Source: a bacterium (GTDB lineage Bacteria > Bacteroidota > Ignavibacteria > UBA10030). Taken from it: 64,000 nt of DNA. The notes below the pieces were generated by a model. That model was given only the letters and a program-made list of their open reading frames with translations, made no database searches and was not told the origin of the DNA. Positions 1 to 64,000 of this stretch are shown in pieces. Each line of letters begins with the position of its first letter. Within the stretch, counting starts at the first letter, position 1. The DNA lies in the NCBI GenBank assembly GCA_043803945.1, contig JAZDJN010000035.1, forward strand, positions 1 through 64,000, read 5' to 3'. A program made the position numbers and the translations under genes.

Positions 1-293
1 AGTGCGGAACTTGATCGAACGAATGAGCAACCACCACGATGCGGTGCTTGCGTTTATGGAAGACTTTCGTGTTCCGTTCACGAACAATCAAGCTGAACGC
101 GACCTTCGAATGCTGAAGGTAAAACAAAAGATCTCTGGCACGTTCCGCAGTCGTGCAGGTGGTAATGCGTTTTGTCGTATTCGTGGCTATATCTCGACTG
201 CGAGCAAGAATGCCTGCTCTGCATTTGACGCCATCGTCATGGCATTCAATGGTATTCCATTTATTCCAAAGAACATTTACGCTGTGTAGTTAC
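1..293 (+). mobile_element. IS66-family insertion sequence, right end
   Basis: Transposase C-terminus followed by GCTGTGTAGTTAC (281-293), an IS66-type terminus ending in TTAC. Confidence 0.85.
2..289 (+). CDS. tnpC: IS66-family transposase, C-terminal part (5'-truncated by window)
   Basis: Motif VPFTNNQAERDLRMLKVKQKISGTFRS...FCRIRGYIST is typical of IS66 TnpC. Confidence 0.9.
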   Translation: MRNLIERMSNHHDAVLAFMEDFRVPFTNNQAERDLRMLKVKQKISGTFRSRAGGNAFCRIRGYISTASKNACSAFDAIVMAFNGIPFIPKNIYAV

Positions 294-385
294 AATTTCT
301 TCATTGAGAGAATATCGCGACATATTAGCAGTTGGCAACAAGTTCATCTATTTGCAGATCCATTTGGAAATTGTAAAACAACGCC

Positions 386-543
386 GCCTAACAATCGTGC
401 TTGCGACGCTCGCTCGTTTGGTTACGGCGAATAGAGATCTAAATAGAGGTATGTCAATTGTGCTCGCTCCAATTCGTGCCGCCACACAATTGAGCTTTCT
501 TAGTGGCGGCACTCAACGGCGCAAGCACTCACACTGCTTATGT
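386..543 (+). repeat. attC-like site 1
   Basis: Starts GCCTAAC, imperfect palindrome, ends CTTATGT (degenerate GTT); shares AACAATCGTGCTTGCGACGCTCGCTCGTTTGGTTA with sites 2 and 3. Confidence 0.75.
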
Positions 544-589
544 GCTACGCAGCCGAACCAGATTTCTCTTGCAACCGTTTTAATAGAAT

Positions 590-1297
590 ATGGATACCTT
601 CGAAACAATCGACAATCATCGACTAATATACAATGGCTTGGAGCATGTTGAGTTTGAGCTGACACGTTCAACTACCAGTTACTTCCGGGTAGCTCGTGAG
701 GCTCACCAAGTACTTTATCGGTCAATTATTGCATCGCTGAGAGGTACTTCAAATCTTTCCGTTACGGGAAAACCGAGCGGTCGTCGGGAGCATAGATATC
801 AATTTAACCAGGGATCTGTACAAGAGATTCACAAGCAGACCATTCCAGGCTGTAAAAAAGCGTGGCGTTTTTCTGCTCCAATTACTGTTCAGAGTCACTT
901 CCAAGGCGGGCATACAGAGATGCCATCCGAGGACTTTCTGATTCCATTCTATGATGCTCTTGCGATGGTGCAGGCAGACTGCTTCATGCACCGGTTTGTA
1001 GATAGTATTGCAGTCAAGGTCTCTGATCAAGAAATGAGCATCCTTGAGTGGCTTCACGAGGCAATCAGAAATGAATATGAACATTTTGTGCCGAAGGCGT
1101 ATTCTTCCCCGATTAAGCATCTATTACAGGCGGCACAGTTGGCGATTTTAAAAGCATATGCTTGTTTGCTCGATTCGAATAACGTGAGCTTTTATTCCCA
1201 TTCAGTTACGCTCTCTAACATGGAATGTAAACTTAACAGCGTCATGGCAATCATCGATTCTCATTTCAGTAAGGCGGCAGGCGAGCCATGGAAATAG
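590..1297 (+). CDS. Cassette hypothetical protein with HEPN-like motif
   Basis: 235-aa ORF filling the interval between attC1 and attC2; RNEYEH motif. Confidence 0.7.
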   Translation: MDTFETIDNHRLIYNGLEHVEFELTRSTTSYFRVAREAHQVLYRSIIASLRGTSNLSVTGKPSGRREHRYQFNQGSVQEIHKQTIPGCKKAWRFSAPITVQSHFQGGHTEMPSEDFLIPFYDALAMVQADCFMHRFVDSIAVKVSDQEMSILEWLHEAIRNEYEHFVPKAYSSPIKHLLQAAQLAILKAYACLLDSNNVSFYSHSVTLSNMECKLNSVMAIIDSHFSKAAGEPWK

Positions 1298-1323
1298 AAA
1301 TTGGATTTCGTACGGCTGCGCGC

Positions 1324-1479
1324 ACATAACAATCGTGCTTGCGACGCTCGCTCGTTTGGTTATGTCAAATAGGAATCTAAATAGCGTTATATCAATTGTG
1401 CTCGCTCCACCCCGCTGCTTCGCAGAATTAGAATTTTCATAGCTCGCAGCGGGGCGACGCTATGCCTCGAACGTTAAGC
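1324..1479 (+). repeat. attC-like site 2
   Basis: ACATAAC...GTTAAGC with internal palindrome; GCACATAAC complements the cassette start TTATGTGC. Confidence 0.85.
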
Positions 1480-1519
1480 GCAAGCACGCATAGATGATTT
1501 CTAACTTTCCAAACATGGA

Positions 1520-2473
1520 GTGACAATGGCAAATTATTCCGTTGGTTTCATCTTCACGAGATGCTTTCTCCAAAAAGAACTCATCATTAAGGATAATATT
1601 ATTGTCAAACCTTTACTTCCATCTTCATCCCTTGGAGAATTGCATAACCTAAAAAGGTTATTGGCTCAAACTTCCTTCAACTTTCCAAATAGAAAGTTCC
1701 AGGAAACAATTGAAAGCCTTAAAACGTCAGGCCAATCTGTTCTAATCCTGTTTAACAATATAGATCAAAAGAATTGTATTACAGCAATCGAAGCTTTGGA
1801 AGAGGATGTTGAGGCTATCGCCGGATCTTTGGCAGTCGTTTCTCGTAATCCAGTCATAAAATTGTGTGGATATGCCCAAGATTCAAAAGAATCGTGTATA
1901 AAATTTTATCTTCCTCACGATGATATCGTGAAGCATGCTATCAATATTCATAGTGATTTAGATGCCGCATCAGATATCGCAAATAGAGCATTGACTGATT
2001 CTAAGTATGCTTTGCTATTAAGACTATATAGGTCATCGCTTCGAGAGCCCGAAGTTGATAATCAAATATTATTTCAACTTATTCTTCTTGAAGAGGCATC
2101 TGATACTTCATCTGGTGACAGCTTTGCTAAACGCCTTAGAGCATTCTGCGACCAAAATGGTCTTCATAATGAACTAAACTATCTTGTCCAAGATCTTGAA
2201 ATAATCTTTCCTTCTGATAAAGATATCATCGACGCTCTTGTGAAATTGAGAAATTGTTGTGCACATAATGGCAAAATTGATAAAGCTACCTTGGAACAGT
2301 ATAACGGTGAATGGCTTTATTCTCTATTAGATGATAAACCAAAGCTTCAGAAGCTGATTGCAGGTACTATTCGTTACTTGTTTGCAGTTCTAGTCGGTCA
2401 TAGCCATGAAGCAAAAGCAACTCCGATTTCACTAGCAGCAGGAGAAGAGTTTAAGCTTAAATTCAATGACTAA
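1520..2473 (+). CDS. Cassette protein with C-terminal HEPN-like domain
   Basis: 317-aa ORF between attC2 and attC3; helical C-terminus with LRNCCAHNG. Confidence 0.7.
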   Translation: MTMANYSVGFIFTRCFLQKELIIKDNIIVKPLLPSSSLGELHNLKRLLAQTSFNFPNRKFQETIESLKTSGQSVLILFNNIDQKNCITAIEALEEDVEAIAGSLAVVSRNPVIKLCGYAQDSKESCIKFYLPHDDIVKHAINIHSDLDAASDIANRALTDSKYALLLRLYRSSLREPEVDNQILFQLILLEEASDTSSGDSFAKRLRAFCDQNGLHNELNYLVQDLEIIFPSDKDIIDALVKLRNCCAHNGKIDKATLEQYNGEWLYSLLDDKPKLQKLIAGTIRYLFAVLVGHSHEAKATPISLAAGEEFKLKFND

Positions 2474-2501
2474 TCATCTGATATGAGCTATGCGTGCCTG
2501 C

Positions 2502-2651
2502 GCTTAACAATCGTGCTTGCGACGCTCGCTCGTTTGGTTATGTCGAATAGGAATCTAAATATACATTTGTGCTCGCTCCATTTCGTGCCGCCACACAATT
2601 GAGCTTTCGTAGTGGCGGCACTCAACGGCGCAAAGCACTCAAACGTTATAG
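2502..2651 (+). repeat. attC-like site 3
   Basis: GCTTAAC...GTTATAG; closely similar to attC1. Confidence 0.85.
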
Positions 2652-2690
2652 GAAAATTGTTTTGCGCCCCCATTATTAAAACACAAATTT

Positions 2691-3092
2691 ATGAAATCAT
2701 CTACCGCTGATCATGCAAGAGATATTTGGGAAGAATTACGCAATGGCATTTTCACAGAACAGCATCTTATCCTTGTTGTTGCTGAAAGGCTAAAATATAT
2801 TTCTGTACGAGATAGCACTTATTTTGATTTACGCAATACAGCCACCGGGAAAGTTCTTGAAGTTATTGAATATATCTGCACTCCTAATCTGGAAATTGGT
2901 AAGATGAACGAGTTCGTTCTTTCTCAATCAATTCCCGTACAGTCGTTTCTATTAGACCGTTTTCTCTACGTTGATGAATACTTAAATAGATTAGATAAAA
3001 AAGAATTTTTCTTGTCTGATCCAGAAAGTTTTCTACGTTGGGGGTTAATTGATCTCTGGGATTCCAGGCCACGTATTGGAGAGTGGATATGA
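2691..3092 (+). CDS. Cassette hypothetical protein
   Basis: 133-aa ORF starting ~40 bp after attC3. Confidence 0.6.
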   Translation: MKSSTADHARDIWEELRNGIFTEQHLILVVAERLKYISVRDSTYFDLRNTATGKVLEVIEYICTPNLEIGKMNEFVLSQSIPVQSFLLDRFLYVDEYLNRLDKKEFFLSDPESFLRWGLIDLWDSRPRIGEWI

Positions 3093-3182
3093 TCGTAATA
3101 TAGTTTTTCCCTAATTGCATTCTCCAATATATCTTCGCTATTATACGTCTAATCATTTTTCTTTCCTTATTTGGGAGCCATC

Positions 3183-3389
3183 ATGGACAACAAGCGTATT
3201 GAAAAACTTCTTTATTTTATCATTATTTTGCTACTCGTGAATGCTCTCGTTCAGTTTCGTCCGTATCAAATTCAAGTCTGTTCTGACGCTTGTGGGTATC
3301 GAGTAAATACCTACAGCGGCGATATAAGATTTTTCAATACCAAGGGATTCTATCCTTCCCTCCAAGATAAAGAATGGTCGAACAAATAA
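3183..3389 (+). CDS. Small membrane-anchored cassette protein
   Basis: GGAG RBS before ATG; N-terminal hydrophobic stretch LLYFIIILLLVNALV. Confidence 0.5.
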   Translation: MDNKRIEKLLYFIIILLLVNALVQFRPYQIQVCSDACGYRVNTYSGDIRFFNTKGFYPSLQDKEWSNK

Positions 3390-3411
3390 TTTATGGGCGC
3401 AAAACAACTTC

Positions 3412-3541
3412 CTATAACAATCGGCACAACGACACTCGCTCTTTTTAACCTCCCTGGAATTGTGCTCGTTCCATTTGCTCAGCCGCAAAATTGATCTATC
3501 ATAGCGGCTTCGCAAACGGCGTTGTGCCTTGAACGTTATGT
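3412..3541 (+). repeat. attC-like site 4
   Basis: CTATAAC...GTTATGT; arms GGCACAACG/CGTTGTGCC. Confidence 0.85.
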
Positions 3542-3627
3542 GCCATGCGGCCCAAGACCAAGGGGCCGACTATCCCTGGCCGCAGATGAGGACCTTCTTG
3601 TTTTGGTGTACGCGAAAGGTGGCTGAA

Positions 3628-4578
3628 ATGAATCATCATCTAAGAGTCCTAATCAGCATCATATCTATGATGCCTCTCATCGCCGGATGTACCAAACATG
3701 AAGACAAATCAGCCGAAGAGGAGCAAACCAAGTCTGATCAGTCCTCAGGGGTTGTATCTGTAGAGGGAGCTCAACTTCACTATATCATAGAAGGAAAAGG
3801 AACTCCATGCCTTGTTCTCGGTCATTCAGAGAGCGCACGCCGAATATTGTCTGAGGAGTTGAGAAATCATTTCAAGTTTGTTTTTATGGACTTAAGGCAT
3901 GAAGCTCGATCCAATTCTTCATTAGAGATATCCAAAATAACGCTTGAGACATATCTTGATGACATTGACAACGTTCGGCGAACTCTGAGCCTTGATAAAA
4001 CTGCTGTCTTAGGACACTCCCATCATGGTCTTATTGCTCTTGAATATGCACGGAAGCATCCCCAAAACACAACTCATGTGGTTATGACGGGTTGCACGCC
4101 ATACACCGCCTGGGGAGCAGGCGATGAATTCTGGGAATCCGATGCTTCAGATGAAAGAAAGATGATCTTCAAACAGAACTGGGAAAAGCTTCCTCAGAAT
4201 GTGCTGGCGCAGTTGACACCAAAAGAGAGGCAGCTCAAAACATATATCGCCATGACTCCAAAACTGTTGTATGATCCCAAAGGTGACTTATCATCTATTG
4301 TTGATGCTTTTGAAAACAACAGGGAGGTCTTTCTTCATTACCAGCTCGTCATTCTTAAAGATTATGACATTGCAAAGAGGCCCGGCCGGGTTGAAACACC
4401 GGTGTTTCTTGCAATTGGCCGCTACGACTATGTGTCGCCTTACTACCTCTGGGATGAGAGAAAAGATGTTTTGCCGAACCTCTCCTATAATCTCTTCGAC
4501 AAAAGCGGTCATTTCCCAATGGTTGAGGAGCAGGAGCTATTTGACAGGAAGTTGCTTGAATGGATTAGCAGTCACTAG
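3628..4578 (+). CDS. Alpha/beta hydrolase (proline iminopeptidase-like), probable lipoprotein
   Basis: GHSHHG nucleophile elbow, GRYD, SGHFP catalytic His; lipobox LIAGC; ATG 3628 preferred since the ORF-track start lies inside attC4. Confidence 0.85.
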   Translation: MNHHLRVLISIISMMPLIAGCTKHEDKSAEEEQTKSDQSSGVVSVEGAQLHYIIEGKGTPCLVLGHSESARRILSEELRNHFKFVFMDLRHEARSNSSLEISKITLETYLDDIDNVRRTLSLDKTAVLGHSHHGLIALEYARKHPQNTTHVVMTGCTPYTAWGAGDEFWESDASDERKMIFKQNWEKLPQNVLAQLTPKERQLKTYIAMTPKLLYDPKGDLSSIVDAFENNREVFLHYQLVILKDYDIAKRPGRVETPVFLAIGRYDYVSPYYLWDERKDVLPNLSYNLFDKSGHFPMVEEQELFDRKLLEWISSH

Positions 4579-4649
4579 AATTCTCCAGTTGTCAGGCAGT
4601 TATCCTGTCATCCTGTCGCGGCCCTACCGCACCTTGATGGCCGCACGGC

Positions 4650-4753
4650 ACATAACAGCGGCAACAACGACGCTCACTCATTTGATAGGCCATGTTGAAG
4701 CGTAGCGTGAAAACAGTTGTGGTCGCTCAACGGTTTTGCCGCAGACGTTATGT
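4650..4753 (+). repeat. attC-like site 5
   Basis: ACATAAC...GTTATGT with complementary ends; arms GCGGCAA/TTGCCGC. Confidence 0.8.
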
Positions 4754-4795
4754 GCAATTGCCCCTTTATCGAACACCAAACAAAGGAGATTAAAA

Positions 4796-5525
4796 ATGAC
4801 CACTGACGCAACAAACGAAAAAACATTGAGTCTCAAATGGATTTACTTGGCTTGGGTTGGGATTATTTTTAGTTCCCTTGTCATTGGCACTGTTTCCGCT
4901 GTGCTGCAGGGTCCCCCAGAACCTATAAGTGCCAAGGTGGGTCTTAGTAATTTCACATTCTTTGCCATTACTCTCTACTCTCTCGGCTCAGTACTTTCCG
5001 TTGTGATACTGTACTTGCTTCTTCGTTCAAGGGGGATGAGCCTACGATCAGTTGGCCTGACCGGGGGAATCTCTAAGAAAGGGGTACTGTACGCTTTGCT
5101 TGGACTGGCTCTTGGTATTCTCCTGTATGATGGCATTGAAGCGATTGTCGAATCACTTGGTACACACATGTTCTGGAGGGGGCCGGTTCATCAACACCCA
5201 GGTGGATCACCGCGTACGATCTAACGCTTGTGGTATCTTTTGCCGTCATCATCGGACCGGTCGTAGAGGAAATAATTTTCAGGGGTTACGTGGTATCTGC
5301 CCTTAGGCAAACCAAGTTGACGAAACTCGCAGTATATGTCCTTTCGGCAGTAATCTTCGCCAGTGTCCATATCTTCATAGGGCCAGGAGCAATGATATTC
5401 ATATTTTTCTGGTCATTCATCCCACGTTCTTGTTCTTGAAATTCAACAATCTATACCCAGGAATGTTGTTCCATGTTCTCAATAATGTCTTTGCCTATGT
5501 CGCAGCCCCAATGTGGCTCTCTTGA
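4796..5525 (+). pseudogene. CAAX protease (CPBP/Abi family) cassette, frameshifted twice
   Basis: Three consecutive frames: TM N-terminus; PVVEEIIFRG and FASVH; LYPGMLFHVLNN. Confidence 0.75.
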
Positions 5526-5555
5526 AAATCAAGTACAGTCCTTCGGGGCAACTTC

Positions 5556-5671
5556 ACTTAACAAACGGCAAACCGGCGCTCGCACTCTGGATAGGCGATG
5601 TTAGAACTGAGGTTGGCTATATATAGTGCTCGCGCCATTGCGTCCCGCCACGGAAATGAGTTATTCAGGTG
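5556..5671 (+). repeat. attC-like site 6, truncated
   Basis: ACTTAAC start and GTGCTCGC...CCGCCAC...TGAG core as in attC1/3, but the right arm and GTT box are missing. Confidence 0.65.
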
Positions 5672-5782
5672 ATATAGCCCTTTAGAATTCATTTTAAGCC
5701 AGCAAGGATCGTGTAGGATAGCTTTAAAATTGTATAGGGGTATGAATTATGGGTGTAAATACTGTAGCTCTTGTGAGGCTCA

Positions 5783-6520
5783 TTAGAAAAACTTTGTGAT
5801 AGCAACTCCATAATTGTCCGGACAGACAACGCCGCCTACTCCCCAATCCTTGTAGGCTACACCACCAACCAATAAGGGTCCGAACTGAATACTGCCGCCA
5901 AAGGATTTCGCAATACCTGCGCCAAGATATGTTTTCCATGAAGGGATATCGTTGGATGGCTTCAATCTCTGGACATTGAATGACACAAGGCTCATATATC
6001 GTTCATCGACAATGATACGTGCATCGATGTATTTCAATTCGTCCTCATATAAGACAACACTTATCGGAGGAAGCGGATTGAACGTGAACAAACCTGAAAC
6101 GCTTAACGGATGTGTCTCTAACAGGCCACTAACTCTTACTATACCATTGTCTGAGAACAGCTCGAATCTGTAGTTCTGTCTAGACGAATCGACCATGTAG
6201 ACAATGCCATGCCCTGAATCATTTCTGAGCTTTACAACAAGTTCTTGGAACTGTTTGATGCTGATATCACGTTTACCTAATTCAGCATACAATACTTTTT
6301 GCTTCTCTTTCAACTGGTTCCACAACTCGCGCTCAGATTCGACTTCCCGCACTTTCCGTTCCCACTGATTCACTCCTACCTTGTGCAAGCTGTCTGCAGC
6401 GATCCTCTCAGCTCTTAATGACGATACTTCCCTGTTATGTTGAACTTCTCGAACCCAATACACTATCATAAAACCGAGAACTATGACTGGCACTATCGCC
6501 CACTTTTTAATTTTGCCCAT
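5783..6520 (-). CDS. Membrane-anchored coiled-coil lysis protein (spanin-like)
   Basis: N-terminal TM, coiled coil, C-terminal beta-strands; follows the endolysin; ATG 6520 preferred. Confidence 0.55.
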   Translation of the reverse strand: MGKIKKWAIVPVIVLGFMIVYWVREVQHNREVSSLRAERIAADSLHKVGVNQWERKVREVESERELWNQLKEKQKVLYAELGKRDISIKQFQELVVKLRNDSGHGIVYMVDSSRQNYRFELFSDNGIVRVSGLLETHPLSVSGLFTFNPLPPISVVLYEDELKYIDARIIVDERYMSLVSFNVQRLKPSNDIPSWKTYLGAGIAKSFGGSIQFGPLLVGGVAYKDWGVGGVVCPDNYGVAITKFF

Positions 6521-7176
6521 CTTTCTTCCTTCCTCATTTGATCTGCGATACGAACTATCTTCTCGGCATAGTCTCTCGGCTCTGAAAGAATGGTGAGCTT
6601 CAATACTTCCCAATTAGCACCATGCTTCTCAAGCCTGTTCTTCAAACGAGCAGGACCGGTATTATAACCCGCTGTAGCCACGAGTTCACATAACTTTTCA
6701 TCGAACATCATCCTATGCCGGACCTTGGGATTCTTGGTCGCAATCAAATACTGTTCGATGAATAGCATGTATCGTGACATCGCTCTGATTCCCCAGAACG
6801 GATTGTACAATACGGGGCGCTCTACCTTAGAGAATGCTTCGGCTGGATCCACCCCCTTTGCTCCATACATTGTTGCTGTAGACCAAATAAACTGTGTAAC
6901 CCCTGCAGCTCCTTTGCCTTGCTTGATGCCGGCAACAGTGTCCAATCCAGCCTTCTTCCATCCACCGTAATCAGAAGTAGCTAATGGATTGAACCCACTT
7001 TCACTATACACCTGAGCCAATCGGTAGAATACCTTGTCTCTGCCGCCATACACAGAATCAACACTACGTTTGAGCGCAGCGTCCCACTTGAAAACGTGCC
7101 GATTCTCAAACTTAGAATTGAAGGGCAATAGCGACAAACACCAGACCGACAACAATAGCCATCGCGATTGGATCAT
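6493..7176 (-). CDS. Endolysin, lytic transglycosylase (SLT) family
   Basis: AQVYSESGFNP (catalytic Glu), GAAGVTQF, GYNTG motifs; hydrophobic N-terminus. Confidence 0.85.
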   Translation of the reverse strand: MIQSRWLLLSVWCLSLLPFNSKFENRHVFKWDAALKRSVDSVYGGRDKVFYRLAQVYSESGFNPLATSDYGGWKKAGLDTVAGIKQGKGAAGVTQFIWSTATMYGAKGVDPAEAFSKVERPVLYNPFWGIRAMSRYMLFIEQYLIATKNPKVRHRMMFDEKLCELVATAGYNTGPARLKNRLEKHGANWEVLKLTILSEPRDYAEKIVRIADQMRKEERWAKLKSGR

Positions 7177-7414
7177 CTTTGATTGTCTCCTGTATATGGA
7201 ACTTTGGAAATCCCCACTTCAATACGATGAGCGACATACTTACGCCAATTCCAATGTTGATCAGCTTCCCTACTGCCAGCTGAATAATGTTTCTGAACCA
7301 CACATCATCTGCAGCAATTTGCCCCATCAGCAGCCCGACCACAACCATTGCGATCATTGAAGCGTGCCGCTTTAGGTTATACTTGACTCTTGCCAATAAT
7401 GAATATGAACTCAT
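7112..7414 (-). CDS. Holin-like membrane protein
   Basis: 100 aa, three hydrophobic segments, overlaps the endolysin start. Confidence 0.65.
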   Translation of the reverse strand: MSSYSLLARVKYNLKRHASMIAMVVVGLLMGQIAADDVWFRNIIQLAVGKLINIGIGVSMSLIVLKWGFPKFHIQETIKDDPIAMAIVVGLVFVAIALQF

Positions 7415-7472
7415 CTAAAATCCTTTCCTCAATTTGAGAAATGTGCTTTTCGGCTTGATTGTTGGGGCCAGT

Positions 7473-7919
7473 CTATTCACTAACACCTCCGTCTATTCGG
7501 GAAACTCGGAGAACACTCCTGATCTCGGCAATTGATATTGCCAACTGTTGCTGGGACACAGCCAAAGCAGAAACCATTACCTTCTGCTCTGATAAAATCT
7601 TGTTGGAATATTCCATGTGAGTGCTGATAACCTTCAGACTGCCATTAATCTCCTTTCTCCATAAATCAAGCTCGGCCAATCGTTCCATCACCACAACCTT
7701 ATCAGAGGCATGCAGCGTAGCCAGTCTCTCTATGGCAGTCTGAAGCGACTTGTCATTTAAACATCGCTCATCGGATTCTTTCGTAATCTCTTCTGCAGCG
7801 AACTTCTTTGATTCTTCCTTACTGCCGTTGATAGATTTCACAATACCAACGATCACAGATCCCACACCCAAGAATATCGTGACAAGAATTCCGGCTATTT
7901 TCAAAGCCTCATATTGCAT
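7473..7919 (-). CDS. TM plus coiled-coil phage protein (lysis-associated)
   Basis: N-terminal TM then helical region; position before holin. Confidence 0.55.
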   Translation of the reverse strand: MQYEALKIAGILVTIFLGVGSVIVGIVKSINGSKEESKKFAAEEITKESDERCLNDKSLQTAIERLATLHASDKVVVMERLAELDLWRKEINGSLKVISTHMEYSNKILSEQKVMVSALAVSQQQLAISIAEIRSVLRVSRIDGGVSE

Positions 7920-7927
7920 GGCAGCTC

Positions 7928-8185
7928 CTATTCTGCAGTGCTTGGATCCGTAAATAAGGTGTTTAGAATAAACTCCTCAGCTTGATACAAATATTTCCCG
8001 CCAACAAAGTCTTTTGGCAGGACTACATCGGTAACAACTGAAGCATTCGTCGAATTCAAATACGCTACAATGAATTCGGTATTTCCGGTGGATTCGTTCT
8101 TCACTATAACGCTGTTCTCCCCCACCTCGAAATCGTATGGCCCACCGTGAACAACAACACCCTTAGTATCAATCAGTATCTTCAT
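7928..8185 (-). CDS. Putative tail fibre assembly protein
   Basis: LPKDFVGGKYLY-type C-terminus; directly after fibre gene. Confidence 0.5.
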   Translation of the reverse strand: MKILIDTKGVVVHGGPYDFEVGENSVIVKNESTGNTEFIVAYLNSTNASVVTDVVLPKDFVGGKYLYQAEEFILNTLFTDPSTAE

Positions 8186-10386
8186 GATAAATCTCCATTC
8201 AGTTTTAACTTATATGCAGTTAGCGCTTTTCCTGCCAAATAATCTGTTTCCGAAGTTGTCAGCTCCACCGCATCGTTGATGAAGTAGCGCTTACCAATTT
8301 CAAGGCCACTGTGAATAATTGAGGATCCGCCTCGCAATGCCACGATCTTAGTATCAGCTGCATTGCCGGATTGCTGAAGGACACCATCCCAGTGATCTCT
8401 GTCGTCTTGAAGAACAAACGCACTGCCATTGTTGCCATCCTCCAAGATCAGAGCAATGAATTTTGAGTCTGTCAGAATGAGAATCGATTCACTGGTAGGA
8501 TTATCGTTGGCTCTGTTCGCAAAATGCGTCACGACATACTTGCGATTAGGAATCGCTCGCGTGTTGTGCACATCAACAAACATAAAGACGTATGGATTAG
8601 AAAGACTTGAGCCAATATCCTCCAACCAACCAATAGCAATGCGGCGTCCACCGAGATACTTCAGCGCCCTGCGTTTCGCTAAAACTCCAGAATGAATCTG
8701 CAGCCGGTCGCCAACACTTAGCCTGAAGTCATTGAGAACTTGACCAACAACTACTTCTAGCCGGTTGACATCGGCTCCATAAGGGACAAGAAGGGCAAAT
8801 TGATCTGTGCCGACAGCTGCTAATGAGAGCAATTCTGAATAAACACCCTCACACACAGGGACTTTCTGACTTGGTACTATTAAACCTGACAGCGTAAGGC
8901 GAATGGCCTGGACATAACCAACAGTCACACTAGAATCGGTGTAGGCAATAACAACTCGATACGTTGATACTTTGCAGACGCTCACATGTTGGCCAGTACT
9001 CAAGATCGTCAACGGAGAACCGATCGATAGGGAAAAGTCACCGGCTATAAATAAACAAACCGCAGCTAATCCGTCGTCGTCTTTGTAGAGAACCACAGCC
9101 ATCGAGCTGGCAAGAATTTCACAGGATATTTCTGTGTGATTTGAGCCGCTATGAATCGTTGTCGGAGCGCCGGTCGTTATCGTCGTCCCAGTGATCGTGC
9201 AAATTCTCGCCTTGCAAACAACGTTGGCTGATGTGACTATTAACACTTTTGACTCAGACACCTTTCGTAAATCAAAATCAGTCATGGCCGCGTCGGTGAA
9301 CAGCGACTGCTCGGATCCCCACGTCACACCTAATCCGGACACAGTTCCAATCTTTGCCTTCATATCATTGGACACCCAGTAAACAACCATAATCCTGGTA
9401 TCGCTCAATGCTACACCAACAAATGTAGAAGATAAATTGGTGATGGCTAGATTACGATTGCAATAAACCACAGAGCTGTCAAGACTGCCACTGACAGCAT
9501 ACAAAGCGTTCGTCGTTATGAAGAACGACACATGCCTGGTCGAAGTTAAAACGATCGTGGACGATCCACCGGGAAAAGCCTGTGCTGCTCCAGCGTTCAG
9601 AAGAGTAACGGCGCCGATTGAAAGGTCGGTGGCATTCGCCAATGTTACTATTGCTCCAACTCCCCCATAAGTCTCATACCATGTTGCCATCAATTTCGTG
9701 CTGCTAATTTTGCTCATTGAAAACGGAATCGATGCATTGCTGGAAAGCTCGATACCAATTCCGAATGTAAGTGACGTGCCGGAGATGGTTGCAGCCTTCA
9801 ACATCGGACGCAGGGTAGTATTCGCACGATACCGGACAACGACTGTTGACGCTGACAGAACACATACCTGACAAGGACTGTCTGGCCCACCCTCATTTGC
9901 AGCTGTAGAGACTAACACCGGACCGCCATGACCAATCACATTGCCACCCGTTACTGTTACCACTACTGCACTGGTCATGTCTCCCGTAGTATTCTCATAG
10001 TAAGCCAGGACAAACTTAGCTGCGTCAACAACGTCGCCACTGAGATACTTGCCGCCAACAATGGCCGCTACCGTGTCCGCTGCTCCCCATGAAAATGACG
10101 TGCCGCTGATGTCGCCAATGATCGACTTCACTGCTGTCTGAGTGTTGATGCTGACAGCAATCTTGCTGCTTGACAATGCCAACACAACCAAGCCGTACGA
10201 ATTATCAGCCAACGGCTGACTGGTGTTCCCGAAGGTAATCACATTGCCGGCATCGACATCGCCAACTTGAACCTTGCACTTGTTGTCAGTGTAATTATTA
10301 TATCCAATCACGATCTTCGACGCCGAAAGAGCTGTTACACCAATGGCGTGTTCGGCTAGAGAGGTTACGAGTGTTGATGGCCACAT
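8182..10386 (-). CDS. Tail fibre / receptor-binding protein, C-terminal part (beta-propeller-like repeats)
   Basis: ~50-aa repeats such as KARICTITGTTITTG; frame remains open upstream of the ATG to ~10473. Confidence 0.7.
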   Translation of the reverse strand: MWPSTLVTSLAEHAIGVTALSASKIVIGYNNYTDNKCKVQVGDVDAGNVITFGNTSQPLADNSYGLVVLALSSSKIAVSINTQTAVKSIIGDISGTSFSWGAADTVAAIVGGKYLSGDVVDAAKFVLAYYENTTGDMTSAVVVTVTGGNVIGHGGPVLVSTAANEGGPDSPCQVCVLSASTVVVRYRANTTLRPMLKAATISGTSLTFGIGIELSSNASIPFSMSKISSTKLMATWYETYGGVGAIVTLANATDLSIGAVTLLNAGAAQAFPGGSSTIVLTSTRHVSFFITTNALYAVSGSLDSSVVYCNRNLAITNLSSTFVGVALSDTRIMVVYWVSNDMKAKIGTVSGLGVTWGSEQSLFTDAAMTDFDLRKVSESKVLIVTSANVVCKARICTITGTTITTGAPTTIHSGSNHTEISCEILASSMAVVLYKDDDGLAAVCLFIAGDFSLSIGSPLTILSTGQHVSVCKVSTYRVVIAYTDSSVTVGYVQAIRLTLSGLIVPSQKVPVCEGVYSELLSLAAVGTDQFALLVPYGADVNRLEVVVGQVLNDFRLSVGDRLQIHSGVLAKRRALKYLGGRRIAIGWLEDIGSSLSNPYVFMFVDVHNTRAIPNRKYVVTHFANRANDNPTSESILILTDSKFIALILEDGNNGSAFVLQDDRDHWDGVLQQSGNAADTKIVALRGGSSIIHSGLEIGKRYFINDAVELTTSETDYLAGKALTAYKLKLNGDLS

Positions 10387-10412
10387 TGTGACTTTGTTGC
10401 CGGTAATCGTTC

Positions 10413-11279
10413 CTACCCTGGCATAGCAGGTGCTCCGTTGATGTCTTGCCTCAACGAGTATAACAGTACAAATTTATCATCTATTAGCTTCGCAGACGTT
10501 ACTTGTCCGTAGGCATTATTCCCATCATCGTCAATCTTCACTTCGCCATCCGTAATGTTGCAGACCAGCTTTTGCGCTACTGCCCCACCGTTATTCACAA
10601 TCTTTACCAGGTCACCTGCAGTCATCGATTCTCCCAGTTTTACAGTCAAGCTGCTTTCCAGTGCGTCAAGACGATCGGTGTGGGTATCCTGTGCAGTCTC
10701 AATCGCTGTAAACCGACCTTCAAAATCAAATGCACCCAGCTTCTTATCATAGAGAGGCCAGAGGTTAGTCACGATGCCCACCGCACTTACGTTACAAAGT
10801 TTGACATGAAACACTGAAGAGGTGTCCACAGGAACTGCCGTTGCATATCCAAGCGCAACAGTGTAGCGGTATTGGTTCGGTCCGGGAAGAGAAGTCGGCG
10901 CATACGGTGGATTCACATTAACGCTTTCGGGATCAGACTCATGGGTTAACTTCGATTCGGTGACAGCAAAGTATAATGCCCTGTCCTCTGCGACATGAGC
11001 TATCTCGGCTTGCTGTGTCAGTCGGACCAGATAATTCTTGAACAGCATCAAACCACTCGAGACTGAAACAAAGCCATTACTCACGTTCAGGTTTAGACCT
11101 TCGACGCGAACGGGCCCGAAGATCTTCGTCATAATTGTTTCCAGGCGATGCAATGGAATTTCGTTGTTCAGGTTCACGTCATAGTCTGTGAACTGAACAG
11201 GCAGAGGAAGAAATTCCACCTTCAGTATTGATTCGTCAAATACGCTCGCTGTTGAACGAAGCGGCAACGTCGTGGTCAT
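10413..11279 (-). CDS. Tail fibre, N-terminal part
   Basis: Follows baseplate genes; short coiled coil then first repeat; continues in another frame into 8182-10386. Confidence 0.65.
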   Translation of the reverse strand: MTTTLPLRSTASVFDESILKVEFLPLPVQFTDYDVNLNNEIPLHRLETIMTKIFGPVRVEGLNLNVSNGFVSVSSGLMLFKNYLVRLTQQAEIAHVAEDRALYFAVTESKLTHESDPESVNVNPPYAPTSLPGPNQYRYTVALGYATAVPVDTSSVFHVKLCNVSAVGIVTNLWPLYDKKLGAFDFEGRFTAIETAQDTHTDRLDALESSLTVKLGESMTAGDLVKIVNNGGAVAQKLVCNITDGEVKIDDDGNNAYGQVTSAKLIDDKFVLLYSLRQDINGAPAMPG

Positions 11280-11290
11280 TTTGAAACTCC

Positions 11291-11851
11291 TTACTCGTAG
11301 ACAAAGTTAAGTTCAATTGCAATGTCATCGCCGCCAAACGGCAGTTCACGTGGCAATGTCGTCTCGAAAAACTCTTTCATTTTATCCGATACCGTCGCTG
11401 GCATCGTCACAGTAATGACGGAATACTGCGGGTCATAAAAGTAGAAGCATTTTTCCGGCTCGTCCTCTGGGCCAACGCTTTCCAGCATCTGCGTGCTCGG
11501 CAATCCCATCAACGAATTGCCTAAAAACAAGACTTTCTTCGCCGACGGAGTTATAAATATCCCTACACCGATCGGGGCAAAACAGCCTACGTATTCCATC
11601 AATCCAAGCAATGTGTATCTCTTCGCATGGATCGATTCCGCTTTACAAAGGATACTTCTCTTCATGGCGTCTGTAGCTTCCGGAAAATCCGGATACGAAA
11701 ATGCTTGTTCCAAGAAATGAAGTTCTAGGGCTGCCGAGATACATTTCTCAACATCACCAACCCACTCCATCTTTCTTATCTCCAGCTCGGCTAGATTCGA
11801 GGCTGCTTCAAATAGCTCTAAATAGTTTCGAGTGTTCGTATCAGTATTCAT
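11291..11851 (-). CDS. Baseplate wedge protein (P2 gpI-like)
   Basis: Position after gpJ-like gene; KRSIL...IHAKRYTLLGL resembles the gpI KGT region. Confidence 0.55.
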   Translation of the reverse strand: MNTDTNTRNYLELFEAASNLAELEIRKMEWVGDVEKCISAALELHFLEQAFSYPDFPEATDAMKRSILCKAESIHAKRYTLLGLMEYVGCFAPIGVGIFITPSAKKVLFLGNSLMGLPSTQMLESVGPEDEPEKCFYFYDPQYSVITVTMPATVSDKMKEFFETTLPRELPFGGDDIAIELNFVYE

Positions 11852-11853
11852 AC

Positions 11854-13251
11854 CTACACCAGGTTTATAGTGACCGAACTTCCAATGTTTGTGAGAATTT
11901 CTGTATCACCAACCGCGACAGTCTCAACCGGAGAAGTAACGACGAATCCGGCTAATAACGATCCGTTGTTCGTAATCACATCCATGATATCCGTCAACGT
12001 CAACGAGACACCGAACTCAACGATATAATCGACATTCTGCACTGTCGGATTAAGGCGACGCAGTAAGTCCGCTGTCAAGGATGCCTGCACCTCAGAGCCT
12101 ACCAGCCCGGGACGTGCAATTCCAGTAACGACAATATCAACTGGCCGATAAGACGGAGCTATAACAGAGAGTGTATATCCAAGCAATATTCTGCTGTAGA
12201 GGTATTCAAACACACTATTGAGCAAGGCACTTGAAGGATCTCCGCCACCTGCAGGAATTATCCTCACAACCACAGTCTTGCTGACCAATGACACCAAACA
12301 TCTTTCAACTCCTTCGATAGCATTGACGGCCGCATCGATGTCTTCTATGTTTACCACTCGATCATACGCTCTGCGGAGACGCGGGGCCAGCAACCTTATC
12401 TTGTCGATAGCCTCCAAGTCCTGACCGCCAGCCATCGAGCTGCTAGCCACAATAACTACCGCATATGGAGAGTTCTCAACTGTCTGAACCTTGTCTGCTG
12501 CGGCTATATTGCCGCGAGTTCCACCGCCAATTCTCGAATCAATCAGGATCTTTGCATTCAATCCGGGCATTGCACCATAGATGCCATCTCCAAATACCAC
12601 ACGGCTAAAACTATCGCCCAGGTATTCAACGATGAAATGTTTCGAGGTAGAAATGCTTTCAGTAAACGAAGATACCTTTGTCCACGACACACCACCGACC
12701 TTAACTCTGACACTGCCGTTAATCACGTTGCGGTCAGTAATCATTGTCGCTTGGTATGGTCTTCCAGTACCGACAAGTGTCTGACTAATGCTGCGGCCTT
12801 CCACTACAGCGATTGTCATATTCTCAATGAGAGAAGGGATGGTGAATGATTCGCTATTCTCATAGTAAATCATCTCTCCATCTGCCCCAAGAACAGAAGC
12901 CTGAATTTCGAACTGCCCAACGGTGCGGGGATTCGGGTTGCTGTCGAACTGAACGGAAATCGTCCCGATACTTGCTACCAGCGTTTTTATCGGATACCCA
13001 AGAGCCAAAGCCCTTGCTTCGACAAACTTGCGTTCTCGAGCTGTAAGTATATTCCATTCTCCGGACCATGCGTTTACCAGCCACAACGCTTTATCGAGTG
13101 CATGAAGATAGAGGTCTAACGCAAACTTCCCCAAGTCATTCTCGTTGTCAAATTCCCAATCGGGAAAATGAGTTTCAGCCAAAGCCTTCGCCGCAGCTAT
13201 CAACGAATCGTAATTCATATCTGTTATGTTAAACGTAAACTTAGCTGCCAT
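11854..13251 (-). CDS. Baseplate J/gp47-family wedge protein
   Basis: FGDGIYGAMP, GGGTRGNI, GGQDLE...RVVNIED motifs. Confidence 0.9.
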   Translation of the reverse strand: MAAKFTFNITDMNYDSLIAAAKALAETHFPDWEFDNENDLGKFALDLYLHALDKALWLVNAWSGEWNILTARERKFVEARALALGYPIKTLVASIGTISVQFDSNPNPRTVGQFEIQASVLGADGEMIYYENSESFTIPSLIENMTIAVVEGRSISQTLVGTGRPYQATMITDRNVINGSVRVKVGGVSWTKVSSFTESISTSKHFIVEYLGDSFSRVVFGDGIYGAMPGLNAKILIDSRIGGGTRGNIAAADKVQTVENSPYAVVIVASSSMAGGQDLEAIDKIRLLAPRLRRAYDRVVNIEDIDAAVNAIEGVERCLVSLVSKTVVVRIIPAGGGDPSSALLNSVFEYLYSRILLGYTLSVIAPSYRPVDIVVTGIARPGLVGSEVQASLTADLLRRLNPTVQNVDYIVEFGVSLTLTDIMDVITNNGSLLAGFVVTSPVETVAVGDTEILTNIGSSVTINLV

Positions 13252-13583
13252 ACCACAACGTCCACCTTTCCTGTCGAATCTGTGTAGAAGATGTTTACGT
13301 CAACCACATCCTCAACAATTTGATTTACAGCGATATCGGTGATGATTGCCTGAGGAACATAACGAGCGAACTTCTCTTGAATCTGGATGATAAATAGTGT
13401 TCGTTCTGGAGAGTAATCCTCCATCAACTCCTGCTCAATCACCATCCCTGCGATCCCGTAAAACGGATCGTGTAATCTTGTCCCTGGCACGATGCTCAAC
13501 AACATGAGAATCTGAGACTTCAGACTAACAGATTGAGCCGATCGCCCTGAATCAGAAATCTTGAACGGGAAATTGAGTGTCAT
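13224..13583 (-). CDS. Baseplate gp25/gpW-family protein
   Basis: LNFPF, PGTRLHDPFYG motifs. Confidence 0.85.
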   Translation of the reverse strand: MTLNFPFKISDSGRSAQSVSLKSQILMLLSIVPGTRLHDPFYGIAGMVIEQELMEDYSPERTLFIIQIQEKFARYVPQAIITDIAVNQIVEDVVDVNIFYTDSTGKVDVVVWQLSLRLT

Positions 13584-13900
13584 TTAATTCTCACTTTCAC
13601 CTGTGCAGGATATCCACCAAGCGTCGAGGTCTTCAACATAGCGCCACCATCCTGAGGAACTGTCGTCGAATTTCTTAAAGCAGTAACCATTGAATTCACT
13701 GACTCGCTAACCTCCGTCTCAGCATTCTCCTTTATCTCTTTGAATATTGCTGATACAATCTTATCGACAAATAATTTTGCCTGCGCCTTCATCTTGTTCT
13801 TCTGATCTGCAGGAATATTTTCTCCGTCAAGTGTCGGCTCCAAAGAAGCCCACAAAGTGTTCAATGCATCATCCGCAGCTCTTGTAACATCGATCGCCAT
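13580..13900 (-). CDS. Hypothetical baseplate-region protein
   Basis: 106-aa ORF translationally coupled within operon. Confidence 0.6.
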   Translation of the reverse strand: MAIDVTRAADDALNTLWASLEPTLDGENIPADQKNKMKAQAKLFVDKIVSAIFKEIKENAETEVSESVNSMVTALRNSTTVPQDGGAMLKTSTLGGYPAQVKVRIK

Positions 13901-13907
13901 AGCTTGC

Positions 13908-14543
13908 CTACTTGTTTGAAATGAAATTCTGTTTCTGTGCTACACCCTGATTCGCTTTCGAAACTACCGCTGGTAGGATAGTCACTGGCGCACCCATATT
14001 GCCCATCCCAAACGCCTGGGCATTTTCTAATATCCAATCAAGCGTTGGCTGCAATACAACGAATGCTCCGTTCAACTTGACGCCATCTTCTGAGAACACA
14101 AGCGAGTTGCCATACCTACCATCGACCAGTGAGATCGTTTCCGAATCCTTGCTACGGTCAATCTTCCACATAGTCCCATCGGTGTGTTTTACCACGAACA
14201 AATTCTTATCCTTCACGTCAGAGAACAGCATCTTCCAATTCTCAGTGAAAAATATTTTGATATAGGGAAAATCGTCTATCGCTTCCTGCGGTATCTTTCC
14301 CTTTAATGGACAAAAGCCATCCCAAACCAAATGCGCTTCCGGATCACCGGTCGATTGACCGACAATCCAAACACCCATGCTGCCGCCATACATTTCCACC
14401 CATTCCTTCGAGGGCATTTCAAATGCGCCAAACCTCATCACCGGCATAGCCCACCGGAGCGCACCCTTGTACCACACTCGAAGCCATCCGATCTTCTCTT
14501 CATCTATCTCGTATTCTTCTACTGCGATTCTGGCTAGATACAT
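13908..14543 (-). CDS. Baseplate spike (gpV/gp5-like)
   Basis: GWLRV...WAMP...GDPE...WDG OB-fold pattern then beta repeats; ATG 14543 preferred. Confidence 0.65.
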   Translation of the reverse strand: MYLARIAVEEYEIDEEKIGWLRVWYKGALRWAMPVMRFGAFEMPSKEWVEMYGGSMGVWIVGQSTGDPEAHLVWDGFCPLKGKIPQEAIDDFPYIKIFFTENWKMLFSDVKDKNLFVVKHTDGTMWKIDRSKDSETISLVDGRYGNSLVFSEDGVKLNGAFVVLQPTLDWILENAQAFGMGNMGAPVTILPAVVSKANQGVAQKQNFISNK

Positions 14544-14583
14544 TGCTCTATTATAGAGGATGATATGGGTGATTAAATGCGCC

Positions 14584-14599
14584 TGAAATTCGTAAGGAT
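14584..14599 (-). promoter_or_regulatory. Putative late-gene regulatory motif, copy 1
   Basis: TGAAATTCGTAAGGAT identical to 30181-30196; 41 bp upstream of the spike ATG. Confidence 0.55.
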
Positions 14600-14657
14600 T
14601 CGATAATATGAACGAAAACAATTCTGTTTAGTATGTTGATTGAAATAAGTACAAAAA

Positions 14658-16106
14658 TTACATGGTTAGCTTAATTGTCTGTCTAAACGTCCTTCCAAGG
14701 CGATGCGTGACTGTCTCCGCAAACCATTTCGCCTTCTTGTTGATTTCTAAGCCATACTTTCCACCGATATTCACAACAGGATAAACTTTTCGTGGACGAA
14801 TGTTGGGATTACCCGCCTCCAACTCTACGGTCATGCTGAACCCGGCATTTCGACGCGATTTCTTCCGCTTCCCAATAGCCTTCTTCAGTAAATCTGCTCG
14901 CTTTGCAGGATTCTTCATGTCTTCCGGTGTAACAGGTATCGCTGAAACCATAGACTTCTGACCGGCAGGACGAAATTCTATTTTCAAATTGATGTATCTC
15001 TTCACCTGATCATATCCTACGCGGCCAGCAGCAAAGTCTATTGCGCCCCATCCGATAAGCCCTGCATTTTCGTCTCTCCTTATCAAATCATAGTTGATCT
15101 CAAACGCATTGAAGAATGTCTCTACATCTACGTTGAAGCCGGATCCTCCGCTGCCTGCATTTACAGACTTAATCTGCTCTTGAGTAAGAACCTCACTGAA
15201 CGCTTCTGCTGGTACCTGAATTACCACCTCGCTTGCTAATTCCCGGTCATCGTCAATCTCAATACTGTCAACTATCATCTTTCCCTTCGTCGCCATAACA
15301 TCCTGCGTAGAAGGGATATCGCTGCCATGCATCGGATAGAACAACTCTATCGACGAAAACTCTGACATCTTTTTGAGTTCTGGTATAAAATGCAGAGACG
15401 ATACGCCGTTCTTCAGTTCTACATAAGTAATGCACTCACAGCCTAACTTCGCCTCTTTAGAACTACTTGATGGAGCATTTAATGTGTCGCCCTCTAAGTC
15501 GTCATTGGCAATGCGTTTTAGAAACTTCCAATCTGTTTCGTCCGCCTTCTGAATAGCTGGATTCTTCTCGTCAAACACTACAGCCTTGAACGCAGGCGGG
15601 ATCTCTATCGTCCCAATCTTGATAACACTCATATAGGGTTCCATCACCTTGCGGACGAGATGCTCATATGTCATTTTCATTCCACGAGTAGCCGGATACA
15701 CCTTCTGGATACCAGGCTTGCGCTGTGTCATCAGCCACGATGCATCAAAGGCAGTCACTTCCAGTTTTGGACGACCGCCTTTCGGGTAACGATCTCGAAG
15801 CCGACCGATATAGCCGGAGAACATTTCTGTGTCCTGATTCAACCGAACAGAACCATTCATATATCCAAACCACAACCTTACCTGCGCTCCTTCAGCGAGC
15901 GAATCAATGAATCTCATCACACTGACCGCAGGAGTTGATCGCAATGTAAATATTACCTTATCGGTTAAATCAGCACTCTCCTCTAGCATTATCCCTTCTT
16001 CATCTGCGACATTGTCGGTTACGTCAATCCACGCACCGATGGGGATCATCAGCGGTGGCGCAAGATTCACAGGCATCTTTATTTCTACTCGATACCAGGA
16101 CCTCAT
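14658..16106 (-). CDS. Baseplate hub (gpD / late control D-like)
   Basis: FGY...FSGYI, LEVTAFD, QKADETDWKFLKRIA, GNPNIRP, VTHRL motifs. Confidence 0.8.
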   Translation of the reverse strand: MRSWYRVEIKMPVNLAPPLMIPIGAWIDVTDNVADEEGIMLEESADLTDKVIFTLRSTPAVSVMRFIDSLAEGAQVRLWFGYMNGSVRLNQDTEMFSGYIGRLRDRYPKGGRPKLEVTAFDASWLMTQRKPGIQKVYPATRGMKMTYEHLVRKVMEPYMSVIKIGTIEIPPAFKAVVFDEKNPAIQKADETDWKFLKRIANDDLEGDTLNAPSSSSKEAKLGCECITYVELKNGVSSLHFIPELKKMSEFSSIELFYPMHGSDIPSTQDVMATKGKMIVDSIEIDDDRELASEVVIQVPAEAFSEVLTQEQIKSVNAGSGGSGFNVDVETFFNAFEINYDLIRRDENAGLIGWGAIDFAAGRVGYDQVKRYINLKIEFRPAGQKSMVSAIPVTPEDMKNPAKRADLLKKAIGKRKKSRRNAGFSMTVELEAGNPNIRPRKVYPVVNIGGKYGLEINKKAKWFAETVTHRLGRTFRQTIKLTM

Positions 16107-16387
16107 TATTCAGCCTCACGAATTAACACAACCGGCCACTCGCTGGGAACGATAACCGTTTCTCCAACTGACCATTCTTTCGGATCCCGTAAAGGATTGA
16201 CGTCTGCGATAACAAACCAATACTTCGAATCGCCATAATACAATGATGCAATTCTCTCTATCGGATGCTTGCCATCAATCGTGTGAACATCGTCGTATGT
16301 CAACTTGTGAAGAACAGCATTCGTAGCCTTAATGCGCTTGCGTATCCATGGCATACCAGAATATTTCGGGACATTCTTCTCAACCAT
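16106..16387 (-). CDS. LysM / gpX-like tail protein
   Basis: IASLYYGDSKYWFVIADVNP...GETVIVP. Confidence 0.8.
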   Translation of the reverse strand: MVEKNVPKYSGMPWIRKRIKATNAVLHKLTYDDVHTIDGKHPIERIASLYYGDSKYWFVIADVNPLRDPKEWSVGETVIVPSEWPVVLIREAE

Positions 16388-16971
16388 TAAAATCTCCCCG
16401 CAATGGTGCCAACCGCTGACGTGACGCCGCTGAACCTTGACATGACCAGTCTCTGTGCCGACGAGTAATTGCTAATACTCCCCTCTTCGATTACCAACAG
16501 TTTGATATTCGTCGAGAATCTGTTCGGCAACAGTGTGTCGGGATCGAACAGCATTTGCTTAATCGGCGCCTCAACAACCTTCGTCTTTGCCCACTGCAAT
16601 CCATAAATGAAATAACAATCGGGTGGATCTACAAATCGTTTCGTTTTCTTATTCGGCAATGAGAACATTCCCGATTCCGGCAACATAAACGACTCGATGG
16701 TGGAAATCATATCCATCACACCAAAGGGCTTCACAATGTTCGCCGCCTCTACGTTGACAGCGCCTTGAGTTGAATCTCCCCAAAGCTGGAACTCGATATA
16801 ACGCTCACCGCCATGAGAATACCATGCTATCGGATGATCCCATCCAGCGGGCGTCTGCAGTTCATACTCAGGTTTCTTGCTGACCAATAATTCGTGGGGA
16901 TTGAATTGGAACTTCAACATTAAACCTGCATTTGGATTTGACATCAATCCACGCGTAGCCCGCCTTATCAT
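16387..16971 (-). CDS. Tail tube initiator (CIS-tube/gpU-like)
   Basis: LKFQFNPHEL, PPDCYFIYG, LFDPDTLLP motifs; follows tape measure. Confidence 0.75.
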   Translation of the reverse strand: MIRRATRGLMSNPNAGLMLKFQFNPHELLVSKKPEYELQTPAGWDHPIAWYSHGGERYIEFQLWGDSTQGAVNVEAANIVKPFGVMDMISTIESFMLPESGMFSLPNKKTKRFVDPPDCYFIYGLQWAKTKVVEAPIKQMLFDPDTLLPNRFSTNIKLLVIEEGSISNYSSAQRLVMSRFSGVTSAVGTIAGRF

Positions 16972-19721
16972 CGGCCTACCTCCTGCCTCAATACTTTCTT
17001 GATATAAGGCACAATCTCTCTCGCAATAAGCTCTGGATCGTCATGGTCCATCGAAATCATTATGTTGCCAAAATGGAATTCATACGTGGCCGCTGCCCGA
17101 CTCACTGATTCGGCTGTCTCCACCCTGGTCTGAGCCGACCTGAGATATTCCTGCATCGCAGAACTGGTATCTGGAGTAGACACAACAGTCTTTGCTGATT
17201 CGATATCACGATCGACAATATCGTCTACTGCATCGTAGTCTCCCGTCTCGGATGCATCCATTATCGCAGACGCTTGATCATCGCTAAGACCAACAGCCCT
17301 GCCAAACGATTTGTCAAGAGAAGCGCCATCGAAGCCTGGCTTGAATCCTTTCGGAATATACTTGGCATCCGTAGGTCCGAATCCTTTTACAGAAACATTC
17401 ACTTTAGGCATCTGGACGCTGGGTGTAGATTTCTGCTCTTTGGGCTTCTCTTGTGCGATCGCTGCAGGCAAGAACTTCTGCTTCTTCACAAGCTCCACAG
17501 GTTGAACTCCAGGCAGTGTGGACAAGAATTTCGCTTGTTGTTGCTTTACGGCCTTCATCAACGATTCTGAGGTAACAGCTGTGCCAGACCCATACGAAGC
17601 TTTCGACTTTCCTTCTTTGGCATCCCACTGAAGTGCCGGAATATTGTCAGGACGTATAAATTCAATCTTATCCGACCATTTCTCAGTCTTTGGTATCAAA
17701 TCCATCCCAAGCAATTTCTTTATCGGCTCCGGAATCGCATTGACAATACCATCGATCACTTTCTCTATCTGCTGTGCAACCCACTTGAACACACCAATGA
17801 TAGCGTTGCCAATCTTAACCCAATTCTCACGAACCTTTTGTTTCTTTGCTGCTTCTTCCTCATCGGTCATGAATCCAAGAGACTCACGGAATTTCTTCAA
17901 CTTCGGATATGATTCATCGAGCCACTTGATAACGTCTTCCTTGTTGTTGCTAATCCATCTCATAGCCGCTACCACCGCAAACAATGCAATGCCTAACGCT
18001 ATGTAAGGATTCTTCATCGCTACAGAGTTAAACAAAGCCTGTCCCCATGCTATTGCCTTGACTGCTATCTGGAACATAAACATCAGGGGAAGTATGTATC
18101 CTAGAGCTGCACCGAGAGAATACGCCGCAGTCGTTCCCTTAGGCATTATTTCTACAAAGAAACCAAACGGACGAATGATCGTGCTTATCAAATCAACGAT
18201 ATCTTTAACTCCAGTCCTGAATCCAGCGGCAAAGCCCTCAATGAAACCAACCACTCTTAGTCTCATTACCTCAACAAACACCAAGAACGGAATCAGGTTA
18301 TTCCGCATCTTCGACTGAGATTCTGTTGTCGTATCTGCCATTACCCCCATCCAACCAAGCACCTTCTGAATGAGCCCGCTGACTGACTCAATACTCTTTT
18401 TGATTACCGTAGAAATATATGCCGCAATCATAACGAGCGGACCAGAGTTTTGCTTGATCTTGCCTGTAATATAATTCAGCTCGTCACCTGCTTTAGCCAT
18501 CACACCTATAAACGACTTATTGAGAATACCGCCAAGCGTCAACTTCAATTCATCCTTAATATTTTTCAACTGCTTCATTCGACCATCGAGCGTATTGAAC
18601 TGTACGTCTTTCATCAACGCAACTGTCCCAGAGGCAATCTCTCCAGTTAAAGACTGTGATAACGTCTTCATCTTCTGTGCATCTTCTGATAATCGGATTA
18701 TCAAGCCTGCACTATAGCCGCCAACAATCCTGGTCAAATCGCCGTATCCAATCCCTCGCAATTTCGCTAGGACGGTGTACAAACCCTGAGATTTGATATC
18801 GACATCCTTCATTGACAATCCATACCTGGCAAGAATGTCAGTGTGACGCTTTGTGTCCTGAGCCAACGCTTGGAACATCATGCGTAATCGTGTTCCACCC
18901 TCACCACCCTTGTAATACAAATCGGTTTGACCCATCAGCGCTAACAGCTCGTTGAATGGAACATTCATCGTTACGGCTTCTGTGCCGACCAACTTCAACA
19001 TCTCCGAAAGCCTCTGGGCTGTCAAGCTGCTTACGTTCACAGTTCTCGCCATCTGGTCGAACAGCATATTCGCATCTGAAAGGGGCCTGCCCGTCTTAGC
19101 CAGCAGCCCAAGCATGTCTAATCCGGACTCTTGAACACTATACTGTGTCGCAGTAGCGTAATTCAAAACGGAGGTGGTCAGCTTCTCGACATCCTGTGCT
19201 GCAATAGGGATTGTGGTGGTGAGATCATATCCTGCTTCTGCAATTTCTTTGGCAGAGAACCTGCTGCCAACGGCCATTTTGCGGAACTGGCTGTCTAACA
19301 GATTCATCTCTTGTCTGCTGTAGCCGGTTGCCGCCTCTAAATTCTTCATCGCATATTCGTACTCTTTGGTGGTGAGGATAATACTGTCAATTCCACGCTT
19401 CACAGCATAAATGCCGCCAAGAACAGACACGTACGGAAAAAGACGAATTACCGCAGACCGGAAATTGATAAGGTGAGGCGTAGCACTATCCAGCGAGTTT
19501 GCGAACTGTCGGACTCCACCGCTTGCAGTCGTGCCACGTTTGCCTGCATTGCCTAAGCTGTTTGCCAATCCATCGACGCCAGTACCAGTTTTCTTAGAAT
19601 CGTTCTTCAACTGGTTCGACAATCCAAGGAGTTTCTGAATGCTGGTAGAAATTTTATTCGCATTGACGGAAGCTCCATCAGCTATGTTGATCGCTAAGCC
19701 AAGATTCAGACCGTCAAACAC
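16968..19721 (-). CDS. Tape measure protein
   Basis: 917 aa, helical; FSAKEIAEA, GGEGGTRLR, TLDGRMKQL core; hydrophobic mid-region. Confidence 0.9.
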   Translation of the reverse strand: MFDGLNLGLAINIADGASVNANKISTSIQKLLGLSNQLKNDSKKTGTGVDGLANSLGNAGKRGTTASGGVRQFANSLDSATPHLINFRSAVIRLFPYVSVLGGIYAVKRGIDSIILTTKEYEYAMKNLEAATGYSRQEMNLLDSQFRKMAVGSRFSAKEIAEAGYDLTTTIPIAAQDVEKLTTSVLNYATATQYSVQESGLDMLGLLAKTGRPLSDANMLFDQMARTVNVSSLTAQRLSEMLKLVGTEAVTMNVPFNELLALMGQTDLYYKGGEGGTRLRMMFQALAQDTKRHTDILARYGLSMKDVDIKSQGLYTVLAKLRGIGYGDLTRIVGGYSAGLIIRLSEDAQKMKTLSQSLTGEIASGTVALMKDVQFNTLDGRMKQLKNIKDELKLTLGGILNKSFIGVMAKAGDELNYITGKIKQNSGPLVMIAAYISTVIKKSIESVSGLIQKVLGWMGVMADTTTESQSKMRNNLIPFLVFVEVMRLRVVGFIEGFAAGFRTGVKDIVDLISTIIRPFGFFVEIMPKGTTAAYSLGAALGYILPLMFMFQIAVKAIAWGQALFNSVAMKNPYIALGIALFAVVAAMRWISNNKEDVIKWLDESYPKLKKFRESLGFMTDEEEAAKKQKVRENWVKIGNAIIGVFKWVAQQIEKVIDGIVNAIPEPIKKLLGMDLIPKTEKWSDKIEFIRPDNIPALQWDAKEGKSKASYGSGTAVTSESLMKAVKQQQAKFLSTLPGVQPVELVKKQKFLPAAIAQEKPKEQKSTPSVQMPKVNVSVKGFGPTDAKYIPKGFKPGFDGASLDKSFGRAVGLSDDQASAIMDASETGDYDAVDDIVDRDIESAKTVVSTPDTSSAMQEYLRSAQTRVETAESVSRAAATYEFHFGNIMISMDHDDPELIAREIVPYIKKVLRQEVGR

Positions 19722-19731
19722 GTTGATTCTC

Positions 19732-19955
19732 CTAAATTACACGCCTGCTGAGAGCTTCTAACAGCAACTTCTTATACTGAATCTCACTGTCGATGTCTTT
19801 ACAAATTCGCTCAAAGAGTTGAATTCTTACTGAGCGAGTTAGCGAGAAAATCTCTTTACGGCCGTAGCCTGTATGAACCGATAGGATAAATACTTGCTCG
19901 TCCAGGCCATACTCGTAATCATCATGGAACAGAATACTCGCTAACTCACCAATGG
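19732..19955 (-). CDS. Tail chaperone -1 frameshift extension (gpGT-like)
   Basis: Open -1 frame with no ATG, from slippery T TTT TTC (19962-19956) to TAG at 19732: PIGELASILFHDDYEYGLDEQVFILSVHTGYGRKEIFSL... Confidence 0.75.
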
Positions 19956-20801
19956 GAAAAAACTTGCATAGTCCACGCTGGCGTCATAATCCTGCTTGCA
20001 ATTATTACAGGTGACGGGAGCCTGTAACGAGATCTGCGGCAGCTTGTTTAGTGCATCTCGAATAGCCATGCGGTCATTCGCAATCAAGCCGCCGCGATCG
20101 GCAAAGAATATATTGCCAGCCTGATACGCTTCGAACATTTCAGACGGCATCTCAAACTTGTCCTTAGAACACACAACTCTTTTAAGACGGTCATTTACAA
20201 TCTTTGCCTGAAAATCCAAGACCCGGCTGGTCGTAGATAAATTCTCGTTGCGAAGAGCATCACCAAGCGATGGGATTCCGAACACAAAGGTGTCGAATAC
20301 CTTATCTTCCCACCCAAGCTCTTTCTGATTTCTCTTTTCGGGATCTAGTTGACGCTTCCACCCTCTTGGCAGTTTTACCACAATCTCAGATTGAATCGGA
20401 ACATTGAGATCGACTGTGGGAATCGGCATCTGGTTCAAATCCAAATCGCTGACATTAGGTCTTCCGCAATGCAAACACTTCGTTTTCTGGTTCTTCAACT
20501 CAGAACCATACGTGTTGATATGACCCTTAACAAGAATCAATCCAGCGTCAACGATTGGAATATTTTTCACGATCGGTGGAATCTTCTTCCCATCCGATTC
20601 TACAAAATCACTGGACACGACGTTGTCACCAATTGTGTGTAACAATCCGGACACAACCATCGCAACCCACGTCTGGGGCTTTTCTGACCTCAACATCTGG
20701 TTGTGAATGATGCGCTCGATGAAACCATCAATGAGATTAACCTCGAACGTGCGATAGTCAACTCCCTGATAGGTAAATCCAACTGGTAGTAAATTCGGCA
20801 T
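19941..20801 (-). CDS. Tail assembly chaperone
   Basis: Between tube and tape measure; CxxC pairs, ends ASFFPLVS. Confidence 0.75.
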   Translation of the reverse strand: MPNLLPVGFTYQGVDYRTFEVNLIDGFIERIIHNQMLRSEKPQTWVAMVVSGLLHTIGDNVVSSDFVESDGKKIPPIVKNIPIVDAGLILVKGHINTYGSELKNQKTKCLHCGRPNVSDLDLNQMPIPTVDLNVPIQSEIVVKLPRGWKRQLDPEKRNQKELGWEDKVFDTFVFGIPSLGDALRNENLSTTSRVLDFQAKIVNDRLKRVVCSKDKFEMPSEMFEAYQAGNIFFADRGGLIANDRMAIRDALNKLPQISLQAPVTCNNCKQDYDASVDYASFFPLVS

Positions 20802-20845
20802 AGCTTATTCCTTCTAAATGTCGTAGCGGTGCATATCATTCTATC

Positions 20846-21289
20846 TTAGGCTTCTTCCCAATGATCAACCTGGGCAACATACGTTTGATCGGACTTCGCT
20901 CCATCGCCCTTACCCGACGTGTCGAAATCATTGTATTTGAAGTCATTCATCAGCAAGCCTGTGAAGAGGATCTTCAAGACCTGCTTGCCATGACGATACT
21001 GCACAAAGGAGCCATTGACCTTAACTCCCGTCTTGATTACATCTCGAACAAACTTGGCGAACACCCCGTCTGCCGCAGAGTTATCTCTGGTTCGTGTCAT
21101 GGTGATAGCACCATTCTCCTCAATCCCGTCACTGAAGTTGAACGCCATGTTCGTGCCGCCATCAATGATAGTCATCGTGCCGGTTTTTACACCAATTCCT
21201 GACAACTTGTGGAAGTGAGGACTGGTCAACCCAGGCAGCTCAAAGACCCATCCGTTAATTGGAATGAGGTCATTCGGTTTCTGTTCCAT
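20846..21289 (-). CDS. Tail tube protein (T4 gp19-like)
   Basis: 147 aa after sheath; FHKLSGI, ITMTR, NGSFVQY pattern. Confidence 0.85.
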   Translation of the reverse strand: MEQKPNDLIPINGWVFELPGLTSPHFHKLSGIGVKTGTMTIIDGGTNMAFNFSDGIEENGAITMTRTRDNSAADGVFAKFVRDVIKTGVKVNGSFVQYRHGKQVLKILFTGLLMNDFKYNDFDTSGKGDGAKSDQTYVAQVDHWEEA

Positions 21290-21329
21290 ACTTCTTCTCC
21301 TTTTCGATTCGTTCTTTACTTTACAATTT

Positions 21330-21345
21330 GTCTCACCGGTGAGAC
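21330..21345. repeat. Dispersed 16-bp palindrome GTCTCACCGGTGAGAC
   Basis: Identical to the array core at 37007; sheath-tube intergenic region. Confidence 0.75.
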
Positions 21346-21348
21346 TTT

Positions 21349-22842
21349 TTACTTATCGCTCACGACCAGATTGTCACGAGTCTGAATGATATTGACAGTA
21401 GCGGATTCAATCGCTTCCACAGGATGGAACGAGAAGTCTGCCGCAAGCTCACCGCGGTCAACCATGTCCTGACTGTTGTTCTCATCGTCGCATTTTATCT
21501 TTACGTTGTTCGTAATACCGCCTCGTGTGTTGAAAGCGCCATTCCGATAACAGTCTTGAGCAAAGAACGTAAGGCCGTCTGTCACTCTTCGCCGTGTATC
21601 GTCATTGTTCGGCTCCTGCTCAATCCACATAAAACTGCGCTGGAAGCTGTCAATGAAGAAATTCGTCATTCTCCGGACGTGTGCAGAGTAATGCTTACGC
21701 TGTGAGGAGAATGTCCGAGACGTGCGAACCACAAATCCATAGCCCGGAACATGCTGGACAGGATTGAAGCCAACTGTCTGAACCAGCTCATTCACCTCGG
21801 CATCTGAATAGCCGGGATACTCAAGCTCAACAACGTCTCTCAACGCTGTCGCGGGCCCAGCAGGTGCAACCCACGGAAATCCACCGCGATCCATTGCCTT
21901 GCGAATCCAGGCGGCGCCGGTCACATGGCCAAGGAGAGGAATTGAAATCAAACCGCCATTCTCGTTGTCAACCTTTCCCCACCCCCGATAGCCACACACA
22001 AAGCTCTTCGCCTGCAGCATGGCGGCATAATCCGTTGTCAATGTCGCAATCGAAGTCGCCAACGGTGAAGAACACAAACCGATGGACTTGCGGCCCTCAA
22101 CGTAGCTCTTGAGTGCAGCTGCTCCAGCGGCAGTGTGTAAATCGGCATTGAAGATCACCGGAACCGACTTGCCGTTGAGTTTCGCATATGCGGCTGTATA
22201 ATCAGACGCATCTGGTGCTGAACCATCAACGCCTGCAGTCAATGCAGTCTTCGTGATTGCCTTTGCAGTCAACGTCGCACCTTCAGCCAAGGCGACCTTG
22301 ACATAGAACGATTTGCGATTAATAACATCGACGACATTGCTGTTATTCAACGCTTCATGGATTTCCTTTAACACCTGTGCCGAATCCTTCGGGCCTTGAT
22401 ACCAGACATACACATCACGCTTCGCTGCATCTGATGGCGTGTCTTTGATCTCGATGTAGATACTGTTTCCATCTACACCAGGGCTTTCATACCCAAGATA
22501 CCCGGCTGTGAATACCCACGCATCGGCTGGCGTTCCAGCACCGTCTTTGAAGGTTTTCGTTGCCGCAACGGCTCCATCACCAATCACACGAACCGTGACA
22601 ACGCTTGCGCCATATTCTTGGCAATTCACAAACAAGCCCCGGCGCATGAAACCGCCAAGCCAGTTTGTGCCATAGTCGCCGAACACCTTCTTATCGTCAT
22701 TCACATTATACAGCGGAACAGCGAGTGCCACCGGACCTCGTCGGGACGCCGATACGACACCGACACCAAAAATGTCGCTTGGAACGATTCTGCCGGCATC
22801 TGCTGCGTCTCGTTCATTGATGTTCACTCCAATGTTTGACAT
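21349..22842 (-). CDS. Contractile tail sheath protein
   Basis: GVNINE, RGP, WVAPAG, VRR, EQEPN, VKIKCDDENN motifs. Confidence 0.93.
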   Translation of the reverse strand: MSNIGVNINERDAADAGRIVPSDIFGVGVVSASRRGPVALAVPLYNVNDDKKVFGDYGTNWLGGFMRRGLFVNCQEYGASVVTVRVIGDGAVAATKTFKDGAGTPADAWVFTAGYLGYESPGVDGNSIYIEIKDTPSDAAKRDVYVWYQGPKDSAQVLKEIHEALNNSNVVDVINRKSFYVKVALAEGATLTAKAITKTALTAGVDGSAPDASDYTAAYAKLNGKSVPVIFNADLHTAAGAAALKSYVEGRKSIGLCSSPLATSIATLTTDYAAMLQAKSFVCGYRGWGKVDNENGGLISIPLLGHVTGAAWIRKAMDRGGFPWVAPAGPATALRDVVELEYPGYSDAEVNELVQTVGFNPVQHVPGYGFVVRTSRTFSSQRKHYSAHVRRMTNFFIDSFQRSFMWIEQEPNNDDTRRRVTDGLTFFAQDCYRNGAFNTRGGITNNVKIKCDDENNSQDMVDRGELAADFSFHPVEAIESATVNIIQTRDNLVVSDK

Positions 22843-22859
22843 ACAATAGTCCTCCTTAA

Positions 22860-23102
22860 TTATAGGATCTGTTTAACAATTTTCGCTTGGCACAAGTCTT
22901 TGTAGTGTGAACTCTCCAGAACTGCGATAACCGTCTCAACCGTTGCGTTCGAAGGAATTGATACCTCCGTCAATTCATTATTTAATCTGAACGAAACGAC
23001 TACTACTTGATTCAGCAAGTTTTGGATCTTTACCGATGAAGTGACACCGACTGCTTCTTGAAATACGAAGCTTCGTCGCTCCCTCCTGAATGCTTCACTC
23101 AT
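22860..23102 (-). CDS. Hypothetical tail-region protein
   Basis: 80-aa ORF in operon. Confidence 0.55.
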   Translation of the reverse strand: MSEAFRRERRSFVFQEAVGVTSSVKIQNLLNQVVVVSFRLNNELTEVSIPSNATVETVIAVLESSHYKDLCQAKIVKQIL

Positions 23103-23106
23103 CCCG

Positions 23107-23658
23107 TCACTCCGCTAAGTTTTCTGTTGAAGTTTCTGTTCGAATCTCCCAATCGACGATCGGCGGGCCGTTGACGACATCGGCTGTATAAATCGGGACA
23201 TACAACTCATACACGAAATCATACCTGAAAGTCCCTGCTCCGATATCAGGCAATTCTTGCTGGTCGACTAAAAGTATTTCGTAATTGTCGCCATCAATGG
23301 TGAGCCACGTTTGCCCGCGCCGCTCTGAGAACAAATCGTATAACAAGCGATACAGTATCATTGCGTGATCGAATCGGTTTGAATACGCAGTCACCTGATA
23401 GGTAAACTTGAATCTCTTCGGTGGTTTTTGCTCTTTGACTGTCCCTTCTTGGTCGTCATAGATCATCTTTCCGTTCACATACACTCGATTGGTGATCTTG
23501 GGAATAAACGGCTGAATCACAATGCTTGGATACTCTGGCGTATCTTTCATCTCTGGCTGTGCATTGAAAAACTTACAGGGGACGGCCACTTCTCCAATCT
23601 CTAATCCATCGTGTTTATCAAAAAACGCTTTATGCACTTCCATCATATCGGTGATCAT
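23107..23658 (-). CDS. Tail terminator-like protein
   Basis: YPSIVI, FTYQVTAYS; position upstream of sheath. Confidence 0.65.
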   Translation of the reverse strand: MITDMMEVHKAFFDKHDGLEIGEVAVPCKFFNAQPEMKDTPEYPSIVIQPFIPKITNRVYVNGKMIYDDQEGTVKEQKPPKRFKFTYQVTAYSNRFDHAMILYRLLYDLFSERRGQTWLTIDGDNYEILLVDQQELPDIGAGTFRYDFVYELYVPIYTADVVNGPPIVDWEIRTETSTENLAE

Positions 23659-24152
23659 ACTCCAAACACCTCTACTCTTGTTCTGTTCACTATTGTTTGA
23701 AGCACTGGCTGGAGTTTGTCTTTTAACTCTTCCGCTGTCAATCGATAGACCGGCCTTGCCGGCACATTCCTCGCTGGATCGCCATACTCATGCATCAAGG
23801 CTATCAATGCTATGTCAAGTTTAGAACCTCTGTGCCTCTTACCGCCTTTGATACCTACGAATGCTTTGCCATCTTTAATCGGAGATTTCTTGATGCTGTC
23901 TAACATCTGACCAGTAGCAATCAGAATTCTGGTGTCCAATCCCCTCTTCACTTTCCACTCTTTATACCAAGCCGACAACGGCGCTAACGGTAAATCTTGC
24001 GCCTTAAAATGGTCGACTAACGCCTGATAATACTCTTCCGAGACATCTGCGGCGATGTTATGCTGCAGAGCTTTTATGAACTTTGGCAGCAACGCCAAGT
24101 ACCTCTTAGCTTGCGACCAATCGCCATTCAAAGTGCATTCTACACTAGGCAA
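23655..24152 (-). CDS. Virion morphogenesis / neck protein
   Basis: LIATGQMLDSI, HEYG...VPARP motifs. Confidence 0.75.
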   Translation of the reverse strand: MPSVECTLNGDWSQAKRYLALLPKFIKALQHNIAADVSEEYYQALVDHFKAQDLPLAPLSAWYKEWKVKRGLDTRILIATGQMLDSIKKSPIKDGKAFVGIKGGKRHRGSKLDIALIALMHEYGDPARNVPARPVYRLTAEELKDKLQPVLQTIVNRTRVEVFGV

Positions 24153-24561
24153 TCAGCGGTTCCTTCATTTTGCAGCCAAGTATAGTTTTGATTGACGTTT
24201 CGAACATTCTCGGCTTTGGATCGATCATAGTGATTTCGTATTCATCCACGCCAAACACTATCAGCGACAACTCACGCTGAATATTCAGTTCAAAAGTTTC
24301 TAGCTGCTTTGTGGACAATTCAACAATAAGCCCTGTCTCCTCTGAAACTCCATACCGGCTCTTGACCTTGTTGGATGGATTGACGATTACAATTGCGTTC
24401 AATATCGTCTCATTGACATGTTTCGATGTGACAAATCCAAACCGTGTGTCTTTCGTGCTGCCTTCCGAATCGTATGCTCGATATGTAACGCTCGTCGGAA
24501 TGTCATTTTCCAGGAATTCCAAAAACAGGTCCTTCATTCTGTCGAAGTCACACTTTTCCAT
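24145..24561 (-). CDS. Head-closure (stopper)-like protein
   Basis: 138 aa beta-rich; position between adaptor and neck. Confidence 0.55.
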   Translation of the reverse strand: MEKCDFDRMKDLFLEFLENDIPTSVTYRAYDSEGSTKDTRFGFVTSKHVNETILNAIVIVNPSNKVKSRYGVSEETGLIVELSTKQLETFELNIQRELSLIVFGVDEYEITMIDPKPRMFETSIKTILGCKMKEPLIA

Positions 24562-25217
24562 TATCCCACCATAACAAAAGGCCCAGCGGCCTCTTTATCG
24601 AATTCAGTCAACAGCTTGCCGGCCTCTGTGCTGTACTGGTCGGTCTTTTCTTTTACCTCTCCACCGTCAACATTGATATCGTATGTAGCGAGCATTTTGG
24701 GGATTGCTACTCTCAGGGAAGTTGCTATCGCATACTTCAATATTGTGCGACGATCGACAGGGCTTAGATCCGCCTCTGTAGGGACTCCAAATCCATAGAG
24801 TTTTACTTCTCCCGTAACACCATACGGGAACACTAAGACGCCACGCATCAGGTCATGTCTCCATTCGCCATAGTCTTTGCGCTCGGTGCTATAAGGATAA
24901 TCACGCTGAGTTTCTTCAATCATTGTCAGGTCAACGAGATTGTCACCGGCGTAGACATCAAACGATTTCAATTCGTTCAACCGCCGTCCATTATACCACA
25001 CCTGCTTAACAAGCGTCATTGCCGAAGGAACCTCAGCCTCTGTGACTGTAGAATTCAATGTCAGTGTAGCTTTTACGTTAAAAGGCTTTCGAGAAGAAAA
25101 GGCGCTGATACCTTCCGTCACAATAGACTCCAGCTCTCCGTTGCCCTCTTCACCCTCGAAATATTTGTTCAGATTTCGAGTGCCAAGCTCATATTTCAAC
25201 GGTTCTAATAATGTCAT
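24561..25217 (-). CDS. Head-tail adaptor-like protein
   Basis: Position after head genes; helical ends. Confidence 0.5.
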   Translation of the reverse strand: MTLLEPLKYELGTRNLNKYFEGEEGNGELESIVTEGISAFSSRKPFNVKATLTLNSTVTEAEVPSAMTLVKQVWYNGRRLNELKSFDVYAGDNLVDLTMIEETQRDYPYSTERKDYGEWRHDLMRGVLVFPYGVTGEVKLYGFGVPTEADLSPVDRRTILKYAIATSLRVAIPKMLATYDINVDGGEVKEKTDQYSTEAGKLLTEFDKEAAGPFVMVG

Positions 25218-26902
25218 GGCCTTACCGGTCCAAAATTCTGGCTGAACAACTCAAATATTTTTAACAGCTCCGGCATACTGCGCTTGGCTTGTCTCTTCGC
25301 TGCCTCAAGCATCTCACTGTTACGCGTTACATACCACGATACACTATCGGCAAAATGCTCCTTTGTATTCAACAGGCTGTTGCCGGTCAGGAACCCGCCC
25401 TTCGTATTCCGCTGCCAGTGCTTAGGATTGAATACTCCACCTTCACCAGTGCGCTTCCAACTGATCTGGCAGAACTTCTCATACAATTCCTGATACTGAT
25501 ACTGCAATGAATGGCCAAGCTCATGACTGAAGACATGCTCAAATACACTGTCGCTCAACTCTTTGTTTTCGTTGAAACGCATCCATCTGCCATCTAAAAC
25601 ATATTCTGCTACATTGGCAGCTGCGGCGCCGGTAGCGAATACCTCAGTCAGCTTCATGTTCTTGAGCATCACCTCGTACGGCATTGAATCAAGGATTCGA
25701 GCCATCGAGTTCATCCGGTCAATTGTAAACCTACGATCGACAGTGATACCGTAAATATCTCTCACGTAGTCCGCGGCATCATCCACATTGACGAAATCAC
25801 CAATCCGTTCCGCATTGATGTAGGGCTCATTGTCTGAGGCTGTCTCTACTGATTTAATGTATCTGCGAACACCACGATTGTCCTCGGAGCCTTTTAAAAC
25901 ATTCGTGCCTAACTGATACTCAAGGTAACACCCGCACCGAATCGTATTGCGTGCGCTTGCATCGGGGTCGTGCGGCCGCAGCATCGGTTCGCCATCGACC
26001 ATATACTTCTCTTCGAACTTCAAGGTTTGTCCCATCACCTCTGTGTGCGCTTTCCTTCGGCTCCCTCTGAAAATCTGGAACCAGGTCTTGATCATCTCTA
26101 CGCCTTGGTAATCACGATACTCGGATGCATAATTCCACTCACCATGATTGACAGCGTTCGCGACTTCCGTAATAGCTATCGTTTGAGCATTTGATTTCGG
26201 GCCGAGAATTGACTGAACCCTGTTAGCCATACGAGCCTTACTGTCACCACTGGCATATCCGGAGGCTAAGGACGATCTCAACTTCTCTTTAAGGTTATTG
26301 GTCATTGTCATAGACCGGATCTTGAAATCTTTGTTAAAAAGAAAATCTCTCGCCTTCTCGTTGAACTCTCTATACTTTGCGTCAAAGTTAATTCCAATCT
26401 TCAAGCTGAAGGGTGAACTCGCTGTGCGTTTTTCAAGAACTTCCTTGTCCGGGACGTTAATCATGTTCGATCTGGCATAATCGAAAACCTTTTCATTCGA
26501 CCGCAATCCCTTTGTGTGAATCCTGAAATCGTGAAAACGTTTGTTCTGTTCACTCCTGATATCTTGATACAACTCTCCTACTCCACCACGATATGCCTTC
26601 ACTCTCGAACTAAGGATTGACAGCCCAAATGCTAAATAAAAAGGCAAACCCTTTGTGAATCCAGACTGCTCTCCGATAAACTCTTGCCGCACCTCTGATT
26701 CTACTTCAGGATTTGCCTTCATTGGTATATTGTCGAGACCTTCGACCTTCTGTCTCAAGAGCGCATATAATTTCTCCCTCTCGATCGACTCACTTTCACC
26801 TTCTACTCCATTGATTGCAGACTCAAAATCATCATAGACTTCGTCGTAATAGGTCTGCAAAGTGTTTTGAAGCTCAGTGATGTCATCTCGGAAATCATAC
26901 AT
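25214..26902 (-). CDS. MuF (phage minor head) protein with C-terminal zinc metallopeptidase
   Basis: AQTIAITEV, KTW...RKAH...GQ, RPHDP...NTIRCGC; C-terminal HELGH and EHFADS. Confidence 0.85.
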   Translation of the reverse strand: MYDFRDDITELQNTLQTYYDEVYDDFESAINGVEGESESIEREKLYALLRQKVEGLDNIPMKANPEVESEVRQEFIGEQSGFTKGLPFYLAFGLSILSSRVKAYRGGVGELYQDIRSEQNKRFHDFRIHTKGLRSNEKVFDYARSNMINVPDKEVLEKRTASSPFSLKIGINFDAKYREFNEKARDFLFNKDFKIRSMTMTNNLKEKLRSSLASGYASGDSKARMANRVQSILGPKSNAQTIAITEVANAVNHGEWNYASEYRDYQGVEMIKTWFQIFRGSRRKAHTEVMGQTLKFEEKYMVDGEPMLRPHDPDASARNTIRCGCYLEYQLGTNVLKGSEDNRGVRRYIKSVETASDNEPYINAERIGDFVNVDDAADYVRDIYGITVDRRFTIDRMNSMARILDSMPYEVMLKNMKLTEVFATGAAAANVAEYVLDGRWMRFNENKELSDSVFEHVFSHELGHSLQYQYQELYEKFCQISWKRTGEGGVFNPKHWQRNTKGGFLTGNSLLNTKEHFADSVSWYVTRNSEMLEAAKRQAKRSMPELLKIFELFSQNFGPVRP

Positions 26903-26908
26903 ACTGCC

Positions 26909-27367
26909 TTATCCATTTGGATGAACTGATAAGATATGTGCATTGAGTTTCTTCTTCGACGTAAACCCTGCAACATCACAATGCGGACACTTGATTATCG
27001 ATGAAGCATTTGCCGGAGACTCAGCGTTATTCAAACCCTGATCTGACACCAAGGTAAATGCAGGTTGATTTTGCCCCAGCTCATCGTCACTCGCCTCTAT
27101 CTGTGGGGCTAAAAACGCATCGCCTAACGACTCCTGAATCGTTGCATCTTCAAGCGTAAGCTGCTTGGTAAGATCGGTCTCTGTGATTGTCAAATCTGTT
27201 GCACTAATCGACTTTCTTGCCGCTTCAATATCGTCACACACCCATCCTTCATTTGAATCGTGCAACTCGATAGCTCTTAACGCTGTCACTCGGATCGAGG
27301 CTCCGGATTGAACGAACTGACCGAATAGGTTTGTGGCGAATATCTTTGTCCATCGAACTTCAAACAT
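26909..27367 (-). CDS. Hypothetical protein with C-terminal C2H2-like zinc finger
   Basis: CPHC...HILSVH; GGAGGA RBS before ATG 27367. Confidence 0.6.
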   Translation of the reverse strand: MFEVRWTKIFATNLFGQFVQSGASIRVTALRAIELHDSNEGWVCDDIEAARKSISATDLTITETDLTKQLTLEDATIQESLGDAFLAPQIEASDDELGQNQPAFTLVSDQGLNNAESPANASSIIKCPHCDVAGFTSKKKLNAHILSVHPNG

Positions 27368-27447
27368 CGTTTCCTCCGTAGTAACCTTCCTGCGGCAGCA
27401 GCAATATTCAGCTGCCACCGCATGGAAGGGATGTGGAATTGGGAAAA

Positions 27448-30138
27448 TTACGCTACAACGGTGATCAATGAACTCTTCTCAGGTAAAGGAGTCTTCAGAG
27501 CATCTTCCTGGTAAAGATAGTACTCTTCACCGCCGATCAATGCACCGTCACCATCACGAACCGGATATGGACCCTTCATCGCCAACGGTTCAAAGATTCT
27601 GAAGATTGTCGAATCACGCTTGGAGATGAGAATGAAGGAATCATCCCAAACGTCCGAACCGAAGTGCGGCAGATTCGCCGATCGGCCATAGTTTCCTTCG
27701 CCTTTCACCGACCCGGCCTCCATACCTGAACGGTTGAGGCTTGAGGCGTATGCCTCTGCTTGTGTCAGGTAATTCGATGTCACCTCTGATGCAAGCATGA
27801 AATCGGGCTTGTAACCTCGTGTCTGGCGATGTGCGGCAGCCGTATTGCTCACAGCGAAAAGCAGCTTGTTCATGTGCTTTTCCCACGCAACGCCTTCTGC
27901 CGGTGTCAGTGAGAAACGGGTTTCATTCGTGGCTTTCTTACCACCAACCACGACAGCTTTCGTGTTCGCCGGAGCCGACGGAGCGCCATCAGCATCGACA
28001 AATGCCACTTTGCCATTCTGGGCGTCCAAGATGTAGAACATAGTGCCGGATGTGCTTACTTCAAATTCGTTGATGGCCACGGCATCAACCGTAACTGTGA
28101 GTGTTTCGCCAGGAGAAATCGATGCACCGCTTGACGCCGTAAAGACTGTCGCTGTGCCGTTTCCTACTCCATTGTAGGTGAATGCCACCGAGCCATAGGC
28201 AAGGGCTGCGTTTCGCATTTCGGTGAATACCATCTGCTGGAGTGACCGCTTGAGATCTGCAATCAGATTTGCAATACCCTGGCTTACTCCTGTGATATTG
28301 GAATACCGTTTTGACAATGTCATGAACTCGTCCGAAAAGGATGCAGCCAGCTTAGTTGGCGTTGCGTCGATGTTGAACCATTCAGTCGTGAGCTTCCCTT
28401 TTGGAATCTTGCCAAACTCAGCGACCTTCAACTCACTCTGGCGTTTCTTCGAAGCCTTGTTGGTGAACTGGGTTGTGGTAAGGCCGCCTTCACGTCGATA
28501 TCGAGTGATGGGAATTTGATCGCGTTTTGCTGTCATCGGACCGAAGTCGGTCAGGCTCTCGATCATGTAATCGGAATACACTTCCTCGAGGACGAGTCTT
28601 GAAATGGTATATGGAATCTGGAAATCCGCCGGTGTCGTCGTGGCATCCACCAGAGCCTGAATCTTCGCTGACTCTTCGGCAAGGCGCATACCGTGAATCT
28701 GATCGTAAACTCTCAAAAACTCACGAACGGTAGGCCTGCGGTCTTTCCCGACCAGAAGGTTATCCTTCGTTGTGGATTGGAATTTTCCTGTTCCCATCAA
28801 CTGATCGGCAATGATCTCCACGCCTTTCAAATGTTCCGGTGCAAGTTTGATATCCATAACTTGTTGTCCTTTCGGCGCTAGGCCTTCTTGTTTCAACCGT
28901 TCCTGAGCAACACCGAGATTGAGCATCTTGACAAACTGCTCAACATGGGTATCAATCAACGCGGTGCTTTCGAATGATTTTGTTTTCAATGAATCAAGAA
29001 TCTGTGTCTTTGCATCGTCGGTTAGATCCAGCCTGGTAATCTTGTCGGTCAGATACGCCGCCATCTGTGTGATGTGACGCTCGGTGTTTTTCTGCTTCAC
29101 CTGCTTCTCAACTGCTAGCTTGATGCGATCGGTCAAAGCCGTGACATCTGTGGTGGCTGTCGCTGTGGTGTCAACGCCTGCAGAAGCCTGTGCAGCTGCT
29201 TCAGCGTCTGTCGGTGCAGGAATAATCATATCAACGATAGCCTTCAAGTCCGCTGTTATCTGCAGCAGTTTCTGGTTTTTCGTTTCGGGGTCCATCGTCT
29301 CATCGGCCTTTAAGCCTTCAACTCCGGTGCGGAGCGAAGCGAAGGTATCAACAATCTCTGTTGACATCTGTGTATCTTCCTTCGTTTGCGCCTGAATCGT
29401 GTCAACCAATTTGGAAACCGCTTCGACCAATTTCCCGTTGGCTTCAACAAGTGCTTGCAATTCTTGAGGTTTCAACATAGCTTCTTCCTCCTTATAATTA
29501 TCTTCGATGCGTGATAGGTTAACAATACGGTCGACTTCTATTGTGTCAAGAAGACGTATCTGCGTCCTGTCTCCTGCAGCCGCCGACTCAAGCAAACAAA
29601 AATCGTATCCAAGTATTTTTACAATCTTGTCAACAACGATAAAATAATTACCATCGACATCTTCACGAACACTTTGAATCCCCAGCGCTCGTTGCGACGT
29701 TCCTAATTTCACTTTAGAATCAAACAACACTTTTACGTGATCGCCATCCTTCGTAGGCAGTAACGAGATGTTCACCAGGGTCTCGCCAGCCTCATTCAAC
29801 GCAACGATCTCGCATGTGCCTGCAAGCTCTTTCATCGAACCCCGAATGTCTCCCATGGGATGTTCTTCGTAAGCAGTCAACTGCCACTTATCTGTTAACC
29901 ACTCGCTCACCGCATCCCTTTGAACTGTCATCGGAATGACACGCTGGTTTCCGTTGATAACATTCGCAATAGAGCCTACAGTCTGGAACCGGAACTTCTG
30001 ATCGGTGAGCTGTTCAACTGTGATTTCAATTACATCTGAGATGAACTCGACGGTCTTGCCAATCTTATCGAGTAATTCTTGTGGCAGCTTCGACGTGTCA
30101 GTCACGACCTTACTCTCTGCGATGTTTACCTTTTTCAT
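27448..30138 (-). CDS. Major capsid protein fused to prohead protease and scaffold
   Basis: N-terminal NGNQRV, HP, SQRALG, YDF protease pattern; helical middle; C-terminal GPM, TKLAASFSDE, ASEVTS capsid-like pattern; first gene of head operon. Confidence 0.75.
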   Translation of the reverse strand: MKKVNIAESKVVTDTSKLPQELLDKIGKTVEFISDVIEITVEQLTDQKFRFQTVGSIANVINGNQRVIPMTVQRDAVSEWLTDKWQLTAYEEHPMGDIRGSMKELAGTCEIVALNEAGETLVNISLLPTKDGDHVKVLFDSKVKLGTSQRALGIQSVREDVDGNYFIVVDKIVKILGYDFCLLESAAAGDRTQIRLLDTIEVDRIVNLSRIEDNYKEEEAMLKPQELQALVEANGKLVEAVSKLVDTIQAQTKEDTQMSTEIVDTFASLRTGVEGLKADETMDPETKNQKLLQITADLKAIVDMIIPAPTDAEAAAQASAGVDTTATATTDVTALTDRIKLAVEKQVKQKNTERHITQMAAYLTDKITRLDLTDDAKTQILDSLKTKSFESTALIDTHVEQFVKMLNLGVAQERLKQEGLAPKGQQVMDIKLAPEHLKGVEIIADQLMGTGKFQSTTKDNLLVGKDRRPTVREFLRVYDQIHGMRLAEESAKIQALVDATTTPADFQIPYTISRLVLEEVYSDYMIESLTDFGPMTAKRDQIPITRYRREGGLTTTQFTNKASKKRQSELKVAEFGKIPKGKLTTEWFNIDATPTKLAASFSDEFMTLSKRYSNITGVSQGIANLIADLKRSLQQMVFTEMRNAALAYGSVAFTYNGVGNGTATVFTASSGASISPGETLTVTVDAVAINEFEVSTSGTMFYILDAQNGKVAFVDADGAPSAPANTKAVVVGGKKATNETRFSLTPAEGVAWEKHMNKLLFAVSNTAAAHRQTRGYKPDFMLASEVTSNYLTQAEAYASSLNRSGMEAGSVKGEGNYGRSANLPHFGSDVWDDSFILISKRDSTIFRIFEPLAMKGPYPVRDGDGALIGGEEYYLYQEDALKTPLPEKSSLITVVA

Positions 30139-30180
30139 GCGTCCTCAAGTTGAGATTTGGAATTCCGTTTTGAACGTCCT

Positions 30181-30196
30181 TGAAATTCGTAAGGAT
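30181..30196 (-). promoter_or_regulatory. Putative late-gene regulatory motif, copy 2
   Basis: TGAAATTCGTAAGGAT, 43 bp upstream of the capsid ATG. Confidence 0.55.
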
Positions 30197-30267
30197 CATT
30201 TATGAGCAACTAATATTCTACTGAATGGTGTGGTGTATTAGTCAATATATTGAACATCTCTAAGCAT

Positions 30268-30321
30268 AAAAAAGCCGAACGACTTCAGGAAACCACTCGG
30301 ATTTCCCTGGGCTATTCGGCT
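30268..30321 (-). terminator. Intrinsic terminator in late-operon leader
   Basis: AGCCGAA...TTCGGCT long stem followed by a T run on the minus strand. Confidence 0.65.
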
Positions 30322-30383
30322 CTGATTACTGCAATCACTGCCATCACCAGGCAGCAACTACGATGGGCTACAAACCCTCTGCG

Positions 30384-30412
30384 AATATAACGTTTCTACA
30401 TTACTTTGTCAA
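30384..30412 (-). promoter_or_regulatory. Sigma70-type promoter facing the late operon
   Basis: TTGACA-17-TATATT. Confidence 0.7.
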
Positions 30413-30452
30413 GTAATATCTTTAACGTATCACATTATCGTATATTATATTG

Positions 30453-30767
30453 TTACGGTAACAAATCTGCAGCCTCTATCTCAACAAATAAGCCGCTTTC
30501 TAAGCGATAATTGGAGATGGCTAAAAGATGCTCTTCCGTCGCTGGCATCAATTCAGCCTCCTGGACACTATGCTCACCGTATCCGTTCTTAGGGTTATTG
30601 CCTACTGCGAAAGTAATGGGCGTCAAGAAAAGTGACTTTACATTTTCAAGTTCTCCAGCATCTATACCGGTGAAGTTGTATTCACCATTCTCAATCACTA
30701 CATCACCCACGAGTATTTCTTTTGGGCCAAAACGATCACGATATACCTTCACTTCAATCCTATCCAT
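30453..30767 (-). CDS. Hypothetical protein
   Basis: 104-aa ORF with AGGA RBS. Confidence 0.6.
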   Translation of the reverse strand: MDRIEVKVYRDRFGPKEILVGDVVIENGEYNFTGIDAGELENVKSLFLTPITFAVGNNPKNGYGEHSVQEAELMPATEEHLLAISNYRLESGLFVEIEAADLLP

Positions 30768-30833
30768 AAGATATTCCTTCCTACGCTGCTTTCAATTTTT
30801 GAGTATTCTTGCATTCTGGATAACGAACACAAC
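30751..30833. repeat. ~80-bp imperfect direct repeat, left copy
   Basis: Matches 32078-32159 (GAGTATTCTTGCATTCTGGATAACGAACACAAC exact). Confidence 0.85.
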
Positions 30834-31050
30834 AAAATAATAATTCTAAATCTATACTTTTCTCGGTCTACGAAATCGCTCCCTGATCGTATGATTAATG
30901 ACAGATTTCTAGCCCGAATTGACTTTTGAAGAGGGACAAATTAAAGCGGCTATTGCAAATCCTTTTGAGGCTCTTCGTTACGAGTAGTATCGAAGACCGA
31001 AATCACGCTTCGGCAGGATGGATAATTGCGGTATGAATAAACCGATAATT

Positions 31051-31452
31051 TTATTTTACCCAATTCTCGATTTTTAACGATGGGATTTTTCTAAACTCTT
31101 TTTCATTATTCGTAACGAGAATGATATTTAACGATATGGCATGTGCAGCAATTAAAATATCCAAAGCGCCGATGGGTGTGCCTTTCTTCTCTAAAGTTGC
31201 TCGCACTTTTCCGTACGTAGCGGCGGCTAAATTGTCGTACGGCAGAATTTCCAACGGTGCAGTAAATTTTGCGAGAGCAATTTTATTTTGTTCTTTAAAC
31301 AGACTTTTTTCAACGCCATATTCTAATTCACCCAATGTAATGGATGAAATACCAACTTCAGAAATATCCAACTGTTGAAGATGATTAAGCACAAGAACAG
31401 GTTTTTTCTTAATCAAATATATGCAGATGTTGGTATCCAGCATGTATTTCAT
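31051..31452 (-). CDS. vapC: VapC PIN-domain toxin
   Basis: YMLDTNICI, ELEYG, DILIAAHA, LVTNNEKEF. Confidence 0.95.
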   Translation of the reverse strand: MKYMLDTNICIYLIKKKPVLVLNHLQQLDISEVGISSITLGELEYGVEKSLFKEQNKIALAKFTAPLEILPYDNLAAATYGKVRATLEKKGTPIGALDILIAAHAISLNIILVTNNEKEFRKIPSLKIENWVK

Positions 31453-31679
31453 GGCAAAGGTTTTCTCTTTTGCTGTGCGGGCTGCTTTCTATCGTTCATA
31501 AAATCATTTGAGAACTTATCAAGACTTTGCATCAGAGATAACCATGGGTTGCCCTTAGGAATGAGCATAACTATGTTATCAAATTTTTTGACGAATACTT
31601 CTTTACCGTCAAGTCTGCAATCCTTCGGCAGACGAACAGCTTGGCTTCTTCCATTATTAAAGAGTTTTGCAGTTTGCAT
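31449..31679 (-). CDS. vapB: VapB (AbrB-type) antitoxin
   Basis: MQTAKLFNNGRSQAVRLPK; ATG 31679 with AGGAG RBS. Confidence 0.93.
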   Translation of the reverse strand: MQTAKLFNNGRSQAVRLPKDCRLDGKEVFVKKFDNIVMLIPKGNPWLSLMQSLDKFSNDFMNDRKQPAQQKRKPLP

Positions 31680-31697
31680 AATGATCTCCTTTTTGTC

Positions 31698-31713
31698 ATA
31701 TACCATGGTATAT
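31698..31713. promoter_or_regulatory. Probable vapBC operator
   Basis: Perfect palindrome ATATACCATGGTATAT upstream of vapB. Confidence 0.6.
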
Positions 31714-32077
31714 ACCTTTTTTACAAGAATCAAGAATATTGTTAAGATAAAAGAGTATCCGCTAAAGAATCGGTCGATGCTCACCAAAGGGTTTGGTGAT
31801 ACCATTAATGGCTCGTTGAACCAATTCTTTTCCAGCGGGCATCCCGGCCTTTGCCAAGCAGAAGTAATCTTTCGATATTTATGCGATCTTGGAAGAGATG
31901 AGATTATCAAATATTCGTTTGTATTCTATTGTGCCTCGTCAAAACTCAATCCCTGTACAAAATAGCATATTCAAATTGAAATCGATACTTTTGTTCTGCT
32001 TCAATTAACAGGGCAAAACCTCACATGATCAGATCTTTTCTATCGTTCTGTCTCGGATTCCTCAAATCAAGATCTCA

Positions 32078-32159
32078 ACTTAATCCCATCCATAAGAGAT
32101 TCCTTACTATGCTGCTTTCAACTTTTGAGTATTCTTGCATTCTGGATAACGAACACAAC
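32078..32159. repeat. ~80-bp imperfect direct repeat, right copy
   Basis: Matches 30751-30833. Confidence 0.85.
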
Positions 32160-32550
32160 CGAGAAATGTACCGTACTTACCAGTGCGTTCAACCATCCAT
32201 GCTCCGCACCCACATTTGATCATACCGCTTGCAATCTGTTCCATCGTTGTGCGTAAACGATTCCTTAGATTCTCCTTCCATCCTTTTGTCCGGTAAACAC
32301 GAGATTCACTTCCAACAGTCCTGCTGTGTTCTACTGAGAATATGATAACTCTGATTGCGTCAGCTCCAACCTTGCGGGCATGACCTTTCGCGCCGATAGA
32401 GCTATAAACTCGAACCTGCAGCCCGGGCTTGCTCTTCACATCGTAGGCATATACTTTTTCATATACATTTTGCAATTCAATAGGAACGAATTCCCTATTC
32501 TTCATGAATGAATCCATTTCTTCTTCAGATATTTCGTAATACGTTCCCAT
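32107..32550 (-). CDS. Phage protein with C-terminal topoisomerase-type zinc ribbon
   Basis: CGCGAWMVERTGKYGTFLGCVRYPEC. Confidence 0.7.
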   Translation of the reverse strand: MGTYYEISEEEMDSFMKNREFVPIELQNVYEKVYAYDVKSKPGLQVRVYSSIGAKGHARKVGADAIRVIIFSVEHSRTVGSESRVYRTKGWKENLRNRLRTTMEQIASGMIKCGCGAWMVERTGKYGTFLGCVRYPECKNTQKLKAA

Positions 32551-32659
32551 AATTGTTGCCTCAATGTTCCGTCCAGTGTGGTTTGTTATTATCAAGATGC
32601 TGGTGACTCCGTATGATGCGTGTTAGGCTCCTTGAAAATCAATTTAATAATGAGATGAT

Positions 32660-32950
32660 TTAGCTGGCCCTCAGTTTTAGTGATTGCCCTATTGACGACA
32701 TTACAATGCCGTATTCTTCAGCTTTTGAAATGCCCATCGCTGCATTCTTCTCGTCGCAGATCCTTCGAGCCTCTTCATAGTCCTCACCCCAGTACCACGG
32801 TTCCGTGTCTCCACCACCATTAGGATAGTGACCCTCCTCTGACTCAAATACTATCGACGGACGAAATCCCTTGCCAGCCACATAGCTCGTTACAGGAACG
32901 TAGTAACAATATTTGCGTCCCTCAGCGATCAGCCTATCTTTCCGCGACAT
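32660..32950 (-). CDS. Hypothetical phage protein
   Basis: 96-aa ORF, AGGAG RBS. Confidence 0.6.
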   Translation of the reverse strand: MSRKDRLIAEGRKYCYYVPVTSYVAGKGFRPSIVFESEEGHYPNGGGDTEPWYWGEDYEEARRICDEKNAAMGISKAEEYGIVMSSIGQSLKLRAS

Positions 32951-32959
32951 AGCATCTCC

Positions 32960-34291
32960 TTATTGTAGTCGTTTCCCGTTCGATTTCTTTTGTGGACCGG
33001 CGACAACATTCGCCTTGACCCGGCCATCCTCGATCTCGATGCCTTTCCCTTTACCTACCTTCGTTACAAAGTATTGCGTGTCTGTATCCGCTGCCATCAT
33101 CCTTGAGAACTCAGCAAATGTCTCTTCATCCAGTTTCTCGACTCCATCGACACAGACAATGTTGAACTTACCATTCAATGATTTGGCAATAGCAAGACTG
33201 ACTTGCACTTGTTCCGCTCCACTGAGCATATCGAACGAACGGCCATCGATCAGAACTTCGTCTTCCGTTATTCTCATTCCGTTAACCGGCAAATGAATCC
33301 TCTCCATCAGCTTCACCGGAATATCACTCGTCAAGGCAGTGACATAACCGTCTAACGTCTGTGCTTCAGTCCTGAGTGTGGAATAGTCTGACCGCAGCTC
33401 TACAAGACGTGTCGCTGCTTCAGCGTGTCCTTTGACCGTCTCATATTCACTAATCTGCTTCTCCAAGCCTTTTACATCTATCGGAGCAAGAATTGCTAAC
33501 TCTGCGTTCGTAGATTCCAGTTCAATAGTCTTTGTTTTCAACTGTCTCGTTAGATTGGCAATCTCCGTTTCAATCCGACTAGCATCAGCGTTCAACGTGG
33601 CAATTCGATTATTCGTCCCTTCTGCAGATCGAACTGAAGCATACAGTTTGTGCAGCCCACGTTCATCGTATGACGACATGTCGAAATCTGAAGGAATCAA
33701 CCTAGCTTGTTCCTGACCGGCAGCTTTCTTCTTCTCCATGTCACGGTTAATTGTCGTCCTCTTGTCATAGAAATACTTTCGTAATTTCTCGACCAGCACA
33801 AGGGCATGACCGGCCAGATATTGTTCCGACACATCATCAGGCCATTCCTGTATGCCTAACCACTTCAACATCTCTTCTTTTGTTACCTCCAGCTTGAAAG
33901 ATTCTAACAAATACCCGATCTGCTTCTTTTTGTCAAGCAAGAAGAACTCGGCAGGATTGAAACTGAACCCGCCAATGAGACTATTCAAGTACTCCTGCGG
34001 TCTTTGGATCTGCTCACCTTCAGCACTGGCAACAACTAACTTCGTCCCTCCGTTGGAACGTATCGACCGCTGAACGAATAGTTCATCCAGCTCAATCAGT
34101 ATCTCTGCCGAATCTTCTCCTTGGCGGACTTTAGCAGATTGATCACCTGCCAAAAATGCCGCCTCTATTGCTCGAAGCAATGAGGTCTTCCCCTGGCGAT
34201 TCTTACCTGTGACCACATTCACTGCGCCGGTCTTGATATCGACTTCACGTAACCCCATGAAGTTGCGTATTTGCAACCTTATCATTTTCAT
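32960..34291 (-). CDS. SMC/SbcC-like ABC ATPase
   Basis: Walker A GKNRQGKTS, coiled coil, LSGAEQ signature, VCVDGVE Walker B. Confidence 0.85.
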   Translation of the reverse strand: MKMIRLQIRNFMGLREVDIKTGAVNVVTGKNRQGKTSLLRAIEAAFLAGDQSAKVRQGEDSAEILIELDELFVQRSIRSNGGTKLVVASAEGEQIQRPQEYLNSLIGGFSFNPAEFFLLDKKKQIGYLLESFKLEVTKEEMLKWLGIQEWPDDVSEQYLAGHALVLVEKLRKYFYDKRTTINRDMEKKKAAGQEQARLIPSDFDMSSYDERGLHKLYASVRSAEGTNNRIATLNADASRIETEIANLTRQLKTKTIELESTNAELAILAPIDVKGLEKQISEYETVKGHAEAATRLVELRSDYSTLRTEAQTLDGYVTALTSDIPVKLMERIHLPVNGMRITEDEVLIDGRSFDMLSGAEQVQVSLAIAKSLNGKFNIVCVDGVEKLDEETFAEFSRMMAADTDTQYFVTKVGKGKGIEIEDGRVKANVVAGPQKKSNGKRLQ

Positions 34292-34641
34292 AGAACCCCT
34301 TCTGCTTCATAAGTGCAAAGGATACACTGTTCCACTACACCATCCTCATGACGCCATTCATGAAGATTAGCTTCTTCCGTGCCTTCGATGTCCCAATCGA
34401 CTATCGTAACTTTAACTCCTTCAGGAACCTGTGTGACATCCTGAACATTGCCGCCTTCGACAAAGACGAATATTTCTATTGGCTCATTCTTCCGTAACCC
34501 AATTAGCTCGTCAACCATGCCGATAAATTTGTGCTCAAAGCCTTTTAACACTTCGCTCTCTACAGCGAGCGCTGTGAAAAACTCCCCGCCTTTCGGATTA
34601 TACCACAGCATCTTGTCTTGTGGATTCAATACTTCTATCAT
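34288..34641 (-). CDS. Hypothetical phage protein
   Basis: Coupled ORF; VEGGNVQDV...IVDWD motif. Confidence 0.6.
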   Translation of the reverse strand: MIEVLNPQDKMLWYNPKGGEFFTALAVESEVLKGFEHKFIGMVDELIGLRKNEPIEIFVFVEGGNVQDVTQVPEGVKVTIVDWDIEGTEEANLHEWRHEDGVVEQCILCTYEAEGVL

Positions 34642-34653
34642 ATCGTCCTCCTC

Positions 34654-35331
34654 TTATGATTCATACTCTAATTGACCGCCACACTCCAGGCATACTTCTT
34701 TCTCAGAAATCGAAGGCGTGTCACACTTCTTACAATAGCCTTCCCATACAATCTTCTGATACCTCGGATAATTACTGTCGTCATCCTTCAACATCGTTAT
34801 CATACGAGATGCTGTGCGAGCAAAGATCGTCGAACAGTTAATGGCGACATCACCATCGTTCCAATATTTTCGTAACCAATCGTTCAATGAACTCTCTTCG
34901 TTGAAGTCAAAGAACAAATTGTAGTTTTCATCTCTAAAGATATGGTAACGCAAAATCTTCTCGACGATCGTGTCTTCCTCTATTTTCAAATCTTCCCAGA
35001 GATACGCCGAGAGGATACCACTCCAATACCAATCGTTGCCTCTCACCACAATAATCTTACCGTCAAAGTCATCAATCAACCGTCTGATATTCACAAACGG
35101 ACGACACCGCAGGTCGTTTAGCTCCCAAACCTCTTCGCAATAGTTTTCGACGCGATCCGACAAGCTGATACTCATAACATAGTACTTATCGGGATCCATC
35201 GACTTGTCTTTTTTGAATTGCTGAACCTTCCCCTCCCTCCATCTCCTGAGGAACAGGCTCTGACGATTCTTTATTCGGATACCCTTGACATCTTTCTCAA
35301 GATTTATTGCACATTCAAATGCTTTTCCCAT
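34654..35331 (-). CDS. Hypothetical protein with C-terminal zinc ribbon
   Basis: CKKC...CLECG. Confidence 0.6.
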   Translation of the reverse strand: MGKAFECAINLEKDVKGIRIKNRQSLFLRRWREGKVQQFKKDKSMDPDKYYVMSISLSDRVENYCEEVWELNDLRCRPFVNIRRLIDDFDGKIIVVRGNDWYWSGILSAYLWEDLKIEEDTIVEKILRYHIFRDENYNLFFDFNEESSLNDWLRKYWNDGDVAINCSTIFARTASRMITMLKDDDSNYPRYQKIVWEGYCKKCDTPSISEKEVCLECGGQLEYES

Positions 35332-35596
35332 TCGCTGCTTCTCCTAAAATTGAATTTGCATTCACCTCAATCTTGCTCGCTGCTCTGTCGTAATCAGTCC
35401 ATTCAGAGACTATATCGTTAATCTGTCCTTTCTCAAGACCAACGTATTTAACGCTCAAGTCATATCCTTTCCCTGCAACATTGACTCCAATCCAAACCGA
35501 CTGTCGATAGCGAAAGAATAATGCCAAAACGCTAAACAACGCCTTAACCTTCCAAAACCAACCTCGATAATATTCTTCGTTCACATCATGAATCAT
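35315..35596 (-). CDS. Hypothetical phage protein
   Basis: ORF directly downstream of promoter 35626-35653. Confidence 0.55.
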   Translation of the reverse strand: MIHDVNEEYYRGWFWKVKALFSVLALFFRYRQSVWIGVNVAGKGYDLSVKYVGLEKGQINDIVSEWTDYDRAASKIEVNANSILGEAANGKSI

Positions 35597-35625
35597 TCTT
35601 TCGTTCCATAGTTAATGTTGAAAAT

Positions 35626-35653
35626 AATGTAACAGTGAAGAGTGAGATGTCAA
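35626..35653 (-). promoter_or_regulatory. Early sigma70-type promoter
   Basis: TTGACA-16-TACATT preceded by TGT. Confidence 0.55.
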
Positions 35654-35829
35654 GTCTTCAGCCTCAGTAACTCATAGAGAATTGTTCCACCGACAATCAA
35701 AGCCAGCAACAATCCAAGCGGTGGATAGATGATGAACACAAGTGCTAAGAATAAAAGTATTCGATACATAGGATTATCCTTTCATGTGCCTATGGCCATC
35801 GATCGATACAGACGCTCGAGACCGATCAC

Positions 35830-36363
35830 TCATTGGACGACCACCTCTTCCCTAACTTCCCGCCGCTCTGGCTCGTAACATTCGCTCAATCCAAGAGCAT
35901 CAAGAATGTCATTCTCGTAACCACAGTTACATACCATCCGTTCACCTTCCCACAAGCCGTATTGGTTCAGCTTCCAGCCCTTGTTTGTCGCTCTTTTGCG
36001 ACAGAGGATGTTGAATGACGGTGAACCAGTAGCGAACAATGTCAATGCTCCAAATCCATTCACTGGACCGACATAGAACTCCACCTTGAATCCCTCAAAC
36101 CATCCAGACTTGAGACTGCTGCCCTTCTTCTTCGGAATCCATACGTCGCTGAGAATCGACGACAGATAGTTCTGGACTTTCGGTGTGAACGCTTCCTTCG
36201 TGATTGCGATATCAATATCACCGCAGATCGGACGCAACCGCCTGATGCTGCCGCAGACAAGGAAATCACTGCAATTCATTAGTCGGCATTTCACAAGTTC
36301 AAGACCAAACCTCTGGGAAATTGCGAAGGCATCTTTCAATGGAATGTGTTCATTCTGCGACAT
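35830..36363 (-). CDS. polX: Minimal X-family DNA polymerase (palm plus thumb)
   Basis: CGSIRR...GDIDI, ATGSPSFN...R..A..KGWKLNQYGL, YEPERRE; GGAGGA RBS before ATG 36363. Confidence 0.85.
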   Translation of the reverse strand: MSQNEHIPLKDAFAISQRFGLELVKCRLMNCSDFLVCGSIRRLRPICGDIDIAITKEAFTPKVQNYLSSILSDVWIPKKKGSSLKSGWFEGFKVEFYVGPVNGFGALTLFATGSPSFNILCRKRATNKGWKLNQYGLWEGERMVCNCGYENDILDALGLSECYEPERREVREEVVVQ

Positions 36364-36574
36364 CTCTGTATCCTCCTTCTTGGTGACATCCTCGTTAAAA
36401 TGAAAAATGTCCAACTTCTCTAATTTGAAATTGAACATTTGTCCTCAGTACTTAATAAAATGAATTATTTTTTGACACATTGTACATGTACTTGTACATA
36501 TATGTACTTACATAAAGATAGTACTTATAGAATTATTCTTCTGGGGATTTACTACGTTGACGGTACTAAGTACA

Positions 36575-36603
36575 AAGATATGTTACAAAAATTTGTTTGT
36601 CAA
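36575..36603 (-). promoter_or_regulatory. Sigma70-type promoter upstream of polX
   Basis: TTGACA-17-TATCTT. Confidence 0.55.
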
Positions 36604-36690
36604 GCATATTGAACGTGTAATCTTTACAATCGCTGAATTCAACTCAATCAGCGCAAATAAATCTTTCGAACAACCGCCGCCGCCGCCCGG

Positions 36691-36733
36691 AAAATAAAAC
36701 AGGGACACCGATAATACTCTAACGGTGTCCCTG
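36691..36733 (-). terminator. Intrinsic terminator
   Basis: CAGGGACACCG/CGGTGTCCCTG stem followed by TTTTATTTT on minus strand. Confidence 0.7.
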
Positions 36734-36910
36734 ACGTAAGGGGCAACTATGGCGCAGTCCGCTAATTAGCATCGCTGCCGTAACCGACGCTGAGAGGTGG
36801 AAGAGGAAATCCCCGGCTGCCATTCTGCCTCTTCCAAAGATCGGGTTGCATTAGCGGTAACGATTTAGATACAATCACCGACCAAACAAATGAATGAATG
36901 ACAAAGCGTA

Positions 36911-37134
36911 GTCTCTCCGGTGAGACAAAATCATCGAAACGGGAGACAAACAAAAAGTGTCTCTCCGGTGAGACAAAATCATCGAAACGTGAGATAAACA
37001 AAAAGTGTCTCACCGGTGAGACAAAACCATCGAAGCGTGAGATAAACGAAAAGTGTCTCTCCGGTGAGACAAAATCATTGAAACGGGAGACGAACAAAAG
37101 TATCTCTCCGGTGAGACAAAACCATTGAAGCGGG
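36911..37134. repeat. Tandem array, 48-bp unit x ~4.7, each with 16-bp palindrome GTCTC(T/A)CCGGTGAGAC
   Basis: Units start 36911, 36959, 37007, 37055, 37102. Confidence 0.95.
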
Positions 37135-37290
37135 TGTTGGAACAGGTGTCAATGTATCCTTACAATTGATACAGACATAGTCCGACCACCACATTTGCGA
37201 ATTTTGAGAATAGCAACGTGTACAATAGATACATCGAACTCTTGGATCTTTCGAACCATCGAAGAATATTTTGGATTGTTCAGTTATCAT
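37075..37290 (-). CDS. Small Cys-rich protein
   Basis: CIYCTRC...CINC; downstream of promoter 37372-37400; 3' end runs into array. Confidence 0.45.
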   Translation of the reverse strand: MITEQSKIFFDGSKDPRVRCIYCTRCYSQNSQMWWSDYVCINCKDTLTPVPTPASMVLSHRRDTFVRLPFQ

Positions 37291-37371
37291 TTACTTGTCC
37301 CTGATACGTTCATTATACTGAACCTTTGACAGAAATAAAAACTCTGAGTGGTCAGAGTTTGTGATAGAAAT

Positions 37372-37400
37372 AATGTAACACCGTAAAGATGAGAAGTCAA
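37372..37400 (-). promoter_or_regulatory. Early sigma70-type promoter
   Basis: TTGACT-17-TACATT; shares TGTTACATTATTT with 35626 promoter. Confidence 0.55.
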
Positions 37401-37634
37401 ATGATATTTTCTAATTCTTCAACTTTTTTTTCACCAGTTGTTGGTCAGGTGTTATGCGAAGAAAACGAAATCGTCAATGTCGCATAGCTAACAAAGTGGT
37501 TTTTAGTGTGATACCATTTTTCTACAATTCGTTCAACAGATTATCAAAATGGTGAAGTAGTGGTGAGGACTGTGAGATGGGAAGGAGCTCTGCTCCCGAC
37601 CAGTGCGAGTAGAACTCCCTCGGAACTGGAATGA

Positions 37635-37675
37635 GTGTGAGGTGTATGCTCTGAACCAGCTGAGCTTAAGCGTCC
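37635..37675 (-). pseudogene. 5' half of a tRNA-Val(CAC)-like sequence
   Basis: GGACGCTTAAGCTCAGCTGGTTCAGAGCATACAC-CTCACAC; D-arm intact, stops after anticodon loop. Confidence 0.45.
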
Positions 37676-38141
37676 GGGAAAAGATGAATAGTGAATATCG
37701 AGTGTCGAACCGCAGAATGTCGAACTATACCACAGCCACTCCGGAATTCACTATTCCTTGTTTGCAGCTCGATATCGCACTCATTTCTTCTTGTCGCTGT
37801 GAGATGTCTTACTTCTTGCTGCTGGTAGGCTCATTTTCTTGCCGTTCACCCATGGGCCGCGGGGATTCGTCCTGAGCTGGTCGACAATCAACGCCTTCTC
37901 TGCCGCTTCACTAGGTGTAAGAGAAAAGCGGTTAATGGAATATGCCATGCCATTGCTCCATTCTTTGTTGAGTGAGTTGCTGATTCAAAGATACGAGCTA
38001 TTGTTCAGCAAAACAACTGGAGGATGGCGCTTCGCGAAGGAATCGAAATCGATATTGTCGCACAGCTCATCACAGGTCTATGTTTTAATAACTGATATCC
38101 TCAATTCATCCCTTTCATAACCGAATCCTTTAGATATTTCC

Positions 38142-38468
38142 TTAATTCATCCCTTCCATTACCGAATCCCTCATAATATCACAGGTTCTTTTCTTCCAAA
38201 ATTTAATTGGTTTCAGATTGCACTGGTGTCTTAACGAATTCAGATTCTCTAGAGTCAAACCTGCATTTTCTCTGGATATCATCTTAAGTAGATATGTCGT
38301 GCCGCATTCTATACACATAAAATAGGAAAGCCCTTCTGCTACCTCTTCTTTCTCTAATTCGACTTCTTCTATCATTTCAGATGAATTACACTCGATGCAT
38401 TCGGCTGGATTACCGTTATTGGGTACCAGGCTTCTAAAAGGAGAATAGTATGATGGATTGGTCTGCAT
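38142..38468 (-). CDS. Zinc-ribbon hypothetical protein
   Basis: CIEC...CIECG; GAGG RBS. Confidence 0.5.
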   Translation of the reverse strand: MQTNPSYYSPFRSLVPNNGNPAECIECNSSEMIEEVELEKEEVAEGLSYFMCIECGTTYLLKMISRENAGLTLENLNSLRHQCNLKPIKFWKKRTCDIMRDSVMEGMN

Positions 38469-39025
38469 ATTAACCTCTCTGTATAACGTTTGAAGACAGT
38501 GGCTTGGTCATCGTTTACAGAATATTTATTCGATTTTCAATGGTAGTAGGTCGTCTTTCTGTTAGCGAATATTTCCAGGATTGCTTTCCATAATGAACTT
38601 TGATAAGTTTGAATAAACACATATCACCAATCGAATTTGAGGGATTGTGAGGCGGGAAGAGAAGAAGGACCTCTGGATTAGCTTTGAGCGATGATTGAGT
38701 TAAGTATCTCGCGGGTGGAGTCGAAATACCCATTTCGGCTTTCAGTAAGTATTCATCTAACGGTGCGATGAAACTTATCTGCCCTCCCAGGGCAAGCCCG
38801 CGGGAGTTTATTTTCGCCATCTCAGGTGTTTTTCCTACCAAACTCAGGTGTTTACCTGAGGCAAAATCAGTCAATTTTCGCTAATGACATACTTGAGTTA
38901 TTGATTCTCTTGGTAAACATCTCTACTATCCTGCTACCGTGCTGGGGATTCCGTAGGGAAGGATGAAGTGTACTTCCGAAGGAGTAAACTGTGCAACTCC
39001 TTAGAACGAAAAATACTTTGAATGA

Positions 39026-39139
39026 GACATTCGAACTGTCCAGGCGCTTCTGCACAGCGACGTCAAAACGACGATGATCTATGCCCATGTGTTCAATCGG
39101 GGACCGGCCGGAGTTCGCAGTCCCGTAGACGGACTCTGA
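39026..39139 (+). pseudogene. intI: Integron integrase C-terminal remnant
   Basis: Translates [37 protein letters not shown]; box II Gly codon and whole N-terminus missing. Confidence 0.85.
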
Positions 39140-39165
39140 ACCCATGAAGGAAGATGTAATATACC

Positions 39166-39329
39166 GATCCGCATAAGCTGCCGTGATAAACCGCTGGACA
39201 GACAAAAAGTGATCGAAAACAAAGTGGTTAATATACCTTCAGCAAAAAATCCTAATGCATGTTTTATACACACAAACCAGAAACTCCGCATCTTATGCGG
39301 ATCAATCTAATTATTGTTATACCGCTTGC
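39166..39329 (+). other. Putative attI / first recombination site
   Basis: 12-bp inverted repeat GATCCGCATAAG/CTTATGCGGATC, then GTTATAC at 39316 that complements the end of cassette 1. Confidence 0.55.
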
Positions 39330-39442
39330 GCATTTACAGAAGCTAGCTTTTCATTGCAGGACAGCTTTTATTGAATATTTAAATGTATCGACATGTAAAG
39401 AAATAACTGAATAAATCACTTTTACTACAGTCTCGTTAGCAT

Positions 39443-41095
39443 ATGAATATAAGAAAAGCTATCATCTCCAACTTTAAATGCTTTGAGGGAGACTTTTCAA
39501 TAGAGTTCAATAAGAACTTAAACATAATTGTTGGGATTAATGAGACTGGTAAATCAACCATTCTCGAGGCAATAAACCTTGCGCTTTCTGGTTGGATCTA
39601 TGGAAAGTACTTGGCAACTGAATTATCTCAATCCCTTTTCAATAGCAATACAGTTTCCAATTACTTGGACTCCGTTAATAAGGGTAATTCTGTTGAACCA
39701 CCAACAATTCTCATAGAACTATATTTCGACATCGAAGATGAATCTCTTAAGGCTGAATTCGAAGGAAATGGCAATAGCCGCAGAGAGGAAGCTTCAGGAA
39801 TTCAATTTAAGATATGCTTCAACGAACGATACAGAGACCAGTATCGCCTTTTAATTGAATCTAAGGAACCTATAAGCTCATTACCGATCGAATACTACGA
39901 TTTTGGTTGGTCAACATTCGCAAGAGATGAGACAATAACACCACGGGGGATCCCCTTCAAAGCTGCATTCATCGATTCCTCCAACACTCGACTTCAAAGT
40001 GGTTCCGATGTTTACATTTCACGAATCATTCGAGACTTTCTTTCCGAAGATTACAAGATTAAAATATCTCAAGCCCATAGAAAACTAAAAGATGTGTTCA
40101 TGGATTCTTCCTCTATCAAAGAAGTGAATAAGGAGCTCGAACAAAAACAACTTTCTGAGAAAAAGGTTGAATTGTCAATAGAAATGTCAACAAAGAACGC
40201 TTGGGAATCGAGCATAACGACGTCTTTGGACGATATTCCTTTTAGCAATATCGGAAAGGGCGAGCAATGCATGATCAAGACTAAGCTCGCGCTAAGCCAC
40301 AAGAAGGCCGTTGAAGCAAATATAATTCTACTAGAGGAGCCGGAAAATCATTTGGCACATGGCAAACTCAACGAACTCTTGAGCTTCATTAAAGAAAAGA
40401 GCCCGGAAAAGCAAGTCATAGTATCTACTCACAACAGCTTTGTCGCTAATAAACTTGGCCTTGATAACCTTATTCTCTTAAATATGGATTTAGCCACAAA
40501 GTTACGATTGCAGATTCGAATGAACGACTTGAGTGCGGAAACAAAGAGATACTTTGAAAAGCTGGCAGGCTATGATACCTTGCGGTTGATTCTGACTAGC
40601 TGTGCTATTTTGGTTGAAGGCCCATCAGACGAACTGATTGTTCAAAAGGCCTTTGCGAAACACAACAATGGGAAGCTTCCCATTGATAAAGGAATTGACG
40701 TCATCTCTGTGGGTACATCGTTTCTTAGGTTTCTAGAAATAGCCGACAAATTACGCAAACCTGTGCGGGTAGTTACTGACAACGACAGATCCTATGAGAT
40801 AAAGGTTAAGAAAAAATATAAACAATATGAGAATAGTAAAATTATCACTATTTATGCGGATAGCAATGACGATCTGAATACTTTGGAGCCACAGATCGTG
40901 CATGCAAACAAAGATCGATTGTCCGATCTGAGAACCGTACTCGGTATAGGCGAGGAAGAGTATCCTGATGAAAAGTCGATATCGGACTACATGCATGGCA
41001 ACAAGACCGAGTGCGCACTCAAGCTTTTCGAGTCTGAAAAGGATTTCATATTTCCGAATTACATACTTAGGGCAATAGGCGTGGACAATGCATAA
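39443..41095 (+). CDS. gajA: Gabija GajA-like OLD-family ATPase/TOPRIM nuclease
   Basis: GINETGKST, GKGEQ, LLEEPENHL, STH, VEGPSDE, TDND. Confidence 0.85.
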   Translation: MNIRKAIISNFKCFEGDFSIEFNKNLNIIVGINETGKSTILEAINLALSGWIYGKYLATELSQSLFNSNTVSNYLDSVNKGNSVEPPTILIELYFDIEDESLKAEFEGNGNSRREEASGIQFKICFNERYRDQYRLLIESKEPISSLPIEYYDFGWSTFARDETITPRGIPFKAAFIDSSNTRLQSGSDVYISRIIRDFLSEDYKIKISQAHRKLKDVFMDSSSIKEVNKELEQKQLSEKKVELSIEMSTKNAWESSITTSLDDIPFSNIGKGEQCMIKTKLALSHKKAVEANIILLEEPENHLAHGKLNELLSFIKEKSPEKQVIVSTHNSFVANKLGLDNLILLNMDLATKLRLQIRMNDLSAETKRYFEKLAGYDTLRLILTSCAILVEGPSDELIVQKAFAKHNNGKLPIDKGIDVISVGTSFLRFLEIADKLRKPVRVVTDNDRSYEIKVKKKYKQYENSKIITIYADSNDDLNTLEPQIVHANKDRLSDLRTVLGIGEEEYPDEKSISDYMHGNKTECALKLFESEKDFIFPNYILRAIGVDNA

Positions 41096-42221
41096 AAACA
41101 CGTTAGTAATTGCCGCCGCTGGCTCTGGCAAGACGAGCTTTCTTGTAAATGAAGCTCGGAATATTAAGCACAAGAAAGTTCTAATTACAACCTATACTGA
41201 AGCAAACGAGGGAGAAATTATAAAAAAGTTCGCCGGCAGAATACCTGCAAACGTAACTATACAAACCTGGTTTTCTTTTCTACTCAAGCACGGTGTCAGA
41301 CCCTTTCAAAGTATTATGGATGACTCCCTACATCATGAAAAAATTGGTTTCTATTTGACAGAAAAGCAATCTGGGTTCAGATATAATACAACAAATGGAA
41401 AACCTGTGTATTGGGGGGAAAAAGATTTTATGAAGTTTTACTTCACCCGTGATTTCAGAATCTATTCAGATAAAATATCCAAGTTCATCATTGACTGCAA
41501 CAAGAAGTCAAATGGAGCCGTCATTAATAGAGTAAGTCGAGTATTTTCACATATTTTTGTTGACGAAGTACAAGATCTGGCTGGCTGGGAATTGGAATTG
41601 CTAAAATTGTTATTTACTTCAAGGTCCACTGTCCTCCTGGTTGGGGATCCAAGGCAAGTCACCTATTTGACTCACCATTCTCCTAAGTATGACAAGTATA
41701 GAGAAGGAATGATTAAAGACTTTGTAAGGACTGAATGCAACAAGCGAGAACAGATTTGCGAAATAGACGAACAAAGCCTTCTCTATTCACATAGGAACAA
41801 TGAATTCATCTGCGATTTCTCTTCAGCGTTGTTTCCTGAGCATGCCCCAAGTAAACCTTGCGATTGCAGGGAATGTCGTTCGTATAACTTCGATCATCAA
41901 GGCATCTTTGCCGTCAAGCCTGCTGATGCTGGTTCCTACTTCGAAAAGTATCACCCGCAGATACTGCGATATAACAAATCACAATTTCCTGATCTTAATT
42001 TTGGAATGTCAAAAGGTTTAGGCTTCGATAGCGTTCTTATTTATCCAACAGAAAAGATAGGGAAGTATTTAACCACCGGTGATCTTAAAAGTATTGAAAC
42101 AGTACGGGCTAAATTCTATGTCGCAATAACTCGAGCGAGACAAAGTGTCGGAATAGTCTGTGATTTCAATGATAACACTAAATTTATAAGGAGAATATCG
42201 AAATACATACGGAGCAATTAA
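41088..42221 (+). CDS. gajB: Gabija GajB-like UvrD helicase
   Basis: AAAGSGKT, VDEVQD, VGDPRQ, SKGLGFD, FYVAITRAR; overlaps gajA stop. Confidence 0.85.
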   Translation: MHKNTLVIAAAGSGKTSFLVNEARNIKHKKVLITTYTEANEGEIIKKFAGRIPANVTIQTWFSFLLKHGVRPFQSIMDDSLHHEKIGFYLTEKQSGFRYNTTNGKPVYWGEKDFMKFYFTRDFRIYSDKISKFIIDCNKKSNGAVINRVSRVFSHIFVDEVQDLAGWELELLKLLFTSRSTVLLVGDPRQVTYLTHHSPKYDKYREGMIKDFVRTECNKREQICEIDEQSLLYSHRNNEFICDFSSALFPEHAPSKPCDCRECRSYNFDHQGIFAVKPADAGSYFEKYHPQILRYNKSQFPDLNFGMSKGLGFDSVLIYPTEKIGKYLTTGDLKSIETVRAKFYVAITRARQSVGIVCDFNDNTKFIRRISKYIRSN

Positions 42222-42385
42222 ATAAATCAGAATCCGGCTTTCAAAACGTTATACCATAACATTTGATGAATTCGATTTGGAGTTTTATAAGAGGCGTTAC
42301 TAATTGGAGAGATTAATTATATCAATCAATGTCAGTGGATGTATACTGTCTTCTCATTGAGCGATTCATAAAAAATATGCAAGCG

Positions 42386-42542
42386 GTATAATCCAGCGGC
42401 TCAAGCTGACCGAATGAGCGTGGGAGCATTTTGCATTGCGCTTAGAGGCTCAGTACAGAATTGAAAGTGAAGTGAATGAACTTGTTTCGTTTAGTACATT
42501 TTGGAAATTACCAGTGCGGCAGCTTAGCCGGCATCGTTAGGT
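42386..42542 (+). repeat. attC-like site 7
   Basis: GTATAAT...GTTAGGT; arms CGGCTCAAGCTG/CAGCTTAGCCG with bulged base. Confidence 0.8.
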
Positions 42543-42615
42543 TTTGCAGCTTTGCAGGATGTATTGTCGTAAACTATTCTGAAAACCAAGTCAAAGCAAC
42601 CTTGTAGGAATACTT

Positions 42616-43593
42616 ATGAAAGCGATTGTGTACACAAAATACGGATCACCGGATGTTCTTCAGCTCAAGGATGTAGAAAAACCAACGCCTGAAGACGATG
42701 AAGTTTTGATAAAAATTCGTGCGGCATCCGTAAATGCATATGACTGGCATTTCCTGACCGCTGACATATTCTTGATTCGCCTGATGGGCGGGGGGTTGCT
42801 CAAACCCAAAGACTCGAGACTCGGTGCGGATGTGGCGGGGCGGATTGAAACGGTTGGCAGAAACGTCAAGCAGTTTCAGCCGGGAGATGAGGTGTTTGGG
42901 ATGGTAAAGGGCGGTTTTGCCGAGTATGCATGTGCGCCTGAAAGCGCATTGGGGTTGAAGCCGGTCAATACTTCGTTCGATGAAGCAGCAGCGATACCTA
43001 TGGCGGCGATCACTGCCCTGCAGGGCCTGCGCGATGAGGGGCATATTCAGGCGGGGCAAAAGGTTTTGATCAATGGGGCATCAGGTGGGGTGGGGACTTT
43101 TGCGGTGCAGATTGCCAAATCGTTTGGCACCGAAGTCACAGCCGTGTGCAGCACGAGGAATTTGGAGCAGGCACGCTCGATTGGGGCAGACCATGTTATT
43201 GATTACACTAAAGAGGATTTCACCAAAAATGGTCAGCAGTATGATCTCGTTTTTGCGGCAAACGGCTATCATTCGCTTTCAGATTATAAGCGCGCCTTGA
43301 CTCCCAAGGGCATTTATGTGATGGCCGGAGGTACCATGGCTCAAATCTTCCAATCCATGCTCATGGGTTCAATGATGTCAGAAACCGGCGGCAGGAAAAT
43401 GGGAGGCGTAAGCGCAAAACGAAGCCAAAACGACCTGGTTTTTATAAAAGAACTTTTTGAAGCAGGCAAAGTAAAATCCGTTATTGATAGACGGTATCCG
43501 TTAAGTGAGGCTGCTGAAGCGCTTCGGTATCTTGGAGAAGGACATGCCCGAGGAAAAATAGTTATCACTATGAAGTATAATAGTAAAACCTAA
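42616..43593 (+). CDS. NAD(P)-dependent alcohol dehydrogenase / quinone reductase (MDR family)
   Basis: LGADVAG, VLINGASGGVGTFAVQIAK, HARGKIVI; stop codon inside attC8 left box. Confidence 0.93.
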   Translation: MKAIVYTKYGSPDVLQLKDVEKPTPEDDEVLIKIRAASVNAYDWHFLTADIFLIRLMGGGLLKPKDSRLGADVAGRIETVGRNVKQFQPGDEVFGMVKGGFAEYACAPESALGLKPVNTSFDEAAAIPMAAITALQGLRDEGHIQAGQKVLINGASGGVGTFAVQIAKSFGTEVTAVCSTRNLEQARSIGADHVIDYTKEDFTKNGQQYDLVFAANGYHSLSDYKRALTPKGIYVMAGGTMAQIFQSMLMGSMMSETGGRKMGGVSAKRSQNDLVFIKELFEAGKVKSVIDRRYPLSEAAEALRYLGEGHARGKIVITMKYNSKT

Positions 43594-43718
43594 CAACCGC
43601 GTGCAGCCGACTTGCGCTACGCGCTTGTGGTACAGGCGTGGTTGTGGTCACAACTTGTTAGGTTAGCTTGCTTGTTTTTGTTGGAAGCCGCGTAAGCGGC
43701 TCATGCGGGCCGTTAGGT
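43588..43718 (+). repeat. attC-like site 8
   Basis: ACCTAAC...GTTAGGT; arms CCGCGTGCAGCCG/CGGCTCATGCGG. Confidence 0.85.
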
Positions 43719-43763
43719 GGTTTAAAATTATTACACAATCATCACATCTATAAGGAGAAATAA

Positions 43764-43958
43764 ATGGCAAAATGTCCGTATTGTAAACAAGCGCTCACTT
43801 TGGAAAAAACCAAAAGAGAATCATCAGAATTCACCGAAGAAGTACATAAAGATGTTTCTGGCGTAGTTAAAAAAGAAATTATGTATTCGTGCCCACACTG
43901 TGAATCCGTTCTAGGTTTCGGTTTTTTCATAGGCGGTCTCCTAACTGGTAGACCTTAA
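43764..43958 (+). CDS. Small CxxC cassette protein
   Basis: AGGAG RBS; CPYC...CPHC. Confidence 0.7.
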   Translation: MAKCPYCKQALTLEKTKRESSEFTEEVHKDVSGVVKKEIMYSCPHCESVLGFGFFIGGLLTGRP

Positions 43959-43996
43959 GTCGTTCGTCGTCATACTTACAAGCTTATCGGCAAACC

Positions 43997-44134
43997 GCCT
44001 AACCAAGCTACTGACGGAATGAGCTCGCTGCAAAATTCATGGCGAGCATAGTTGCGGTACACATATTAAAGTTATCAGTGCGGCAGTCCCGAATAAAAAC
44101 ATTTCGGGATAAACTTTAACCGCCATCCTTAAGA
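43997..44134 (+). repeat. attC-like site 9, degenerate
   Basis: GCCTAAC start; ends CTTAAGAACCGTT, near-complement of next cassette end AACGGTTTCTAAC. Confidence 0.55.
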
Positions 44135-44197
44135 ACCGTTCATTGGAGCAGCGGTATTAAACGAAAAACCCGCTTTTCAGCGGCCTTCCATTGGGAA

Positions 44198-44425
44198 TCA
44201 AGCGTGTATGCGTGCTTTTGCCCATTGCAATGCAGGCTTCTTTCGCTGATCTGCACAATCGCGCAGAAATAGGTTGATGAGTTTCTGGTATGGCAAATCG
44301 GTTTCTGCTGCAATTTTTTTGAAATAGTCTAATGTATCGTTTTCTATCCGAATAGTGATTTGGGTTTTTAGTCTCTTAGCGTATGGATTTCGGACGGCGT
44401 TGGTAAAATCGTAGTTTTTTCTCAT
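44198..44425 (-). CDS. brnA: BrnA antitoxin
   Basis: YDFTNAVRNPY...ITIRI...YFK...YQKLINLFLRDC. Confidence 0.85.
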   Translation of the reverse strand: MRKNYDFTNAVRNPYAKRLKTQITIRIENDTLDYFKKIAAETDLPYQKLINLFLRDCADQRKKPALQWAKARIHA

Positions 44426-44733
44426 AGTTCTCTCCTATACTTGTACTGCATCGCTTCCTGACGGTTGGCTTTGCGAGCAGAGTAAATTCGTATAATTTCA
44501 AAGCCGTCTTTATCTTCACGGTAGCAATGGCAAACAATGAGAAGCTTTGCTTGATTGCTCAATCCAAGAAGAATAAATTTGTCTTCATCTTCAGAGTGAT
44601 CGGGATCATAAATGAGTAGAGCAGAATCATCGAAAAAGCACGTTTTTGCTTCCTCGAAAGAGACCTTATGTTTTCGCCGGTTTAGCGAATTCTTTGCTTC
44701 ATCCCAAGCAAACTGAATATTATTCATTGACAA
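44422..44733 (-). CDS. brnT: BrnT toxin
   Basis: FAWDEAKN..N.RKHKVSFEEA, IIRIYSARKA. Confidence 0.9.
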   Translation of the reverse strand: MSMNNIQFAWDEAKNSLNRRKHKVSFEEAKTCFFDDSALLIYDPDHSEDEDKFILLGLSNQAKLLIVCHCYREDKDGFEIIRIYSARKANRQEAMQYKYRREL

Positions 44734-44767
44734 AATATAATTATATTATAATTACAAATCAAACGGT

Positions 44768-44928
44768 TTCTAACAATTCACTCAACCTGCCGGCGCGGCA
44801 TGCACGCACTCGCTTGTCTAGGCAATCAGCAGTTTAGAAATGCATTTTGCAAATTGACAGCAGTTCAGTATCATGGGCGAATCGCGCGCGCATTGACACC
44901 GCGCCGCAGGTTAGCTCCGCCGTTATGT
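44768..44928 (+). repeat. attC-like site 10
   Basis: TTCTAAC...GTTATGT; arms CTCAACCTGCCGGCGCGG/CCGCGCCGCAGGTTAG. Confidence 0.8.
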
Positions 44929-45201
44929 AACGCCGATGACTTTTCTGAGATCATACAGCAGGCAGGATTTCTTTTCGCTACTTTCAAGAGAAAGTTCTGA
45001 AACACTTTTATCATTTCCATGACATTCGTACCTTTTCTATTTGTCCGAAGTCATCGTGTCGAAATCTATACTATTCCCCAGAGTGCTTTTCAAGCTCACC
45101 TTCAACCTCATCTATCGCTGCCTCCCAGGCTTCCCAACCAGTTGCTACCATCTGATCGACAACCTTTTCTGAGTGCTGAATAACTAACTCTACATTCTCT
45201 T

Positions 45202-45888
45202 TCAATGGTCGATACCCTCGCTGTTCCAACAGCGATTCGATATCAACATCCGTCCAACTTGTTTCAGCGAATATTCTCTCTGGTTCTTTTCGAGAGATGA
45301 ACTTGTCACGGACAACACCAACATATCGTTGGCTACCGTGTGTGGCAAGGTCATCTCCAGGCGCACAGTGCCTTCACACTCAACCCTGCATCGAATATTT
45401 AGGGATCGTTCGCTATCGTAGAACTCGAACTTATCTTCTTTGAGAGTTTCTCCGACGATATTGGCAAGTTCACTCCCAATCCGTTCCTGTTCTTCTTTAC
45501 GGGCCAGCATGTCCTGACGATTTTTCATTGACTCATCATAGACAGCCTCATACAAAGGCATAAACCTTGAAACGATTTGTGTACACAATCTCTGCGGGTC
45601 CTGTTCGAACGATGGCTCAAACATCGGAATTTTATCAGAACCTATCTCGTAACCACCCATGTCTTTGGGAAACTCGCCACGAATAGACAAGTGCTTCTTC
45701 CCTGCCCATCGCTTACAGTTCACGATCATCCCATTTGTTTTGTGGACGAGTTTGAATCCATACACTACGTCATTATCAGTCATGCCCTCACAGATCCACA
45801 TCTTCCCGTCTTTTCGCATCGATTGGAACAGTGTGAACAACGCGCTGACTCGTCGCCTTGCTTCCTCAGGTGTAATGTCTTTGCTCAT
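45202..45888 (-). CDS. Hypothetical phage protein
   Basis: 228-aa ORF coupled to upstream gene. Confidence 0.6.
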   Translation of the reverse strand: MSKDITPEEARRRVSALFTLFQSMRKDGKMWICEGMTDNDVVYGFKLVHKTNGMIVNCKRWAGKKHLSIRGEFPKDMGGYEIGSDKIPMFEPSFEQDPQRLCTQIVSRFMPLYEAVYDESMKNRQDMLARKEEQERIGSELANIVGETLKEDKFEFYDSERSLNIRCRVECEGTVRLEMTLPHTVANDMLVLSVTSSSLEKNQREYSLKQVGRMLISNRCWNSEGIDH

Positions 45889-46364
45889 ACAGCCTCGGCT
45901 ACATTTGTTCGTTCGCGCATCTTTTGAACCACAGTGTCATAAACTCGTTGACGAATTCTTTGCACCACAGCATGATAAGTCTCAACTTCCGGATACAACG
46001 GGATCTCGTTCCCGCAATCTGGTCCGGGAATCAACAATACGATGTCTTTCCTCGAGAATCGGGGATTCAGATTTCGATTGTCGATAAAATCTCGAATCAC
46101 TTCCGGATCACCAACGAGATTAAGACAAGCGTTACCCCGAAATGTGCTGAACGACTTCATGTCAGTGCTGACGGGCAAATCCCAACCTTCAAACACTAAG
46201 CGATCGTTCTCTGCAAAGAGATTCATTCTTAACGGTGTGCGCTTGTTGCGATACACTGCAACTACCAAACCTTCCGATAAAACCTCCTTGACCTTTATTT
46301 CAGATAACGATGTCATTGCCATCCCATTTAGCGATATAACTGTGAGCATTTGACCTGCGTGCAT
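45885..46364 (-). CDS. Hypothetical phage protein
   Basis: GAGG RBS, ATG 46364 just after promoter. Confidence 0.65.
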   Translation of the reverse strand: MHAGQMLTVISLNGMAMTSLSEIKVKEVLSEGLVVAVYRNKRTPLRMNLFAENDRLVFEGWDLPVSTDMKSFSTFRGNACLNLVGDPEVIRDFIDNRNLNPRFSRKDIVLLIPGPDCGNEIPLYPEVETYHAVVQRIRQRVYDTVVQKMRERTNVAEAV

Positions 46365-46402
46365 AGATTCCTCTCTATTGGTTGTTTGTGGATACTGGGA
46401 AA

Positions 46403-46430
46403 AACATAACAGGGGTAAATGTGTTGTCAA
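46403..46430 (-). promoter_or_regulatory. Early sigma70-type promoter
   Basis: TTGACA-16-TATGTT preceded by TGT. Confidence 0.6.
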
Positions 46431-46743
46431 GATGTAACGCTACGACACTCCCCGTGGGATAGTGGAGTTGAAGTAGTGTATTAGAAGCAAGTTTATACTT
46501 CCAAGGATCGCCTATGTGTCACGATAGACCGCTAAGGTGAGAAGATGTATGGTGTCAGATCGTTGGCCTCTTAGGTTCAATGATTTTCGACTTCTTTACC
46601 ACCAGCACTTTGTACTTGTTTTTCTTCAATTCAATTGGGATCAATGATTCATTAAACGACTCCATCTCGATTCGGACTACTCTATTCCTATGTGTGCGAT
46701 CTTCAATAAAATCTACCTCTACAGTAACCATCGATATTCCTTT

Positions 46744-47034
46744 CTATAATGTGAATGCCGTGTAACTATGTTCAGGCAGTCCAATGTATTTTTCCACCCA
46801 TTCGATCATCTGATCTGCATGGTATGACGTTGACACTTCTGACAGATAGAACTCCAACTCGTTACGAACATTGTCCGTGATGTCAAATGTGCGAGATTCC
46901 TGAACCTTGTTCGTGTCCCAATCCAGACCTTCGCATTTGATCTGTTCTTCTGTTACAGAGATTCTCCACTTCCCATAATACGCCCTCTCACCTATCTTGA
47001 ATAGTGTTGTGTGCATATACTCTCCTATCCCCAC
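46744..47034 (-). CDS. Hypothetical phage protein
   Basis: Packed co-oriented ORF; true start may be the second Met. Confidence 0.55.
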   Translation of the reverse strand: MGIGEYMHTTLFKIGERAYYGKWRISVTEEQIKCEGLDWDTNKVQESRTFDITDNVRNELEFYLSEVSTSYHADQMIEWVEKYIGLPEHSYTAFTL

Positions 47035-47261
47035 AACTTATACTTTTGCTCTGGAAGCTCGGTCAACGGATCCAAGGGTGGATTCTTTTCAGACCGCAAT
47101 TCATTCAGAACATCCAGCGACATATACAGATGTGTCGGCCTGACTACCAGTCCGCAATGCACGCATTCTAGCCCACTGTAGTCAATAGACCTTGTTTCCG
47201 AAAACGCCTTAGCTTCCCCACCGCAATTCGGACATTTAATTTCTTCTGTGCATCCACTCAT
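47025..47261 (-). CDS. Small zinc-ribbon protein
   Basis: CPNCG...CVHCG; AGGAG RBS. Confidence 0.6.
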   Translation of the reverse strand: MSGCTEEIKCPNCGGEAKAFSETRSIDYSGLECVHCGLVVRPTHLYMSLDVLNELRSEKNPPLDPLTELPEQKYKLWG

Positions 47262-47274
47262 ATATTTACTCCTT

Positions 47275-47787
47275 CTATAGTCTATAATTGATACCAACAA
47301 AGATTGCGTCAACCATGCGACCTTTGAGCAACGGACCCTTGAGAGACGGGAAGTGTGGATTCGGATTCATTTCGTTATAGTTGAGAAGATGCCAATACGC
47401 AGCCGCCTCTTCATCCTCGGTTAGATACAATTCAACTTGCCCTTGGAATCCGAGCAACCTTCTTGCTGTATGTGCATGAACCGGGCCAACTGATTCGATT
47501 TCTTCAATCTCTCCATTCTCCTTGAGCAACTGATATATCAAATCCGTTGTCACAATATTGGGAATCAACGGAGTACCTTCACCAACCACGTGAGTCAAAT
47601 CTTCTCCACAAGTCGGGCATTCAATCCAATCTGATTCATCAACATCTGTTGACGAATACTCATTGACATACGGCCCTTGACCGGTATCAACGATCGTTCC
47701 TGTCTGGTGGCAACGGCTATGCACAATTACGTGGTCAATGTTCGTTCCGCAATGCGGACAATCGAAACTTTGCTTGTCAGTCTTCAT
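47275..47787 (-). CDS. Zinc-ribbon hypothetical protein
   Basis: CPHCG...CPTCG. Confidence 0.6.
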   Translation of the reverse strand: MKTDKQSFDCPHCGTNIDHVIVHSRCHQTGTIVDTGQGPYVNEYSSTDVDESDWIECPTCGEDLTHVVGEGTPLIPNIVTTDLIYQLLKENGEIEEIESVGPVHAHTARRLLGFQGQVELYLTEDEEAAAYWHLLNYNEMNPNPHFPSLKGPLLKGRMVDAIFVGINYRL

Positions 47788-47796
47788 GTCTCCCTC

Positions 47797-48180
47797 TCAA
47801 TCTTCAGTTGGTAAAGAAATTGTGATCACAGGCTCGCCAGCGTCACCACCATGTATCTGTGACTTCAACCCTATTGTTCTCTTTTGCTTCGCCTTCATTA
47901 TAAAGCCAACTTGGAATGTAATCAGCGACGCCTCCTTGTTTGACCTGATCGCCATTCTGAGTAAATACAGGACGTCCCATAAACGACCAGCATAAGACTG
48001 GCCATCAGCTCTTTCGTCTGGAACCAGATATTCAGCATGCAGTCGTTGCGTCACAGCTACCGGAATAGTAAATCCAGCTTGCTTCGCCTCTTCGGTAACA
48101 TCAATCAATACACCGTCCTCAATGGCTTGCGCTCTTGAGTACGTTGAGATTACCGACATATCACTAAAAGGATTTTCCAT
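47797..48180 (-). CDS. DUF6573-like protein
   Basis: YSRAQAIEDGVLIDV...GRLWDVL...VITISLPTED, recalled family motif. Confidence 0.7.
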   Translation of the reverse strand: MENPFSDMSVISTYSRAQAIEDGVLIDVTEEAKQAGFTIPVAVTQRLHAEYLVPDERADGQSYAGRLWDVLYLLRMAIRSNKEASLITFQVGFIMKAKQKRTIGLKSQIHGGDAGEPVITISLPTED

Positions 48181-48202
48181 AATTCCCTCACAGTTTGAAT
48201 TG

Positions 48203-48661
48203 TTATTTAACAAAGCCGTTCTCTGCCGCCGACCAATACGATTCCTCAGTAACAATGAGACTATCCACCATCTTAATACCTACAAGCTCACCGACCTCAG
48301 AAAGCTTTTTCGTCATCTCAAGATCCTCTTTAGACGGTTGAATCGAACCACTTGGATGATTGTGTCCCAAAACAATAGAGCATGCACTACCTAATATCGC
48401 TGTCTTGAATACCTCCCTGGCATGAAACATCGTCCCTGTCAACACCCCGATCGAGACGGTGTGGATTCCATCTACCTTGTTCATGGCGTTGAGCAACAAC
48501 ATGACAAAGTGTTCACGATCGACAAGGCCGATATACTCCCTCATAAGTTTTGCAGCATCTTCAGGGTTTTGAATCGTATCAGTCGTTAGAAGAATATTCG
48601 TTTTCTCCTTCACAACCTTGACTCGATAATTCGCTAGCCTCGGATACGGTATCTTTTTCAT
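48203..48661 (-). CDS. radC: RadC-like JAB-domain protein
   Basis: REHF, HNHPSG...PSKED, GIKMVD. Confidence 0.9.
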   Translation of the reverse strand: MKKIPYPRLANYRVKVVKEKTNILLTTDTIQNPEDAAKLMREYIGLVDREHFVMLLLNAMNKVDGIHTVSIGVLTGTMFHAREVFKTAILGSACSIVLGHNHPSGSIQPSKEDLEMTKKLSEVGELVGIKMVDSLIVTEESYWSAAENGFVK

Positions 48662-48987
48662 GACTCTCTCCTTAGCTCTACATGGTCAATATCGATTTCC
48701 ACGACATTGATCAGCTTGACCAAATCGTCAAATTCCAACGAGCAAAACCAAAGCGTGATAATGCGTCTAGAATCTTTATCACCAAAACTTCCGGATATTT
48801 CATTTTTCCGCATTTCCTTGACATAAATCTCATCACCACGCAACAACATAAGCGTAGAGATGGGAACAACGACATGCCTCTTCGCATAGCGATTTAGAAT
48901 TGCTATCGCTCTATAGCAAGCGAAATCAACCAGCTTCTGGAGTAAAAACAGCCGCGCTTCCCTATACCGTTCTTTCAACATTTGCAT
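48658..48987 (-). CDS. Hypothetical phage protein
   Basis: Coupled ORF with GAGG RBS. Confidence 0.55.
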   Translation of the reverse strand: MQMLKERYREARLFLLQKLVDFACYRAIAILNRYAKRHVVVPISTLMLLRGDEIYVKEMRKNEISGSFGDKDSRRIITLWFCSLEFDDLVKLINVVEIDIDHVELRRES

Positions 48988-49063
48988 TGGACTTCCTCTA
49001 TCTTTATGAGTGCTGTAATCAATACCTCAGTTTTGATGTCCTGCATTGACGAAATCCTTCCTG

Positions 49064-49378
49064 CTATGCGAAATAGACAATCCATTCAGCTTTCTCGTTG
49101 TTATCATCAACCTCAATAGGCGATTGTCGATATTTCTCAGGAACTACGAATGGGAACAACTCAATAAGTTTCCTCACCCTTCGGATGTCCCATTGACGAA
49201 CAACTTCGCAAGCCTTGTCATACCATTCGTCACGCAGTTCTAAAGGATGCCTTCGAGCCTCTATCGCCGGCAGCATGCACAAGAAATCTGCATCCTGAAT
49301 AAACCCGTACGACTTGCGACCATTGATATTATCAATCACCTTCTGCTTTAATCTCTCATACTTGATTTCGTAGGGCAT
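49064..49378 (-). CDS. Hypothetical phage protein
   Basis: TAATG coupling to ligase. Confidence 0.55.
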   Translation of the reverse strand: MPYEIKYERLKQKVIDNINGRKSYGFIQDADFLCMLPAIEARRHPLELRDEWYDKACEVVRQWDIRRVRKLIELFPFVVPEKYRQSPIEVDDNNEKAEWIVYFA

Positions 49379-50298
49379 TATTCCTCCCCAAAGTTGAATA
49401 CACATTCTTCCGGGTCTTTATCATCACGCCAATCTAAAAATACCGGATGCTGCAATGCCCCAGAATCATATTGGGGGCCAAACGTCTTAAATGACGCCAC
49501 TCTTCCAATGTGCTTTTCCATTTCGGCTTTCGGACCTGTGATGCCGGTCGAACCTACCACTCTCAGCTTTCCATTCTGGTCGTAGAGTCCGTACGACAAT
49601 CCTACGTATCCCAATTTCCACGACTCTGTGTGATCGCCATCAGGAAGAACCAAACCCGTCTGACTATCCACTCCACCAGGACGAACCCGCCATTCGCTTG
49701 GCTTGGAATCACAATCCGTGATTACAATATCAACTGGATCCCACGCTTTCACCTTTACCCATGCTGAACGACTTCCCGGCTCATACGGTCTCTCTAACCG
49801 CTTCAGCATAGCTCCCTCGCCACCTTTCTCAACAATATCGTCGTAGAAAGCTTTCTTGTTGACATACCGACGAACAGATGGGTAGATTCGACAATCCAAC
49901 AATCCCAAATCTTCCATGAACATTTCATCGAGTGATAACAGTCTTGACTTCAACGGAAATCGAGTGAAGTCGCTACTATCGTTGTATGCAAGCATGTCGA
50001 ATATCACGGCTTCGAGCTTTTCTGGGTCATTTGCCAACCAGTGATTCACTTCGCTATGTCCCTGCAGTAAATCCAAATCCCGGCGGACAATGATTTCCCC
50101 ATCGAGCTTCATGCCTGCAGGGAATCGTCCTTTTAAGAAAGAGACATCCTTCTCCTTCCCATTCCTGCTGAACTGACGATCTCCAACGATGAGAATACGG
50201 TGACCATTGAGCTTTTCATCGGCAACGATTTCCGGGGAATCCCACATCCAATCGTCTTTTCCTTCTTTGAACGAGCGTGCGAGCTGGGCTTCAATCAT
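49378..50298 (-). CDS. ATP-dependent DNA ligase
   Basis: EKLNGHR, LDGEI, FDML, EGAMLK, WVKVK, HPVFLDWRDDK. Confidence 0.88.
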   Translation of the reverse strand: MIEAQLARSFKEGKDDWMWDSPEIVADEKLNGHRILIVGDRQFSRNGKEKDVSFLKGRFPAGMKLDGEIIVRRDLDLLQGHSEVNHWLANDPEKLEAVIFDMLAYNDSSDFTRFPLKSRLLSLDEMFMEDLGLLDCRIYPSVRRYVNKKAFYDDIVEKGGEGAMLKRLERPYEPGSRSAWVKVKAWDPVDIVITDCDSKPSEWRVRPGGVDSQTGLVLPDGDHTESWKLGYVGLSYGLYDQNGKLRVVGSTGITGPKAEMEKHIGRVASFKTFGPQYDSGALQHPVFLDWRDDKDPEECVFNFGEE

Positions 50299-50486
50299 AC
50301 TTCAATCTCCACCCAAACTTCTTCGCTCGTTACGGCATCAAATAACTGTGCCTCTGGAACATAGCATTCATAAACTTGCCTCCCGCAAATTCTGCACACG
50401 CCATACCATTGAATATTTTCTTCGTCAACCTTTGGAGCTTTGTCCCAATTCACATCTGCCTTCGTGCATACATGTTCATTTGCCAT
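50295..50486 (-). CDS. Small Cys-containing protein
   Basis: First ORF after promoter; CRICG. Confidence 0.5.
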   Translation of the reverse strand: MANEHVCTKADVNWDKAPKVDEENIQWYGVCRICGRQVYECYVPEAQLFDAVTSEEVWVEIEV

Positions 50487-50528
50487 TAAATCTACCCTTT
50501 CAATGATGGTGTTTGAATGATTGAGATA

Positions 50529-50556
50529 AACATAACAAGGGAAAAAGAGTTGTCAA
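50529..50556 (-). promoter_or_regulatory. Early sigma70-type promoter
   Basis: TTGACA-16-TATGTT; nearly identical to 53994-54022. Confidence 0.65.
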
Positions 50557-50722
50557 GTCAGAGCTCAATGACAATCCCATCTTGGCAATCTGCAGCTTCT
50601 TTCTCTGCTTCACCTTTGTCGATGAATACTTTATTGTTCCCTTCAACGTCCACTACAATCGCAGCGTACTCAGGGCCACCAAAAGTTTCTACAATGATAT
50701 AAGACATGACTGTCCCTTTCTG

Positions 50723-51091
50723 TTATGCACAATGACCACACCAACCAGACTTTTCACCATGAAACAACAGCAGACGTTCCCGTCTCCGGAATGGCGCCTT
50801 GCTAATGTCTTTCTTGTATTCAAAACACTCTTCGAATATCTTCTTAAATTTTCCCGGCTTGCACCAACTCACTGTGATGCTCTCTACTTGTGTTCCATTC
50901 TTTCGATCTTCGTCAGGAATAATGACACCAAACTCCTGAGCACCATCTTCACTGAAGGAATCATTCAACAATAATAGGCCGTTGCACTCAAACCCTGTGC
51001 AGAGCGTCCACGACGTGCATCGGTAGAGATCAGCTACTAGCTCATCAAGTTCATCATACTTCTTGACTCTGTATACTCGCAGATTCGTCAT
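50723..51091 (-). CDS. Hypothetical phage protein
   Basis: WTLCTGF...LNDSFSEDGAQEF...QVESITVSW; coupled ORF. Confidence 0.6.
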   Translation of the reverse strand: MTNLRVYRVKKYDELDELVADLYRCTSWTLCTGFECNGLLLLNDSFSEDGAQEFGVIIPDEDRKNGTQVESITVSWCKPGKFKKIFEECFEYKKDISKAPFRRRERLLLFHGEKSGWCGHCA

Positions 51092-51906
51092 GCGACCTCC
51101 AACATTAACTGATTCGATACAACCACCTTTGGCTTATATAACTCAACTGCCTCTATAAACTTTTGAACGATTTCAATCACCACAGCATGGCGTCCTTCTG
51201 CCAATGCAGCTCTGGCGACATTCAACGAACCGGCAAACAAATCCATCACGATATCACCAGGCATTGTACCGAAACGGACAAGCTCTCGATATAAGTCAAC
51301 AGGCTTCTCCGATTCGTGACGCCTCTTTGTCGGAAAAATCATCTGGTGTTCCAGAACATCCTTCACAGACTTGTCAAACGGCATAGCTCTCTTGCCCTTC
51401 GACATAAACAATATCGACTCATATCGTGGACGACCATTGTATCCCATCCCCATCTGTTTCTTATCCCACACGAACAGCTTGTTGAACTGGAAACCGACAG
51501 TCTCTGCCTCAGTTATCAATGCATCAATGTGAGGTTTTGTCTCACCGGTGAGACTCGGACAGAAAATGAAACAATGCGCCCCACCCCATACCGGCTGACC
51601 GTTCGTTCCTCTTGACTCCTTCTGAGACTTCAACACCCTGAACATTTCACGGAGTAAATCTTTGTCGATGTCCCTTGTCGGATACGACCAAGATCCAGAC
51701 TGTTTCCGTGTTGTGCCACGCTCAAGGTGATGATTCAACCACGTGTAGCCAGGGTTTGTGATAATCATATCAATGACCTCTGACTCAATTTCCTTTATCC
51801 TCTCCCATACATCACCGTGAAGGGCTATTGCGACCGCCTCTCCATGCTTGGCGACATAGACACCCCTGCAAACCCGAACAAAGAGCCTACCGTTGGCTTC
51901 GTTCAA
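51088..51906 (-). CDS. DNA N6-A/N4-C methyltransferase (beta class), orphan
   Basis: ITNPGY before HESEKP and DLFAGS. Confidence 0.85.
   Translation of the reverse strand: MNEANGRLFVRVCRGVYVAKHGEAVAIALHGDVWERIKEIESEVIDMIITNPGYTWLNHHLERGTTRKQSGSWSYPTRDIDKDLLREMFRVLKSQKESRGTNGQPVWGGAHCFIFCPSLTGETKPHIDALITEAETVGFQFNKLFVWDKKQMGMGYNGRPRYESILFMSKGKRAMPFDKSVKDVLEHQMIFPTKRRHESEKPVDLYRELVRFGTMPGDIVMDLFAGSLNVARAALAEGRHAVVIEIVQKFIEAVELYKPKVVVSNQLMLEVA
51539..51554. repeat. Dispersed 16-bp palindrome GTCTCACCGGTGAGAC inside MTase gene
   Basis: 22-bp minus-strand match to array unit 3 (GTCTCACCGGTGAGACAAAACC). Confidence 0.75.
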
Positions 51907-52018
51907 TCTGCCACGAATGGTGGAATCCTTGTCTCAGGACGAACGGCTATCACTTCTGCATAGATATCTGGCAGCTTCGTCGGTTGCTTGAGGATCCTCT
52001 GCAGCAACGATGTGAGTG

Positions 52019-52213
52019 TCATTGTCGATCACCATTCGCTTGAACGTAGAAAGCATTCATCGCTTCGCATTCTGCTCTGACGACTGGATGCCACAACGTA
52101 TTGATGGGTGTTCCAACGTCATAATTGGAGTGGGCCCATTCCTTGAAAGACTGTAATTCTTCCTCACGTATGGATTTGAAGGTGAGTAACGGTAAGGGCT
52201 TGCAGTCACACAT
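52019..52213 (-). CDS. Hypothetical phage protein
   Basis: GAGG RBS; WHPVVRAEC motif. Confidence 0.5.
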   Translation of the reverse strand: MCDCKPLPLLTFKSIREEELQSFKEWAHSNYDVGTPINTLWHPVVRAECEAMNAFYVQANGDRQ

Positions 52214-52296
52214 TTACAATTTCCTCTGGGTAAAGTGGATGGTTAGATTAGTGGATTAAAGCCTCTTGGGACTTCCAGGGATTCGATATGAGCCTG

Positions 52297-52767
52297 CTAA
52301 TTCATCTGTGGTAGTGAATGGATAAGGGCTGAAAGCTGTTCTACAGAGTGACGCTTTTTATCAAGAACGATCTTGTCTAACTTTCTCGAAAAGGCATATT
52401 CTGACCAACACAATTCCGGCATATCCTCGATTAACTTCTGAGCACGTCGATACTGGAAAATGAAGTCTTCAATCGTTTCAGGGACACACTCTTCCATTAT
52501 GTTCTTTCCATGTCCATACTGGATTGTTCCATCAATCACATAGATGGAAATAAACACGCGCAATATGTTTCGTTTCCACTTAAACGACTGAAATTCACCG
52601 CACTGTTCGTAATCCCATCCAGCAAAAAGGTAGAGCATCTCGACCTTGAACTTCATTCCAAGCAACTCGCCATACGCATCAAGGTCTATTGCAGGAAGGT
52701 TCCCATACGCTTCTCTGAACGTCTCAGCTTTTGTCATTGTTTTCCTCAATTCATTATCATTGAGCAT
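52297..52767 (-). CDS. Hypothetical phage protein
   Basis: Packed co-oriented ORF. Confidence 0.55.
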   Translation of the reverse strand: MLNDNELRKTMTKAETFREAYGNLPAIDLDAYGELLGMKFKVEMLYLFAGWDYEQCGEFQSFKWKRNILRVFISIYVIDGTIQYGHGKNIMEECVPETIEDFIFQYRRAQKLIEDMPELCWSEYAFSRKLDKIVLDKKRHSVEQLSALIHSLPQMN

Positions 52768-53054
52768 CGATACTCGAATAGGTCAGTGCTCTCAACTGCC
52801 CCAAGCTGTTCCAGGATGGAAATCGGAACTAACAGGCAACATTGCTTCTCGTCCGGTTCTGGGCATTCCGAATCTAGCACAGCCCTATCAACGACAATAC
52901 CGACCAAATCAGACGGATATTGTTCTTTCGCTTTCGATACAACTATCTGTGCCTGTAATAAATCGAACAACACAATCTTATCGCCAGACTCGAGCAATTC
53001 AACATGGTTTTTACCGACTTTTCCGACCTGAACATATCCATTTATCATTCTCAT
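52746..53054 (-). CDS. Hypothetical phage protein
   Basis: ATGA coupling to upstream ORF. Confidence 0.55.
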   Translation of the reverse strand: MRMINGYVQVGKVGKNHVELLESGDKIVLFDLLQAQIVVSKAKEQYPSDLVGIVVDRAVLDSECPEPDEKQCCLLVPISILEQLGAVESTDLFEYRCSMIMN

Positions 53055-53320
53055 ACAAGTTCTCCTGTCTCTTCTCTCTGAGCGACGAACTCATCTCGTT
53101 TTTCTAAGAACATACTCATCGCATCTGCATCATTGCCTGTGGCCAACATGCAATCGGTCACTAGACCCTGCAGCTCAATGGGTTGCACATCCAGAAATTG
53201 ACCCGCTTCATGTAACTTCCTCCATCCGGCCATATCGTTTATTCCGTTACAGTGGTTGAATTGATTGAAATAACTGGCTGTATTCTTCTGAGGATTCGAT
53301 ATGAGTTTCTCAAAATCCAT
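53051..53320 (-). CDS. Hypothetical phage protein
   Basis: Packed co-oriented ORF. Confidence 0.5.
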   Translation of the reverse strand: MDFEKLISNPQKNTASYFNQFNHCNGINDMAGWRKLHEAGQFLDVQPIELQGLVTDCMLATGNDADAMSMFLEKRDEFVAQREETGELV

Positions 53321-53381
53321 CAGGTGATAAAAGATATTGGAGGTAGAGAAGAGAGCAACCCTTCTCTACCCCAGCCCCAAA

Positions 53382-53930
53382 CTACTTCTTCACTGTAGCT
53401 GGCGTCGTCACTGGCGACGGCGTTACACCCTCTTTCTTTTGGGACTTCTTTGCATCCGGCTTCTCAACGTTTTCAGTTTTCTTGGCGTCGACTTGTTCGG
53501 TTTTCTTTGCTGTCATCTTCTGACCTGGCTTTGACCAATACGTCGATCGCAGGCACAGGACGATCTTCGGTGTCCCCTTCGTCAGACCGTGTTCCTGTTC
53601 GATCTTCGTCAGACCACCATCATAGATGGCTGAGTTCTCAGGCGTTTCGACGATGCGCTTCACAGGTTCTTTTCCCTCTAAATCAATCAGCTTGATATAG
53701 ATGTGGCTGGATTTCTTGTGTTCCTTCACTTCCGCGATGCCGGCAACTTTGAATGAACCGAGCGTCTTCGGCAGGATCTTTTCGAGCAATGCCATCTTTG
53801 CTGTCCGTCTGTCGCTAATTGATTCGACTGACTCGAATTTCCTTCCAGACCGTTTTCCGACCTGTCCAAGCTGTTCTTGTTCGGGTGTGCTTTTATGCAT
53901 GATTGCTAATGCGACGTGTTCTGTGGTCAT
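53382..53930 (-). CDS. Lys-rich hypothetical protein
   Basis: Own promoter upstream and hairpin 53342-53370 downstream; basic low-complexity tail. Confidence 0.6.
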   Translation of the reverse strand: MTTEHVALAIMHKSTPEQEQLGQVGKRSGRKFESVESISDRRTAKMALLEKILPKTLGSFKVAGIAEVKEHKKSSHIYIKLIDLEGKEPVKRIVETPENSAIYDGGLTKIEQEHGLTKGTPKIVLCLRSTYWSKPGQKMTAKKTEQVDAKKTENVEKPDAKKSQKKEGVTPSPVTTPATVKK

Positions 53931-53993
53931 ACTGATACCCTTCCCATAAAGGTTCAACATAATGAATGATGATGTTATTAGATTGACATATTA

Positions 53994-54022
53994 AACATAA
54001 CAAGGAAAAAAAGAGATGTCAA
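53994..54022 (-). promoter_or_regulatory. Early sigma70-type promoter
   Basis: TTGACA-17-TATGTT preceded by TGT. Confidence 0.65.
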
Positions 54023-54041
54023 ATCCAGTTGCAATAAATAT

Positions 54042-54344
54042 TTAACCGGCTGCCACCATGCGTAACGCCTTCTTGCTCAGTAAGCTGGGTGACACTCGCC
54101 ACTGCTTGCGGAACCGGAGAGTGCTTGGTTCCGGTTTCTCAACGTGTTCAGTAACAGTGACCGATTTCGAATTGAGAGAATCAATGACAACATCAATCGC
54201 CATCCCTTTGATATTCAATTCTACGATTTCGTTGACACGGAAAGCACGCATCTCTTCTTGCGCTTTCTGGTGAATCCTGTCAATGATCAGATCTCTGGTA
54301 GTGGAATTCAAATCACGAAGCTGCTCCTCTGTCATGTGTCTCAA
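54042..54344 (-). CDS. Hypothetical phage protein
   Basis: SH3-like C-terminus WRVSPSLL. Confidence 0.55.
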   Translation of the reverse strand: MRHMTEEQLRDLNSTTRDLIIDRIHQKAQEEMRAFRVNEIVELNIKGMAIDVVIDSLNSKSVTVTEHVEKPEPSTLRFRKQWRVSPSLLSKKALRMVAAG

Positions 54345-54406
54345 GTTAGCTTCATATCGGCTAACAAATGGTCCATTGTCATAACTATCAATCCTTTCTT
54401 CAGTGA

Positions 54407-54652
54407 TTACGATACAACTAGAACTTTTTCAGATTCATACTTCCCGGCAATGTTTCGATGAAAGAACCGGCCAGGACTTTTAGCTCTCATTAATCTGGTA
54501 GCCGTCGCTTTCTTAACCCCATAGAAATAGTAATCTCCGGACTTGAATCGAATCAACAACCGTCTGAATACATTGTCATGCTGGACAGCATTGATGCATG
54601 TCGACCGAACTTCTACCTGCCCTCGAACACGGATGGAAGCGATACGTCTCAT
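54407..54652 (-). CDS. KTSC-domain protein
   Basis: VRSTCINAV...LLIRFKSG..Y.Y.GV...LMRAKSPGRFFHRNI. Confidence 0.85.
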   Translation of the reverse strand: MRRIASIRVRGQVEVRSTCINAVQHDNVFRRLLIRFKSGDYYFYGVKKATATRLMRAKSPGRFFHRNIAGKYESEKVLVVS

Positions 54653-54880
54653 CGTCGCCTCCCTGACTGTGCTAATTCCGCTTCATAATCAGCATCGCGA
54701 TCCTCTTTCAACAGGGCTCCTTTGATCACCGCAGCTTTCTCTTCATCAAGCCTCTTTGCCTGTTGACGGTCAATTCGTCGTGCTTGTGTCGTGCTGATTA
54801 AATTCGCCTTCTGCAAGGCTGTCGCAATACTATCGTTGAACAACATACCGCACCTCTTAATAATTATGATTGATATTGGA

Positions 54881-55262
54881 TTATCGACCAAGATGGTCTT
54901 CAAGCTCTTTTACTTCTACTGCTTGCTGCTTCTGTCGAACGTTTATTTCAGTCAATCCGTTGTAAAACTTCTGAAGCCTCGCAAACTCCCCGCAGTTAAT
55001 GTCGAATTCTACTGACAGGCTCTGCAACTCACCCAAACTGTTGAGACAAGCATCGTTCCACTTCTCATGCTCTAACTTCTGAATTGTTATGTCGATCCTT
55101 CTTTTCAACGCCAGGCCGTTTTCAATCATTTTGCGTCTTACATACTCAAAGTCTGATGCTGTTTGATACAGCAAACCATTCATTGGGCTGCTTGACTCAC
55201 GAAACTCTTTGCTTTCCATCATCGCTCTCGTAAGCGACCCTGGCAACTTTTGCGTATCCATG
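54881..55262 (-). CDS. Hypothetical phage protein
   Basis: GAGG RBS before MDTQK. Confidence 0.55.
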
Positions 55263-55295
55263 CTGACCTCTAAAATGAAGTGAATGAATTGGGAA

Positions 55296-55823
55296 TTAGT
55301 AATATCCAATGGCCATCTCTGGCTCAACTTGCGTAGCGAACCAACTGAACGGCTTCTTGCTTGCCTGTACAAATGGATCTCGAAGAATCCACTCCATCAC
55401 CTCAAATATCCTGCTATCGATATTCACGACTTCTTTCATATGGAATCGGACGTTGTAATTATCGAACCTGTTGGCTTCTTGCATCCTCACTTCTTCCATA
55501 TTCATTACCTGCATTGGCCACCCGTCATCTGGACTTTCTACGATTTCTGGAATCTGTGGCTCATCTATCAATTGTGGTCGATACAGCGTTAAGCTGTAAA
55601 TCCCGAAACCCTCACCGATTATCACCTGATAGTGAAGCGGGCCTAAGATTGGATGGTCAAACAGCAGGAATCCATCAACCGACGAGCTGTCAGTCGGGTC
55701 CTGCGGAGCATTGATTGTCTTGTGCCTTTCTCCAAACTCCCTAACCATTCGGGCAAGAAACATGTCCCAAATCAACTGCTTTACTCTGGCTTCTTCCTGC
55801 ATTACTACAAGCTTCGCGCTCAT
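55296..55823 (-). CDS. Hypothetical phage protein
   Basis: GAGGA RBS, 175 aa. Confidence 0.6.
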   Translation of the reverse strand: MSAKLVVMQEEARVKQLIWDMFLARMVREFGERHKTINAPQDPTDSSSVDGFLLFDHPILGPLHYQVIIGEGFGIYSLTLYRPQLIDEPQIPEIVESPDDGWPMQVMNMEEVRMQEANRFDNYNVRFHMKEVVNIDSRIFEVMEWILRDPFVQASKKPFSWFATQVEPEMAIGYY

Positions 55824-55858
55824 ACTGTCCTCAGAATTTGGTGGTGAATAAAGAGTAA

Positions 55859-56446
55859 TTAGTTGACTACTTCTACCATCTGTTCTACCGTTACGATCTG
55901 CGCTGCTACCATCGTCGGGATTTCAACAGAATCGAGTTTTAACCAACCCCAAAGGAAGTTGTCTGGTGTCGTCTTGCTTTCCCGAAAGTCCATTTCCCCC
56001 ATCTCGAATTCTTTGGTGAAAGGAAGAGGTTGGAGTGGGTCCCACCGAAGCGTTATTCCTTTTATCTGAAACTCCCTGTTCCGAACCGCGATAAATTCGT
56101 ATCCCCATCCTTCAGGAACGTCCATAAAGTAAACTTCCACGTCGTTCTTTCTTGCAATTGCGATAGCCTCCTCGATCCCGTCCTTTCTGTGTCCCATATA
56201 CACTGTGAACTTTGGCTGGTTCTGGAGGTTCTTAATCAGATTGGCTACGCCCTTCTGCCATTCCCGATTATCGTCCTCCAAATAGATGTAAGTGTTTTCT
56301 CCGGTCTTCACCGCCAACCGCCCGTCAACCTTCATCCCACCCGCTATTTTACAGCAAAGCCCAGAACTTTGTCTGGGCTTTTTGTGGAGGGATTCCTGAA
56401 TCGAATCCATCAGGGACTTGCTTTCATCGATCTTCTTGCGTTTCAT
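55859..56446 (-). CDS. Hypothetical phage protein
   Basis: AGGAG RBS, first ORF after promoter. Confidence 0.6.
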   Translation of the reverse strand: MKRKKIDESKSLMDSIQESLHKKPRQSSGLCCKIAGGMKVDGRLAVKTGENTYIYLEDDNREWQKGVANLIKNLQNQPKFTVYMGHRKDGIEEAIAIARKNDVEVYFMDVPEGWGYEFIAVRNREFQIKGITLRWDPLQPLPFTKEFEMGEMDFRESKTTPDNFLWGWLKLDSVEIPTMVAAQIVTVEQMVEVVN

Positions 56447-56507
56447 CTATTCTTCTCCTCTTTGGTTTGTTCATTGTTATGTAGTTGCTTATTGATATAT
56501 TGATATA

Positions 56508-56536
56508 AAACTATACAGATGTTTAATGAATGTCAA
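56508..56536 (-). promoter_or_regulatory. Early sigma70-type promoter
   Basis: TTGACA-17-TAGTTT. Confidence 0.5.
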
Positions 56537-57078
56537 GTATATTAAACACGACAATCTCAGTAATAACATAATATTATTATGATACTAAGATTCGATTAGG
56601 AACAATGATGAAGACGTGTCTGGTATGTTGGATGGTAAAAAGGGAGATAATCTTTTATAGACGATTGTGAAACGAATATTGTCTCTGGTATTGACGTGAA
56701 TAACCCGATAATTTCTCCAGTTGCTCAAAATAAACTGAAATAACGATATAGAGTTACACGGTGATACACTTTGATTACACATATTGAGCAATTGAAAAGA
56801 TGGGGAGAATGATCAAAGCCCGGTAAAGTGTTTGGAACCAGCCCGAACCGTGTAGTCCTTCGATCCCATAATAAATGATGTTCGATCGGTGGTCAGTGCT
56901 GTTTTCGGTTAATGATGTCAAAGAACCTTATAGTCATCGCTGCTCTGCAAGGATGAGAGGAATATACTATTCTCTTGACTATGACCTTTTATAAAGTGTT
57001 AAGCGCAGCGCAGTTGCTTTGCGGTGATTTCAACCTGGCCAGCATCAACCTTGGGGGCGGCGCTGGCGAAAACCCCCA

Positions 57079-57486
57079 TCACTTGTTGTAATGGAAGACA
57101 ATGCTTCGCCTGCCCATCTCTATGAAATACAAGTGCATCTCTTCAGTGAGATCATCGTCAATATCTATGACTGCCCGATTTCTCGACGGATCGCCCGTCC
57201 AAGACTTGGCAAGCCTATAAGGTTCAGAGATGCCGATGGGAACTGCCATTCGAAGTTTGCCCGCTCTCCAGTCAAAGCCGAAAACAAATCGTCCAGCCCC
57301 ACGGCGAATGATCTTCGTTGAGTAGGCACCGAAGTAACCTTGGTCGCTATGCCCTTGGAAATACAAGTCACTATGGTTCTTCGAACGAGCGTACTCAGTC
57401 GTTTCTCGAACCAAGCGTTCAAGGAACTTCCTCTCAACCTCTGTTGGAGAAACAGCATCTAGTGGGATTTCGTCCTTTTCAATCAT
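57079..57486 (-). CDS. Hypothetical protein, partner of NucS-like nuclease
   Basis: 135 aa; fold pattern resembles the C-terminal domain of the upstream gene. Confidence 0.55.
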   Translation of the reverse strand: MIEKDEIPLDAVSPTEVERKFLERLVRETTEYARSKNHSDLYFQGHSDQGYFGAYSTKIIRRGAGRFVFGFDWRAGKLRMAVPIGISEPYRLAKSWTGDPSRNRAVIDIDDDLTEEMHLYFIEMGRRSIVFHYNK

Positions 57487-57508
57487 CTGAGGCTCCGTCC
57501 AATGCAGA

Positions 57509-58492
57509 TCAGTTCAGGCCAAAGTTCCTGAGTGCCAAAGCATCCTTTGACAAGGCGTCAATGTGCAACGTTTGGAGTTCTGGAACCTTGGCGTAATTAT
57601 AGCAAAGCTGCGCCATTTCCTTGAAAAGCGCCAAAGCTTGAGAGACGTTACTATCATCGCCAGCGCACTTCTCGTCAATTCTTACTGGAAAAATCTGATT
57701 TTTCCTTGGGGGATCCATATGTAAACCGAGAGAGCTTAGCTTTCTTGTTGCAGGATGAGATCTAAATGTTGCGTGGTCTATTTCGTACACGCTGAACTCA
57801 ACGTCAAAGGTTGAGCGAGTGGGTCCCGTATTGAAACCGAAGACAACACGAGTGGTATCAGTGCCATAATATGCAATGTAGCTGTGCTCATGCTTCGATC
57901 GAGGATTGATAGTTGGAGATACCGAAAGATAGGTCTCGTTCAGACGTTCAGCGAACTTGCGAAGACTGGGTAGAGAAGAAGCGACAAACTGTGCTGGCAG
58001 AACTTCTTTGAAGGCCGGGCGATTATCGAATAGACTTGCAAGGCTTACGGAGCTTGACAGTATTCTCCTGTCAATAATTTTGAAGACCTCATCGTTGTGA
58101 AGTGCGAATTGTGCCCACACAATTGTCGATCCTCGATCTGCGGCAGAATTTGGCGGTGGCTCAGGACTCAGAACCATGCCTACGATTCCTTGTCTATAGT
58201 TGAACCGAAATCCGTCGAGATGCCGGAAAGCGTTGAGTTCCTCAAAGAGATTCGGGTACTTCTTGGATATGAGCGCTATGTACTCTTGAAGTTGGTCTAC
58301 GACTTGGGGATCCTTTTTAACCTTGAGTTCAAGAACTATCGGGATGGAAGTGGCAAGATCAAATCCAAGTATGTCGGTTCGCTTTCCGACGTGTTGAGCG
58401 ACCACCTTGGGAACCTCTGAATTTACATGATGCAGCCCAAGCGTCTGCATATTTGATGAGACGAAACTATTGAGAATCTTCTCCTTGATCAT
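57509..58492 (-). CDS. PD-(D/E)XK nuclease, NucS-like N-terminus
   Basis: RTDILGFD...IVLELK...VDQLQEY. Confidence 0.7.
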   Translation of the reverse strand: MIKEKILNSFVSSNMQTLGLHHVNSEVPKVVAQHVGKRTDILGFDLATSIPIVLELKVKKDPQVVDQLQEYIALISKKYPNLFEELNAFRHLDGFRFNYRQGIVGMVLSPEPPPNSAADRGSTIVWAQFALHNDEVFKIIDRRILSSSVSLASLFDNRPAFKEVLPAQFVASSLPSLRKFAERLNETYLSVSPTINPRSKHEHSYIAYYGTDTTRVVFGFNTGPTRSTFDVEFSVYEIDHATFRSHPATRKLSSLGLHMDPPRKNQIFPVRIDEKCAGDDSNVSQALALFKEMAQLCYNYAKVPELQTLHIDALSKDALALRNFGLN

Positions 58493-58535
58493 TGATGACC
58501 TCTATTTTTTAAAATAGATAATGAAAAACAATTCA

Positions 58536-59678
58536 CTACTTATCCAATATTCTGTCGTACTCCAATATTTCTTTTGACAATAAATCGGAGGTCTTAACAT
58601 TCTCCAGATGGGCAAGATCATTTCTCATTTCTCTTAAAACAAAAACCAGCTTTTTCAACTCACGATCAACGTATGTTTTAGACCTTTGAAGAGCGTAGGT
58701 TATTTGCCCAATTTCCATATCTCTGATATCAGATGTGAGTTTTCCCTCCTCTGTCTGGAAGGGCATCATAATACCAAGCTTGTTACCAATTATCATCCTT
58801 CTTCGGCATTCTTCAATAAAAGGAAATAAAACGCCTACCTGAGCACTCCAAATCCTGCGTTCGAGTTCTTCAATCGGACCCTGCAATGCAAAAACTGCAG
58901 AGTGGCAGACATCCTTCCCCTGCCACAAATAAGTCTTTCCCTTAGACCAGTTGTTGTCTGAATAAACAGCGTTTCCGGGTAGCCAGTTACGCTCTTTTGC
59001 ATATTGCTCCAGAAGGGACCTCGGATTTAGAATTTCCCCGATAGCTCTTGAAGCAAGATAGTCTGCCAGATTTGGATCCCACATTGCAATGCTGTCAATG
59101 ATGTTGGTTGCGATACTTCGGTGCACGTCTGACGGAAATGTGCTTTCAACTTTCATGTGAACATATATCAGCATATCAAGCGAATTGACGCAATCATTCC
59201 ATTTAAAAACATCAAGGCATGCATCTTTCTCAGGAATTACATTTGCTGATTCTCCGATTACACAAGCACAGATCATAGACCGCCGCATTAGACTTGTTGC
59301 TTTGCATGCTTGTTGAAATAAAGAAAGGAATCCAGCCCATTTCTCCCAGGTATGAAAATCATTGAATTCAATCCAAATAATTTTTCCCTGGAAAGATTCC
59401 TGGCTCAGGATGTCTGATGCGCTTACGATCTTATAATGAAGATCTTTTTCCAAGTAGGATTCACACAGAAATTTTAATGGGTCACTTTCATCAAATGGCG
59501 GTCGTATCTGTTGAAAAGTCCAATCCGAATCCCTGAACCTGGCGCTCAATGCGAATCCAAGGTTAGGAGGATGGAGTTCAGGAAACAGAATTACCACATT
59601 ACGACCCTGTCGAATGCTTTGTTCGATGTCAGCCGTAAATTTTGCAGGTCCGGGGAGCAACCACCACATCAAATTCAT
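58536..59678 (-). CDS. Hypothetical protein with C-terminal HEPN-like motif
   Basis: 380 aa; LREMRNDLAHL; 17 bp downstream of large ATPase. Confidence 0.65.
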   Translation of the reverse strand: MNLMWWLLPGPAKFTADIEQSIRQGRNVVILFPELHPPNLGFALSARFRDSDWTFQQIRPPFDESDPLKFLCESYLEKDLHYKIVSASDILSQESFQGKIIWIEFNDFHTWEKWAGFLSLFQQACKATSLMRRSMICACVIGESANVIPEKDACLDVFKWNDCVNSLDMLIYVHMKVESTFPSDVHRSIATNIIDSIAMWDPNLADYLASRAIGEILNPRSLLEQYAKERNWLPGNAVYSDNNWSKGKTYLWQGKDVCHSAVFALQGPIEELERRIWSAQVGVLFPFIEECRRRMIIGNKLGIMMPFQTEEGKLTSDIRDMEIGQITYALQRSKTYVDRELKKLVFVLREMRNDLAHLENVKTSDLLSKEILEYDRILDK

Positions 59679-59695
59679 CTTGTTCTGTTCCTGCG

Positions 59696-62600
59696 CTACT
59701 TTCCAAACACATTATGTGTGAGAATACTATTCAATGAATATGTGTTCGGACCAACAAGTGAAATCATGTCTAGTGCTTCCGCCCATTCAATACTCTTTGG
59801 AAGAAATTCTTTTGCTTCTCCCAGATCCAAAAGTTGCTCCAACTCAGTTATGGCGATGTTTTCCCCACCATATTCTGCCATAGTGCTTATGATTCCCCTT
59901 GGAGTTTCAGTGATCTCTGAAAAGCCAAACATTTTATCAAGTTCCATTCTGTTAGCAGAAATCCATTCCTTCAATTTCCCACAGCACTCTTTCGAAACGA
60001 AAGTCTCCCCTTTTGTTAACTCTTGGAACTTCTTAAGTAGAGCATAAAGTTGACCTGTAATCGATTTTATCTCATTTCGTTCTTCTATTTGAAGAGCGTA
60101 GACTTCGTCATCAAGCCAATGTTTAATCGCCGATTCATTCCACCTTCTCAATGATATAACATCAAGGCTTGCTCCCCTCAGTTCGATCCACTGACTCCAC
60201 TCCTGATTAAGAATTCCCCAGAGGTGATCCGGCTCTGCTATAAACACAAAACGCAGAAAGGAGCCCCAGTTCCCAATTATGCGGATCTTCTCCTGGGCAA
60301 TTTTTATCCACTCCAGGCTCCATGGAATTTCATAGCCGATAACATAGATAGCGACACTATCTCTCGCAATTGACTTTATTTCATCAATGAATTTTCTGAA
60401 TTGAGCAACTGATTGAACTTGATCAATCATATTCACATTTGAAAAAACCCGTCCTTTAAGAAATTCGGGGAGATCATCCAGTCCATTAGCTCTGTTACCG
60501 GCAATAAGGGTTACTCCATCTTTGTTCGAAGTGATCGTGCTCAATTGGCCAACAGTCAATGGACTTCTGAACTCTCTCGCACCGGCAGGCTTGAACGCAA
60601 TACGAAAATGCGCTGGTTCATATCCTAGTTCTACTTCGCGTCGCTCTAGCAGCTTTGACGTAATTTTCTCTTCACTTCCCATCAGTCTGTAAACGTTTTG
60701 GTTTCTCAGTAGATACCCTTCAGCAGGTGTGGCTTGCAATACACCCAGACCGATCATTTCCTCTACCAGAATTTTGATTGACTCGAGCGAAGAATGTTCC
60801 TTGAATCCTTCAGGATAGAAACAAGTTGCCTGTTGCCTGATCCAATCCAGGGTGAATCCCGAGCTCATACCTAGCTCAGGATTATCCGCATACCCCTGGG
60901 CTATACTATATGCAATAACTTCATACTTGTTGTCAAGTTGAAGGGTCCAAATGAACCTGTCACTGATTTGATTTCGCAGACTGGTATTCTGAAAGGCGTC
61001 TGTGACATGTCTGCTTTCTATGATATATGGTGGACACTTTTTAGTATCGAATGGAATCTTCCTGATGTGCTGCAGCAACTGTGTGCAATATAGTTGAATA
61101 AGGCTGGGATAATAATTTGTCTGAGATAATATCCTCATTATGAGATCACTGCTACTGAACTTGTAACCAATCGCTCTCAGAGGGATTTCTACTAACTTTC
61201 TCGCTTCTATCCATTCATCATTTGAGAATAGGGGTCCGATGCAGTGAGGTTCCCCAAAGTGTGCCAGTGGATGGTTAGCCAGCGTTGTTGTTCTCAAGAC
61301 ATTGTGAAGCCCGGCGAAAACCACCTTGAATCTTCTGCTGGTATTATCCATTAGGCCCTTTAATCGCGAGGTGTAGATGAATTCTCCGGATGATTTTCCG
61401 GACTCCCGGCTTCCTTTGCCATCGATTTCCAGAAAAATGTCTGCTTCATCAAGCAGAAGTAAAATCCTCCTGTCGGTACGATCATTTAGCCATTCTTGTA
61501 TATTTTCTAGCAGGTTTTTTAATCCTGTGTTTCTTTGTACTTTTGTTGAAATGACCTGGTATTTCTTAAATTCTTCCACCAGTACTTCCCACAAATGGTC
61601 TATCGGCTGAGCCGTACCAATACCGAGGACTTTGAGATCAACATAGAGGGCAATCATACCACTTGAAGGATTGTGGAAAGTTCTCTCGATCGAGCGCAAT
61701 AGAGCTGTTTTTCCGAGCTGACGACCCCCATAGATAAAACACGATCCATGAGGATTTACGATCGCTTCGAGTTCCCTTTTTCGCCCATAGAAGATCTCAG
61801 GCGGAACAAGGCCTGCAGTTGTGGTATATGGCTCAAGATCGGTTAAAGGCAGAGTACAATCGAAGAACACTGGAAGCCTGTCACCTTTCACTGTACACAA
61901 ATAAAGAATTACTATATCATCGATGACAATATACGTTCTTCTCCCTGACCGGCTCTCCTCCGCAAGTTCCCTTCTGCGTAGTTCAGACATTCTTCCAAAC
62001 CAAAATATTATAACAGGGCCCCCGCTTCCTGCAGTTGCGACATCATTAGAGAGAATATCTGCTGTTTGGTAATTCCAGAAACAAAGAACACGGTATCTTC
62101 CATTTGCTGCAGACCCATACTGATAAGCGGGGCAACGGTTTCGGTCATTAACTGCTTCGGCCTCAGCAGCGAAGATATCCTTATTGACAACCCTCCGTTT
62201 TTCGACATTTGCAATATTTAGTCCAATCCCTTTCAGCACGTCAGACACATGGTCAACAGTTGCGAAACGGGAATTCTTCATTTCGAGCCACGCTTCAAGG
62301 AGGTTGCGTGCATCTTTTCTTTGACTCGAGGACACTCCTTCAAAGGATAATGGCCCAATATTTTCACCCCGCTCAACCAACCTAAGAAGCTTATTTCCAT
62401 TCAGTGCATCCTTTTCCAGGAATCCGTGCAGTTCGGCAATCATGGATAACATGGTTTCAAAATGAGTTTGACTGGCTTTTTCATCCGGGATAGCCTCTCC
62501 GTTTGCTGCCCTGTTTACAAAATCTTCTGCAGTAATAAGGTCACCATCTTGTAGTAATTTACTGATACGAGAAAAGCCATCACTATCAGACTTAATACCG

Positions 62601-64000
62601 ATGTCACTCATCCTTTTAATGAGACGTTCTCTTGCCTTATTTTTTTGTGTGTCGATCGTGCTTTCAATTCCATCGAGCTGTTGTATGGCTTCGGACAAAT
62701 CTTCTTTATGCTTTGAAGCTTCCGCAATAGAGTGAATATCGCGTTTGAACGAATCGTATTGATCTCCGCGGATAATATTTAATGCCATCGCATCTTCAAT
62801 TTTTGCGACGGTTCTTGTCCTTACAATTTCTTGTATAAGCATCCGGGACTTGGTGATTTCTTCATCTCGTTTTCTTCGAAGCCCTTCAGAATCAACACCC
62901 TGAATATGGAGGAATTCGACGGCATCTATCACATTACCGGAAATTGTGTGTGCATGGTCTCTTGTAGCTTGCTCGAAGGCTCTCACCCAGTCTTCTGTTC
63001 CTTCTTTTATAAGTTGCAAGAGTTTTATCAGAATCCCTTTATCATATCCCTGAACAGGTTCCCAATCAGCATTGAGAGGTAACCCTGCCAGAAGTAATTC
63101 CCCATTAAGAATCCATCGGATATAGGGCTCTTCTGGGATAAAAGGCTTGGAAGGATCGAATATTGACTTAATGTCCTCGATTGCGGAGATGGTAAGGTCA
63201 ACAGCAGATCTGGTAATTCTGGAATCAGATCCATGCTTAAACTTGGATAGTTCATCAATGCAGGGAGTACACAGATCACCCAATTCACGCTTTAATTTGT
63301 CAATTTTTTCATCAATAAATCCCCGTTGTTTCCCTGGTCTGAAATCGATAAGCCCCACCCATATTCTCGCCATTGTCGATAGATCTCTGAGATGTCTTTG
63401 GATTTGATTTGAAGCTCTCTGCACTATTGATCCACTGGAATGCACCATCGTGATGGCAGCAAAATGAGTATCGATTTCCCGCCCCAGCCATCGCTCATTT
63501 ACTAAGTCAATCGAAAAATCTTTCACAATATCAAGATGATCAAAAGCATTGTTTTCAATCGCTTCAACTATTTGATAAACTCTGTTACCTCTCTGCAACA
63601 TTCGTTTCCATGTCTTTACTCCGGGAGAGGTCACTATACCGAAACTTTGAGCTTGCTTATACCATTGCTTGACTTTGTTCCTGATATCTTCAAGTTCTTC
63701 ACGCCACTTTGTTTGATCTTTTGCGATTTTTATTACTTGTGGTTCAAGCGCAATTCCCAGGTAACCCCATTCAGCTATCCTCTGTGAAATGGTATGCAAT
63801 ATGCTTAATTGGCTGTACGATAGTTGGCTTAGAATCGCCTGAGCTCCTGTAACTGGTGCCAGCAGAGATGGGCGCAGACATGAACTTCCCCACATCAGGT
63901 TCAACGCTATTCGTGTCTTGTCGTCTTCAGCTTCAGGAAGATCTGGATTGAAATTTTCATATTCTTGCTTAAGTAATGAGGCGATATTTCCCTGGTTTGA
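59696..64000 (-). CDS. Large AAA/STAND-like ATPase (5'-truncated by window)
   Basis: FYGRKREL, YGGRQLGKT, LLLLDEAD; frame open to position 64000. Confidence 0.8.
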   Translation of the reverse strand, partial: SNQGNIASLLKQEYENFNPDLPEAEDDKTRIALNLMWGSSCLRPSLLAPVTGAQAILSQLSYSQLSILHTISQRIAEWGYLGIALEPQVIKIAKDQTKWREELEDIRNKVKQWYKQAQSFGIVTSPGVKTWKRMLQRGNRVYQIVEAIENNAFDHLDIVKDFSIDLVNERWLGREIDTHFAAITMVHSSGSIVQRASNQIQRHLRDLSTMARIWVGLIDFRPGKQRGFIDEKIDKLKRELGDLCTPCIDELSKFKHGSDSRITRSAVDLTISAIEDIKSIFDPSKPFIPEEPYIRWILNGELLLAGLPLNADWEPVQGYDKGILIKLLQLIKEGTEDWVRAFEQATRDHAHTISGNVIDAVEFLHIQGVDSEGLRRKRDEEITKSRMLIQEIVRTRTVAKIEDAMALNIIRGDQYDSFKRDIHSIAEASKHKEDLSEAIQQLDGIESTIDTQKNKARERLIKRMSDIGIKSDSDGFSRISKLLQDGDLITAEDFVNRAANGEAIPDEKASQTHFETMLSMIAELHGFLEKDALNGNKLLRLVERGENIGPLSFEGVSSSQRKDARNLLEAWLEMKNSRFATVDHVSDVLKGIGLNIANVEKRRVVNKDIFAAEAEAVNDRNRCPAYQYGSAANGRYRVLCFWNYQTADILSNDVATAGSGGPVIIFWFGRMSELRRRELAEESRSGRRTYIVIDDIVILYLCTVKGDRLPVFFDCTLPLTDLEPYTTTAGLVPPEIFYGRKRELEAIVNPHGSCFIYGGRQLGKTALLRSIERTFHNPSSGMIALYVDLKVLGIGTAQPIDHLWEVLVEEFKKYQVISTKVQRNTGLKNLLENIQEWLNDRTDRRILLLLDEADIFLEIDGKGSRESGKSSGEFIYTSRLKGLMDNTSRRFKVVFAGLHNVLRTTTLANHPLAHFGEPHCIGPLFSNDEWIEARKLVEIPLRAIGYKFSSSDLIMRILSQTNYYPSLIQLYCTQLLQHIRKIPFDTKKCPPYIIESRHVTDAFQNTSLRNQISDRFIWTLQLDNKYEVIAYSIAQGYADNPELGMSSGFTLDWIRQQATCFYPEGFKEHSSLESIKILVEEMIGLGVLQATPAEGYLLRNQNVYRLMGSEEKITSKLLERREVELGYEPAHFRIAFKPAGAREFRSPLTVGQLSTITSNKDGVTLIAGNRANGLDDLPEFLKGRVFSNVNMIDQVQSVAQFRKFIDEIKSIARDSVAIYVIGYEIPWSLEWIKIAQEKIRIIGNWGSFLRFVFIAEPDHLWGILNQEWSQWIELRGASLDVISLRRWNESAIKHWLDDEVYALQIEERNEIKSITGQLYALLKKFQELTKGETFVSKECCGKLKEWISANRMELDKMFGFSEITETPRGIISTMAEYGGENIAITELEQLLDLGEAKEFLPKSIEWAEALDMISLVGPNTYSLNSILTHNVFGK

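Follow-up and report, generated by a model that had tools for sequence, protein, structure and literature searches.

Maribacter phage Molly has a 124-kb genome and was shown by TEM to be a myovirus; according to the passages that describe it (PMC8776804), it forms plaques, was isolated as such, and carries no integrase. In the reference genome used for comparison here (Molly_1/Colly_1, Molycolviridae, NC_062751, 124.7 kb; Bartlau et al. 2021, PMC8776804), the TerL, portal, protease-scaffold and capsid genes are adjacent, with protease-scaffold and capsid being separate genes. Virus Rctr41k (KX853513) encodes an 871-aa 'putative phage capsid protein and protease', the gene for which lies directly after the terminase gene and is followed by head-morphogenesis (MuF-like) genes. 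In the MuF polymorphic toxins of temperate phages (Jamet et al. 2017, PMC5576092), an enzymatic domain is placed C-terminally of a MuF domain. Contractile systems, including the extracellular contractile injection systems (eCIS; Afp, PVC, MAC and AlgoCIS), share homologous sheath, tube, tube initiator, tape measure and simple gpJ/gpI-type baseplate components.

The DNA examined here (the window, 64,000 nucleotides) is the opening half, positions 1–64000, of a contig of 122,323 bp. The region 5783–30138 is very probably the late head-tail-lysis operon of one integrated, ∼116-kb contractile-tailed phage in an Ignavibacteria-type genome, with the packaging genes located upstream on the same strand. 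An original prediction, made from the window, had described a continuous 24-kb operon from capsid to lysis with its own promoter, a MuF gene after the capsid gene, and no terminase or portal, all of which was borne out for the window, the promoter as a consensus match only. The operon consists of 27 tightly packed, co-directional minus-strand ORFs (30138 to 5783, ∼24 kb) in the order capsid, MuF, neck, sheath, tube, tape measure, baseplate, fibres and lysis (Table 1). PHROG matches were obtained for 9 of these ORFs (E ≤ 1e-3) and Pfam matches for 10 (E ≤ 0.01), with MuF, Neck1/tail completion, sheath, tape measure, Baseplate_J and SLT lysin among the families recovered. The putative promoter is a consensus match, and a terminator-like hairpin (30300–30275) is situated between it and the capsid start codon. 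No terminase match was found among the 27 + 52 + 9 window ORFs scanned, nor any portal in the 64-kb window, where the sole 'portal' PHROG matches (859 and 2662) are to the MuF domain of the MuF gene.

Table 1. Features of the late operon and associated loci. Positions are those of the window, or of the contig where indicated.
Feature	Position	Strand	Remarks
Sigma-70-like promoter match	30412–30384	−	Upstream of capsid gene; TTGACA-17-TATATT, 11/12
Protease-scaffold-capsid fusion, 896 aa	27448–30138	−	First operon gene
169-aa conserved protein, putative head accessory	26909–27418	−	Between capsid and MuF genes; role by position
MuF-type minor head protein	25214–26902	−	C-terminal HExxH metallopeptidase domain, residues 442–542
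Neck/connector genes: 218, 138, 165 (Neck1/tail completion), 183 (neck-terminator-like), 80 aa	22860–25217	−	
Tail sheath	21349–22842	−	PHROG 23 E 8e-34; Phage_sheath_1C E 4e-8
Tail tube	20846–21289	−	Pfam T4_gp19 E 8e-4, below cut-off; Molly_1 gp084 tail protein E 9e-17
286-aa protein, tail-chaperone position	19941–20801	−	Pfam T4_baseplate E 4.7e-7; putative role from position
Tape measure protein, 917 aa	16968–19721	−	TIGR01760 E 2.8e-25; PhageMin_Tail E 1e-19
Inner baseplate: 194 (tube-initiator-like), 93, 482 (hub/spike candidate), 237, 106, 119 aa	13224–16971	−	
Baseplate wedge: gpJ-like (465 aa), gpI-like (186 aa)	11291–13251	−	Baseplate_J E 5e-10; PHROG 219 E 1e-25
Fibre/receptor-binding region: 288, 734, 85 aa	7928–11279	−	Putative role from position and variability
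Lysis cassette: 148 aa; 100-aa DUF350 membrane protein (holin candidate); 227-aa SLT lytic transglycosylase; 276-aa last gene	5783–7919	−	
Gabija pair GajA/GajB	39443–42221	+	Cargo region, outside operon; PADLOC GajA E 2e-201, GajB E 5e-131
Divergent T4-type portal, 465 aa	contig 83593–84990	− (operon's strand)	∼10 kb beyond TerL
TerL, intact large terminase	contig 95229–96995	− (operon's strand)	PHROG 38 E 4e-68

The element continues for ∼57 kb past the end of the window, and a search of the whole contig located the packaging genes there, 53–65 kb from the operon on the same strand, in keeping with one proposal of the original prediction, namely that they lie elsewhere in a large phage. TerL, recovered with PHROG 38, also matches the NCBIfam T7-type TerL (E 1e-14) and the psiM2_ORF9 TerL nuclease domain (47.4 bits, over the 41.65 cut-off), and tblastn matched it to 600 phage records, the top ones of which are annotated as terminase. 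The ORF is uninterrupted, with visible PRSHGKS, IIADD and HDD motifs that we take to be the Walker A, Walker B and nuclease acid residues, and is preceded by a conserved 275-aa gene. The portal ORF itself has no direct match to any Pfam, PHROG or NCBIfam model, and was identified as a divergent portal by means of a family profile. The profile, built from 13 sequences, retrieved 115 proteins at E ≤ 1e-3 among 1.84 billion; when 90 of the profile's proteins (query included) were scanned, 54 matched Portal_T4 (best E 5e-56), five Phage_portal_3, three Phage_portal and one Portal_Mu. A widened profile reached the solved T4 gp20 structures 3ja7 and 6uzc (E ∼1e-23). The Atlas features of the ORF (0.98) placed portal clusters in all of the best ten family-bearing matches. 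Superposition on Portal_T4 models gave TM values of 0.68–0.71. Both AlphaFold models, of portal and capsid, are of low confidence (pLDDT 50 and 44), and the two folds therefore rest on profile and Atlas evidence.

The first gene of the operon encodes a single precursor in which a prohead protease of S77 type is fused to a helical scaffold and a capsid domain of HK97 type, a more precise description than the capsid gene originally proposed. The protease occupies approximately residues 40–260 of the 896-aa protein, the scaffold residues 225–530 and the major capsid protein residues 500–896. The protease part matches the PHROG 207 head maturation protease (E 4.8e-4), and Peptidase_S77 of Pfam, the T4 gp21-type family, is matched by 8 of 11 family members (best E 1.3e-5). 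Atlas features relate the capsid part (0.92) to major-capsid clusters, and residues 507–896 superpose on ∼840–890-aa clusters with Mu-like_Pro or Peptidase_S77 (TM 0.79 and 0.65); the capsid part also superposes on Gp23-family models, as in T4 (0.61), and on Phage_capsid (0.57). The Rctr41k protein has the same three-part layout and a comparable length, and is collinear with the fusion in four BLASTP segments (best E 2e-14, ∼25–30% identity); MuF follows the capsid gene in both, but the fusion gene here is remote from the terminase gene. Resemblance to T4 is very distant. The query proteins match no T4 head Pfam models directly, and the prophage differs also in its fused protease, scaffold and capsid, simple baseplate and integrated state.

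The gene for the 169-aa protein lies between the capsid and MuF genes in every relative compared, and the protein has no Pfam family match except for a weak zinc finger. The MuF protein matches PHROG 2468 head morphogenesis (E 6e-24) and, each with an E value of 2e-6, TIGR04549, Peptidase_Mx1 (27.7 bits, over the 25.6 cut-off) and Phage_Mu_F (29.0 bits, under the 29.6 cut-off). The MuF-then-enzyme arrangement is reminiscent of the polymorphic toxins, but here the C-terminal domain is conserved rather than swapped, the protein being kept full-length in relatives at 43–60% identity, and no immunity gene for it was identified. The neck genes match PHROG 222 Neck1 (E 3.9e-11) and the NF047498 neck terminator (E 7.8e-5); the 218-, 138- and 80-aa neck/connector proteins are assigned by position.

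The tail genes are collinear with those of Molly_1, with 10 operon proteins, from Neck1 to past gpJ, matching in the same order and with similar gene sizes (197, 92, 485, 248 and 119 aa for the Molly inner baseplate); the genomes are also of a similar size class, and the Molly host and the present organism belong to the same FCB superphylum. The best of 294 phage records matched by the sheath is the Molly/Colly sheath (25% identity over 100% of the query, E 3e-38), the 165-aa neck protein corresponds to gp080 (Neck1, E 2e-20), the 194-, 93-, 237- and 119-aa proteins correspond to gp089, gp090, gp092 and gp093 (E 1e-26, 1e-7, 4e-9 and 1e-3), and the baseplate wedge to the gp094 wedge protein (E 3e-39). 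Conversely, the heads show little likeness (protease BLASTP E 0.006; capsid and portal hhalign non-significant), and in the prophage protease-scaffold and capsid are fused and stand apart from portal and TerL. The tape measure matches 15 tape-measure PHROGs, the 93-aa protein matches the PHROG 7145 baseplate wedge (E 5e-6), and the 482- and 106-aa inner baseplate proteins are assigned by position. No PHROG or Pfam family matches were found for the fibre-region ORFs. The lysis cassette has matches to SLT (E 2e-5), DUF350 (E 5e-6) and the PHROG 669 endolysin (E 1e-10).

The tail had been considered eCIS-like in the original prediction, and this held in part: the gpJ protein matched, as did tube and tube initiator below cut-offs (T4_gp19, and CIS_tube at E 5e-5, respectively), whereas LysM was seen at E 0.014 only and gp25 was not detected in the operon even at E ≤ 1. 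The wedge matches TIGR02243 (E 1.6e-27) and TIGR02242 (E 5.6e-6), both under their own cut-offs; these two families and CIS_tube are presumably markers of eCIS loci. Such sub-threshold matches, along with the promoter-like site, the lack of TerL and portal inside the operon and a MuF peptidase domain that could serve as cargo, would fit a packaging-less headed particle, a phage-to-eCIS intermediate that carries a protein cargo and no DNA. That reading, put forward in the original prediction, is scarcely credible, because an intact TerL and a portal are situated 53–65 kb away on the same contig and strand, and they co-occur with the capsid gene in a relative. To our knowledge, every tailed phage whose capsid depends on a prohead protease and scaffold assembles it on a portal, and the operon encodes such a capsid. 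Furthermore, the tail genes run collinearly with those of an isolated DNA phage, no Afp15-like AAA+ ATPase was found in PHROG/Pfam-type family scans of the operon ORFs, and, unlike an eCIS, the prophage has a capsid with its prohead protease, a MuF protein, neck proteins, a portal, TerL and a lysis cassette.

The relative in question is an Ignavibacteriaceae genome (G001) holding the capsid (58% identity), TerL (70%) and portal (65%) genes. Its three modules are on separate contigs, such that physical linkage of TerL, portal and operon is seen in the source genome only: contig C4 carries 24 of the 27 operon ORFs in collinear order, C47 the collinear block from the replication genes to TerL, and a third contig the portal. 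The 286-aa protein is 57% identical there, all four lysis genes are kept, with homology ending past the 276-aa gene, and in the fibre region, which spans ∼11 kb, the N-terminal 186 residues alone of the 288-aa protein are kept. One capsid homologue and one portal homologue each have a longest contig of 110,170 bp. Two tandem elements, with TerL and portal belonging to a neighbouring, for example podovirus-like, phage and the capsid-tail operon to a satellite or defective element, could also be envisaged, given that 53 kb of DNA, with cargo-like and defence genes in it, separates the portal from the capsid gene, that ORFs close to the portal match two fibre-adaptor families of podophage GP4 (gp77 and gp80), and that the portal-to-capsid interval was not conserved in G001 with the queries used. 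This is very improbable: among the 133 contig ORFs scanned there is one capsid gene, one portal and one TerL, and the stretch between portal and capsid has neither an integrase nor another tail or neck set; a T4-type portal fits an S77 protease and Gp23-like capsid; and in G001 the three genes occur together at similar identity, with host-like DNA confined to the flanks beyond the Bet-like gene and the lysis cassette.

The single prophage extends from ∼5.8 to ∼121.5 kb of the contig. The ∼53 kb between portal and capsid consists of variable cargo, including two giant ORFs, a ligase, PolX, a methylase, RadC, toxin-antitoxin pairs and Gabija. Searches of the contig recognised neither an integrase nor any other recombinase, and direct repeats of ≥12 bp flanking the element were not found. 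The absence of integrase and att repeats, a ParB-like gene, a genome size and tail resembling those of lytic Molly, and the occurrence of the capsid gene in 0 of 300 other genomes sampled from the class would suit an unintegrated element, either a lytic phage or a phage-plasmid, whose contig became linked to host DNA through binning or misassembly. We regard this as unlikely. The leftmost 5.7 kb of the contig carries an IS66 fragment and REP-like repeats common to at least nine other contigs of the genome, and in the independent G001 both outer ends of the syntenic blocks, beyond the Bet-like gene and beyond the lysis cassette, adjoin host-like genes with homologues on other contigs of the source genome. 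The phage-plasmid option of the original prediction likewise fell away, as the ParB-like protein beside TerL matches a nuclease-type PHROG and neither ParA nor Rep was found on the element, which is flanked by host-like DNA.

In the integrated phage, the 896-aa capsid precursor would co-assemble on the portal and presumably cut itself free, after which TerL would fill the head with DNA; the neck proteins would connect head and tail, and the holin-like protein and SLT lysin would release the virions. The element belongs to a known type of large prophage, in which the virion modules are scattered; with an IS transposase and IstB fragment directly upstream of the portal gene (contig 85668–87195), it may be decaying.

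Contig C35 (JAZDJN010000035.1) is 122,323 bp long, the window being its first 64,000 bases, within a draft genome of 5.54 Mb in 118 contigs. The continuous capsid-to-lysis operon of the original prediction is essentially present, as 27 tightly packed, co-directional ORFs running on the minus strand from window position 30138 down to 5783, and the promoter ascribed to it has a counterpart at window 30412–30384, ahead of the first gene, where the sequence strongly matches a sigma-70-like consensus. Family matches were obtained for nine of the 27 ORFs with PHROGs (E ≤ 1e-3) and for 10 of the 27 with Pfam (E ≤ 0.01), and include a contractile tail set of sheath, tube, tape measure and baseplate. 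Individual tail gene calls fared unevenly: gpJ is borne out by a Baseplate_J match, the tube and tube initiator gave weak matches, LysM reached an E value of 0.014 at best, and gp25 went undetected even at E ≤ 1. No ORF scanned in the window (27 in the operon, 52 from 30.4–63.9 kb and nine from 1–5.4 kb) matched a terminase, and the sole portal matches, to PHROGs 859 and 2662, both align to the MuF domain of the MuF gene; these two are read as portal–MuF fusion families. Apart from these MuF-domain matches, the reported lack of terminase and portal in the window stands.

Features of contig C35 discussed in the text, with coordinates in the window or on the contig
Feature	Coordinates	Strand	Match
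MuF head morphogenesis protein with C-terminal Peptidase_Mx1	window 25214–26902	minus	PHROG 2468, E 6e-24
Neck1 / tail completion	window 23655–24152	minus	PHROG and Pfam searches
Tail sheath	window 21349–22842	minus	PHROG 23, E 8e-34
T4 gp19-type tube (weak match)	window 20846–21289	minus	E 8e-4
Tape measure	window 16968–19721	minus	TIGR01760, E 2.8e-25
CIS_tube (weak match)	window 16387–16971	minus	E 5e-5
Baseplate_J	window 11854–13251	minus	PHROG and Pfam searches
DUF350 membrane protein	window 7112–7414	minus	Pfam
SLT lysin	window 6493–7176	minus	Pfam
TerL	contig 95229–96995	minus	PHROG 38 (terminase large subunit), E 4e-68
Predicted divergent T4-type portal	contig 83593–84990	minus	
REP-like repeats	window 385–544, 1313–1409, 2490–2655, ~5559–5619		
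Toxin–antitoxin pairs: PIN (VapC-like)/MazE-like antitoxin; BrnT/BrnA	window 31051–31910; 44198–44733	minus	
PolX-like polymerase fragment	window 35830–36438		
Gabija pair, GajA and GajB	window 39443–42221	plus	PADLOC, E 2e-201 (GajA), E 5e-131 (GajB)
Zinc alcohol dehydrogenase	window 42616–43593		
RadC, DUF6573, KTSC, N6/N4 methylase, ATP-dependent ligase	window 45–57 kb	minus	
Giant ORF, 2,005 aa	window 59696–64000, on to contig 65713		AAA_22 (weak matches only)
GP4 gp77-like small protein	contig 66539–66859		
Giant ORF, 4,423 aa	contig 66843–80114	minus	None in Pfam or PHROGs at E ≤ 1e-3
GP4 gp80-like small protein	contig 83171–83590		
IS transposase (rve/HTH, plus strand) and IstB C-terminal fragment	contig 85668–87195		
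Proteins with sorting-domain-like C-termini	contig 87279–94472	minus	Por_Secre_tail, CHU_C, FlgD_ig
UvrD-type helicase with intein	contig 114295–117216	minus	Hom_end_hint, Hom_end
Integrase remnant, ~32 aa	contig 121652–121748	minus	Contig C39 tyrosine integrase

Extension of the PHROG and HMM searches to the contig's remaining 45 ORFs recovered the large terminase subunit, TerL, as an uninterrupted 588-aa ORF. In addition to its PHROG match, this ORF matched the NCBIfam T7-type TerL model (E 1e-14), with the psiM2_ORF9 TerL nuclease domain above cut-off, and by tblastn matched 600 phage records, the best of which carry terminase annotation. It contains the motifs PRSHGKS, IIADD and HDD, which we take to be the Walker A, Walker B and nuclease acid residues, respectively. 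Pfam Terminase_6N and Terminase_6C gave no match when searched across the whole genome, and TerL of C35 falls outside both models; phmmer of the protein against the PDB likewise returned nothing. A second 'terminase large subunit' assignment, on the UvrD-type helicase, was rejected, the PHROG matches being confined to the intein region (residues 10–286). This intein carries a homing-endonuclease domain; the UvrD homologue in G001, a related Ignavibacteriaceae genome, aligns only from residue 368, and so the G001 copy may lack the intein.

Also outside the window, a 465-aa ORF is identified as encoding a divergent T4-type portal from indirect but mutually consistent findings, namely its placement in the ESM Atlas, the presence of Portal_T4 among its profile matches and a match to gp20 structures. 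Direct searches with this ORF gave no match in Pfam, PHROGs or NCBIfam, none by tblastn against phages and nothing meaningful by phmmer against the PDB, and the Portal_T4 model had no match in the whole genome at E ≤ 1. Within the Atlas, the ORF falls among portal clusters with a score of 0.98, its best 10 family-bearing matches all belong to portal families, and its stored model superposes on Portal_T4 models with TM values of 0.68–0.71. A family profile built from 13 sequences and searched against 1.84 billion representatives returned 115 proteins at E ≤ 1e-3, of which 38 also passed E ≤ 1e-10. Pfam scanning of 90 proteins, namely the query and 89 longer matches, with short fragments and the last few left out, identified Portal_T4 in 54 (best E 5e-56), Phage_portal_3 in five, Phage_portal in three and Portal_Mu in one, with MuF also present in eight. 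The widened profile matched two solved structures of the T4 gp20 portal, 3ja7 and 6uzc, with E values of ~1e-23. The AlphaFold2 model of the ORF (pLDDT 50.3) was too poor for a fold search, and hhalign of the portal family against the single portal protein of Maribacter phage Molly was non-significant.

TerL, the portal gene and the operon lie on the same contig and the same strand, and scanning of 133 contig ORFs revealed no further capsid, portal, terminase or tail set. TerL and the portal are found on the same element, and the operon is assigned to a large prophage as its late operon. Of the two explanations originally offered for the missing genes, their location elsewhere in a large phage is thus what was found, and the idea of a packaging-less headed particle, which the presence of TerL and portal elsewhere on the element was to count against, is contradicted.

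Within the species-genome collection, G001 alone was found to be a close relative; its homologues of the capsid gene, TerL and portal are 58, 70 and 65% identical, respectively. When 136 C35 ORFs were compared by tblastn, 41 matched the first set of G001 stretches and 17 the second. The block at contig 95–121.5 kb, comprising a Bet-like gene, replication genes and TerL, is collinear with G001 contig C47, and G001 contig C4 carries 24 of the 27 operon ORFs in collinear order, those absent being a 734-aa fibre ORF and two small ORFs. Homology with G001 ends directly after the 276-aa last lysis gene and directly outside the Bet-like gene, and beyond both end points lie genes that best match other contigs of the C35 genome. 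In G001, the start of the portal contig shares 89% identity with the sequence just after TerL, and therefore TerL and portal are ~7 kb apart in that genome, compared with ~10 kb, with an IS inserted, in C35. In one source, the longest contig is 110,170 bp for the capsid homologue and for the portal homologue alike. Seven metagenome relatives keep the capsid-to-MuF order, five with a 169-aa gene in between, and portal or TerL never occurs in their 3-kb upstream flanks, so that the separation is a lineage trait. The gene order of the C35 phage is, then, unusual yet conserved in its lineage. A single in-frame TAA was observed in the endolysin homologue of the related prophage (G001:C4:91402–92061), and that copy may be defective.

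The first gene was correctly predicted to encode the capsid, although its 896-aa product is more exactly read, from family and fold comparisons, as a protease–scaffold–capsid fusion. There are 10 full-length relatives (53–66% identity), and Pfam Peptidase_S77, the T4 gp21-type prohead protease, is present in eight of the 11 family members; the protein itself matches PHROG 207, a head maturation protease (E 4.8e-4). Residues 500–896 have a language-model feature score of 0.92 to major-capsid clusters, and superpose on protease-bearing fusion clusters of ~840–890 aa (TM 0.79 and 0.65), on Gp23 (0.61) and on Phage_capsid (0.57). Four collinear BLASTP segments also connect the protein with the 871-aa 'putative phage capsid protein and protease' of Virus Rctr41k. 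The capsid part has no direct Pfam match, phmmer of the 896-aa protein against the PDB returned nothing, an IMG/VR scan with the capsid protein found no relative, and hhalign of the capsid family against the single Molly capsid protein was non-significant. A PDB search with the A2 profile likewise gave nothing meaningful. The AlphaFold model (pLDDT 44.1), too poor for a fold search, begins with a beta-rich N-terminus, continues with long helices over ~300 residues and has an alpha/beta fold in its C-terminal half. At the C-terminus of the MuF protein is an HExxH metallopeptidase domain (Peptidase_Mx1/TIGR04549-like; residues 442–542) that is conserved in all full-length relatives, whereas the C-terminal domain of MuF polymorphic toxins is variable; no immunity gene was identified.

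Resemblance of the tail to extracellular contractile injection systems (eCIS) had also been proposed, and matches below threshold to CIS_tube, TIGR02242 and TIGR02243 are indeed present in the operon; these reflect the common ancestry of simple baseplates. An Afp15-type AAA+ ATPase is a feature of Afp/PVC (eCIS) loci, and neither an AAA family nor an Afp15-like ATPase was found in the 27 operon ORFs (Pfam E ≤ 0.01, PHROGs E ≤ 1e-3). Unlike an eCIS, the operon has the capsid–protease fusion at its head together with MuF, neck and lysis genes, and the contig carries portal and TerL; an eCIS identity was rejected. The eCIS-like matches hold, but the tail is collinear with that of a DNA phage, and the late operon of a prophage remains the preferred reading. 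Of the 294 phage records that the sheath matches, the best are those of the Maribacter phages Molly and Colly, aligned at 25% identity along its entire length (E 3e-38). Ten operon proteins, spanning Neck1 to past gpJ, have matches in Molly_1, the gene order being shared and the gene sizes similar. Molly has been isolated and, by TEM, is a myovirus; its head measures 75 nm, its tail 101 nm and its genome 124 kb (PMC8776804). In Molly, TerL, portal, protease–scaffold (432 aa) and capsid (474 aa) are adjacent separate genes, whereas in the C35 phage the latter two are fused and detached from TerL and portal. Only tail and neck proteins are detectably similar to those of Molly (23–34% identity), capsid and portal not being so. 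The C35 phage has a Molly-type tail yet, on this evidence, is not a member of the family Molycolviridae.

The C35 element is concluded to be, in all probability, an integrated prophage of ~116 kb. Its left flank is host-like, as are the flanks at both outer ends in G001: the left 5.7 kb of the window contains an IS66 fragment, an alpha/beta hydrolase and REP-like repeats common to at least nine other contigs. The contig stops on its right, ~0.85 kb past the Bet-like gene, in a 141-bp repeat common to four other contig ends. The REP-like copy nearest the junction, on its host side, is very abundant in related metagenome contigs. No Phage_integrase or tyrosine integrase occurs on C35, all 10 genome matches being on other contigs, nor were other recombinases seen there apart from the IS transposase; att-like direct repeats of at least 12 bp were absent between contig 4.5–5.9 kb and 121.3–122.3 kb. 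Just outside the last phage gene is a remnant that resembles the C-terminus of the contig C39 tyrosine integrase, identical over 20 aa, which may have been left at this site by another integrative element. Neither the sequencing runs listed, each with at most 0.17 of the words of window 4300–7300 and none of them RNA, nor the assembled contigs of four runs, which cover window 4300–~5710 with none over 5714–7300 and none joining across, bear evidential weight. The IS and IstB fragment just upstream of the portal gene mean that the prophage is possibly no longer inducible; a polar effect on portal expression is possible, as is long residence.

Proteins bearing C-terminal sorting domains that resemble those of type IX secretion, along with FG-GAP, InlB B-repeat and TPR parts, lie between TerL and portal, and similar C-terminal domains also occur upstream of both the portal and capsid genes in G001, at the ends of contigs C72 and C4; these may be phage-encoded secreted or virion-decorating proteins. 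Two giant ORFs lie between portal and capsid operon, flanked by small proteins resembling fibre adaptors of the Ralstonia podophage GP4, and may encode giant fibres or internal virion proteins; two queries did not find them in G001, which shows little. The cargo region also holds toxin–antitoxin pairs, a PolX-like fragment and a complete Gabija pair, on the strand opposite the phage genes and followed by the alcohol dehydrogenase. The run from RadC to the ligase, together with the PolX-like fragment, is typical of anti-restriction or early regions.

A broader reading, to which we attach very little credence, is that the prophage represents an undescribed Ignavibacteria lineage of very large (~110–120 kb) temperate myophages. 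Such a lineage may combine portal, protease and capsid genes of the T4 type with the lack of a recognisable integrase, and its packaging module (TerL, sorting-domain-like proteins and portal) may stay apart from the self-promoted capsid-to-lysis operon, the separating region perhaps being large, fast-changing cargo, here with the 4,423-aa and 2,005-aa ORFs and Gabija. In the bolder version, part of this same improbable reading, the capsid–tail operon may also be expressed alone, giving DNA-free particles that deliver the MuF metallopeptidase, but none of the findings speaks for this. No such phage appears by title or abstract among the Ignavibacteria prophage literature matches listed, which is not proof of absence in print.

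The main value of these results is as a correction, in that a terminase and portal 'missing' from a 64-kb window are no sign of a packaging-less particle if the element exceeds the window, and a divergent portal is able to escape every direct HMM. Of modest but real use besides are a near-complete prophage of ~116 kb in a phylum for which almost no phages have been characterised, what reads as a clear example of a protease–scaffold–capsid fusion, the conservation of a metallopeptidase domain on a MuF protein, the occurrence of a tail of the Molly type in a distant host, and the cargo, with Gabija, toxin–antitoxin pairs and two giant ORFs of no assigned function.
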